This document shows positions 1 to 64,000 of a DNA stretch of 64,000 nt, one piece after another. This DNA is from Catajapyx aquilonaris (lineage: Eukaryota): NCBI GenBank assembly GCA_000934665.2, contig KZ538338.1, forward strand, positions 1 to 64,000. The letters run 5' to 3'. The notes under the pieces are model-generated. The model was not told where the DNA came from and did not search any database. It saw nothing but the letters and a program-made list of their open reading frames with translations. Both the position numbers and the translations under genes were made by a program. How positions within the stretch are numbered: the stretch's first letter is position 1; the number at the start of each line of letters is the position of its first letter.

Positions 1-96
1 TTTGAGAAATATTATTTATTGCAACTCGCGGCCGCCCCTACAGGGCGGCCGCCCCTAGGCCAGTGCCTATTGTGCCTAATGGGAAATCCGCCACTG
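1..96. mobile_element. right end of a hAT-like non-autonomous element, truncated by the window edge
   Basis: Ends in ...AATCCGCCACTG (reverse complement CAGTGGCGGAT, a common hAT MITE terminus) with GC-rich subterminal GCGGCCGCCCCTA repeats. The left end is not visible. Confidence 0.45.
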
Positions 97-1919
97 AGTA
101 TGATGGTTATTTACGAGTCGCCGTACATTGCCTACTGGCTACCACGCTAATATCAAGTCAATGCGATGCTGATGCCTATTTGAGGAAATTATTTAGAAGA
201 ATTTTTCAGAAATCACTGCAAATTGCGACAATTGACTTCAAATATTGCACTGTGGGGATGGACCGACAATTGATTTCCTTACACCATTAAATCAGGTTTA
301 TGTGGAACCCTGAAAAATATCCGATATATTGTAAATATACGTAAGTTATTATTAGGGACTAATCAGCAGTTTGGTGAATACTTTTTTGTGTGCAAAGTAT
401 AAAATGTGGGCCAGCAGTTCCCGAAATGGTAGGGTGTACTTTTTGTATACTGCGTGCATTTTAAATGCAGTATGTAAAACAGGCAGGTATACATTTTTGT
501 TCATTGATATTATCTACCAAGTCAAGCTAATCGAACTTTTAACTACAGCCATGAAGAACTAAAACGCCCAAATGATGCAAGCAACAGCCTGTGCAAAAAT
601 GAATGCGATAATCAATACTTGTACATGCCACACCTTGACTAATATGACTGGCAAAACTAAATCTTCAAGTTAATAATGACCCCAGTGTTCAATGGCCCCA
701 GCACGATATTGAATCGCTCACTAATGCGTGACCGTTTGTATGAAGGTCCTCAACGATTTTCTTCAGGCAACATACCTGCCACACACATGGTGAAGGTAAC
801 AAACTTACCTTCTCACAAGTGCGATGGACCAATAAAGGACGTAGATTCAATGGTGATTCACAACAGGAAATAACGATTATTTTTCTCACACACTGACTGG
901 ATATTTATTCACTTATAGCCAGGTAACATTCGAAATAACATCTCCAACAAGGCAATAACTATAATGGTACAGTACGTACGTACATGCAGTAATCTCACTG
1001 CAGCATACGTGAATATTTATTGAACGGTTTCTTTTAGAGTAACAAAATAATAAATAAGTGCAAATAATAATTCTGACCTAGAATTTATCTCAGAATAGCG
1101 AGTAGGCGTCAATATAACAACAGCGTTCAAAATTCAGTTACGTAATCTCAGCAAAATCCCAACAGATTTATATTAACTGTTTGACTTTCCATTTGAAGTT
1201 GCATCGATATTAAATGTAACTTGTGACGCCAGCTCTCATGCAGGTTTACCGTGAAATTACAGTATTATTTTCCATGCAAAAAAGTATACTGATCAAAATG
1301 AATTCCTTGATCATTTCCTCCATCTCATATAAATATCTCATACGATACACATCGACAAACAGGTTGAGCTAACGCCGCAGTGAGATATGTTAGTGATATC
1401 CGGCATATAACTTCTCACGACCGCACATTTACTCAAGGCTTCACACGGACCATACTCATTGGCCCCGAACCGGATAATATATTAATTACGAATATATTAT
1501 TATGACATTCTCTCTTGAAGAGCAGCAGTGCTCATGAAGCTTACCCTGCACGCGACTGACATTTTTAAATATATATATATTTTTTTTTACAAATTTATTG
1601 TTCAAGTTTTCCTTTTCTTCCACAGCACCCATTATGTGCATCTCTTTCGAGCTTGCATAAATTACCATACTTTTTCAAGTTATAGCTCAACAGTCTCCTA
1701 TAGTTTAAAGCTTACTGTGCTCGCTTATAGCCGCACTTTACGCCTATATACATCTCACTGGTACACAGTACACATACTCAACGAGACTCCCACGCAATAT
1801 GGAGTGGACAGCGAACAGTCCGATTATTATGACACCACTTGTCAATAAGTCAGCTATTTGTCGCCTGTGGATTTAGACGTGAATAGCCGTGCACTTGCTG
1901 ACAGGTGTCGCCGCCTCTG

Positions 1920-2642
1920 TCAGCTGCTGCCCTCCGTTTTAGCCGCGTTGGGACGCGCGTCGTCCAGCACGTCGGGCAGCACCAGGGAAGTGGACGTTGG
2001 GGACGTAGACCTGGACGACATGGACATGGTCGGGCTCGGATTCCCACAGGAGGACGACGGAAACAGGAAGACTCGTCGGCGCCTAGAGTCAGTCACATCA
2101 TCGTCGGCGCCCACGGGCCAACCCACGGGCGGGGGACTGCGGACCAAGTGGTGGTGGAGTTCCTCCAGTCCCAGGACGCTGCTTCCTTCCTCCCCGGACG
2201 GCGTCTGGTGGTTGGACGGCGTCGGTGTGGTGGCCACGCTCTGTTGGTACACTCTTTAGTTGAGGTGCGACAATTCATATGGCTCAACATGTACCTGAAG
2301 GAAAGGGTTGTCCTGTCGGGAGAGGTGAAGTGCTCGAAGGTCTCGCTCCAGATCGGCCGGATCTCTCTTCGGAGGTGATGAGGGTGCGTCCCTCGGGTGC
2401 CCTTGACCTCTGTTGCCGGGTCGTCGCAGGAGGGAACACAGGAAATCAAGCAGGGGCCTCCTTCGACGGCGGTCGTCGTCTTTGACATGCCCCCCTGACC
2501 GCATTTCTCTCCACTCTCTCCCGAGAGAGATCGTCTTGCCATAGGAATGTGTCGTATTTGCGCAGAATCCAATCGATGAGGACCTCACAACGTTGCGAAA
2601 TCACGTCTGCTTCCAGCCACATTTCCAGGACCGGAAATCGTC
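1920..2642 (-). CDS. 3' exons of an unidentified spliced gene (possibly frameshifted)
   Basis: ORFs 2256-2588 and 1920-2252 are in the same frame, and a 54-nt GT-AG intron (2294-2241) removes the TAA between them (..DNPFLQ|SVATT..). Candidate acceptor at 2643/2642. The upstream frame RFPVLEMWLEADVISQRCEVLIDWILRKYDTFLW joins it only via a 1-nt shift at the G6 run 2490-2495. No domain recognised. Confidence 0.4.
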
Positions 2643-3287
2643 CTGATCAATATCAAACAATTTAATAGCCGCAATTCATGCCAAATATAGGATCGTTTTC
2701 ATGCCGGTTTCTGTGTTTCCGACCTCGTTTTATTGTGTACGCCTCCAGCTACAGCGGCGATGATTAGATTGATTTGGGGATAACACATATGGTGGGATAC
2801 TGTATTGTGCAGACTATAGATGCACAATGAATGGCAAAGTGATTGGTATGTAATATCAAGAGAAAGAGGGAGAGAGAGAGAGCAAAAAAAAAAGAGCAAG
2901 GACGAAGTTTCTTTTCTTTCTCAATGATGGAAGAATTATACAAGAGCAATATTGCAAAAGTAAGACTAGTATACAAAGTAGTTACCAAACAAGTACCGGC
3001 AAGGCAGCAACCTATCACTTACTGCATAATAATGAAGGAGTCCTGGAATGTGCAGGTATTTTGAAAGTGACACATAATGCCAATATTAAAACTGTATCAA
3101 CGTTCGCTGCCCAAAATGTGACGTCAGTAATGTTATGCAGTGTCTTGTAGCACTGTTGGCATTTCGAGGCATATTGGTGCCAAAATTGACGGCATAATTG
3201 CTCTGAAAAGGCATCAGGCAACGCTGGATCGACGTCCGTCGACGAAAGCTCCACCTAACCTGTTGCCGGCGGCCTCACGTAACGACG

Positions 3288-5454
3288 ATGGCCGCGACAC
3301 CGAAGTCGACTGGAGAGTTTGTCGGGAAATCCGTCCCTGACCAATGGCTCGGAGCCTTATTACATTACGTGGCGTCCCTGAAGAACGACACTGACCCTTG
3401 GTCCAACTCCAGGTCAGAGGTAAAGGGGGCTCTGAAGCCCCTCCTGCCCCTCTGGATAGCCATGTACGGTGTGGTGGCAATGGGCGGGGTAGTGGGTAAC
3501 CTTGCTCTTCTGACTGACGCCCTGCGACAACGTCGTCTCCTCAAGAGGATGAACGACCACCACTACGCAGCCGCTTTCTTGTATCTGGCCAATGGTGCCC
3601 TGGCTGACCTCTTCAAGTCGGCCATTGCCTTGCCTTTGACCCTCACAGTACTTCTGCTCAGGAATTGGGTCTTGGGATCTGGACTTTGCTTTGCCCTACC
3701 CATGATGCAGGTGAGACAGCCGTACTCCCAGCACCGTCGATTGACGCAATTGTCTTGTTGGTAAAGGCATATCGCTCAATTGCAGGACATGCCGATACAC
3801 CTGTCGACGCTGAGCTTCCTGATGGCAGCGCTGGACAGGTACCGACGTCTGCTACAGCCAATGCGACGTCCTCTGTCGGTGCCGGCGTCGATAGGTGCCA
3901 CTTGGCTGACGTCGGCAGGTGTCGTGTTGCCATATGCATTTTACGTGGCGTACCTCGACCTGGGCAGTTTTTTCGGGTCTGCTTTCGAAGGGATGGCTCT
4001 TTGTGCCGTCAATGTGGTGGACGATATGGAGGAGTACCTGCGGGGACTTTTTATCATACTGTTCGTGTTGCCACTGGCTCTCATTGCTTTCTTACATGTA
4101 CGGGTGTCTGCTGAACTCAAAGCGCGGTTGTCGTCTTGTTCTTCCCCCGACGGTCCTGAAGGACCTTATTACCCCGAAGACCAGCAGGAGCAACAGCAGC
4201 TGGAGGAACAAGCACATGCTGCCAGAGAAAGACGGGCACACAACTACCTCTCTGCCATGGTGCTCGTCTTTGCTCTCTGTCTCAGCCCACTTATGCTACT
4301 CAGGTAATTGGATAATGACAGGTGCGGGAACATCACCCATTATTCTGAATTAGACTGGTTTACTAACTATATAAATTGTCCAGTGACGTAAGACAAATTG
4401 ACGATTCCGGATTGTAGACTGCAATAGTATATCAAAGTATACAGGGCAGGAGCACTGGGGCAGGGACCAAGACCATAGTTCAAAAAAAGTTACGGACTAT
4501 TTACTGCTGAAATCAGTTTAAAGAGAAGCACGAATCACGACAAGTGAATGTAAGTGCCCTAAATTGTTGCTTCCATCGTCTGCTTCTTGTTAAACGGGTA
4601 GCTGGGGTAAACGATTCATATAGCTTTTCCCCTCACCCATTTTTGGACCATATGAAATTGGTCAGTGCATCACCCTGTACAGGCGTACAGCACATATACT
4701 GCAGCAATCTGCGCATTGACCGAGAGTATCTGCCTATAACTTCCTCCCTTTCACGAAAAGAGGATATTTGGATGGCTCATCCGGGAAATCAGCTTTGAGT
4801 GCAAATGCTCGACTTTCCTTGCTGCCCTAAATCGGGGCAACTTTCAACCCTTTCGCTGCAGTTCTGATTTTTTTCTTTCTTTTCGTGCATTGTAACACGA
4901 CGAAGATGTTCCGAGACAACATCGGACCATAAAATTTACACAATAATCTCGAATCATTGCTGGCCGGGAAAGGGCGGAATGGAATAAACCTGGTCACACC
5001 CTACTGGTATGTCAGTGATACTTTGACAACTTTGTGTTACATTCCCCCTTTCTTCTTCTGTCTTCCTTGTGTCAGGTTGGTCCGTCAAGTAATGGCCGAA
5101 ACGTATGACAACAGCCGACACCTGGACCTAACCTTCCTGGTGCTGGTTTGGCTGGCCTTCGTGCCATGTTGCTCCACACCCTTGCTGTATGCATGTTGGC
5201 GCATGGCACCAGGAGCCAGAAGACGACTTCTGGGTCACCACGGTCGCCTGCTGGTCCACTGGCTCTCGGCCTGCTGGCGACCAACGGCGCCCGGTCGACC
5301 CCGAGGCCGGCACCGGAGGACCTCGGTGGCCACCCTGCCTCTGGCCGTGGTGGCGCAGCAGCCCCCGAGGAGCGAGCATTCGACACCTGACAATGAACTC
5401 CGTCCTGAACTTCCTTCTTCTTCAGCGCCACCCGACACACCTGTTACCAAATAA
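3288..5454 (+). CDS. rhodopsin-class orphan neuropeptide GPCR (NPY/PrRP-receptor-like), ~439 aa, 3 exons
   Basis: Exons 3288-3710, 3786-4303, 5076-5454 with GT-AG junctions and consistent phases (0, 2). TM1 GN, ECL1 WVLG..LC, TM3 DRY, TM5 LPL, TM6 CLSP, TM7 STPLLY. Confidence 0.88.
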
Positions 5455-6552
5455 GTTACATCACAGACAAGACACACATGTCGCCTTTTTCGTACGTAAC
5501 ATGTAGGTGCCCGCTTTGCCAAGGCCCGGTGCTACTATACGGGGATTATTATGGTCCCTTCTTTGCCCCGGGCGGGGAAATCTCGCCAAGCAGCAGCTGC
5601 CATACATACAACCCCCCCTGCTAAGAGGTGATTATGTGCCGCTTGGCCAGTGGGTCTGTGCTGCTGCCGCCGTTGCTGCCGCTGCTGCAAAAAGAGTGAC
5701 GTAACGATCCGCCCTGACCTCATCTGATTCCATTGCACTTGTCCTCCCCGACCACACCTACAGGCCTCATTGTCCCACTTTGTTACCAATGAGTACATGT
5801 CATGTATAGGTGGGAGAGCGCCTCCTTTCCCCAACCTGATACCTCCCATCAGCACCCTACGGCGGCCAAAAAAATATATATATATTGTGTTCCTACATGC
5901 GATAAGTAAGCGCCAATTCTTCCTGCAGGCCAATTCAGTAGTCACTCAATTACTATGTGATAGCTGAATTTCAGCCATTGTTTTCTACGCCTCCTGTCAT
6001 GCACATAAGAGCAGGCTCTATAGGAATGTGTATTGTATAGATGAGTCATTTAATCCGTCGCACGAAAGAAATGCCGAAATGTATTGCACCATCAGCACTT
6101 ATTAGCTCTCGATATAAGCACCTGTAGTGCTGTAAGAGGGATTCAAAAGGTTCGTCCAAGTTTCCTACATTACGATGACAGTGACCACGTAGATCGAGGC
6201 CAAACATGTTTGTTGTGTTATACCGTCAACATTATGATTTTATACTCCCAAAAGATGTGAACGACTGCATTACAACCCAATAAAAGAATAAATCTGAACA
6301 AGTTTAGCTATAAAAATGAAACCTCCGATTTCATTACTGCGACTTCCTGTCCTCGAGCCGCCGTGACACAATTAGCTGGAACAGAATCCGTGGTGACTCA
6401 AACGGCGGGAAGTCATGGGGGCCAAAGAGTATGATACCGGGCGACGAGAGAAAGAGAAGCGATGGAGCCCCGGGGCCAAGGCTGGGTGGAGGCTCTTGCG
6501 GACCGCCAGCAAGGTCGGCATCGAAAGTGAAAGGAACCGGGAATCGCCCTGG

Positions 6553-6559
6553 TATAAAA
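6553..6559 (+). promoter_or_regulatory. TATA box of cuticular protein gene 1
   Basis: TATAAAA about 100 nt upstream of the ATG at 6655. AATAAA at 7469-7474 closes the transcription unit. Confidence 0.7.
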
Positions 6560-6654
6560 TGAGCCCCTCGTTCTGCAAAACCCTCCAGAAACGAATCCCA
6601 TCCAGAAGACCGCACATATTCTGCAGATCCATCCTCCAGTTCCCAACAACAACA

Positions 6655-7338
6655 ATGGCCCTCCGATTCGCCATCCTGGCCCTGGCCCTGGGTCTCGCCA
6701 ACGCGGGTCACGTCGCGTACAGTGCCCCTGGTCTGACCTACAACTACGCTGTGGCCGACCCAGCCATCGGGGCCTCCGCCAGCCAGACCCTGAGGAGCTT
6801 CGGAGGACTGGGCTCCGTCACCCACCAGCACAAGGCTCTGGACAGCGCCTTCAGCAGTGTCAGGAAGAGCGACGTTAGGGTGACCAACGACGCCGTCGGT
6901 CTCGCCCCTGCCTTCGCCGCACCCGCCTACCACGCCGCACCTGCTGCCTACCACCATGCCGCCGCCGCCCCTGCCTTCCACCATGCTGCCCCTGCCTTCC
7001 ATCACGCTGCCCCTGCTTACCATGCAGCCCCTGCTTACCATCATGCAGCACCTGCTTACCACGCAGGACCAGTGGCCGCCCCAGCCGTCGCAGCCCCTGC
7101 CTACCACACCGCCCTGCCAGCCATCGCCCGTGCCCCATACCCAGCAGCTCACGGCCACTTCGCTGCCCCCATCGCCGCCCCCATCGCCAAGGCATATGCC
7201 GCCCCTGCTCTGGCTGCCCCCATTGCCAAGGCATACGCCCCTGCTGCTTATGCAGCACCCGCCGCCGTGCACTTCTCCCCCGCCGTTGCTGTTGCCAAAG
7301 CTTCTTTTGCTGCCCCAGGATACGCTTATGGGTGGTAG
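6655..7338 (+). CDS. CPF-family cuticular protein, 227 aa, CDS without intron
   Basis: The true start is the ATG at 6655, not 6415. Signal peptide MALRFAILALALGLANA, CPF-type motif ASQTLRSFGGLG..KALDSAFSSVRKSDVRVTND, AAP(A/V) and HHAAPAY repeats, CPF/CPFL-type C-terminus SFAAPGYAYGW. Confidence 0.9.
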   Translation: MALRFAILALALGLANAGHVAYSAPGLTYNYAVADPAIGASASQTLRSFGGLGSVTHQHKALDSAFSSVRKSDVRVTNDAVGLAPAFAAPAYHAAPAAYHHAAAAPAFHHAAPAFHHAAPAYHAAPAYHHAAPAYHAGPVAAPAVAAPAYHTALPAIARAPYPAAHGHFAAPIAAPIAKAYAAPALAAPIAKAYAPAAYAAPAAVHFSPAVAVAKASFAAPGYAYGW

Positions 7339-8203
7339 ACACCCTGCACTGATCAACAGACTCTGAAATTCTGCACACCAACAATTCTTCGCGCTCTTAT
7401 TTATTTTCCCATTGTTTCGTGCTCAACTTGTTTATGCGAGAAATGCGAAAAGTGTACATATCAATCTGAATAAAAACAGATGCTCACAGATTGCACCTTT
7501 TTATTGCCCATTCTGTTATCTTTGCAGTGGGACTGTCCTTTTTAGGGTGCTAATTCAACTACACTTCATTGGCAAAAAGAAGAAAAAAAAACGGCAATCA
7601 AACCTGTTTGTGAGTTGCAAAGTTGATGACCCCAATACACTGCCCACCTTATACAATTACTGATAGATCACAATATGCTAATCAGGGTGTGGTCTCATGT
7701 ATGTTGCGCAACTAGTACGTAACTTGCTTTCAAGTTGAATCAGGATTGCTCGCTGTAAAATCCTGAACTGCTGACATAACCTCCACAAGGTATGTTATTA
7801 TATTGTCTCAAGGTCCGCTATTACCATAGGAATTGGCAAAGTGCATGGAGAAGTGAGTAATATCACGAGAAGAAGAAGGAATGGATGAAATTCTGCATTT
7901 TAACAGCAGGGGTGGATAAAGGTCAAGAACTTAACGGTAGAGGTCAATTTTTCTTCCAAATGAAGTGTCTTACTTGTTTCCCTGCAAGCTGTGATGGGTG
8001 CATACAGAAAGAAGTGAAAGTTCAGTACTTAAGTCGGCACATAAACTGAAATATTACCAACTTGAACACTGACATGATGCAAAAAAATTTGGGTGAAAAT
8101 GCTGGCTGAACAAGACAGCTATCTTTATTTATATTTAACGAGCAGTTGGTGGCAATAGCAAATAATAAATAAGTTGCAACGACACAATCCTCCGGCACTC
8201 TTC

Positions 8204-9050
8204 TTACCACCCGTAGGCATAACCAGGGGCGGCAAAGGTGGTGTGAGCGACAGCGGCAGCTGGGGAGAATCCAATGGCAGCAGGGGCGGCAATAGCCCTG
8301 GCTCCAAGACCATAGGCACCAGCATAACCATGTCCAGCATAACCATGAGCCAGACCATGTCCAGCATAACCATGGGCCAGACCATGACCAGCAAAACCAC
8401 GAGCAAGACCGAAACCATGGCCAGCGAAACCATGACCAGCATAACCATGGCCAGCATAACCATGAGCCAGGGCAGGGGCAGCATAACCATGGGCCAGAGC
8501 AGGGGCAGCATAGGCAGCAATTCCGACAGCATCGTTGGTAACACGGACATCGCTCTTCCTGACACTGCTGAAGGCAGAGTCAAGGGCCTTGTGCTGGTGG
8601 GCTACGGAGCCCAGGCCACCAGGAGTGCGCAAGACATTGGAGGCTGAGGCACCAATTGCAGGGTCAGCCACCAGGGCAGGGGCAGCATAGCTGTAGGTCA
8701 GGCCAGGGGCGGTGTAAGAGATCCCACCAGCGCTGGCATAAGCAACCAGGCACAGAAGAAGGAGAGCCTGAAAAAGCGGAGTGATTACTGAGTGTGAAAT
8801 AAACCTGGGCTTTGGTGATGTAAGACAAACATGAAACAATACACAAGTCTCAATCATGCCTCATTGCAAGTGAGACATAAGTCCTATTATTGTGCTACTG
8901 ACAGTACAAAATTGAAAGAGGGTTTCTAGAAAGTGTACTTTAGAGCATAATGTGGTGTTTTAAACAGACCAAAATAATTTTAAGAATGACTTATATGTTT
9001 TTAAAAAAAGAACTGAATAAGCAGGTGGGTTAACTGCAACTTACCTGCAT
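8204..9050 (-). CDS. CPF-family cuticular protein, 189 aa, 2 exons
   Basis: Exon 1 codes only ATG CAG (9050-9045, donor GTAAGT). Exon 2 is 8767-8204 (acceptor TTTTCAG). Signal peptide MQALLLLCLVAYASA, same CPF motif, GHG(Y/F/L)A repeats, ends TFAAPGYAYGW. AATAAA on the minus strand at 8129-8124. Confidence 0.9.
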
Positions 9051-9133
9051 GATGATTATTTGAATGGGTGTGGAGGAATATATCAGATGAAACTTGCGGG
9101 TAGAATTGTGGTTCCTATGGGGCCTACCCCAGC

Positions 9134-9141
9134 TTTTTATA
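9134..9141 (-). promoter_or_regulatory. TATA box of cuticular protein gene 2
   Basis: TATAAAAA on the minus strand about 85 nt upstream of the ATG at 9050. Confidence 0.7.
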
Positions 9142-10134
9142 GTTGCCCAAATGCCCCCATGTACAGGGGGGCCACATTCACTTTTTACGCCCTCTTGTGG
9201 AGAGCTGGAAGCCTGGAAAATATAGGTCCTGGCCTCTCTCCAACATGTTGCCCTCGCACCTGATTTCTATCTTGATCTATCTCCGGTTAGGTTATACAAT
9301 CATTAATGAGTTGGCGGGTTCACAGGACATTGGCATTGTCAATCACAATTCAGGGTGACCCTTATTTGGGTGTGGACTTTTTAATGATGTGCAAATGCTG
9401 CAACACATTAAAATACTCTGCAATAGCTTGAGCACAAAGCACAAGGATTTGGGATTCCAGGAACACACTGGCTGAATGTCTGAAAGGACTAAAAATTGCA
9501 CCATGGTCCCTATAGTGACCTCTTACATCTTCTTGTCGACAATGGATAGTCTTTTTCTTGCAGCTAGAAGGTCATATCAAAATCGTGGGAAGGAAGGAAA
9601 CAGGATGGTCCTTGGGAGGCTATGACCTTGACAGATTTCTTACATTCATTTTTTTCCCCTGTGTTTGGAACAGGTGGGGTAATGGGGTAATGGGCCATAT
9701 GGAATGAGACTCTCTCCTCCCTGTTCCCCACCACCCCTACACAAATAAAAGTTCATCTGGTGTCCAGAAGGGAGGGGCTAGTAGGTGAGAACCTTGCAAG
9801 AGATCCCCAGAAAGTAAAAGTGGCTGGCGGCCTTCACCCTGCAGAAAGGAGACTTCAACACTCTTGGGGCGTGGCACTGTGGCCTTCCTTTCTCAATATA
9901 AGCCCCCCTGCCCCACCCCCCATCCCACCCACCACCAATACCAAAAGCCTGCTCCCAGCCCAGTTCACAACCCGGCACACTGGTCTGGGCCAGCAGCCTC
10001 CTGGTCCTGTCTGGTTTCATCCTCTCTGGACCAACCAAGGTGGTCCCCTATTAGCCCTTCCTCTTGCCCTGAGCATCCCGTGAAGGCGTGAAGCATCCTA
10101 ACACTCAAGTTCCCTCCCAGTCCCCTTCTGTCAC

Positions 10135-13100
10135 TTATTTTGGTTCACAAGCTGGCAAGTTGGCCTGTATCAAAAGCCTCCTGAACTCTGCCAAACTCCT
10201 GGCTCTCTCTGGGCCAACCAGGGAGGTCCCAATTATATCAACTGACCTCTTGGCTCGTCCCTTTGCCCTTAGCACCTCTTGCAAACCCAAAGCCTCAGCC
10301 AGATCTTCTGGTTTAGGTGATGGTTTATCTTGCTTGCTGGCTACCATCAATAATGGGACCCCTTCGAGCCTTTCCTCTGCCATAAGTAGCCGGAATTGTT
10401 TAGATGCTGATGGAGCACTGCTCCCGTCTGCAACAAACACCAGTAGATCTACATCTTGGAGGAAGCGGCTCCAGTATGGCTGAACTCCAGCTCCACCTCC
10501 CAGGTCCCAAATGTCTAGGCAAAGTCCTCCCAGGTGCATCCTCACTACATGGAATCCCTGAGTAGGGTTCCAAGGGGATAACTGAGATTCTGAGGTGATG
10601 GAGGGAGAAGGGGACGATTCTGCCTCAGCCAAGGCAGACACTAAGGTGCTCTTTCCACTGCCTGCTGGGCCCAGCACTAAAATTTTTCGCTCACGAGGTT
10701 CTTCTTCTACCTGTAAGCAAGAGAAGGGACAAAATCAAGATTTATGCATTATAAATAAGCCACCCAAATGATGACACACATCTCACAGGCCTCCATTAAG
10801 GTAAGAAAAAAGCCCTTATCTCAAAACAGATTACAGCTTTATGTTCAAAGAGCGCAATCATATGAACATGTACATGACAGTTGTTAACCACATTACATGT
10901 CAGGATGTCATATCTGGGAGACAAATGTAATCTAGCACATAAGTCGAGATTCAATTGTAGTTGTCAGTGGGAATATTTATAAGAACTTTGGGAAATCATC
11001 AGAGCAATAATAATAATACATACATACATACATACACAGATACATTTCCTTCACGGCATATTCCCATCAAGATGGGGTTACCAGATAATAATAAGGATAA
11101 TAATAATAATAATCATTCCCTCAAAGGTTGACCTAACTTCATTTTCAAAAAGTTCCTCTGAATCAGGATAGTGTGAAATTGCAGACACAGGAAGTGCAAC
11201 TCTCAAAATTCAAAATCCATAATCCAAGAGCGGGGTTGAGGAAAAGTTATGGATTGTTTACTTCAGTAACCAGTTTAATGAAAAGTAACTCATTGGAAGC
11301 AATGATGTGAGCCACATTCACTTGTCAGGATGGCTGCTTCCTTTCAGCAGGTTGTTGGAGTACACAATTTATAACATTTATTCTTCCCTTCCCCTTGAAC
11401 TGGACATGGGCAGTCCACCATCCTGTGCAACCATACATAATTTAGCATGGGACACATCCAGCCTTTGACAGTGGCATTTGTCTTTTGAAAGCGATAATGA
11501 CAGCTAGTTAATTTAAGACCTGCAACCATAAGTTAAGTGGGTCAGAAAGGAAGCAAAAGAGAAATTGGTGCACTGCATGTAGTTCATGATCTAAAGGATT
11601 CCTTCAGGCAAATGCTACACTCACACTTAGAATTGATGAAAAAAATGGCCATGATAATATACAGGGTGATCCAACTCTGTGGCACCAACAGTTATTGGAA
11701 AAATCAACAAGCTGCTTGTTTATAAGCAGGTCGTTGCTAAGAGATCAATAAGAGTTACTTTCTGGAGAATCGGGAATAGCACCTGCTGATATTAGGTCCA
11801 ATGCCCATGTAACAATATTAATGAGGGAAAAAAGGATCATCCGTGGGAAACAGGCCTGTTCTGGTGTTCGCTGGAGGGTTTCACATGAGGTCACTAGCTG
11901 CCAAACCAGAGGTCTAATCCGTCGGAACTGGACAGACCCGGGTGTGTCAATAAATAGGCCTTCTGGTCTGTTCATTGTTGGCCGCAGTTGGCGCAACCGA
12001 GACAGGTCAACAGGCAGCGTTGTTTAGTTACCAGCAAATAAAATATTATTGTTACATGGCCATTGGACCTAATATCAGCAGGTGCTATTCCCGATTCTCC
12101 AGAAAGAGCCAGAAAGCATCTCTTAGCAACGACTTGCTTATAAACAAGCAGCTTGCGCGATTTTTTCAATAACTACTGGTGCCATAGAGTTGGATCACCC
12201 TGTATTACACCTCAATGCCATGCACTTGTACTTACTGAGATAGAAAAAATGGCAATGTTTGCATATTAAAATCAGGCTACAGATTTCAAGGAGCAGGCCT
12301 TCTTCCGATTTGCCCTACATCAACAGTAGTTGTGTACAAAAAATGGCAATTAAAAATTCCTCAAGGTATGTGAACTTAGAACCCCTATGAGTGTCCTTAA
12401 ACAAGTACGTAAAGATAATAAATATATACGAGGTGCTACCCAAAACTTCAGATAATTTGTACTGTGCAAACCAGTGGAAGTACGAACTTGTGACTCTAGG
12501 GGGCGCTAGGTGCACCTTTCAGCTATTAGTCTGAAAAATATTGTCTTCAGAGGTGCACATGTTTCCGAGTTTCAGCAGTTATCTTGACACCGTGTTCTTG
12601 TGTTTCCGCGATTTTTCGAAATGGCTGATGTTAGGGAGCAAAGGATTTGTATAAAAGTTTGCCAGCTCAATAAAACTTCGGCTGCAACCCACCGAATGCT
12701 GAACAAGGCTTTTGATGAGCAAGCTGTAAGGCAAGCAATAACATATGAGCAGCTTAACAGCTTCAATAGTGGCGGGCCAAGTTCGCAGCAAAATCAACTC
12801 AATGCTGATCATTTTCTTTGACATTTTAGGAATTGCGCATATGGAGTTTCTCCCTTCTGGTAAAACTGTCAACAGCAATTCATACTGCGATGGTTTGAGA
12901 CGATTTAGGTTAAAATGGCCGGAGATATGGAAGAACAGACACTGGTTGCTGCACCATGGCAATGCGCCTGCACACACCTCACACGTAGTCAGGGACTTCC
13001 TGACGAAAAACAACATGACCACTGACTGTTCCCCACCCTGCCTATTCGCTTGTCCTGGCCCCATGTGATTTCTACTTCTTCCCTAAAATGAAATTTGGGT

Positions 13101-15706
13101 AGAAAAGGAGGCATTTTGCCTCCACTAAAGAGATCTAAGCAAAATCGCAGCAGGTGCTGAACATGCTATGGTTGGCCAATTTTTTTGGGTGCTTCCAAAA
13201 ATTGGAAATTCGCTGGGTATATGTGCCCAAGGTGACAACTTTGAAGGTGGCAGTGGACTTAAAGTAAATATTAATGTTTTTATGAACAAATTCTCGAAAA
13301 TTTTGGGTAGCACCTCGTATAACATAATAGCAATAACAATAATAATAATAACAACAATAATAATACAATGTTTTCATGATATTTTCAATTTGTTATGCAT
13401 GAAGCGTTATATGTGATATAAAAGTATTGCTCATTTGTCACAGATGCAAATGTCATAATGATGATGTATGCATGTGACTCATCAGTTATCAGCTTGAACA
13501 AGTATGAACATTCAATCATTATATAATTCCTCCCTTCATAGGTTCTGACCTATAAATGCTGATGAGAGGTCCAAAGTCATATTGCAAGATCTTGAATGAA
13601 GGAATTAATAAGCCATCTGAATTAGGTCGCAAAGACCCCCATTAGATGAATCATGTGGTAACAACCTTGAAAGCAAATTACCACAGTGTGACATATTGGG
13701 TTACTACTTAACAAGAGTTTAAAAAAAAAATTGCAACTATTGCATCAGCAGTGTTCAGCCTTAGATTTCCACTTAGACTTGGTCAGTAAATTAAATCACA
13801 ACTTGCTACAAATGAAGGTCTTTCAGGGCATCATTTCCAGACATTTCAAAATATGGTACAAGAGAAGTTGCAACAAACAGAATTTCCTAATAAGAGTTTC
13901 AAGCTCCATGTAAAATGTTGACCAAACTTGATAGTATCTCCATCAGGAAATGAACCTTGATTAAATATCACACAGTAAAGCTACTCATTTGCTTCCAAGA
14001 GAGGGCAGGTTAATTATTTAGGTCAATAATTTCTCACTCTTCTGCACACAAGATAATTCCTCCCATACTGACAAAGGACTGCATTTGCAAATAACATTCT
14101 TCCTTAGATGATTCCTTAGATGCAAGTGCTCTTATGGGGATCTGGTGACACTTCTCAGCTCAATAATGATTCTGCGTGGAATTTTCCACCCTCTGATTCC
14201 AACCTGCCTCTGCTTGCTAGCCATTGAGCCATCTCAGCGGCACTTCAGAGGCACTTAGTAGGAAATGACTGCTAACTGCATAGCTGACACTAACATAAGT
14301 GACAAGAAGATTCATGTACAATACTTATGAATAGATATTGTGGAGTGTATTAAGCAGTGTTAGTTTTTGTGCAATGCAAATATCCATGTATCATCCCCAG
14401 GAGTAATATCTGAAGAATTTAAGTCTATGTAACAATTAGCTCTTGGTAACACTTATAGTACTGTACTAATGAAAATATTTGGAGACTACTAATTCAAATT
14501 ACATTTATACAAACCAACACTACACTTCTCATTCCCATAGTCACTTCTTTTTTCCATGCAAAGTTTAGAAGTTTGTAGTTATTTAATAGTTAAAGAAGCC
14601 TCTAAAATTTTCATGTGAAAAATGAAGTGGTACCTTCGTAAGTTCAAATCTACTACGAATTTATCTACTATATCTATCTATCTGTGGTTCAAATCTACTT
14701 GTTAAAGCAACTTGGCCATTATATTGAAATATTGTAGTTATACCACTATTAATTTTTCATAACAGTGGCATAATTAAACAACATAATGCGAGCAAAAATG
14801 AGCTCTATCATAATTCTTTAAAATTGACAAACATTGACAAAGAACATATAAACTTACTTCTACAGAAAGATGCAATTAATTAAGTTTTTCTGACTTTTCA
14901 TCCACAGGTAATAACTTCTGAGCAAGTCAGGCATTTTGAATTTGTAATTTGCTCATAATCCTATGTTCGAGAATTAAAGGCCCATATGCACAGGCGGTTG
15001 ACGGTTTTGGTCTTTGGTCGCGCTGACGCCGCGGACCAATCATTACTCATGTAAACAAACTCAACACTTGTTGATTGGTCCGCAGCGTCAACACGACCAA
15101 AGACCAAAACCATTGACCGCCTGTGTGTATGGGCCTTTATGCTGCTGTGGTGACAACAAGTATTTTATTTATGACTATTAATTTATGTGAAAAAGAACAT
15201 GTCCAACATAAGTTGCACACATCTGCTCTGGTCAATTTAATTACCTTGATTTATTGGTCATCAATGTATTTGTCCCACATTGCAATTCGCCACAAGTGTA
15301 ATGACCCATTTGTTAATTTAAATCAATTTATGTACCTAATCAATATTTGAACAAGTCAAGTCCCATATTTGGACATGGCTTGTTTATGAATGGAATGACA
15401 ATAGTGTCAGTGAATTACTATAAAAAGTTGTGAACCGTACAGAGTTTAATGTGACATTCCATGTTCACTACTGTCATTCAATTCCAAACCAAATCAACGA
15501 CACCCATGTCCCGCAATTCGTCCAGAAAGAGCATGTACCCTGGAAGCCTCGGCGAATCCCTCGTCAACGTTGCTGTCGTGCCTCTTTAGGAAGAAGGACC
15601 TGGCCAGTCGGTATCCCAGTGCGCCCAGGAGCACCCCCGAGCCCAGCACCAGGGCCGTCCTTCCTCCCAGCAACCTCCACCTCTGCCACGACACCTCCCC
15701 AACCAT
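10135..15706 (-). CDS. ARL10: ARF-like small GTPase with N-terminal hydrophobic anchor (ARL9/ARL10-like), ~247 aa, 2 exons
   Basis: Exons 15706-15539 and 10710-10135 join at phase 0 (..EASR|VEEEPRERKILVLGPAGSGKST). G1 GPAGSGKS, G2 PTQGF, G3 WDLGG, G4 SKQD. N-terminal TM-like segment ALVLGSGVLLGALGY. Confidence 0.8.
11662..12202. mobile_element. Tc1/mariner-type MITE with long (~150 bp) imperfect TIRs
   Basis: CAGGGTGATCCAACTCT...AGAGTTGGATCACCCTG, flanked by TA on both sides. Lies in the ARL intron. Confidence 0.85.
12429..13317 (+). mobile_element. internally deleted, degenerate mariner element
   Basis: TIRs CGAGGTGCTACCCAAAA / TTTTGGGTAGCACCTCG with TA TSD. Transposase remnants: N-terminus EQRICIK, LLHHGNAPAHTS (canonical HDNAPAH) and YSLVLAPCDF (canonical YSPDLAP). 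The WVPHEL region is missing and the frame is broken. Confidence 0.92.
14978..15136. mobile_element. PIF/Harbinger-like MITE
   Basis: ~65-bp imperfect TIRs starting AGGCCCATA, flanked by TAA/TTA. Confidence 0.7.
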
Positions 15707-15785
15707 TGTCACTCTCCTCGGACGCCTCCAAATCTTCCCAAAACCACAACAAAAACCGATCTACTTGGCCCAAAAACACGACATG

Positions 15786-16160
15786 AACGCCGCCATCTTG
15801 GGTCGGCTCGGAAGCGCATGCGCACCAACATCTCAAGACGCAGTTTCGCGCCATTTAACCAGGATTGGCTGCATTGACGCCTTGGACCAATCAGCACTCG
15901 TCGTCGCACAGACACGGCACCGCCATGTAGTGAACCCTGTCACGGATGTCACCCAAAATGAAGGCCACACAACAAATTTTAAACCGTAAAATTTAAAAAG
16001 CAGGATCCAACAGCACCCGGCACAGGTGCGTTCCCCCCTCTGAAAATCCGGCGAATTCCGGATAAGCGCAGTGCGTCATCCGGATCCAGCCACACTTCCA
16101 GAGGGACTTCAGAGGGGACCAATCCCCGATCGCCTCCCAGTCCTCTCGTCCAATCAGAGC
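15786..16160. promoter_or_regulatory. candidate bidirectional promoter (ARL10-like / KIAA1191-like)
   Basis: GC/CpG-rich segment with a YY1-like GCCGCCATCTTG (~15789-15800), an NRF1/Ewg-type GCGCATGCGCA (15814-15824) and several CCAAT/ATTGG boxes. A + strand donor CG|GTAAGG at ~16323 suggests a non-coding first exon. Confidence 0.6.
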
Positions 16161-16986
16161 CAGACGGACACGCCTCCTGGGACCCACAGCAGGACCAGTT
16201 TTTGTGGGGGTCTGAAAGAAAATATTTCTTTTCCGCTCGGCTGAAGGGACAGGAAATCAGGAAGCGTCCTGAGAGGAGCCCAGTAGTGGACAGTAGTGGA
16301 CACGGAGGACCTGTTTTGCACGGTAAGGTCGGTCGCCCCCCCCTAGCGTACAGAAGGTCGCATCGTTGCATGTAGAGTGGCCGTGACATTTTGACATTCA
16401 TGCCTGTTGGAAGTGGTGACCTCGAGCTGTGTGAGCCTTACCACGTGGGTAGTTCTTTTTTTATATATAAAAATGGAGGAGCAAAATATATTGCATGTTG
16501 GGGCATATGCAATGAGGAGCATGGGGCATGGTTAGGATTGTTTTTGTGTACCTGAATAGGGCCAAATGGATGGGGTCAGCTGGTTCGAACCGGAATTAGG
16601 GAGTCACTATACCTGGGGGAGTGACGCCGAGAGATTTTAACCTGTCACTCAGGGGGGATTGTGTGCTTTTGGGTTAAGTGGTAACCACCATGCTGACTTC
16701 GCATTTTGAAAAATTCGAAAATTGGGTGGATAGGCCTACATGGCGTTAGATGCAGCGTAACTCTCGCGTTGAGTTGGATGATGCAAGCTTTCAGGCAGCC
16801 TACTGACACACTGACCAGGCTGGTGGTTAATGTGGGCCCCGTTTTAATATTGAGTTAGGTTACAGCAAAATGGGGCTGTGAAATCGCAGGTAAAACGAGG
16901 CCCATACCGTCAAAAGAAGTGTTAGGTGTTGCAACAATGTGGTAATGTTTCAATTTTAAAGTTATTTTCAAATGTTTCATTTTTAA

Positions 16987-17262
16987 CCCTGGAACCGTGC
17001 CGTGCCTACGAGTATTACGGCGACCGTGCCGTGGGGTCTTTTCGGACCCCACCATATTTTAATTTTTATTAATTATTATATAATACTTTTCAATGTATTG
17101 ACTATATACAATCATTCTTTGAACAATGCCTAAAAGGATCGCAAAATAAGCCTGCTCTTCCTGTTATATACTGTAAAAAAATGGCAAAAGTTCATTGTAA
17201 TTATCATTTTAATGCATTTTTTCCCTTGGGATCCGAAAAGACCCCACGGCACGGTTCCAGGG
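16987..17262. mobile_element. piggyBac-like MITE, copy 1
   Basis: TTAA TSD, CCCTGGAACCGTG / CACGGTTCCAGGG termini. Homologous to 32611-32873 in inverted orientation. Confidence 0.85.
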
Positions 17263-18140
17263 TTAAAGATCATTTTTATTAAATGTGGAAGGTAAAATGG
17301 AGCATTGTGGCATATGATGTTCTGTACAGTACAAGGGCGTGTACACTAGTACAAGTTCTTACTACTACAACGCACTTATGGAATGACATTGAAAGTCACA
17401 TTCACTACCATGACGCTACATACTTGAATTTGACACAAGGTGGCTTAGAGGAAGGCATGACAACACGATGTTGTGATCCATCACCAAATCTCAAAGTTAT
17501 GCGTACATCTGTTACATGGTGGTTGTGCATTTCCTTCAATAAATTAATACATATTAATAATTATTGTGGCACTTGCACAGTAAATTTGGTGGGCCAAGTG
17601 TTTGAAGTACCGTACTGTACGCATTTTGCTGTCTTGCCCATAATATGCGGTTCTCCATGAATTTTTGTTGGATTTAACAGAACCTATCTGGAATGGACAG
17701 AAATGGACATCATTTGTCTGTCAGTAACAAAAACCTTGGTATAGAAGAGTGCATGAGGGCCAGCCCCAAACGTGTATGGAACATGTGTTTATTACTGTAC
17801 TGCTATCATCACAGAAATTGTCTGGACACTTGGGGGTAGGCTGATCATTGACAAGACAGTTTCAGGACCTTTTCTGTGCCAATAGTACTTGTAATCCTTT
17901 CTGGCAAGTCAAGGAGCGTGTTAACCAGTGAAACGGAACAGTTCAGTGGCGGTGTAGGAGGGTTGGGGCATGATGTGGAACTCGACCACTCAACGTGGCG
18001 AATGACGAGGCTTTGTGAAACAATTTCAGGATCTGCAATGTGTACCTGACCATTTGATTTCACCTCCCACCGGAAGCAAGGCGTGAGCAAAGGGAGTGCA
18101 GCAGACCATCTCGCCTACCAGCTGCAAACCCAAGGCAAGG

Positions 18141-20737
18141 ATGGGATCGGACGACCGTGGCCTGCCTGGGTTCTCCCTTCCACAGTGGATCCGCCGCCGT
18201 GCATTTGAGAGGTAGGTCCTGTGTTGCTATGGCAGCCACTCTTGTTGACTTGAGATATAAACAGTGTGGGGTTTTTTTTACACACAAGTGACACCCTGCC
18301 TGTGCCGGAAGCTACAGTTTCATCTGAACGCCGCAGACTTTCTGCCAACAGCCAGGTTATCTGGTTGTTTCATCGAGCCAGACAAGGGTAACATTATGTG
18401 TTGCCACATGTAGTGCAGTGAACGGTGTGAACTTAACATGTGGTACTTGCTTACTCTCTGTGGTACTCTTCCGTTTCCAGAAAGCCAGTGTTCGAGATTC
18501 CTGATTTCAGTTATTGTTTGTTCTAACCTACCAACTGTTCTTCCAACCTTTACTGGATTACCCGTAGTGTGGTAGTCCGGAAAATGTCGTACCAACAATC
18601 AACTAAAATCAACAATCAAATAGTGGCGCTCAGGAAACTGAAACGTACCCTCTGTAACTCCTATTGCAGAAGTGTCTCTTGGTAAAAGTAGCCTGTGTTA
18701 TGCCTGTATTCACCAAAAGAACAGTTCCAATTAGAGCCACTTTACCATGAGGCATGGTTGTTTAAAAAAAGCCCTGTTTTCAGTGATGAGGTCCAGTGCC
18801 TATTAAAATGCTTAAGATAAATGACATGTGATAAGGCCTGACTTGTGCATAGTTCAAGTGACCCTTAACATGATTAATGCAATAAGGAATCTGCCTTCTG
18901 ACATGATGTAATGTGCCGCATGTGCCTAGAAATAACTGATACAAGAAATACGTGGGTTTATTGCCCAATTGCCTCAGAAATAGGCTCATTTGTTAAGTGG
19001 AGATCTTGAATTACTCCAAATTGGTTGGTTGGTTGGTAGGAAGGGTTACCCAGCTTGTATGGCTCTGTCTGAGTGGAGCCTTGGCAGCCGGGGGTAGGAG
19101 AGGAAGGTGTGGAATTGCTAGGTAGGGGTGGGTGAGAAGGGTGGGGGAGAGGAGGGCTGGCTCCGGCTGTACTGCAATGCCGGGTCCAACCCAGGGACGG
19201 GGGTGGGATATTCTCCCAAGCACCCCGTCCAACCAAGAAATGCGAGTCAGGTCCGAGGACCGCTCGAGTAGGAGAGTACCGTCGCTGGCGAACCAGCCGG
19301 GATGTATATGAATTACTCCACAAAATAATTCTGTGTACCTGATTCAAATTCACAAATTGGAGCGCAAAAACCTCAAATTACTGCATTGTTTTAGTGGGCT
19401 AGAGGTGCATTTATGCCAGAGGGGTTAGTGCCGTTGCAATGCAGTCACTGTAATTAACACATGACTCAGTTCACTCCCACTATGGCTGATTGAACGAATG
19501 TCTTCACGATCACATTTCAATTGTATCCAGCCCAGTGTAAAAGCACCTCAGGTTAATGTTGGAGTATAGATGCTGGATATGCTCCTCCATGACATGAATT
19601 TTTTGTGTGGAATTTCACAGGATTGTAATTTTTCTCAAAATATTAGTTGAGCCATGTGATTGAACTTGTTCTGAATAGACGTATGTTGAGATTCTCTTTT
19701 TGTTGTAACATAAAAAATTGAAAGTCCCATTTACCACCTCTTGTGAACGATAGTACAGTCATCCACGTGTGGATATGGATAAACATGCATGTCACAATCA
19801 ATTTCCAAGTGTGGGATCTTTTGGTCCAATGCTCTTTGGTATTTTGTAGTGTCAGGCAGGTGTACTTATTTCTAAACTGCAATGCGCTGTCAAGATGTTC
19901 TGAAGTCACCTTTGGTGATCCCTAGCTGAATGCGAGGATGTATATTTCTGGAAATTACTCTTGCTTTAATGTGCTTTGGTTCTGGATTGACCACCATGGT
20001 AATGGAACTATCTTGTGTAACCTTCCACTGACTTTGTGCATGCCTGCAACATTGCACAATTAATTGCTACACACTAATATTGCTGACAACTGTTATTTTC
20101 ACTGCACATGCTTACAATAGTGTAAAATGATTTTTCTCCTCTTCCCTACAGCTATGAGATTGACGACCTGTCATTCTCTCCTCCACTGGACGACGATGCT
20201 TTCCTCCATATGAAACGCCGCTCCGGCACTGGTGCCACAACCCCAACTCGTCGCCCCTCCACTGCTGCTTCTGCTGCCCCAACTGTCCTGGCCTCATCCT
20301 CTGGATCCACTCCTGTTGTTGTTGTAGCTCCCCAACCACCTGCAACCCTGGCGGCTCCACCCACCAGCCCTCTCATCCCACAAAACCCAGAGCAGCCCCT
20401 GCATATACTCCAGCATTTGGAACAGGCCAACCTCATACCCCAGGTGCCACCCAACATCAAGAAAATTGAGCTGCCAAGGTCTCCTGTTGACACTCCCCAG
20501 GCCTCCCCGCAGCCCCCACGTCGTACTGAGAAACATGCTGCCAACCCGTACTTCACTGGAGAGGCTGGCCAGGATCGCCCAGCTGTAGGGAGCCCTGCCT
20601 GGTTGTTCAAGGGGAATTCTAGCAGCTCGGGGGATTCCCCGATGGTCAGGAGTTCCTCTGAAGAAGGGGAGCAGAAGGTGGTTCCCAATCCGTCACAACT
20701 TAGGGAGATGAATGTATTCTCTCCCATGTCTATGTAA
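18141..20737 (+). CDS. KIAA1191: KIAA1191/p33MONOX-like protein, 218 aa, 2 coding exons
   Basis: Exon 18141-18211 (MGSDDRGLPGFSLPQWIRRRAFE, donor AG|GTAGGT) joins exon 20152-20737 (polypyrimidine tract and CAG) at phase 2, in frame. Four colinear motifs resemble human KIAA1191 as I recall it: SLP..RRA..SY..DD, LQHLEQANL, SPVDTPQASP, C-terminal REMNVFSPMSM. Confidence 0.68.
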
Positions 20738-21276
20738 AAAATAATCCCTCAACCTAAGGTGTAAAAGACAAGTCCTGTTGGATACTTACTGCAAACGTTC
20801 CCATTGCATTTTTCTGTTCAAGTTTTCCTCAAGGTCTGTGAATATGAGCACCAAAAATTGTGCCAATGCACAAAAGATGATGAAAACTCATTGACATTTT
20901 GTTACCATGTGCAATTTTTTGTGCTGGTGGATACAGGCCTTAAGGTGTACAGATTTCATTGATCATGTTGTTGAGTTCCCACAAACTGCTGCTGTTTCTC
21001 AAGGCATTCTGCCCACTTTTTAAAGACACTTCTAAATGTTTGATGGAGGAGTAATAAAAAATGTCATAGTTAAAGGTTTACTGCGCAGATGTGTTGCACT
21101 CTATTTTGTCATAATTCATTCATTGTGGTTTCAATTACAAGGTTACGTTATGTCTGGTATAATTCTTTCATTAAGTTCAACCCAGCAGTTATTTGTGTTC
21201 ATACAACCATCCTCAGGCTGGGTTGCACCACTTCTGACCCGTTGTTATGCAATAATGGGTCAACCCACTAAAAATG

Positions 21277-21336
21277 TCAAAATTGAGCGAAGCCCAGGAA
21301 CATAGGTATATGTTCCTGGGCTTCGCTCAATTTTGA
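21277..21336. repeat. perfect 28-bp inverted repeat with 4-nt loop
   Basis: TCAAAATTGAGCGAAGCCCAGGAACATA-ggta-TATGTTCCTGGGCTTCGCTCAATTTTGA. Confidence 0.9.
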
Positions 21337-21581
21337 ACGATCCTACTTAATTCGGTTAAAATCACGCTGGTGAAACCTGCATATTTCTGCCATAAATGAC
21401 AGAAAAGAACACTGAATTAATTTCACAGGTATGACCTTCAAAGCCATTTTTCTCAACCCTTCTCATGTGGGTTGGCTCATTATTGCATAACATCCAATTA
21501 TGCTTCTGAATTATACGACTTGTACATAATTGGTGATTTTTGTGCTACTGTCAGTGATGCTAGTAAGGCTTGACATGAACC

Positions 21582-21770
21582 CCCGCGAGCATAAAGATGG
21601 AGACGGCAGGCCCTTTTTTGACCTTTCTTTATCAGACTCTAATTAATGACTCTCTTTGGAACGAGTTAGCTGCTTCAGGCGTGTGTTTGTGTATTTATGC
21701 CAGTATATTTGATACTGTAATAGCCGAGATTGGCAGAGCAGCCTGCCGTCTCCATCTTTATGCTCGCGGG
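21582..21770. mobile_element. MITE with 29-bp perfect TIRs
   Basis: CCCGCGAGCATAAAGATGGAGACGGCAGG ... CCTGCCGTCTCCATCTTTATGCTCGCGGG. Confidence 0.75.
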
Positions 21771-22561
21771 TGTACCTTCTTGCTTGAAAGATGGGTGTCA
21801 AATCCTCCAAAGACAGGAAGAAAAATGGGAGAAGTGGAAGGGCTTCTCCACTGCATAATGGAGGTTCTGCAAGGTCGTTTCAATTTGGTATCGTGAGAGG
21901 AAGAAAAAACTCAACAGCTTGCAATTAACACTGGTGTGGCCTGTGGAGTTCAGCCCCTCAAATCGCCTATGTCAAATTACATATGCCAGATCACCAGACA
22001 CAAGTACCATTGCTGTGTTGAGCGCTTCATTGCCAGCCTAGAAATAGAACCAATGCAGAGATAGTAGTCTGTGCACAGGAACCCAAACTGCCTTGTAGTT
22101 CGGCCTGAGGGACAGTCTCGAAAGGGCCATTTCCACAAGGCATAGATTTTGTTGTGGTACATGATAAAAGACACCAACACATACGTACCTCAATTACCAC
22201 CATTAGAAATGAAGGAACACGATTAAAGCCAGACATTTTTAATTTCCAGCTGCAGTCTGCCAAACAGGCTTCCCCATTATTTAAAAAGGGGAGTTTGGCA
22301 TCATGGGCTTAACTTGTTAACACTTTTCTGGACCCTCCCCCCATTCATCGTCACTGGTAAAAATTAATTTGGAATGACTGCTCATTTCACAGTACACATT
22401 CTCTCTCTTACACTTTTGGGTCCTCACTTTTTTGGCCAACCTGCCACACTCACTCGATGACACTTGGAAGGAGAACGAGGGGGAGGTCAGGAATTGTGGA
22501 GAGAGATTGTAGTGTTCACTGCACTGATCTGGGTTGGATTCAAGTCTTTTGAGTCTTTAAT

Positions 22562-25500
22562 TTATCCCGACAGGTCGTTGTGATCAAAGAGAGCTTGGTC
22601 ATAGATCTCTGCCCGAACTAGTCGTCCACCAAAATAACGTCCGTTTAGGGCATCTCTCGCTTTTTCTGCTTCTGAAAATGGAACCAAATATAAATATTTT
22701 ATACATATTTTGCGACTAGTTCATTTTTCCACTGCAGCAATTTAAAGAACCTAGGTGCAAACCTACTGTTCACATGGGGGACATTAATCCACACTTAACT
22801 TTCAAATTATTATTTTTCAAAATAAGGGGAGACGGAGTGGCGCCGCGGTAACGTGCGCGCCCACGGATGTTAAGGTCCCGGGTTCGATCCCAACCCGGGG
22901 ACACCCCCTTCATCTCGTGCAGAGTTCAGGGTCACCTCTGGCTTCGTCTCGGGTGGTATTTCCTACAGACTAAACCACCCGGGGGAGTTCACTAAAAATG
23001 GCCACCACGTCAGTCGCACTGCACCTTGCACATCCCCTCCTGTCATCCTGCCCGTGGGCCCGGGCGCTTCGTTCAAGGCTCCAAATGTACGAATTGAAAA
23101 TAAAGGTCCGTGCAAAACACCTTCTGGGTGAGCACTACCCCAACAATTATTATTATTAAAATTAATTATTTTTCAAAATAATTTTTGAGAAATATCAAAA
23201 TTTCACATGAGCCCAATGCCTTTGTGACAACTTCTTCCAGATCCAACTAATGAGACACACGGTATAACCTAACAAAGCACACGAGACCATGTCAGGACTC
23301 TTATTACATTGAGTTACTGCCAGACATCTGTTGCAACCTGTGGTAATGGACCACAACTCATACCTGCACCAGCAGTAAACTCCACGAAGATTTTGACCAC
23401 AACATCGGCATCTGCATCCTCTGATTGCCTCTCCTGGTAGATGATGACCCTATTGACTCCTCCAAACTTGGAGCACTCATCAGTGATCTCCTCTTGCAGA
23501 GATTCATCCACATCTTCAGGGCCCACCATGTTCCTTAGGATCACTACCCGGCTATCACTCTTCCTCATCAACTTCTGCATTACTAAATGCCTTGCTGACT
23601 GGCCTTTGATGCTCATGTTCTCTTGCTGTTGAAGAGTCTGTGGCTCTGCATCCTCCATCAGTTTCTTTTGTAGCTCCTCCTGCTGCTTCTGTGCCTGCTC
23701 TCGAACCTTACAGAGAAAGACACTGGCATCAGATCCTCCATCTTTGACATACTTCTTGCATCAGCATGAGATCTTACCTTCCTGAGAGCCTCCTGCTGCG
23801 GGGTTCCTCCAAGGGCAACCATACTTTCAGCTGCAGCCACTTCTTCTGCCAGGACAACTGACGCTAGTGATGCTGGGGCAACAACCGACACAGGTGGTGC
23901 AACCACCACACCAGATTGTCCTACAACAGGTGCCACTAATCCTGGTGGGGGGATTGGTGCCAATTCGGCTGCCGTCACATTAGGTGGTGACCCCAGGGAA
24001 CCTGTTGGTGAGCCCTGCGATTGTGACGTCCCAAGTTTTGTCAACCCTAAGGCAACAGCATTTGAGGCTACAGCGTCAATGGCCTGTATCTTGGCAGTAA
24101 CAGCAGCAGCGGCAACCGCTGCTGCAGTGGGCATCTGGCTCTGGGCTGTCGCAGGGTTGTCCTTTCGCACCTGGAGCGCGTTTGGAGGGGTGATAGCTTT
24201 ACCAACACGCAGGTATTGACCTCCAAGGTCAAACAGATTCATAGAGGCAATGGCATCTTGTGCTGCCTGCGCAGTCTCGTACTCAATGAAACCGTAGCCT
24301 TTGTGCTTGGACGGAGATGATCCAGCAGCAAGCTTGCAAGACTTGATGCGACCAAATGCCTCGAACACACTGCAAGGTACGACAGAAATGGGGAAGGTGG
24401 GCGGTACTTTCAGTTGTATCTCTAACGTACGCTAAATTATGGTAAACTTCTATCAGTAGAGCTACAGATCTGCCCATGAGTAAGGCTATTGGTGCAATAC
24501 CCGATCTAAAAACATCATGACATACCGTCAAATGGGGTGACGTTGGCCGGTGGGGTGAACTTGGCCACAATTCCAAAAATGCAATTAATAGTTAATATTT
24601 CAGGTAACACGTGTTATAAAAATGAGACTTTCAATCACGTGATGCCATTACGGCAGTGCTTAGCTTGCTGTAGACCAAAAAAATTCACCTGTGCCGACAT
24701 AGGTGAGCAAGGAAATAAAATTAATGTTAAAGGTCATAAGTTTTCTAAGTATTACAAACAAAAATATAACTCATAAAGGTAATCAATAATCGAGAATTTT
24801 AATTACTAATCATCTTCGGAACATGAAGGTGCAGCCACTATTTCCTGCGTTAAAATTCAAGCACCTATATCTTAAAAATCTGAAGAAATATTTGATCAGG
24901 TTTGAACTTGTATCGTTAGCTGGGACTCTACTGAAGCATGCTTGACTACTGCCAGCTCTTTAGTAGCAGAAGAACCTGTGCAAAACAATTAAAATGTAAC
25001 AACTGCACAGGTGTCCCCTATAAGGGACACTTGGCATATCTGGGTTAAGAATGGTTGGAAAAGCAATGTTGCTCAGTTGGACACCTGTCTATCTTGGAAG
25101 TTGGACACTTGTCCCCCTCTTAAGTTGGACACGTGCTACAGCAGTACAATTTTCACATTTACTCTACAATCTACATGTACTCCCATTTTTTTCTAAAACC
25201 TGAGCCATGCTGAGCTCGTCATACATAATTTGTATTCCTATGTAGCATTGTGCATGGAAAAAATATTTTTCTACTCGCCTTATTGGCCAGCCTTGTCCAA
25301 CGCCTACTTAAAAAATTTCACAGTTGTGGGTTAATATCCCGCTACTTATATCTTCGCAAAACTGAAATTTTGGACCAAGTTCACCCCATTTGACAGAAGT
25401 CAAAAGTTAAATAAGGGCAGTTCAGATATATCACATTAATTCAGTACTGCACTTATTGTCGTGGTGGGATGCACCCTTGCAAAATGTGACCCTGAATGCA

Positions 25501-28500
25501 GAAATCATACTAAGGGTTCCACTTAAAACATGAAATTGAAATTATAATCCAAGAGTTACACTGTGCAGTATGATACAAATAGATGCAAGCCACATTAAAG
25601 ATAGCATAGGAGAGAGAGGCCATAAGAACAAGCTGCAGGATGTGCGACTTCCCCTTGCCATTACTTGCCTATCCCTCCCACACAATTCTTATCATATGTG
25701 CTTACTTATCCTTCATCTAGATTGCTCAATCGAAATGGTCAAGCAGATGGTGAAAATGAATATGGGTCATACCACGTGAAATCATCCCGAGGTGTGCTCA
25801 TGAATTTTAGATTTCCGAAATATTTTGCAGGGAGATAGACCTATCCCTAAACTCTAGATTTACCAACTCCCTGCAAAATATTTTGGAAATCTAAAATTCC
25901 TGAGCACACCTCGTGATTATTTCACGTGGAATGATCCATATGCCTCTACCACAGAGATTGCAAGCTTGCAAATGTTGGTTTAGGTAAAACTCATTTAGAG
26001 AAGAAAATTATGACCTCAAACTATTATGAAACTACCATAAAATCTTCTTGACCTCTTTTCTACATCTGAAATTAATAAAATGAATGCATTGCTTCATCAT
26101 GAGCATGTATTATCAGATTTAAGGTTTATGATAGGCTTTCAATTTTAATTTATAGCTTCTCGTAGCAGATGCAGAATTTTTCCATAGTAATAGCGCTCCC
26201 CATGCTTCTCCTGAAGTGTCACACTCCCTATTTCATGCAATGAAATAGTGCAGGAAAGGTAAAGACAGAAACATTTCAGGTGTTAAGATATCCCAATAGT
26301 TATAGTCAGTCACATGATCATCATCAAGCTAATCTCCATAGTTGCTCCTCAGATCATATGCTGCTTGTTTGCCAAAGCTGTATTTATAATGGAGGCCAAT
26401 GGGGGAAAAAATTATTCATTTTTAATGTAACACTAAGCTATTAAAGGTAATAATACAATGGTGCACTGTCAGGTGAAAGGAAGCATTTTCAGAAGAAAAA
26501 ACATAAAAAGTTAACTCCTTCAATTACAAAAATTATATTCAAACTGTCATCGGTACCACTGCTCTAACTTCTAAACTACTTGTATCTGAAAAGAATTCCA
26601 CTAACATCTCATGCTCAAAGAAATACATGGATTGGGCCCAAAGGTAGCCTTCAAATATAATACAAACCCATTGCAATGCACAGAGAGTTCTTGGTAGCGT
26701 ATCACTAATGAAGTGTTAGCACAACAGCTTTGAATATTAAAATTTTGAATCCCTATCTGATTTTCAACAGTCACAAGTACCAGTGTACCATCAAGGATAG
26801 TTTAAAGAAATACTTGCCTGATTTGAGGATGGGGAAAATTATGTTAATGGCGGATCCAACATGAGGTGAAAATGAATGGATACGTCAGGATAGAATGTAG
26901 CAATGTACTGGCAATCAAAAAAATTAATGAGCACAAAGAAACTGCCGACCTCTTGATGTCGTCCTCGGTGAGGTCAAGGTGAATGGAAGCCACGTAGATT
27001 CGGTTGAAGTGGGGAAGTACGTTTTTGTCAAGTCTACTGACAAGGATAATGAGAGAAGCAAAATAAAAATCCCGACGAGGTTGGAGGGGCAGCAGGGAAG
27101 AAAAAGGATGGGACATATTACAAGGTTAAGGAAAAAGAGACACTTCCACCCCATCATTTTTAAAATCGCAGCTTACCTCTTGATGTCATCCTCGGTGAGG
27201 TCTGGATGTATGGAAGCCACGTAGATTCGGTTGTACTGCTTGGCCTCCTCGGTGATCTCATCAATCACGGACTGCGCCTGGGGCATGTTGGAAGGGCGGC
27301 CAACCTGCAAGGTAGGGCAAAGCGGAAGGAGATGGTCAGACCTGCCGCCTCCGCCCCCTCCCACCCAAATTCCCCCCACAACTTGATCGGTCTCGGACTC
27401 TTGCTGCCATCTTTCCACACCTGACCCAACCCCACTTAAATAATACCTCAAATTCACTTTACTTACTCGCCTCTACACTCATCAGCCCAAATTGGTGCAA
27501 GTCGTGTGTAAGACCTTTCACAACAGATTCAACACAGGCTACTAAAAGGAACGGCACATACGTGAGAATAGTGAGTGCGCCCTGCTTAATCATAATTTCC
27601 CACCAATTTCAACCACCACCCACTGCAAATTAGGCAAGTACAAGATGAGTCGCTTCTAGACAGGCAGTCTCGCATCAGCATTTTAATAAAAATCATCCAC
27701 TGCCATTCTAAAACACAACTCTGAGTTATGCTTCAAAAATTAAGAAAGCTGCTATTAACAGCTCACTATGCAAATGAAAAATTCCAGAATTCAAGCATTG
27801 CAGATGTTAATGGACAAATAGTATAATAAGGTTCAATCAAAAGCAGAGTATACTGAATGTACAATATTTCCATTGATTTGTGAAAATGGTAATCAAGACA
27901 CTTCATTGGTAAAATTTAGGTAAAATATAAGACAAAACTGATAGAACCTGTTTGTAATTGCAATCCTTGTACTCAAATGTTGCAGCAAAGGTAACTAGCA
28001 CGTACTCTTGACTCATCCTGTACATTTGCTTCCCAAAACTTTTTTCTTTTTGCCCAGTGTATCATCACTATTCCAGCCCTCACAAAATTCCAGCAACCCA
28101 ACACAAAATAATTACAGGTTGTATGTTACACAGTATAGGAATAGTAATAGCATAGACAATTAAAAAATTGGTACTTGTTACGTATATGTAATAATAATAA
28201 TAAACAAATAAATTAGAAGCGGAACAATCCAAGTTGGGCCGAGACTTATCTTTTTGAGCGCAAAGGAATTTGGTAAGAAGCCGAGGCTCTTCTCCCGAAT
28301 TTCCCCCGAATCAAGTGTGGGCGCAGAAAGTAAGTCATTTTGCACTTACTGTCACGACGTGGGGCATCTGAACCTACCATGATAAAGCAAACATGACATT
28401 ACATTCGCGGGCTGCTCGGTACGGGGCCACATTCATTCATGATCGTGATGCCCGTTACTCTCAGCACCCATTTTTAAAATTCTCCTTTTTAGCGCCTCTT

Positions 28501-31500
28501 GCTCTCACTTGCTCTCTTCCCTTTTGCTTCTTACTCTTCTGAATTTAAAAAAACTGGAATTGAGGCGAAGAGCAAGATTATGCGGCCGTGCCGAGCAGCC
28601 TCTAAAAAGCAAAAGTGGGACGGATTTTTTTTTTCTCTCTCTCTCTCTCTCACTCTCTCGTGGAGCCCATGGCATGCACATGTTTTCTTAGCATCACCTT
28701 ATCATGTCTTCATATCCCCCACATATCCATAACAGGGCTTCAAGCACTTTTTAATTTTTGAGAAACACAAATAAAAAAACCAAATGAGAGGGGGATGAAA
28801 ACCATAATACGAGTTCTTACTTACCTTGTGCTGATCACTTGAGGCTTTCCCACATATAAACTCCAATGTGAGTTTTCCTGGGGTTACTTGTGACATACTT
28901 CCCTCCATACATTATTCCTTACAGAGACATTCCCCAATCCCTGTTCTCAGATATCTTTAATGCCCACCTACTCTCTCCTTTCTGCCTTTCAGCATGTAAG
29001 TAATGTAAAAGCAATGATGCAAAACCTGGAATGGTTCCTCAACAGTGACACCAGTCCTACCGTCCTGCGAAGATCATCCCTCTCCAGTAATGTAGCGTGG
29101 CACATTGATGGCACACTTTTCTCTGCAGTGAGCCAACCCTCACTGCATCCCACACCTTCCCTAGCCACTCCCTCCCACAAAAATAAAGGTAACCAAGCCC
29201 ACCTTGATGTTCCTTCCACCAATCATGACGCCATTCATCTGCTCCAGTGCCAGCTGCGCTGCCTCGGGGATCTCGTACTCCACGAATGCAAAGCCCTTGT
29301 GCTTCTGAGTCAGTGGGTCCCAGCTCATGTTGATGGACTTGATGGGGCCAAACGGCAAGAAAGCTTGCCTGATGGTGTCTTCTTTCAGCTCAAATGAAAT
29401 AGATCCAACGTACACTCTGCACATTAGCACCAGTGCCTGATGCCTCTGCAGACTCTTGGCTTGCTGTTGCTGGTGGGCTAGTGTCTGTTTCATCAGCACC
29501 ATCTTTATGCTCTGCTCCATTGCATACTTCTTTGCTTTTGTGACCCATTCCTGCTGTTCTGAGCTGAGTTTCCCTAACCCTTGACCCAACAGGCCACCAA
29601 CACTGCTGTCCTTCCTGGCACCAGGTCCACCCACCAAGGGGCCAGTCTGATCAATGTCATTGATCGCAGATGGCAGGAACTCATCCGGTGCCATCTCTGT
29701 GCATCGGGAAAACAAACACAAAAATTAATATGGCAGAGTAACGCAAGGCACGCACCCACACACACATTCATCCCGATGAATGCCGCCGGTTGTCTCTCTG
29801 AGGATTTAACTTTGTCCCACCCAGTAACTCGTACACAATTTGTACATAAATAATATTCAGTACATTCAAAAAGGCCCTGTCATGAACGTGCCTTAGGAGC
29901 CGGTGGCTTCTCCCTCCACTCTCCTCGACCAATTATGCAAAGTGTGAGCGTGGCCGATACCCTCTGGAAAGATACAAGTGGAAATGTTTTGGGGCAGGAG
30001 GGATTTCTCCCCTGGCTGTATCTGCAAGAAAAAAATAGGAAGACAGGAAGCAGCCCAACCCACTTTTCCCCCCGCTTTAGCCTCTAAAATTCATTTACAT
30101 GAAGTGAACTGGGAAATTCCAATTTCACTGTTACATGCAATGCACAATATTCTCTTTATTAAATTACCAGTAACATGCACTTCGGACAGAAAAGTTTTGC
30201 TTCTCTACTTCTTGGTACAATAGCTCCACAGTAATAATTAACTGAACAATCAATTAAAACAAGGTAACAAGATGTTAACATTACTAGGTCTAGTGTGCTG
30301 TCACGCATAAGAAAGTTTAATTACATATTTTGCTATGTTAAATGGCAGTGACATGGTTTAGAGGCTAAATGTGCATCCCATCCCCATATTCCTACACTTC
30401 CTCATCAACTATCCCCGCCCTACCCAGCATGAGGTGTATATCTCACAAGGGGAAGACCAACCGTGGCCAATATTGCCTGGTGGCTGGATGGCCTGCAGCT
30501 GCACCATGATACCTGCCAACACTTCCCCCATGCTCTGTAAAGATAACAGGAAGGGAGGAAAAAAAAAAAAAAAAAACGAAAAAGCAGCTGCAGAGCATTC
30601 TGGGACAACCTCAAATCGTAAAATGCATACGGAAAGAAGAAAAAATATCATGTCATATCAAACATTTCTTTCTGAGGCGAACACAACCATTCCTTCAGAC
30701 GCCTGCTGAACGAGCTTGGTCGTAACATTGGGCCCTATTTCATCATTTGGCGACACTTGCAGTACCAAAGTGATGCCTGCAAGGTGGGCAGAGAGAAGCG
30801 AAGATGAAAGGTACACGTCACCCCCCACCCACCTCCCCAATACTCATCTCATTCAACCAAAAACAATGCAAACATTCACTTCATCACATTCACACCAACT
30901 TACCCCTTGTACAACCAAAAAGTACTTGTTCCAACAATGCAACTATGTAATATGTAGCAGAATTTCGTATTGAATATTAAAAATTATACATGTCAAACAA
31001 TCAAGTTAACACTACCCTCACTTTAAGTCACTTTTATTATGAAGTACGTCAATCAAAGATATTCAATGAAGTCCACTGTTCACATCCCACTGAAGTATTA
31101 CGTCTAAGTAGTGATTGTCAATAAGCTGTCATGCTCAACAAAGTAGCAATAAAGAGTATAATAATAACAACCCAAACGTTTCTCAAGCCAATATTTTGGT
31201 ATGTGATCCACTTAACTGCAGGCACTCTCGCTAACTCTCTCACACATACATGCACATAAAGGAAAAGATCATTTTCCATTTGCCATTGCTTTGCATACTC
31301 ACCCTCAATCCGTGGCCTTTTCACCGCAACCTCCACTGCGCTACTTGTGGTTGATGTTGGCACCTGTACCTGGTTTGATCCCTGGAGCACAAAAAAATAA
31401 ATCGTAAATTACTGACATCAGTGCTTGATGGAAAGAATAAATGATGGCAGTTGTCACCCTCTCCGCATTACTTTGTCGGCTTTGACCTACTACAATGCTC

Positions 31501-33267
31501 ATCTCTTTGGTGATGCTAGACTCTAGCGAACAGGTGAGGCCAATCTGGAAAACCACTGCCATCTTGACTTTTGTTGAGAAAGAGGTACAGCCATTGCTTC
31601 AAACCAGAGCAGGGTAAAATCATGGCAAAAGTGCTTTCTGGTGGCTCTTGAGGTACACTAAATCAGCCTGAAGGATGTTAGCTGACCGCACTGTGGCAGT
31701 AGGCTACCAACTGGCCTTGTAGTTAGACAGCAGGCGCATGCCTTGCCAGGACTGCATTTCTCACAGTCGCAAATAACAAACAGAGGAGAGTTCTGGGATC
31801 AATTTTCACAGGCAAGTCAAGAGCAAATGAATGCTCAGATTTTTCCCATGTCACCAATAGGGTAGGCTGAATAATAAATGGTAAATGCAAAGCAAACGGT
31901 TGATTGAGTCAGCGAGTGCTTGTAGCAATAATATTTCATGCAGTAAACAAGGATGAACCAGTTGTCCTTAAATTGCTCTCCATTACGGCAACAATCCTCT
32001 TGCTAATGCAACAACTAAGGTTGGGGAACACTGAACTCAGTAAATTTAATTAGGTCGGCCGAGTTTATTGGCTAGTTTTTGTTAATCCACGAGGATTTGT
32101 TTTACTTTATTTGTTTACAATGCTCCCATCCTTAAATCATTTAATAGGATACCTGGGTGCCAATAGGTATACTGATCTGAGGTACAAATCTTGCGTACAT
32201 GTTCATTGCCATATGGCTCAATCTTTGCCAAGTGTAATCCACTTATAGGCAGAGGTCATCTTATTGTCCACATGTCCTTGATTTTACCAGGATGACTGTT
32301 GTCAGTATTGGATGGTTGTGCTGCTAATGAGACGTATGATTGTTGATGTATATGGCCCTTTTGCAGGAGATAGTACCAACATACAGTTGCATCTCATGTA
32401 CCCAACAATAAATACGAGATTCGTGTTGTGCTTGACCCATGCCACATGTTCCAACTGTTTTTGCCATCATTTCCAGTAGGGAAATGGTCATATCATGGTT
32501 GCTCATTGCAAAATTACACGAAATGGAGGAAATACTATGGATCGAGGCTCTCTGCTCCGCACCCTCCCAATCCTCTTTTTCTCTGCCACCCTCAGGTCAG
32601 GCAGGATTAACCCTGGAACCCGGCCGTGGGGTCTTTTAGGACCCCAGAGGAATTAAAATGCATTAAAATGATCATTACAATGAACGTTTGCCATTTAAAT
32701 AAAGTATGTAACAGGAAGTGCATGTATATTTTGAATTAGCTATCATTTTAGGCATTGTTCAAAGAATAATTGCATATAGTCAATACATTGAAAAGTATTA
32801 CATAAAAATTAATAATTAATAAAAATTAAAATAAGGACGGGGTCCTAAAAGACCCCACGTCACGGTTCCAGGGTTAAGCACATTGTCGTACGCCTATCTA
32901 CTCCCACATTGGGAAGTGAGACCCTGTGATTTTCGAGCTGTTTCCGAATGTGACCCCAAAGATACACCTACGGGAAGCAGCGTCTCCCATGTCACTAATG
33001 AACCTCAATTTATCTGGGATCAATGGTTATCGGTCAACACTTGGGTGCAATTGCTGGATCCCCAATTGGTAGACCACCGAATCCTGACATGCATGTTGCT
33101 CCTGCAGCAAGTGAGAGCCACTGATGGAAAAGGCAGGGAGCTGTTCTTTTTTTCCCCCCATTGGGCTGACTACTATGCTACGGGTATATATGGGAAGAAG
33201 GCGATGTACTGACCATGGCAAAGGCGCTTCCGTTGACCATGGGCATGACCATTGTGGCCACGCTCAT
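22562..33267 (-). CDS. PUF60: poly(U)-binding splicing factor PUF60 / half pint, ~599 aa, 7 coding exons
   Basis: Exons 33267-33214, 31381-31303, 29696-29203, 27304-27177, 24369-23778, 23706-23364, 22671-22562, all GT-AG with matching phases (1800 nt). Hallmarks [15 protein letters not shown]1 [19 protein letters not shown]2 [20 protein letters not shown] domain [21 protein letters not shown]. The first two exons are less certain. Confidence 0.95.
22826..23164 (+). mobile_element. tRNA-derived SINE family A, copy 1
   Basis: A box TGGCGCCGCGG, B box GGTTCGATCCC, (ATT)n tail, 17-bp TSD ATTATTTTTCAAAATAA (22809-22825 and 23165-23181). Second copy at 43844-44266. Confidence 0.9.
24525..25396. 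mobile_element. pogo/Tc1-like non-autonomous DNA transposon
   Basis: CCGTCAAATGGGGTGA.. / ..TCACCCCATTTGACAG termini with a repeated subterminal GGGGTGAACTTGG. Preceded by TA. Confidence 0.65.
25764..25937. mobile_element. MITE with ~70-bp TIRs and ATAT TSD (Sola-like)
   Basis: GGGTCATACCACGTGAAAT.. / ..ATTTCACGTGGAATGATCC, flanked by ATAT on both sides. Confidence 0.75.
26950..27036 (-). other. candidate 87-nt cassette exon of PUF60 duplicating the start of RRM2
   Basis: Polypyrimidine tract and CAG acceptor, phase 2-2, no stop codon. Encodes [28 protein letters not shown]. Donor AG|GTCGGC. Confidence 0.6.
32611..32873. mobile_element. piggyBac-like MITE, copy 2
   Basis: TTAA TSD and CCCTGGAACC termini. 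The interior is the reverse complement of 16987-17262. Confidence 0.85.
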
Positions 33268-33269
33268 CT

Positions 33270-33860
33270 CGGGCTCCTCCGGATCCCCCAGCTTGGACGG
33301 AAGGCGGGGGGGCGCCGCGAAGGGGGCACCCGGTGCAGGCGATGCCAGCAGAAGACGGGGGTCCAGCAAAACACCAGTCCACTTGCCGACACCCCAGTCC
33401 TCTCTCTCTTCTCTTTATCTCTCGCTCGGCTCGCCCTAGGCCGAAATCGCCATCCAGCCAAGAGGACGGGAGGAGAGATCAATAGATCGGGAGGGAACAC
33501 GAACGAATCCCGGCTGCCAGCCTACCCCGCAAAATGGCCGACTCTTCGCTTCCATCAACAACGAACGAAACACAGCTACGGAGTGGAGTGGAGGACACTC
33601 TACTTCACGCAGCGACACCAACGGAATCATTCGGAAACTCGTGACAGGGTTCAGTGACACAATGGCGCTCCTCACAGCCACTCTAATATATGTACTGAAC
33701 AATGTAACCGTGGTTATGAGCATGACGCACCCAATTTAACCTCATTATCGGATGGATATAATTTATAATTTTCAAGTGCTTCTGCCTTGATCGGCCTGCG
33801 CCAATTTGGGCCAATCGGCTGCTGTTCTTGCCCGAGCAGGATTGTACGTGTAAAAGAAGA
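33270..33860. promoter_or_regulatory. candidate bidirectional promoter / 5' UTR region of PUF60 and HIGD2A
   Basis: Divergent ATGs about 600 nt apart. CpG-rich, with a YY1-like AAAATGGCCG (33531-33540) and tandem CCAAT boxes at 33801 and 33811. Confidence 0.6.
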
Positions 33861-33863
33861 AAG

Positions 33864-34957
33864 ATGGTTGCCCCCAGCAGCAGTGGTGAGGATGAGCAGC
33901 CGGGAGAGTTTCTGACCGAGCTGGAATGGGTCGAGCTCCAGAAGGGCATCGAGGAGAGGGCGAAGAAGCTGGATGAGACCACCATGGCCAAGTTTAGGAG
34001 GAAGTTCAAGGAGAACCCCTTCGTTCCAATTGGTAAAACTGTTTTTTTTTTTGTCCATGGGTACTTCAACCTTGCAATGTCACTGGGAACAATATTCTGC
34101 TCCAGAATGTAATCCGAATGTAATCGGAATGTAATCAGGGCACCTGCTGTTATGACACGGACGCAGTGTAGTAGCTTAGGGTCAGTGCTCGAATTGACGG
34201 AGACTGTTGGAGGGTAATTTTTATATCCGACCCTCCAGTTCCTTTTAAAAAGGTACAATCTTGGGAGGTGTTAGTATTTGGAACATTTCCTTGTGATAAG
34301 GCCTTTCAGGGTGTCCTCTCTTAAAGAACCTGGCTTTGTTTAATCATTGCACTGCTGATGAATTTTGATTATGAGAAATCCCCAGGAAAACTTAGACCAA
34401 CTGACTCCGCATGAGAAAACTCTCTTATCTGAAGCAGGTATCATGTACTGTACAGTGTTGGACATTAATCCCGGGATATTGCTAGCAACATTTTCCAAAG
34501 CAGCAGAAAAAGGAATTGAAGATAAGGATACTGCAAGCCGGGCAAGCAAGATTCCTTCTTGCCGCTTCAGAAAATGTCGCTTGCAGTATGCCTCGATTAA
34601 TGTCCAACACTGTACGGGACCTGTCACCACTCATTTAATATTGCAACATATATCAGGCGCACCATAATGTGCACTTCCCTGACAAAATATCTTTGGACAT
34701 CTGGAAATTCACAAAAAGTGTCTGCCTAACATTTAATTTTTGTTGTAACTATATTTAACATCCTTGCTGGCTTTCTAGGATGCCTAGGAACTGCTGCCGC
34801 CCTCTCCTATGGCTTGTGGAGTTTCCGTCATGGAAGAAGGCGGATGTCCCAGATGATGATGCGTACCCGCATTGTGGCCCAGGGTTTCACCGTCGTGGCC
34901 ATGCTAGTTGGTCTTGGGTTGTCCACTGGAGCAGTCCCAAAGCCACGCATAGCCTAA
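33864..34957 (+). CDS. HIGD2A: HIG1 domain family member 2A-like, 115 aa, 2 exons
   Basis: Exons 33864-34032 and 34779-34957 (phase 1) give KFRRKFKENPFVPIG|CLGTAAALSYGLWSF..SQMMMRTRIVAQGFTV, the HIG_1_N signature with two TM helices. Confidence 0.93.
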
Positions 34958-35095
34958 CATAGTACCTGTATATACTGATTAAAATATCATGGAGGGATAC
35001 TTCGTCTACTGTCAAGCATGGTTACTTTATCATTAATAATATAATATTTTTAACCGTATTAACAAGAAAGATAGGTTGTACAGAAAAAAAGGCAG

Positions 35096-50208
<15,113 letters not shown>

Positions 50209-51315
50209 GGCTAGGTGCTGATGAGTTACTGTCACCTGTCCTTCTTAAAAATTATTCGACCGGTGGCCTGAGCTGGTCATGTCTTTGCCAGTAATCTGAA
50301 ATGCTGAGAATAACACACATTCACACAATGGTTACACTTCAATGCCATACTTGACAAACCATTATCAGAGAGAGAAAAGTAAAATATCACTTCCTTGCCT
50401 CATAAATTCATTCCAAGGTTTCTCACCCTGTTATTGGCTTACTGTTCACATATTCCAAGCCAACATTAGCACCAACAAAGAGCTTCTCCCATAAGCTTCC
50501 TTATTATGGCCACTGGGATAACAAAGTAGCCCCTCATTTCACACGTCCTTTGCATTATGCAGGAGTGTCAAAACATATCTTTATTCCTAACTACTGCATG
50601 TAACATTATTGGTAGACCAAGGAGAGAAGAGCCTAACAATATTGCTTGCAACATTGAAAATACACATCAAGCTGCTCACGCTTGTGCTGAATAAAGGCAA
50701 GACTTTTATCATCAACAACCCTGGGCACACCGAGCAGGCCCATTTTGATGTGCTACACTGCCCTTAAGGCTGAAATGAAAAGGCAGGTCATTAAGCAAAC
50801 ACTAGAATGGCTCCTTGGTCAGCCAGTGTAGCTGCAGTGATTTCTAAGCCTGGATATTTTATTGGCCATGAGAAGAAAGTTTGCAGATCATTTGTTAAGT
50901 CAATGGCAGTTGCATCAATGAATTCAACAGGAACCCTTCCTTCCTTTGTTGGATGAGTTACTGACCCTGGGTACACTCCCCTTGCTTGATGTATTAAACT
51001 AATGCAGGGGGTAGGACCCAATATTGAATCCCCATCTAATCAAGCTTGTGGCTCTGTCTACCACTCTACCTGGACTGAGCAATAATGTTCAAGCATAATA
51101 AATGGGATTAATACTTCAGGTGCTTCCTTCCTGTGCACATGAAACATTGGTGTTGCCTACATTCAAGGTTTAATAAATTGCAATTTATCTTGCCTACTGC
51201 TGCAAAATCGGGGCCTTCCTGTGATACCATTTATATTTGTACTAAGGTCATTTCAATCGTAGAAATATTCGAGACTGTAACGTAATAAAATTTTACACGG
51301 GTTTCATTCTATTAA

Positions 51316-52006
51316 CCCCGTCACTACCAGCTAGGCCAAAAACGCCTAGTTTTCTGCTGATGCCTACTATGAAGATAAAGACAAGATATTTTACAAATGA
51401 TAACATATATGTTACCCATTCATGGAAAACACGTTATAAATGTGTTGGGAACAATTTTACTCATCTCGAAGTCCTTAAATTAATTTCCAAAAAGACCACC
51501 TTAAAAACTCGAAATTCGAGTACTACCAGCCAACTGTAAGGCTGATTTAATTATGAAACACACTAAAATATACGGAAGAGCAACCTTGAGAACTCTGCCA
51601 GATGAATTTCCTGAAATCGTGGTATTTGGGGGGAAATAAATTATTGCTTATGGCTTTTATGACTTTTTGGCTTTTTGACACTTCGCGAGAAGTACGTCAA
51701 TTTGGATCATTTATTTCTCGCAAAATACGCCGATTTCAGCAAATTCATCTGGCACGGTTCTCAAGGTTGCAGCTCCATATATTTTAGCATATTTCATAAT
51801 CAAATCAGCCTAACAGTTGACCGGTAGTACTCGAATTGGAAATTAATTTAGGGACTTCTAGAGGAGTAAAATTATTCGCAATACATTAATAGTGTTTTCC
51901 ATGAATGGGTAAATATAGCTGTTATTTGTAAAAGATCTTGTCTTTATCTTCCGAGTAGGCATAAGCGGAAAACTAGGCATTTTTGGCCCAGCTGGTAGCG
52001 AAAGGG
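51316..52006. mobile_element. piggyBac-like foldback element with ~290-bp imperfect TIRs
   Basis: TTAA TSD and CCC/GGG termini. The long arms (~51316-51612 and ~51738-52006) are reverse complements with indels. Confidence 0.85.
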
Positions 52007-53190
52007 TTAATGGGCTTGTGAAATTATGTGGAAAGTTTTCCATTGTGGGAAAAAGTTAATGCATTTGTCAAAATCTTGCTCCATGCATGCATTTACACCA
52101 TACTTTTCTCAATGGCATGAAATGTGACACCCCCAACAAGGGTCACGGTTGCAGCCTTGACTAATCACCAGAAACAATGAAACAACGTGCTCTCCTCCTT
52201 ATTCAACCCTTCCCCTGCAATACAGCAGGTGCCTATTTTAATCATGATAACTTAAAAATTTAATTGCAGTTTACTATCTTAGTTAACAGAAGGCATCTTA
52301 TTTCATTTTCTATATTGCACTGGCACTAAAATTTAGATTAAATTCAAGAAGATACCCAGAATACTGTTGAACCTAAAATTGCAGATCGAAAAAAAGTTTC
52401 ATTTTCACTTTGACCAGTAAAGCCTGCAATTTGTCACAAATAATGGATTCCAGGGTCATTTTATAGGCCAAGAAAAGCACAGATTACTGCCCTGTATAAC
52501 ATGACCTTCTAAATCATAGTATAAAGCAAATTCCCTACATTTTCCCTGGCCCCTTGTTCCCACTAATAAAAAATAACTCAATATCCTTATGGCAGTTCCC
52601 CTAGATTTAAAGCTTCTACCTAGGAGGTTCCTCGTTGTTACTGACAATATATTTCTGATGACCCTGTGTAAGAAAGGTTGCACAGTAGTGGAAAATTCCT
52701 ATGACTCACTGTCCTTAGCAATCAACTTGACAATAGTTACTGTCACACAAATATCAATAAGCATTTTCAGGAACTTGTAGGCCTACATATCAATATTGCT
52801 CTATGAATATAGGTCCTACCTTAAATAATGAAGTAGACATTGTCAGTGACTAAGGAAATAAGAATAAAGCTACATTCCTCGTATTACATTGCTCGGTGTT
52901 TACAATGAGCACATTTCGGGTCTGTAGTGTGCACATGGCTGAACATGAATAATAATAAGTCAGATATGTCTCTGCTCTAGTAATTGGGTACTGAAATAAT
53001 GAAGAAATGGAGACATAGTCACATATGACATGCCATGTAACTGAAGTCCTGTCAAGTTCAGTCCTCAAGAGATAAATGGGTCTCCTGTCTCCTCTCGCTA
53101 TAAAAATCCAGCAGAAGCAGAAGAGTAGGATAACTTTGAGTTTTTAAAAGTTATTCTTTCTATAAGGCCCAGACCTGTCACAAGGTACAC

Positions 53191-53590
53191 TGTTGTTGTT
53201 GTTGTTGTTGTTGTTGCTGTTGTTGTTAATTATTTAGTGTACCCTGTGATGACCCTTATGGGTTCTACAGGGAGATGGCACACCATCATCAGTCTTTTAT
53301 ATAGTTTTCTTCAATTTCCAGTGCAAGGAATCAAGGACATGGCGTAAGCATAGGGATTGGGTGGGTTGGTGGGGGGGNGGGGGGGGGGGTGTGAGAGAGA
53401 GATGGACATTGGTGCAAGTGCAATGTCTGAAAAGGGGTCATGTGTTGTTCCCCAGGAGGTTAGGTTGCCAGACACCTCCAAGGCAGGGGGTCAGAGGATG
53501 CAGGTAAAATGGAACTCCCAGGCGGGGATTGAACCTGGGACCTTTCACTCAGCAAGCCGACACATTACCAACTCGGCCACCGCACATCCC
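53191..53590 (-). mobile_element. tRNA-derived SINE family D, copy 1
   Basis: Minus-strand A box TGGCCGAGTTGG, B box GGTTCAATCCC, (CAA)n tail. Homologous to 55040-55308. Adjacent (ATT)n microsatellite at 53591-53663. Confidence 0.75.
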
Positions 53591-53603
53591 ATTATTATTA
53601 TTA

Positions 53604-53665
<62 letters not shown>

Positions 53666-53963
53666 TTTGGCAGGTGAATGCAGTCACAGTAAACATTTGC
53701 TTTCAAGACCATTTATTCTGCAAGAATGTTAGGTTGTTGTCCTACTAATGACAGGTGAGACTATTACCACTCCCTTGGATGAGTTTGTTATAAGTGAGAC
53801 TGTACGTAACTGCTCATATATGGGCATGTCTCTGTGACTGCACATCAACATGTGCATGTAGCCTTGCCAGATCAACCTCAGTGCTATCTGACGCCACATC
53901 CCTAGATTTCTAGAGATGCCATCACACATAGAGACTTGTCAGTGTCTAAATCGGTCTAAAGAT

Positions 53964-54311
53964 GAAGACCTCGGGGGACGAACAATCAAGGTCCACCTCA
54001 CGTGAAACAGATATTGCAATTTCAAATGTCGAAGGCCCATTCTAAACCCCACTTTCGGGGTCTTTCATAGTGACAGATTGGGTGGAATTTTCATCGTACT
54101 ACTAGTTACTCCTAACTTAGCAGTACCATTGCATTACACTGGTACTGCTAAGTTAAAAGTAACTAGTAGTACGACGAAAATTCCACCCATTTTCATTACT
54201 CCACAACGATGACCAAACCATCACATTCTACACAAGTGAAACTATCTCCTGAGATATGCAACTCATTTTTGACAAAAAGTGGACCTTGATCGTTCTTCCC
54301 CCGAGGTCTTC
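53964..54311. mobile_element. GAAGACCT-terminus MITE family, copy 3, with a nested ~110-bp palindromic insert
   Basis: Colinear with 48644-48892 except for an inserted hairpin TGGGTGGAATTTTC..GAAAATTCCACCCA (~54079-54189). Confidence 0.8.
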
Positions 54312-55039
54312 ACATACACACAGCCCTACAAGGTGTATCCCAATTTAAATAAATAAATGGGAGCACCTAAAGTGACAGGACATGAGGTAGTGACTTGACA
54401 GGCACAGCTTGAGACACGCATGTTGGCTACTAACATGGTCCCTGTGGAGCAGGCAGGCAGACAGCAGGGTGGTCCAGCTGGACATCAGGGGCGGCAGTGT
54501 GGCCCGTCCCTAAACCGGTACGGCCCCCGAGAGTAGGGCGCCGGGACCCAGTGGAAAGAACTAGGCCTAGCCAGTTTTTCCCCCCCTGCACCCCGCCTTC
54601 CTTCCTTCCTTCCTTCCACTAACTCACTCCCTTTCCTTCGCTTGCTTGGATCCCCCAGCAGAAGAAGTAGGCTGTCCTCAAACCGAAGCAACTGGCCCTG
54701 AATACCAATCGGGCGGAAAAGGAGACCGAGCACAGGACACACTCGAATCCTCCCTGGGGAGGGGGGCAGGGGGAAAGGGCCACACGTCGTCAGGAGGGGA
54801 CCGGGTCGGTTGAACCACGGCAAATGTGCGCAAAAAAAAGTGCAGTGAGCCGAACCACACGACGGGTCCACATCGGACACACTCAGGGAGAAAATGATGC
54901 TCGTGGTTCCGGTGGAGGGCGCCAGGGGGGGACAGGCGGGTCTTCGGGTGCACGCCCACAGATGGCTCTCGGATGGACTGCAGTTCACTACAAGGACGTA
55001 CGGTACCGTATTGCTTGTGGACCTATGGCGATGCTGGGA

Positions 55040-55308
55040 TTTCTCTACAATACCAGACAATGCACACTGTACTCCCGACAAGGACAATGGGTCAGGATAG
55101 GGTTTGTTTGGGTGGGAACGTAGGTGCAAGTGCGATACTGACCGACAAATGTGCTGTTTTCTCAGGAGGTTAGGTTGCCAGACACCTCTAAGGTGCTGAT
55201 CAGAGAGAGAGGCGCAGGCGAAAGGGAACTCCCAGGCGGGGATTGAACCTGGACCTTCCATCACTCAGCAAGCAGAGACGTTACCATCTCAACCACCACA
55301 TATCCCCC
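55040..55308 (-). mobile_element. tRNA-derived SINE family D, copy 2
   Basis: Shares GGAACTCCCAGGCGGGGATTGAACCTGG and AGGAGGTTAGGTTGCCAGACACCTC with copy 1. Confidence 0.75.
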
Positions 55309-55744
55309 ACTACACACACTGCACTAATGATCATGTGAATAGCTCATTTATACAGTTTCTAGGACCACTTGTGGATTATTATCAGTGTTTCTGGGCATGC
55401 CTGCGCAATCATTAACATGGGTATCGGGAGTACAGTGCACCTTCCTAGTACCACATGCTGTCTCTGAAAGAATGACGCACCATAGGGAACTTTTGAGCAA
55501 CTACAAACCACGGCAAGTAAATAAAAAATGTTTTTAATACACACTGCCTATAAACAAACCAACAGGAGATCAAAACCTTTTCTGAGAGGTACAAAAGAAA
55601 CATGGCAATAAATTAAAAAATCTCATGACTGTACAAAAAGCTGCCCATGAATGTAACCCCAAAGGTACAAAAACTGGCAGTGTAATAGATATGGCAACCA
55701 CTGTAAAGAGATTGGAAGAAGACATGTAACACGCACACGTATAT

Positions 55745-58700
55745 TCACACACAAGTCTCCTTATTGGTCCAACCAGGAGATGCGTCTCCATCACCCCCAC
55801 CCCCACCTGCCACGACCCTTCCCCCTCCCCCCTTCCTCCGAGGTCTGTGGTGTTGTTGGTGACTGTGACCTCTGCGGTGACCTCTGTAGAGTTGTCCCCC
55901 GATTGGGGGTACGTCAGTCTCAGAAGCCCCATCTGACGCTGGGTGGTTGTGCCTGTGTTGATGGTGGTGGTGGTGACTGGGCGACTCTCCTTCAGAGTGA
56001 CGTTCTGAGCGAAGCCTCTGCTTCTCGAAAAACCGGCGAGCAATTCCTGATTGGTAAGGGTTGTAGAAGGACTCAGGGACGGACTCACAAGACAGATAGC
56101 CATTGCTAGCTTCCAGTAGTTGTGGCTGAGGAAGAGGAGCCTCTGATTTATCATCGTCTGCATCTGTAGTGGTGTGTGATGGCAATGCTGGTAATGGTGG
56201 TGCTTGCTTCTGTGGTGCTACAACTGGAAAAAATCAAGGATAAGCTATATTCATCCTTTCTAATGTCCTTGCAAAATATTTGCATTGTCAAAATATAATA
56301 ATTTGGTCTTATCTTACAATTCCTCTGCTAAACAATAACACTTACCCATCTCAACACCATCTGGAGTATCTGGCTGGGTGAGTAGTGTCCTGAATGTTTC
56401 ATCTCCACCCTCCTCCCTCCTGCCAGACCTTCCTCTGCACAGCCTGGACATTGCTTTCCTAATGTCCTTCCTCATGCAGCACCAGGCAGCCACCACCCAA
56501 CCTCCAAGAAATCCAGATGTTACGCAGAACACCACAGGGAACAAATCAGCTAAGTCACGCCATGACGGAACCAATAAAGCAGATGGACACACTGATGCCA
56601 CTCCACTCAGCCATGCTACCCAAAAAAGAACTGCTTGTATTTCAAGCGCCTTCAGGCACCATGTTGGGGTCTTGGTCATATCTGGTACTAAGCTTGAAGT
56701 GGATGAGCGCAAAGAGGTGCTGTCTGGACTCCACGTTGATCCTGAATTAAGCATTTTTTGAACATTTATGGCTCGATGTGCCAAACCTGCATGTAGGCAT
56801 GTCAACAGGCAAAGTATAGCTAATGGGAGCCACACAGCACCAGGCCACACTGATGGACGTAAGAAGCAGAAAGTTCCAGACGAGTACTCGGGTAAATGAA
56901 CAGCTCCAGTTAAGCCAACTGCCAACAATCCAGGTCCCCATCCAAGCAAGTAGAGCTGCACTAATCGTTGCATGCGTCCAGGTTTTGGTCCCAATCCAAT
57001 GTCATCTTCATCTGGTGTCACATTGCCAAGGCGCTTTCGGTTTTCGCGTGAAACTTTACCCTTCAAGCAGTGTATTGCAAGCAATATCCACAGCAGGCTA
57101 CATAATGTAAGGTAATGCAGAGCAAGACCTAACAGCCCGCAGGGTAAGCGCTGTTGTACTGGAACAGTCCCAAAGCAAAATGCAGTCTGAAGAACAGTAA
57201 TGGACAGCCATCCATTAATTAAGGCATGCCGTAAGCGTCTTGAGAGTCCAGATGATTTCCAAGCCCATATCTGGGTCAATATGGCTGTCACAAGCAACGT
57301 TGCACACATGGCACTTCCAACATATACACCTGGATGTAATACTACTGGCATTGCTGTCATGTTTGGTTTGCTAACCAAGACTGGTGCAAGCACAGTATAA
57401 TATCCAAGCTTCCAACATTGAAACTGTACACGAGTTGGTGCCACATCTATAAGCCTGCATCGGCTTTGCTCACCAGTCACCCAACCAGCATGTGAATCCC
57501 ATCTAGCAACTTCTTTGGCAGCACCATTAGTCCGCAGTGTCACCAATACGCCATCTTTGAGGTCCACATCAGCACCAGTGGAGCAGCCAACTACACCTGA
57601 TACACGATGAGTCCCATCTGGCAATCCCGGAAAGAGCGCACCATCTGCAAAAGCAGCCAGCACCAACTTGGCATCTTCTGGAATTAGTGCTGGAATGCGT
57701 TCTGGTGCAATTCGTTCCACAACATGTTCTAATACCACTCGATCTGAAACTTGTTCGGATGGAAGTCCTTTAGAAGAGAGTTCTTTGGAAATAGGCTCAG
57801 TAAGAACCTTAGCTAAATTGTGGCTTGGTACAACAGCTGGAACCCTTATCCATGCCTCAACTTGTTCATTAGCAGCCAATGACGGCACCCCTCTCAGCAT
57901 CTCGGAAGTACAGTGAAACAATCGATCTGGAACACGTGCTGGTGGAAGTGACAGCCAAACACATGAAACAGCCACCCCACCATTTACAACATCCAAAACC
58001 AGTTGGGATCCATGATGCTTAAAACTTGGTATAGCCTTTGCAACTATCTCAGCTGTAGAAATGAGTCGTGAACAAGCATTATCTTGAAGCTGTGCTTTCT
58101 TCAGATCCAACTCCATAACAGATGTTGACAGCTGCTCAAGCAGGTCTGTAATTGCAGCTGCAACTGCTTCCTCTTCTGGGCCACCACTGCCAGTGAGGGC
58201 AGTTGCCAGGCGTAAGCCTGCCCTTGATGCAAGAGCCAATTCTTCCCAACCATGCAAGTCACTGGATGCATCATGAAGCTGACGTGCAGCAGCACCAAGG
58301 AGACTGGGACTCACATGTCCAGGACTATGGAGGTTAAAAGATCAAAACAGTTAGTAAAACAACTGACATGATTCATGCGAAAGCAACAAGACAATGAAGT
58401 TATTGTCCTGAAATTACCTTTCAGTATGTGCCTGAGCCATCTGATGCAATAGCCTAGCTGTTTCCCTTTCATATGCGCAGTCCTCCATCATGGGTGCTTC
58501 CCAATTCCCCATTCCAGAACACTGTCTGGAAGCCCAGGATGGCTGTCCACCTCTCACGGAACTCTGTACTTGGCATGGAAGTTTTGCCTGAACTCCTCCA
58601 ACAACTTCAGGCCATTCATAGTGACCTCTGCCACCACTTGTACTGCTTCTCATGCAGTAAGGCACATCTGGGCTGAGCACCACTAGAGACACTTGTCGGC

Positions 58701-60424
58701 TGGTATTCCCACGACTTGAACTTGCGACACACATCCATTCACCACTGTGGCTGGAATCCAGCACACGTATGATCAAACTTGTCAGCGATTCATCTGAGTT
58801 TCTCTTGGCCTCAACTGTAACTTGACTCATCCCTGACACTTGCTCTAGTGGTGCTTCAGGTGATTTTCTCCATCCCCAAGTGACCCCAACATCATCTTCA
58901 GTTGACACTTTGCAGGAAATTCTTAAAGAGTCACCAGCAAATACAACTTGTGTTCCGGATGGCCGCAATTGGAACACTGGAAGCTGCAATGGCCAGCGAC
59001 AATGGAGTGTGTCTGATTGTAGGCGCTTCAGAGAAGTACCAGCTAAGGGCAGGGGCAGTTCACAGCGCCCTCGAGGAGAGAGCTCTCCACGTACCAACCA
59101 AGCAAGCTCACAGTCACATATCAAGGGGTTGTTGCTTAGATCTCTGTAATAAAATGCCACACCAACTGTGAATTTCTCATATTTGGTCCATCAATCGATA
59201 TGATTCTAGACATTCTTGAATGGACCTTGAGCGGCCACAAGGCACTTCAGGATTGAATGACCTCAGAGTGAACTCAACATGTTCTGTTCTACCATGTGCA
59301 CTACCCTTATGAGTAATGAAAAAGAAAACTTATATAATGGATTCTTGGTGATGGAAAATTCCACCACCAGTTAAAATGCAATTTCATTAATGAGAAAGGA
59401 AATAATTTCATATTAAGCTCACTTACAATGCTTGCAGGGCTACAAGTGGTGCAAACGTTGCCTCTTCCAAGCGGCTCAGACGATTGTGAGTCAATTTACT
59501 AAATGGGAAATAAATATTACTAATTGGAGAAAATACTGCAGAAATGTCCTAAAATTACTTACAGTCGTTGTAGATGTGTCAAGCCTGCCCAAGTCTGGTT
59601 GCTCAACACACTCAGGTGATTTCCAGAGAGGTCCCTGTCATATGCAATATTGTGTATTAGAGCAAATACTCATGCAATTGACTCATTACAACTTACAAGT
59701 GATGAAGGTTTCCCAATGCAGTCAAAGCACTACCTTCTATGTGACTCAGATTGTTGTTGGCCAAAACTCTGAAAAGATTACACATATAATTACCCTTTCT
59801 GCAATTGGAATATATGCATGTGATGCACTCACAATTTCTGTAACTTTGGCAGAAAATCCAGTTGGCCTTTCTTCAGTGTTGTTAGCTCATTGCCAGACAA
59901 ATCCCTGAAACAATTATTATTATTATTATCATCATCCATGTGATGTAGGTGACAAGACCCATCAGGACCAATGATTTGATACTATGAAAATTACTGTTAT
60001 GGCTAATTGTATAAATTGGAAAATGACATATTATGCATCTGCTTCATAAGAAGATTTTCCTCTCGATATGTGTTCAACAACTGGGCCTTAGTGAACCCAA
60101 ACCATCAGTATGTTACCATGCAAATATTTCATGCCTTTCTGCTACACCTTGGCACAAACATGAAATAACAACTTACAGAAGAATAGTGTCATTTGGGAAC
60201 TGAGTCTGGTTGAGCACTGCAATATCCTTCAGTGGTGAGATGTCTGGTGGGCACCTGACTCTCACTCCTGAGTCACCCCCACGAATTTTCACTGCAGAGC
60301 AGCCACACTGCTGTGGACACTGTGGAGATGAATACGCCTCCTGCTGGTCAGCCCACACTAGGGCCAGGAGGAGGAGAAGCAACCACCATGTGTAGTGGTG
60401 CAGGGCGGGAGTGGACCGGCTCAT
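55745..60424 (-). CDS. ADGRA3: adhesion GPCR subfamily A (ADGRA2/3, GPR124/125-like), ~1239 aa, 8 coding exons
   Basis: Exons 60424-60177 (signal peptide, LRRNT), four 72-nt phase-2 LRR exons (59904-59833, 59768-59697, 59634-59563, 59498-59427), 59143-58418 (LRRCT NPLICDC, Ig, HRM), 58324-56346 (GAIN, 7TM with LHYLTLCSLLW and YLLGWG), 56223-55745 ending in the PDZ ligand ETCV. Confidence 0.92.
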
Positions 60425-60526
60425 TATGCAGCCTCCTCCAAACCTATACGAACAAAACCATGAATTTTTATTACAACTATTCACACTAATGTACAAAAAA
60501 TTGCAACAATGAAGAACTAAACCTAA

Positions 60527-60721
60527 AGCCAGGTTTACATGTGAGCGATTTGACGAGTGAATTCTTCGCTGAGCGATAACATCGCTGAGTAACCAGTATT
60601 GTTTTAGGCGAAAATCGATTGTTACTTTCACCTCAAACAATATTGGTTACTTGGGTTACTCAGCTATGTTACCTTTCAGCAAAGACTTTGCTCGTCAAAT
60701 CACTCACATGTAAACGCAGCT
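60527..60721. mobile_element. PIF/Harbinger-like MITE
   Basis: AGCCAGGTTTACATGTGAGCGATTTGACGAG / CTCGTCAAATCACTCACATGTAAACGCAGCT, with TAA/TTA flanks. Confidence 0.75.
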
Positions 60722-61379
60722 TTAGTTTCCTATGGCAGTGTCTTTTATTACAAATGTTACAGTCACATGTGCCAGACTGTTCTCTTGACATTTCTAGTTA
60801 GTAGCATGTGGTAGCATGTATCCCAGTCAAATGTAAAGTGAAAAATATGAACATAATGAAAAAATAAACACATGTAACAATAGGCTAAACTAAACAGGTG
60901 TTTTATTCGTTTTGCTGGTGTTTAGAGTCCGATCAAGCCTGTGTTTGATAACTATTTCACAGCATGTTTTTAGAGAGCCTTGAAGAACATGTTTTACGTA
61001 ACTCAGCAATGGATTTTTTAAAGAACTGTGGTACGGCAAGGAATGGTCTGGGCACTTGTCAATGGTCACCCTACCTCCAAGTATCCAGACTATTTCTGTG
61101 CTGATATAGTACATGCTCTATTTCAGGTCAATTTCCACTACGGATCATTCAAGGCAAAAATGAATACTTGCCATGACACCAAATTTTGGCCCACCAAGTG
61201 AACCGCTATGAATCTTTGACAACACACTTTTAGCTCCAGAACATGCACCTGATCTCTGAGCTCATGGCATTAGGTTCAGAACCTCTCCGAGATCAGCATT
61301 CGAGATAAGCTGCATCGGTTGCCGTTTACGTTACTGTTCCTTTTCAGAGAGAGCAAGAGATGGGCATCATGCCAATGGA

Positions 61380-61730
61380 AACCTCTCACTCTGTCACTCT
61401 TCCGTCGTCCTCCTCCCCGCCTCCTGCTGCAGCTGCGGTCCTTCTCCTCCCGCCTGCCTTCTCCCTCTTCCCGTCGGCGGAAGACTCATCTGCGGATCCA
61501 TAACCACCACTCCTTCCCTCGGCAGGGAAATGTCAACCCAAATGCCAACCTTCACTCTTTCGCTGTCAAATTAGCGGACATATTGGACGCCATTTTGCCT
61601 CGCCCGCACGCAGAACCAATCCTGGGAAATCCAACACCGAATTTGGCTCAACCTGCTGAACGAGAGAAGATCATTGGTTGTGGAAGGGGCACGGAGGCAG
61701 AGACTCGCTCTTCTCAGCCAATCACGTGTC
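61380..61730 (-). promoter_or_regulatory. candidate promoter / non-coding first exon of the ADGRA gene
   Basis: CpG-rich island with a YY1-like CGCCATTTTG (61588-61597), CCAAT boxes at 61616, ~61673 and ~61718, and an E-box CACGTG. Confidence 0.5.
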
Positions 61731-62576
61731 AGCATGCCAACTTCAGAGTTGAATTTCCTACCATAGGAATCCTAGAAACTCGCCCAGCCCCGAAAATGAA
61801 ATGTAATGATTTTTTCTAGTTATCACTGGCAATGTCATTCGTGACACTTAGTTTGTAGGATAATTTAATAAATAGAAGTACATGTTTTGCGACCGGAATA
61901 TTTTATTAGTAGAATCGCTTTTCTTGTCAGTAGTTGCGATGCGCGCGCACAAACCGCGGGAAAGTCGATGGCCTTTCTGTGCCTTTCTCATATGTATATA
62001 CAGTACACTACAGTATATTTTCCAAACACCGAGAGATTTTCTCATCTGCATGACTAATGCAATAGCATGGTCTGACTGGCTGCTAGTAGTCTGCTACCCA
62101 TAATTGCTTCTCAAGGTATGGTCTCACTCGGTCTCACTAGTACAGTGGGCCAAAAAATTATGCAGAATTGCACGTGAACCTCGTGCTGCTAACCTCGGAT
62201 GACTGGTTTTCTGCTTCACAAGGATATGTATTTTCTGTTCTGATTAGCAGAAACAATTAAACAAAATAATGGTCCTTTGGGGAAGAATGTTAACCTCCCT
62301 CCAATGACAAGAACACACCCTGCAAACAAGGATTCATCCTTACATTATTGTAAACCACGACTTTCAAACACCTGCATTGTAGTATCCACAGGGCTCCTAA
62401 GTTTTCATGCACTGATATTTTATGAGTGTTTTGCTTATCAACTTGTGGTACGTATAAACCAATAATTATGAAATGTTGAGAAACTTTTTACCCACCCTCT
62501 AGAAGGATAATCCATTGATTAGTGGTTTTGAAAATCTCAAATCCAATGAGAATTAAAATTTTAATACACTTTTTAT

Positions 62577-63410
62577 TCAGTTTGTCTCCATTTTTGCTTC
62601 TGGGGCATTTTTATCTTTCATCAGCTTGTACTTGGAAAATTCTCCTTCCATTTGCTTGAAGCGATTGTACTTCTTTTTGAGTTGTGTTGTAGTCTCTTGA
62701 TAGTAGTTTCGTGGGTCCATAGACATGACCTAGGAATAAAAAATAAACAAATGTCATGAATTAAGCCTATTTCACAAGTGGACCTTTGTAATGTTAAGCT
62801 TTTTTTCACAACACTCGTTATGTCATTTTTCGCCGCCACATGGCAAATTGCAGCGACCGAGGCAAGATCTGGCTTGCTGGAAGCTTGTCGCTCTGCCGCT
62901 TACCCAGCAGAGACAAAAAAATTATGTCACAAGTGGTGTAAAAAAAACTTCGCTTTCTAATCGTGCATTACGAACGCTGCGATGCACATTGCTGAAATAG
63001 GCTTTATGCAACCTTTTCGGAGAGAAAGAAGCCCCACTGCTTATGAGTGGCAACAAAATACTCAGGAGAGAAAGCGGGTTTAAAACTTCTGCAATTTCAG
63101 ATTTACCTTAAAATTCGTCCCATGCTTGAGCAGCAAAGGAACCAAATTGGAAATCTGCTCCTTTGTAAGTGATAAGTGCTTCTTAAATGAATCTTTCCTG
63201 GTAGCTGCAACCTCTTCCAAGCGCTTAACGACTTCAGAACTAACTGAGGATACTTCTGGGCTGCTCTGGTCCACATTCATTTTCTTTGGTCGCATGAGAT
63301 CTCTTGCAGTTGGGATGGGAATGGCCATGTTTGGATCATAGGCAAGGCCCATGGACTTCATGTTAGTTCGGATGGATTTCTTGGGGTCCCATGCTTTACT
63401 CACTGCCTCA
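62577..63410 (-). CDS. NOP16: nucleolar protein 16, last two coding exons (5' part missing)
   Basis: Exons 63410-63107 (KAWDPKKSIRTNMKSMGLAYDPNMAIP..KHGTNFK) and 62729-62577 (VMSMDPRNYYQETTTQLKKK). AATAAA overlaps the TGA stop. Confidence 0.9.
62763..63005. mobile_element. short-TIR MITE in the NOP16 intron
   Basis: AAGCCTATTTCA ... TGAAATAGGCTT inverted termini in a TTAA/TTTA context, with repeated TCACAAGTGG. Confidence 0.5.
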
Positions 63411-63763
63411 CTGCAAGAGAAATTGGTCTGATTATTCAAATATGCATGGTCCGGATCTGAAATCTGGTGCAACAGATCTGAGAACTGAACAAATGTTTTG
63501 GCCTGCAGTAGGCCACTGATCCTACTCAGGACCCCAGAAACCCTAAGCCCCAAAGCAAACACTCACAGTTCGGGCAACTCCTTTCTTTTATTCTTCCACG
63601 AGCTCAGCAAATACACGTCCGTCCCCTTGGTCTCTTCTTGGCTCTCCCTTATTCCCCGACGCCTCTGCTAGGCGGCTCCCCACGCGACCACCAACTGCCA
63701 CTTTTCAGGGGAGCCAACCCAGGGAGGACGCGGGCCACACAAACACAACCCCCCCCCCCCCCC

Positions 63764-63827
63764 NNNNNNNNNNNNNNNNNNNNNNNNNNNNNNNNNNNNN
63801 NNNNNNNNNNNNNNNNNNNNNNNNNNN
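63764..63827. other. assembly gap (N run)
   Basis: 64 Ns following a poly-C tract. Confidence 0.99.
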
Positions 63828-64000
63828 CTCAAATTTAACATATTCCCATGTACACAGACAAGAAAGAAGAAGAAAAAAAAAAAAATACAAAAAGGCAAAT
63901 ACAAAATACAAAAAAACTAAAATCCGCTTGTGAGACACTAGGGCAATGTAGTGCGAGGGGGGGGGGACAAACCAAAGGGGAAAAGGGGGGAGGGATCGAA

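Follow-up and report, generated by a model that had tools for sequence, protein, structure and literature searches.

The genome of Catajapyx aquilonaris probably retains an inherited arthropod copy of an old gene neighbourhood comprising NOP16, HIGD2A and an ARL9/10-type GTPase, together, again probably, with a divergently transcribed partner of the GTPase. This neighbourhood would predate the bilaterians and have its human counterpart at 5q35.2. It lies in the window, i.e., the whole 64,000-nucleotide stretch of contig KZ538338.1 that was analysed, where seven genes are found within 53 kb in the order GTPase (-), KIAA1191-like gene (+), PUF60 (-), HIGD2A (+), SLK/STK10 (-), adhesion GPCR (-) and NOP16 (-). 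The original prediction, which proposed that KIAA1191, ARL10, HIGD2A and NOP16 have stayed clustered since the protostome-deuterostome split, had the position, order and orientation of all seven genes right.

The gene inventory was built from 160 open reading frames of at least 85 amino acids, all scanned against Pfam (22 + 138), and genes composed only of small exons could escape it. Two genes intervene in each of the gaps between the GTPase and HIGD2A and between HIGD2A and NOP16. The features are collected in Table 1; X5 is a sequencing run whose kind is unrecorded and which contains spliced contigs.

Table 1. Features of the Catajapyx aquilonaris locus, in positions of the window.
Feature	Position	Strand	Evidence
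Arl10-like GTPase exon 2, G domain and stop codon	10135..10710	-	Pfam Arf 6.7e-23; acceptor AG before 10710
Arl10-like GTPase exon 1 (inferred), 56 residues	15539..15706	-	ATG 15706; donor GT 15538-15537
Candidate divergent promoter region, GTPase / KIAA1191-like	15707..16111	.	Between GTPase ATG and X5 transcript 5' end
KIAA1191-like 5' UTR exon	16112..16321	+	X5 contig piece, joint 16321>18029, GT..AG
KIAA1191-like exon with start codon at 18141	18029..18211	+	X5 joint 18209>20150 (cut +2), GT..AG
KIAA1191-like last exon	20152..21086	+	CDS to 20737; 3' UTR to at least 21086
PUF60 homologue	21931..29724	-	RRM_1 domains; PUF60 chains 8.9e-61; X5 joints
HIGD2A exon 1	33864..34032	+	ATG 33864; donor GT 34033-34034
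HIGD2A exon 2, HIG1 domain and stop codon	34779..34957	+	HIG_1_N 1.1e-18; acceptor AG 34777-34778
SLK/STK10-type kinase: kinase-domain exons and two PKK domains	38390..50244	-	Pkinase, PKK matches
Adhesion-type GPCR, LRR-flank and Ig parts (ADGRA-like, putative)	56314..60646	-	Ig domains; weak ADGRL3 7TM match
NOP16 last exon with stop codon	62577..62729	-	Conserved NYYQ stretch
NOP16 middle exon	63107..63410	-	Pfam Nop16 1.5e-10; splice sites read

Judged from their sequences, HIGD2A, NOP16, PUF60 and SLK are firmly identified, as had been proposed, while the KIAA1191 label falls below thresholds and the ADGRA label is unproven. The best solved chain for the HIGD2A protein is human HIGD2A (1.3e-16, 63.5 bits), compared with 9.4e-7 and 32.3 bits for HIGD1A, which puts its HIG1 domain nearer HIGD2A than HIGD1, among the type 2 HIG1 proteins. 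Its alignment also contains the pattern Q-x3-R-x-R-x3-Q, which we take to be a mark of this type. HIGD2A is a respiratory-chain assembly factor. The Pfam Nop16 match scores 42 bits against a cut-off of 25, and the human NOP16 chain 8fkp_SZ is matched at 4.1e-7; the first exon of NOP16 was not found in the window, which ends at 64000 and contains a run of N at 63764-63827. PUF60 has splice joints in X5 at 22671>23364 and 23704>23776, with CT..AC ends, and is arranged tail-to-tail with the KIAA1191-like gene and divergently from HIGD2A. The SLK/STK10 gene combines a kinase domain with two PKK domains in Pfam. The gene predicted to be an ADGRA has LRR-flank and Ig parts and a weak match to the seven-helix region of ADGRL3 (0.0036), with no Pfam 7tm match in the scans of open reading frames; it is best described as a putative adhesion-type, ADGRA-like GPCR.

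The GTPase belongs to the Arf family by its Pfam match, and its two-exon model, in which exon 1 is inferred, encodes 247 amino acids with one terminal stop. An X5 contig covers 10009-10572, and no RNA joint across the intron is among those listed. No relative was found in a single-sequence search at E 0.001 (1350 candidates). Among the best 60 solved chains listed, the nearest is ARL3 (4.8e-18, 68.8 bits), followed by ARL1 and ARL2, all at about 69 bits, scores far below orthologue level, so the protein would be an orthologue of none of the three. According to two studies, Arl10 has a transmembrane segment at its N-terminus, with a basic stretch after it, instead of the helix with a myristoylated Gly-2 (PMC8358228; 10.1101/2023.03.01.530598), the catalytic Gln is missing in both ARL10 (S132) and ARL9 (S151) (10.1101/2023.03.01.530598), and the closest classical relatives of Arl10 are Arl2 and Arl3 (PMC8358228). 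The window GTPase carries the last two of these marks and may carry the first. Hydropathy along its inferred exon 1 peaks at 1.61 over residues 12-30, a borderline value read from hydropathy rather than from a dedicated transmembrane predictor; the exon also has five basic residues within 33-45 and Val instead of Gly as residue 2. In the open reading frame and its alignment to ARL3, the G3 motif reads WDLGGG, with Gly in place of the catalytic Gln. The unusual SKQD form of the NKxD motif is common to the window GTPase and the Arl10 of Nematostella in a by-eye comparison. As such, we describe the gene as ARL9/10-type by its features rather than by a tree. None of the 15 Arl10 entries listed from the ARF family survey table (PMC8358228) is ecdysozoan. 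We also considered and rejected an identity as the beta subunit of the signal recognition particle receptor (SR-beta), the annotation of the GTPase in the published table discussed below: the gene is not the true SR-beta, because SRPRB is not among the 15 families matched at E <= 0.01, and SR-beta is also absent from the best 60 solved chains.

The original prediction named the divergent partner of this GTPase KIAA1191. The gene itself is real, spliced and expressed, and has insect relatives, but its similarity to the vertebrate P33MONOX family stays below every standard threshold. Both splice joints lie in one 1328-letter X5 contig, have GT..AG ends and are absent from the DNA run X1; the resulting protein model has 218 amino acids. 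A single-sequence search with the exon returned nothing at E 0.001 (1392 candidates). Relatives include P0001 at 2.8e-6, a profile search collected an insect family of 515 proteins, and the N-terminus of the window protein matches the consensus start of this family and two metagenome loci. Members of this disordered arthropod family begin MGS...SLPQW and end ...PSELREMNFWSPTSM, and those seen with names are called uncharacterized or hypothetical or bear an unrelated name. The window protein has no Pfam match even at E 10, and the P33MONOX (PF15302) gathering score of 27 bits was reached by neither it nor any of its scanned arthropod relatives. The one P33MONOX match among 129 family members or pieces (1/82 and 0/47) is that of P0032, at 15.9 bits and E 0.012, with an alignment that is collinear to both C-termini (186-322 of 324 against 145-289 of 291). 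When P0032 was compared with a language-model protein atlas, the three nearest named clusters were all P33MONOX, with scores of 0.77-0.75 that are below the 0.9 bar; P0032 had been chosen because of its Pfam match, so both tests concern the same protein. The window's own protein gave no usable match in the atlas.

A metagenome scan with the insect family matched 221 stretches, of which 13 loci were confirmed, the longest being 10.2 kb. No Arf, HIG1 or Nop16 gene was found in their flanks by tblastn with the window exons or by Pfam in 54 open reading frames of loci L001, L002 and L004. On three insect-derived contigs there is no Arf gene within the 2-7 kb next to the last exon of the partner, and flanks of this length are too short to weigh on synteny. 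On sequence grounds the link of the KIAA1191-like gene to vertebrate P33MONOX is weak, and KIAA1191 is weakly suggested as a fourth gene of the block by position and weak similarity only. We tentatively propose, at somewhat less than even odds, that this disordered family, whose proteins are about 220-330 residues long, is orthologous by position to KIAA1191/P33MONOX, in which case its divergent, promoter-sharing pairing with the membrane-anchored GTPase Arl10, next to HIGD2A, would predate the protostome-deuterostome split.

The head-to-head arrangement of the GTPase and its partner proved tighter than had been predicted, as the 5' UTR exon of the partner starts at 16112, about 405 bp from the GTPase start codon at 15706 on the opposite strand. 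This spacer has a GC content of 0.53 and a CpG observed/expected ratio of 1.07, compared with 0.44 and 0.50 for the whole window. According to Irimia et al. 2012 (PMC3514665), conserved gene pairs are enriched for 5'-5' orientation and for spacers under 1 kb, and the Catajapyx pair has both. The same source describes pairs of the HSPE1-HSPD1 type as being held by shared promoters. The present pair resembles these in its orientation, its short spacer and the unrelated, housekeeping-type nature of its genes; however, its shared promoter is a candidate known from orientation and spacer. X5 contigs cover the partner at high depth and the GTPase at low depth, contig depth being unable to rank genes. 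The regulatory constraint that the original prediction suggested for the cluster is plausible for this pair, with its short CpG-rich divergent spacer, but remains a conjecture for the entire block, in which two genes intervene in each gap.

Inheritance is supported by a published catalogue of conserved gene blocks (Robert et al. 2022, PMC8851819, supplementary file 4). Block 8989 of this catalogue, classed as 'Planulozoa novel', contains NOP16, HIGD2A, THEGL, a GTPase and unnamed genes, as well as TMEM127 and FRA10AC1 (PMC8851819). Unnamed proteins of the block belong to orthogroups OG0022684, OG0046480 and OG0012096, and in molluscs and brachiopods THEGL comes after NOP16. The 36 rows listed for it come from at least nine species, i.e., Lingula, Acanthaster, Nematostella, Saccoglossus, Mizuhopecten, Ptychodera, Exaiptasia, Lottia and Strongylocentrotus, which are cnidarian, ambulacrarian and lophotrochozoan (PMC8851819). 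The GTPase is annotated there as 'signal recognition particle receptor beta'; the orthogroup of the two hemichordate copies, OG0008686, also includes human and mouse ARL9 (PMC8851819). In Ptychodera, HIGD2A, the GTPase and unnamed genes have consecutive gene numbers, and in several phyla unnamed genes adjoin the GTPase (PMC8851819). The catalogue requires at least three orthologues with up to five genes lying between them in each gap (PMC8851819), and the window, with its GTPase, two genes, HIGD2A, two genes and NOP16, follows this rule. Block and window have in common NOP16, HIGD2A, an Arf-like GTPase (of the ARL9 orthogroup in the block) and an unnamed gene beside it; PUF60, SLK and the GPCR are extra in the window, whereas THEGL, TMEM127 and FRA10AC1 were not found there. 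The predicted deep conservation thus stands for NOP16, HIGD2A and the ARL9/10-type GTPase, with KIAA1191 the weak member, and the age is greater than was claimed: block 8989 is dated to the cnidarian-bilaterian ancestor, not to the protostome-deuterostome split. No arthropod or vertebrate is among the 36 rows listed. Seven arthropods were included in the 49 genomes of the source study (PMC8851819), and with none of these seven among the listed rows, retention of the block in arthropods is not general.

We take the human 5q35.2 cluster to run KIAA1191-ARL10-NOP16-HIGD2A-CLTB, with KIAA1191 presumably adjoining ARL10 divergently. An ordered cattle gene list reads ARL10, NOP16, HIGD2A, CLTB and FAF2, in agreement with the ARL10-NOP16-HIGD2A-CLTB part of this order, and NOP16, CLTB, FAF2 and SIMC1 fall within one 5q35.2 interval. 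Neither CLTB nor FAF2 was found by the Pfam scan of the window's open reading frames. The same three or four families are close together at 5q35.2 and in the window, and the divergence of GTPase and partner on the human side is presumed. However, NOP16 and HIGD2A are direct neighbours in mammals, whereas in the window a distance of 27.6 kb and two genes separate them and, as had been noted, HIGD2A is paired divergently with PUF60 rather than NOP16. Ancestral linkage group 11 contains the STK10/SLK, ARL10/ARL9 and HIGD2A families (Simakov et al. 2013), which fits the earlier remark that genes of the window map to a shared paralogon.

This shared linkage raises the question of whether random shuffling within one linkage group simply brought the genes close together in the Catajapyx lineage, and the unlike order and partners in human could be read in the same way. 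Three named genes in a seven-gene span have a probability of 4e-7 under free shuffling of 15,000 genes and of 1.4e-4 within an 800-gene chromosome; shuffling within the chromosome, assuming 5000 human runs, would yield about 0.7 chance triples in each genome, so the window taken alone is compatible with chance for three genes. With the fourth gene included, the probabilities fall to 1.4e-10 and, within the chromosome, 9.4e-7. Furthermore, the same three families adjoin in at least nine other species, from four phyla plus the cnidarians, so inheritance needs no new coincidence, and we consider chance proximity quite unlikely. Another reading is a long-range regulatory block: enhancers of a developmental gene such as the GPCR or SLK would lie within or past the small housekeeping genes, which as bystanders would be held where they are. 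Irimia et al. 2012 (PMC3514665) name such blocks as the second of the main causes of pair conservation, and large genes with big introns do lie between HIGD2A and NOP16. However, SLK and the GPCR are absent from the listed rows of block 8989, and in the scallop HIGD2A and NOP16 are numbered consecutively, so that no large gene has a number between theirs (PMC8851819). In tick, centipede and spider (Ixodes, Strigamia and Parasteatoda) the SLK orthogroup belongs to a different old block, 7764, 'Bilateria novel', with TM2D2, STX18, SMYD5 and MAK16 (PMC8851819); the window shares with this block the SLK/STK10 orthogroup, but none of its partners was found there, and SLK has HIGD2A and the GPCR as its neighbours. 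Such a block is very unlikely to explain the locus.

A more serious alternative is that only three genes were inherited and that the neighbour of the GTPase belongs to an arthropod family unrelated to KIAA1191/P33MONOX, standing in the same position by coincidence. The lack of any Pfam match for the window protein, the uninformative names of its relatives and the sub-threshold atlas scores all agree with this, and one match at E 0.012 among 129 sequences is about what chance would give. Against it, the lone Pfam match is collinear to both C-termini, the atlas clusters nearest to the same protein are all P33MONOX, unnamed genes stand beside the GTPase in several phyla, and human KIAA1191 presumably lies divergently beside ARL10. 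We regard this three-gene reading as possible, at rather less than an even chance. Inheritance of the NOP16, HIGD2A and GTPase neighbourhood, probably with its divergent partner, remains the preferred reading.

Under inheritance, the old neighbourhood would have loosened in the Catajapyx lineage, with PUF60 now between the GTPase pair and HIGD2A, and SLK and the adhesion GPCR between HIGD2A and NOP16; the intervening genes would come from that ancestral linkage group too. The GTPase and its partner, transcribed apart from the CpG-rich spacer, form the tightest part. A break in this spacer would be expected to cut a promoter serving both genes, and the two have likely been kept together because of selection against such breaks. 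The looser links of HIGD2A and NOP16 may instead reflect slow neutral decay of the old order.

The neighbourhood itself is already catalogued as block 8989, so the present case is one more example of a recognised pattern, and with hundreds of such blocks on record the advance is incremental. What is new is the arthropod copy of the block, the explicit link to human 5q35.2 and the candidate shared divergent promoter. Neither the arthropod copy nor the link to 5q35.2 was found in the literature, in searches that covered full text and not supplements. Searches of the same scope for NOP16 and HIGD2A together with synteny or bidirectional found no paper, and the full-text papers naming at least three of the four genes are copy-number or association gene lists.

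Where unrelated genes have been deeply conserved as neighbours, the arrangement serves as a basis for inferring shared regulation and helps to match fast-evolving genes with their orthologues. In the source study, half of the blocks that first arose in the bilaterian ancestor had been lost from the group to which arthropods belong (PMC8851819), and the window extends a catalogued pre-bilaterian block to an arthropod. It also offers a concrete case open to testing, in which two poorly understood genes diverge from a short CpG-rich spacer. Human ARL10 has recently been placed at mitochondria and peroxisomes, and in brown fat P33MONOX has recently been found to increase along with thermogenic capacity. 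If the proposed identities are true, at least one arthropod lineage has kept Arl10, and Arl10 and P33MONOX would form a co-regulated functional pair at mitochondria. If the pairing is ancient, position would put a name to an arthropod family that is now an orphan and hint at a function common to both genes.

The gene neighbourhood in the window is old and already catalogued, and as a block it is not new. The trio of GTPase, HIGD2A and NOP16 occurs in block 8989, a multi-species block of the class 'Planulozoa novel' in supplementary file 4 of Robert et al. 2022 (PMC8851819), with at least 36 rows and at least nine species, those listed being Lingula, Acanthaster, Nematostella, Saccoglossus, Mizuhopecten, Ptychodera, Exaiptasia, Lottia and Strongylocentrotus. 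The block comprises NOP16, the HIGD2A orthogroup, THEGL, a GTPase and unnamed genes, joined in some species by TMEM127 or FRA10AC1; gene numbers are consecutive for HIGD2A, the GTPase and one unnamed gene in Ptychodera, and for HIGD2A, NOP16 and THEGL in scallop (PMC8851819). The GTPase orthogroup of two hemichordates, OG0008686, includes human and mouse ARL9 (PMC8851819). The study covered 49 genomes, seven of them arthropods, and no arthropod or vertebrate is among the block 8989 rows listed (PMC8851819). By the definition used there, a microsyntenic block needs at least three orthologues, separated from one another by no more than five genes (PMC8851819), and the window falls within this rule, with two genes in each gap (GTPase to HIGD2A, HIGD2A to NOP16). 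The ancient bilaterian microsynteny with human 5q35 claimed by the original prediction thus holds in substance for three genes, the block being older than proposed.

The window is intron-bearing animal DNA, and its two cuticle-protein genes identify it as arthropod. ORF scans of 160 stop-to-stop ORFs of at least 85 residues, the 22 that looked like exons first and the other 138 second, gave ten protein-coding genes in the window, a count that may leave out genes consisting solely of short exons. The second scan added only three matches, namely a mariner relic (12742-13065), one kinase exon and one sub-threshold low-complexity ORF. The genes of the original prediction were observed as stated, with two labels unproven.

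Coordinates of the protein-coding features in the window
Feature	Position	Strand	Evidence
Rhodopsin-type receptor	3207-5454	+	Best solved relative prolactin-releasing peptide receptor, 3.7e-7
Cuticle protein gene, Ala/Pro/Gly-rich	6397-7338	+	Pfam Cuticle_3
Cuticle protein gene, Ala/Pro/Gly-rich	8204-8860	-	Pfam Cuticle_3
GTPase long exon	10135-10710	-	Arf-family G domain, 6.7e-23
GTPase putative first exon, 56 residues	15539-15706	-	ATG, GT donor, good acceptor
KIAA1191-like coding region	18141-20737	+	218 residues
PUF60		-	8.9e-61
HIGD2A exons	33864-34032, 34779-34957	+	GT and AG at junctions; 115 residues
SLK/STK10-type kinase	38390-50244	-	Kinase domain plus two PKK domains, as in SLK/STK10
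Large receptor gene (ADGRA-like)	56314-60646	-	Ig domain and LRR-flank cysteine patterns
NOP16 exons	63107-63410, 62577-62729	-	Pfam Nop16 42 bits (cut-off 25); human NOP16 4.1e-7

HIGD2A carries a HIG1 domain (1.1e-18) and scores 63.5 bits against human HIGD2A versus 32.3 against HIGD1A. The first exon of NOP16 was not found within the window, which is interrupted by a run of N at 63764-63827 and ends shortly beyond. The identity of PUF60 is unambiguous from its sequence match. Within this gene, a 64-base direct repeat (26948-27011 and 27175-27238, 89% alike, 227 bases apart) copies the 3' end of an exon with its donor site, both copies being coding, and may reflect duplication of part of an exon or an alternative-exon pair. 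The large receptor gene also matches the seven-helix part of ADGRL3 weakly (0.0036); given this and its domain patterns, 'ADGRA' is a fair label, though unproven. The predicted kinship of the rhodopsin-type receptor with the prolactin-releasing peptide receptor was upheld by its best solved relative. This receptor sits outside the block, past both cuticle genes, which are convergent and lie between it and the GTPase.

The mariner-type transposase relic in the GTPase intron (Transposase_1, 5.3e-7) occupies 12579-13082, and a second was read by eye at 37375-37722. Word depths of 10^3 to 10^5 in the DNA run X1 mark 11134-12467, 16470-17803, 21139-21805 and 22473-23139 as high-copy repeats. Long trinucleotide microsatellites (39900-39970, 43700-43980 and 53560-53680) translate into stretches of N, I or Y, and a sub-threshold TMEM154 match was rejected as the spurious product of one such microsatellite.

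The two-exon model of the GTPase has 247 residues. Among solved structures it comes closest to ARL3 (68.8 bits), ARL1 and ARL2, with scores so far below orthologue level that it is orthologous to none of them, and single-sequence search found no relatives. The block 8989 GTPase is annotated 'signal recognition particle receptor beta'; that identity was ruled out for the window protein, which had no SRPRB family match in a Pfam scan. Arl10 is described as metazoan-specific, usually with an N-terminal transmembrane region, and as probably derived from the Arl2/3 clade, a vertebrate duplication having given Arl9 and Arl10 (PMC8358228). The N-terminal part of human ARL10 (76 residues that include both a basic stretch and a transmembrane segment) directs the protein to mitochondria, and ARL10 has no catalytic glutamine (10.1101/2023.03.01.530598). 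In the window protein, hydropathy reaches a borderline maximum of 1.61 at residues 12-30, on the putative first exon, with five basic residues just beyond; position 2 is Val. Glycine replaces the catalytic glutamine (GGG versus GGQ of Arf proteins), and SKQD, an unusual form with an Asn-to-Ser change, stands for the usual small-GTPase NKxD; in a comparison by eye, Nematostella Arl10 shares this SKQD form. These changes raise the question of whether such proteins bind guanine nucleotides normally. None of the 15 Arl10-annotated rows listed from the ARF family survey table is ecdysozoan (PMC8358228).

The KIAA1191-like partner is a real gene. A 1328-letter contig from X5, a run of unrecorded kind containing spliced contigs, matches it in three pieces (16112-16321, 18029-18211 and 20152-21086) with GT..AG boundaries; the second joint coincides exactly with an intron predicted beforehand from sequence, and the joined form is not in X1. 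Searched alone against 1.84 billion representatives, the protein found one relative, P0001 (2.8e-6), and a profile of the two retrieved 515 proteins with E values no higher than 1. Among the 120 of these listed, all named members are from insects, with uncharacterized, hypothetical or unrelated names and no precomputed Pfam domain. The insect family consensus and the window protein begin and finish alike, and the first coding exon matches two metagenome loci. The window protein had no Pfam match at E 10. PF15302, the P33MONOX family, was matched by one of 82 relatives (15.9 bits, E 0.012; cut-off 27 bits), collinearly and reaching the C-terminus of protein and profile alike; another 47 relatives or pieces yielded no match to it. 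In the protein atlas, the three named clusters nearest to this relative are all P33MONOX, at 0.75-0.77, scores below 0.9 being a lead only. The sequence link with vertebrate P33MONOX is thus weak, and the odds of orthology seem roughly even, position weighing as much as sequence.

The 5' exon of the partner starts at or before 16112 and, on the opposite strand, the GTPase begins with its ATG at 15706, so that the predicted head-to-head pair, proposed with start codons 2.4 kb apart, is borne out with a tighter spacer of 405 bases. This spacer (GC 0.53, CpG observed/expected 1.07, against 0.44 and 0.50 for the whole window and 0.40 for the two introns) bears the signature of a predicted shared, unmethylated, bidirectional promoter. 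Upstream of HIGD2A the composition is comparable (GC 0.54, CpG observed/expected 0.77), and this region faces PUF60 about 4 kb away. CpG is depleted window-wide but not at these two divergent promoter regions, a pattern which suggests that the species methylates its DNA in gene bodies or genome-wide.

For comparison, an ordered cattle gene list reads ARL10, NOP16, HIGD2A, CLTB, FAF2, and one human 5q35.2 interval includes NOP16, FAF2, SIMC1, CLTB and SNCB; by a full-text search, the names KIAA1191, ARL10, NOP16 and HIGD2A all occur in one 5q35 deletion paper. Human KIAA1191 presumably adjoins ARL10 in divergent orientation.

Could the cluster be a coincidence? With 15,000 genes shuffled freely, three named genes fall within seven consecutive ones with a probability of 4e-7 and four with 1.4e-10, rising to 1.4e-4 and 9.4e-7 on an 800-gene chromosome. 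Under this confined model and with an assumed 5000 human runs, chance alone would yield about 0.7 triples and 0.005 quadruples in each genome, so the window alone leaves chance possible for three genes. Chance is excluded for the trio because the same trio occurs in nine other species. The STK10/SLK, ARL10/ARL9 and HIGD2A families are assigned to ancestral linkage group 11 (Simakov et al. 2013), which fits a drift of SLK and the GPCR into the neighbourhood from the same chromosome. In tick, centipede and spider, the SLK orthogroup lies in another old block, 7764, with TM2D2, STX18, SMYD5 and MAK16 (PMC8851819); none of these partners was found within the window, so the neighbours of SLK have changed in this lineage. 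In the main text of published papers, we found no arthropod copy of the block, no explicit equation of it with human 5q35.2 and no short shared promoter of GTPase and partner. Constraint most likely acts on the GTPase/partner pair, and the remainder of the block looks like an old order in slow decay.

Follow-up and report, generated by a model that had tools for sequence, protein, structure and literature searches.

A partial duplicate of an RRM2-encoding exon as a probable domain-internal cassette exon in an arthropod PUF60/half-pint gene

Within the window (i.e., the whole 64-kb stretch of DNA that was analyzed), the gene for the splicing factor PUF60/half-pint (hfp) holds an 87-nt segment, here called the cassette, in the intron that follows exon 4. 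This segment is probably a young, truly spliced, in-frame, and lineage-specific alternative exon, the product of which would be a long-linker PUF60 whose RRM2 is built from the second copy of a duplicated piece. RNA support makes the exon real as far as use of its acceptor is concerned; that the exon is included completely and in frame, and that its use is alternative, is an inference.

The PUF60/hfp locus and its duplicated exon end

The exons of the gene lie colinearly on the minus strand, as revealed by tblastn with the 561-amino-acid homologue P0001 (residues 14-561). A protein search with the RRM1 exon returned 1793 matches with E values at or below 1e-20, including damselfly proteins named "poly(U)-binding-splicing factor half pint" (Ischnura and Hetaerina, 86% identity) as well as decapod, orthopteran, and cockroach proteins (80-83%). 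In addition, the best PDB matches of another homologue, P0028, are human PUF60 RRM1-2 structures (3UWT, 2KXF/2KXH, 2QFJ, and 5KW1, among others). Members of the PUF60/hfp family carry two N-terminal RRMs and, at the C terminus, a UHM-type RRM, and are orthologous to named PUF60/hfp proteins; the gene shows these features. The similarities identify it as the orthologue of PUF60/hfp in an arthropod that has no proteins of its own in the collections searched. The positions of its features are given in Table 1, where the name exon 4 follows the numbering of the original prediction; the exons seen upstream of it are the RRM1 exon and the one ending at 31303. A search of Rfam over positions 21000-33000 gave 0 matches.

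Table 1. Positions of exons, introns, and duplicated segments of the PUF60/hfp gene in the window
Feature	Position	Strand	Basis or remark
Upstream exon, 3' border	31303	-	Spliced contig joint 29696>31303
RRM1 exon	29696..29203	-	tblastn with P0001; contig joints
Exon 4 (128 nt, phase 0 to 2), whose product spans the RRM1-RRM2 linker and, in RRM2, beta1 and the N-terminal half of helix alpha1	27304..27177	-	Translation; tblastn with P0001; RNA contig joint 27302/27304>29201/29203
Source copy of the duplication (exon 4 end plus GT of its donor)	27175..27238	-	Repeat search; local alignment
Intron between exon 4 and cassette (140 nt, GT..AG)	27176..27037	-	Removed in RNA: joint 27036>27177, "skips 140", CT..AC, 1 contig
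Pyrimidine tract and 104-nt AG-free zone before the cassette acceptor	27039..27138	-	Composition: 46 T, 32 C
Cassette exon (87 nt, 29 codons including the split codon)	26950..27036	-	Acceptor at 27036 used in RNA
Alternative TAG acceptor of the cassette (exon start would be here)	27033	-	
Duplicate of the exon 4 end (second copy) with its own donor GT	26948..27011	-	Repeat search; local alignment
Cassette donor GTCGGC, predicted	26944..26949	-	Consensus match, 5/9
Intron between cassette and exon 5 (2580 nt)	24370..26949	-	Has an inverted repeat with 75-nt arms and other repeats
Exon 5, encoding the remainder of helix alpha1 and RRM2, then an Ala/Pro-rich linker	23778..24369	-	tblastn
Exon 6	23706..23364	-	tblastn with P0001
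Last exon	from 22671 to stop near 22565	-	tblastn with P0001

The original prediction had placed a stop-free 87-nt segment of phase 2-2 at 140 nt past exon 4, and all of its coordinates hold; the polypyrimidine tract, the tandem CAG/TAG acceptor, and the GT donor that it ascribed to this segment are likewise present in the sequence. The cassette enters and leaves in phase 2, is open in frame, and matches the phase needed by exon 5. Its first 25 nt are new sequence, and the remainder repeats the end of exon 4. More specifically, the repeat search paired 64 nt of the two copies at 89% identity, and the best local alignment spans 59 nt at 92% with a score of 93 (shuffle mean, 12.6; 0 of 500 shuffles as good). 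The copy had been described as ~56 nt long; it is real, but the homology covers 59-64 nt, reaching two codons further upstream and, in both copies, through the GT of the donor. The boundary is sharp: homology ends at the donor/exon border, and the unrelated flanks are no more similar than expected by chance (346, 400, and 70 of 500 shuffles scored as high in the three comparisons). No other copy of the rest of the region was found within the window. A tandem 227-bp duplication whose intron parts have decayed was also considered and set aside, there being no residual flank similarity; the unit first copied may have been larger.

Over the 60 coding nucleotides, the copy differs from its source at seven, five in third and two in second codon positions, which amount to three synonymous codon changes and three residue changes (Q>H, Y>F, and P>L). 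The earlier statement that all differences other than P>L are synonymous holds within the 56 nt first recognized, but the upstream extension adds Q>H and Y>F.

The cassette and exon 4 do not form a mutually exclusive pair. Only 59-64 of the 128 nt of exon 4 have a homologous counterpart in the cassette, which itself measures 87 nt versus 128 nt, and the phase 0 reading that belongs to mutually exclusive use opens with TAG, or with ACT TGA from the second acceptor.

Splice signals and RNA evidence

The cassette donor reads CAAGAG/GTCGGC and that of exon 4 CAAGAG/GTAAGC (exon border marked by a slash). Scored against the donor consensus CAG/GTAAGT, the cassette donor (GAG/GTCGGC) matches at 5 of 9 positions, the exon 4 donor at 7 of 9, and the constitutive donor of the RRM1 exon at 5 of 9. 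At the other end, the tandem acceptor reads ...ccttgtCAG/TAG/act, in the context ...CCTTGTCAG/TAG/ACT.... The 100 nt upstream of this acceptor are 78% pyrimidine, which is the maximum within the gene and falls in the top 0.01% of 100-nt windows on this strand of the 64 kb. The AG-free zone of 104 nt compares with 0-95 nt at the five other acceptors of the gene, and the adenines of branch-site-like pentamers at 27126, 27064, and 27050, located 90, 28, and 14 nt from the cassette, are candidate branch points, the farthest of them within TTAAC. Human exons activated by PUF60 are described as being preceded by U-rich sequence, with AG exclusion zones that are longer and branch sites that lie far away (PMC6093180), and the cassette acceptor, with its candidate branch point 90 nt upstream, fits all three of these features.

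A recursive splice site or RS exon was ruled out, as the exon 4/cassette junction reads ...CAAGAG/TAGACT and no GT is regenerated after the acceptor AG. The sole inverted match able to pair with the cassette is one of 16 nt (26920-26935 with 25793-25808).

A single public run, X1 (Logan contigs, of a kind not on record), was found to contain the locus, with 0.41 of words; no run recorded as RNA was listed for it. Since X1 contigs on positions 21000-33000 skip introns at GT..AG (22671>23364, 23704>23776, 27302>29201, and 29696>31303), the run was treated as RNA-derived. Its long records contain no letters differing from the window, so that its source is this very genome or one almost identical to it. 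One X1 contig (side 29, both 2) joins the exon 4 donor at 27177 to 27036 across a canonical GT..AG intron and reaches the unique 25-nt 5' part of the cassette. The CAG acceptor at 27036 is therefore really used in RNA, on the basis of one contig of one run.

This contig also bears on whether the segment could be an assembly or alignment artefact, i.e., a collapsed or duplicated stretch absent from the genome, an explanation that is hardly credible. Short near-identical repeats can be assembly errors; here, however, an independent RNA contig runs from exon 4 across canonical splice sites into the segment's unique 5' part, and the copies, which have unrelated flanks, differ at seven sites. No identical stretch shared by the two exceeds 24 nt. 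As the contigs were presumably built on a k=31 graph, identical runs below 31 nt should not lead the assembly to merge the copies, which agrees with the original view that the segment is not an assembly duplicate.

Three junctions had been named as the means of checking the prediction. The first, 27177>27036, is the one seen in the X1 contig, whereas 26950>24369 (use of the cassette donor) and 27177>24369 (skipping) are absent among the X1 joints listed, and the contig of exon 5 ends at 24371. The last 11 nt of exon 4 recur at the end of the cassette; with k presumed to be 31, contigs across either exon 5 junction would reach only ~19 nt into exon 5 and probably be left as loose ends, and the two missing joints were therefore counted neither for nor against. 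Contig depth is 15.2 for exon 4>cassette, 24.7 for exon 2-4, and 71.5 for exon 5-7, and the bin mean depth is 2.56 over 26614-27014 and 2.32 over 26213-26613, values that cannot rank parts of the gene and from which no inclusion level is derivable.

Splicing factors often autoregulate via unproductive splicing. At this locus, the cassette acceptor would then be used and the weak GTCGGC donor left unused, the intron would be retained with a stop 39 codons past the cassette, and the transcript would be degraded or give a truncated protein, so that the segment would serve as a down-regulating decoy. We regard this as unlikely. The lack of a cassette>exon 5 joint among the X1 joints listed and the C at +3 and G at +4 of the cassette donor are in line with it, and the poison exon of RBM39 is a described example of this kind of autoregulation (PMC10477243). 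Yet a decoy has no need of a frame-preserving, stop-free segment, the coding residues are kept in the copy, and the cassette donor equals a constitutive donor of the same gene, whereas the missing joints can be explained technically by the 11 nt that both upstream exons share. A poison exon coupled to NMD was ruled out, the cassette being in frame and devoid of a stop.

Coding constraint, distribution, and predicted protein

For signs of constraint, the copy was compared with 117 of 120 arthropod homologues, three having been dropped because no motif was recognizable in them. All columns that are invariant across these orthologues are unchanged in the copy. The three residue changes fall on variable columns, and each new residue is present among the orthologues, 26 of which have H, 3 F, and 1 L. 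In 3-4 of 10,000 trials with seven randomly placed substitutions, and in 1.1% of trials with four, every residue remained one that the orthologue sets contain; 21 of the 142 possible single-nucleotide replacements are "allowed" by this measure. Exon 4 carries the common insect state (Q/H-Y...P; Y in 114 orthologues, P in 36, and L in 1), and thus the residue changes lie on the branch of the copy. That the copy might represent the ancestral state, P0001 sharing F and L with the cassette, was rejected on the same table of 117 orthologues.

The mainly synonymous divergence had been read in the original prediction as a hint of selection. An excess of third-position differences is indeed seen (at least 5 of 7, P = 0.036; range, 0.036-0.064), but taken alone it is marginal (P about 0.04). 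These comparisons speak for a preserved coding capacity, judged on a tiny sample in which few orthologues show L or F and synonymous differences are unpolarized. Some of the seven differences may stem from exon 4, which is itself under selection.

Conservation in relatives, which the original prediction had named as a check, was not borne out at the protein level: none of the 120 best arthropod homologues carries the exon. Among these are damselfly, cockroach, locust, and decapod proteins from multi-isoform annotations with RNA support. A second NRIYVAS motif occurs in 0 of the 120 (117 have one motif, and 3 lack the pattern), and where the insert would lie, between ...IK-S and VFEAFG, the gap is zero in 117 of 120, the pattern again lacking in 3. 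The form without the cassette is thus the only form in 117 of 120 homologues. A 40-amino-acid query of the unique part of the exon yielded no candidate in the "near" search and one match among three candidates in the "longer" search, namely P0001, an ordinary PUF60. Against 1.84 billion representatives, the unique part gave one match, P0121, an ordinary fragment whose two stretches correspond to RRM1 and RRM2. The protein collections consist of cluster representatives only, and the species of the window is absent from them (best identity, 86%). As far as can be told from these searches, the cassette is unannotated and lineage-specific.

This absence from all 120 homologues fits neutral exonization, in which exonic enhancers copied from exon 4 and a donor would have come to lie beside a chance pyrimidine tract and would bring about some splicing, the resulting isoform serving no selected function and being either tolerated or slightly harmful. 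The copies are only about 11% diverged and so may be young, 29 stop-free codons have a chance expectation of ~25%, i.e., (61/64)^29, and the third-position excess carries little weight, being only marginal. Neutrality is nevertheless a tentative explanation at best. Every residue change is compatible with the orthologues (P about 4e-4 to 1e-2), no other pyrimidine tract on this strand in the 64 kb is as extreme, and the homology stops exactly at the exon border beside unrelated flanks.

With regard to the protein, we relied on an AlphaFold2 model of homologue P0028 (58-sequence alignment; pLDDT, 92-95 over the region), in which residues 160-173 form a linker helix, residues 178-182 strand beta1 of RRM2, and residues 190-200 helix alpha1. 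K194, within alpha1, is the last residue before the exon 4/5 border. On this model, the duplicated piece corresponds to beta1 of RRM2, the next loop, and the start of alpha1; the original prediction had spoken of the first strand and helix of RRM2, which is apt for the strand, but the helix is represented only by the first 5 of its 11 residues.

Inclusion would add 29 residues in frame. RRM2 would fold from the second copy, which is contiguous with exon 5, and the RRM1-RRM2 linker of 24 residues would gain the first copy and 11 new residues, roughly doubling in length. That RRM2 could be rebuilt in this way, as first proposed, is plausible, given that the 20 residues of the second copy all lie within the range of the 117 orthologues. 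A hydrophobic orphan beta1 in the linker could simply be harmful.

Possible mechanism and relation to known systems

If the cassette is a young in-frame alternative exon, as we favor, some 64 nt, made up of the final 20 codons of exon 4 and the GT donor, would have been copied 227 nt downstream into the next intron, where the copy now follows a CAG acceptor and a pyrimidine tract of exceptional length. The spliceosome excises the 140-nt mini-intron and joins exon 4 to the segment, as the RNA contig shows, and the copy's own donor would join the segment to exon 5. The expected effect would be an altered spacing and coupling of the two RRMs, and the exposed extra beta1 segment may destabilize the protein. 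More speculatively, the acceptor has the sequence hallmarks of PUF60-activated exons, and inclusion may therefore respond to the level of PUF60 itself. PUF60 is described as affecting the splicing of its own transcript (PMC6093180; bioRxiv 10.64898/2026.05.17.725788), and autoregulation through the cassette may be taken as a lead only.

A more far-reaching proposal, which we consider improbable, is that the splice-controlled internal tandem duplication acts as a fold switch that gives a long-linker or a strand-swapped/dimerizing form, with PUF60 setting the isoform level. The two beta1/alpha1-start segments would compete for RRM2, poly(U) binding or partner docking would be altered, and the extreme pyrimidine tract would let PUF60 set the level, amounting to protein-level autoregulation without NMD. 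In FLT3-ITD and in engineered "alternate frame folding," a short segment occurs twice in tandem, and the two segments can compete for one structural position. Unlike in these cases, the cassette repeat would be splice-conditional in a normal genome, being neither a somatic mutation nor a design.

As a young alternative exon, the cassette would resemble U2AF1 exons 3/Ab and OGDH 4a/4b in being a local duplicate of a coding exon that is used by alternative splicing. U2AF1, whose tandem-duplicated exons are used in this manner, is likewise a gene of the 3' splice-site machinery (PMC5224494), and long pyrimidine tracts and unusual branch points are described as governing the choice between mutually exclusive duplicated exons (PMC5224494; PMC7969005). 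In contrast to this type, the PUF60 cassette copies only the last 20 codons of exon 4, and the copy is added rather than substituted (87 versus 128 nt), so that the product would be an internal repeat and not a swapped segment; joined directly to the previous exon, the cassette would begin with a stop. Within the same gene family, human PUF60 exons 2 and 5 (FIR/PUF60 isoforms) are also in-frame alternative exons; these encode parts N-terminal to RRM1 and are not known to be duplicates or to touch an RRM. Inclusion of human exon 5 is described as dependent on the PUF60 level, PUF60 depletion leading to loss of this exon from PUF60's own transcript (PMC6093180).

Parallels in arthropods are PUF60/hfp isoforms with linker insertions, which likewise lengthen the RRM1-RRM2 linker in frame. 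This linker measures 31-72 residues in 16 of the 120 homologues, some of which are unreviewed gene models, compared with the usual 24-25, and the insertions of 7-48 residues lie after NIKV (Hymenoptera, damselfly, and beetles) or inside NMPQ/AQ (decapods). Longer linkers thus seem to be tolerated, and their lengthening by alternative splicing seems to be a recurrent theme. Those insertions are of unrelated sequence, whereas the cassette sits inside helix alpha1 of RRM2 and would work there only by virtue of repeating beta1 and the alpha1 start. In the literature on PUF60/hfp isoforms, exon duplication, and autoregulation, we found no exon in PUF60/hfp made of a duplicated segment, and this route to a longer linker via a duplicated piece of RRM2 is new.

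Duplication-derived alternative splicing is itself known; it is the additive, domain-internal form that is new. Exon duplication usually leads to substitution isoforms, whereas the partial duplicate here would lead to an additive exon inside a domain, one that stays foldable only because the interrupted piece of the domain is repeated. Its apparent restriction to one lineage limits the weight of the finding. If neutral, the cassette would be a clean example of exonization driven by a copied donor and exonic signals. If functional, it would represent the birth, caught in the act, of a domain-internal alternative exon without the domain being broken. The host gene encodes a core 3' splice-site factor in which the spacing of the RRMs matters for RNA recognition. 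The cassette may also serve as a natural experiment on the influence of linker length, and of a redundant beta-strand, in a protein with tandem RRMs.

Repeat-like elements in the PUF60 introns

The long intron after the cassette exon hosts an inverted repeat with 75-nt arms, 92% complementarity, and a spacing of 32 nt, which looks like a hairpin (MITE-like) element. The intron that separates exon 6 from the last exon contains a GC-rich stretch that carries, in minus-strand view, a T-arm-like tRNA motif and may be a SINE-like repeat. ARAGORN revealed no tRNA in this stretch, and an Rfam search of 21000-33000 assigned no family to it. Contigs of the public run X1, treated as RNA-derived, reach a summed depth of 5543 in the bin 22604-23004; as many as 11 contigs and numerous variant letters occur there, a pattern that suggests a multi-copy expressed repeat.

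Features of the window outside the coding exons of PUF60
Feature	Positions	Strand	Location
Inverted repeat (two arms)	25760-25834, 25867-25941		Long intron after cassette
GC-rich stretch	22840-22960		Intron between exon 6 and last exon
STE20/SLK-type kinase-like open frames	~38000-50250	minus	
Leucine-rich-repeat protein-like gene	~56300-59200		
Cuticle-like protein genes (Gly/Ala-rich), putative	~6300-8900		
Assembly gap (65 N in a run)	~63670-63830		Close to window end

Non-canonical contig joints and other genes

Three non-canonical joints were found in the RNA contigs within 24522-25386 (24719>25321, 24765>24999, and 25386>24522, the last running backwards by 865). They adjoin short inverted repeats (24527-24546 with 25375-25394) and probably stem from repeats or copies elsewhere rather than from splicing.

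The kinase-like, leucine-rich-repeat-like, and cuticle-like calls all derive from a listing of the translated frames of the window; the kinase-like frames combine an N-terminal kinase motif with long, Glu/Arg-rich, coiled-coil-like exons.

Linker insertions in arthropod homologues

Arthropod PUF60/hfp isoforms contain lineage-specific insertions in the RRM1-RRM2 linker at two fixed points, namely after NIKV and inside NMPQ|AQ (homologues P0007, P0012-14, P0023, P0046, P0061, P0063, and P0108-P0119, among others). Hymenopteran isoforms gain ~21-22 aa in this way, and decapod isoforms gain 27 aa.
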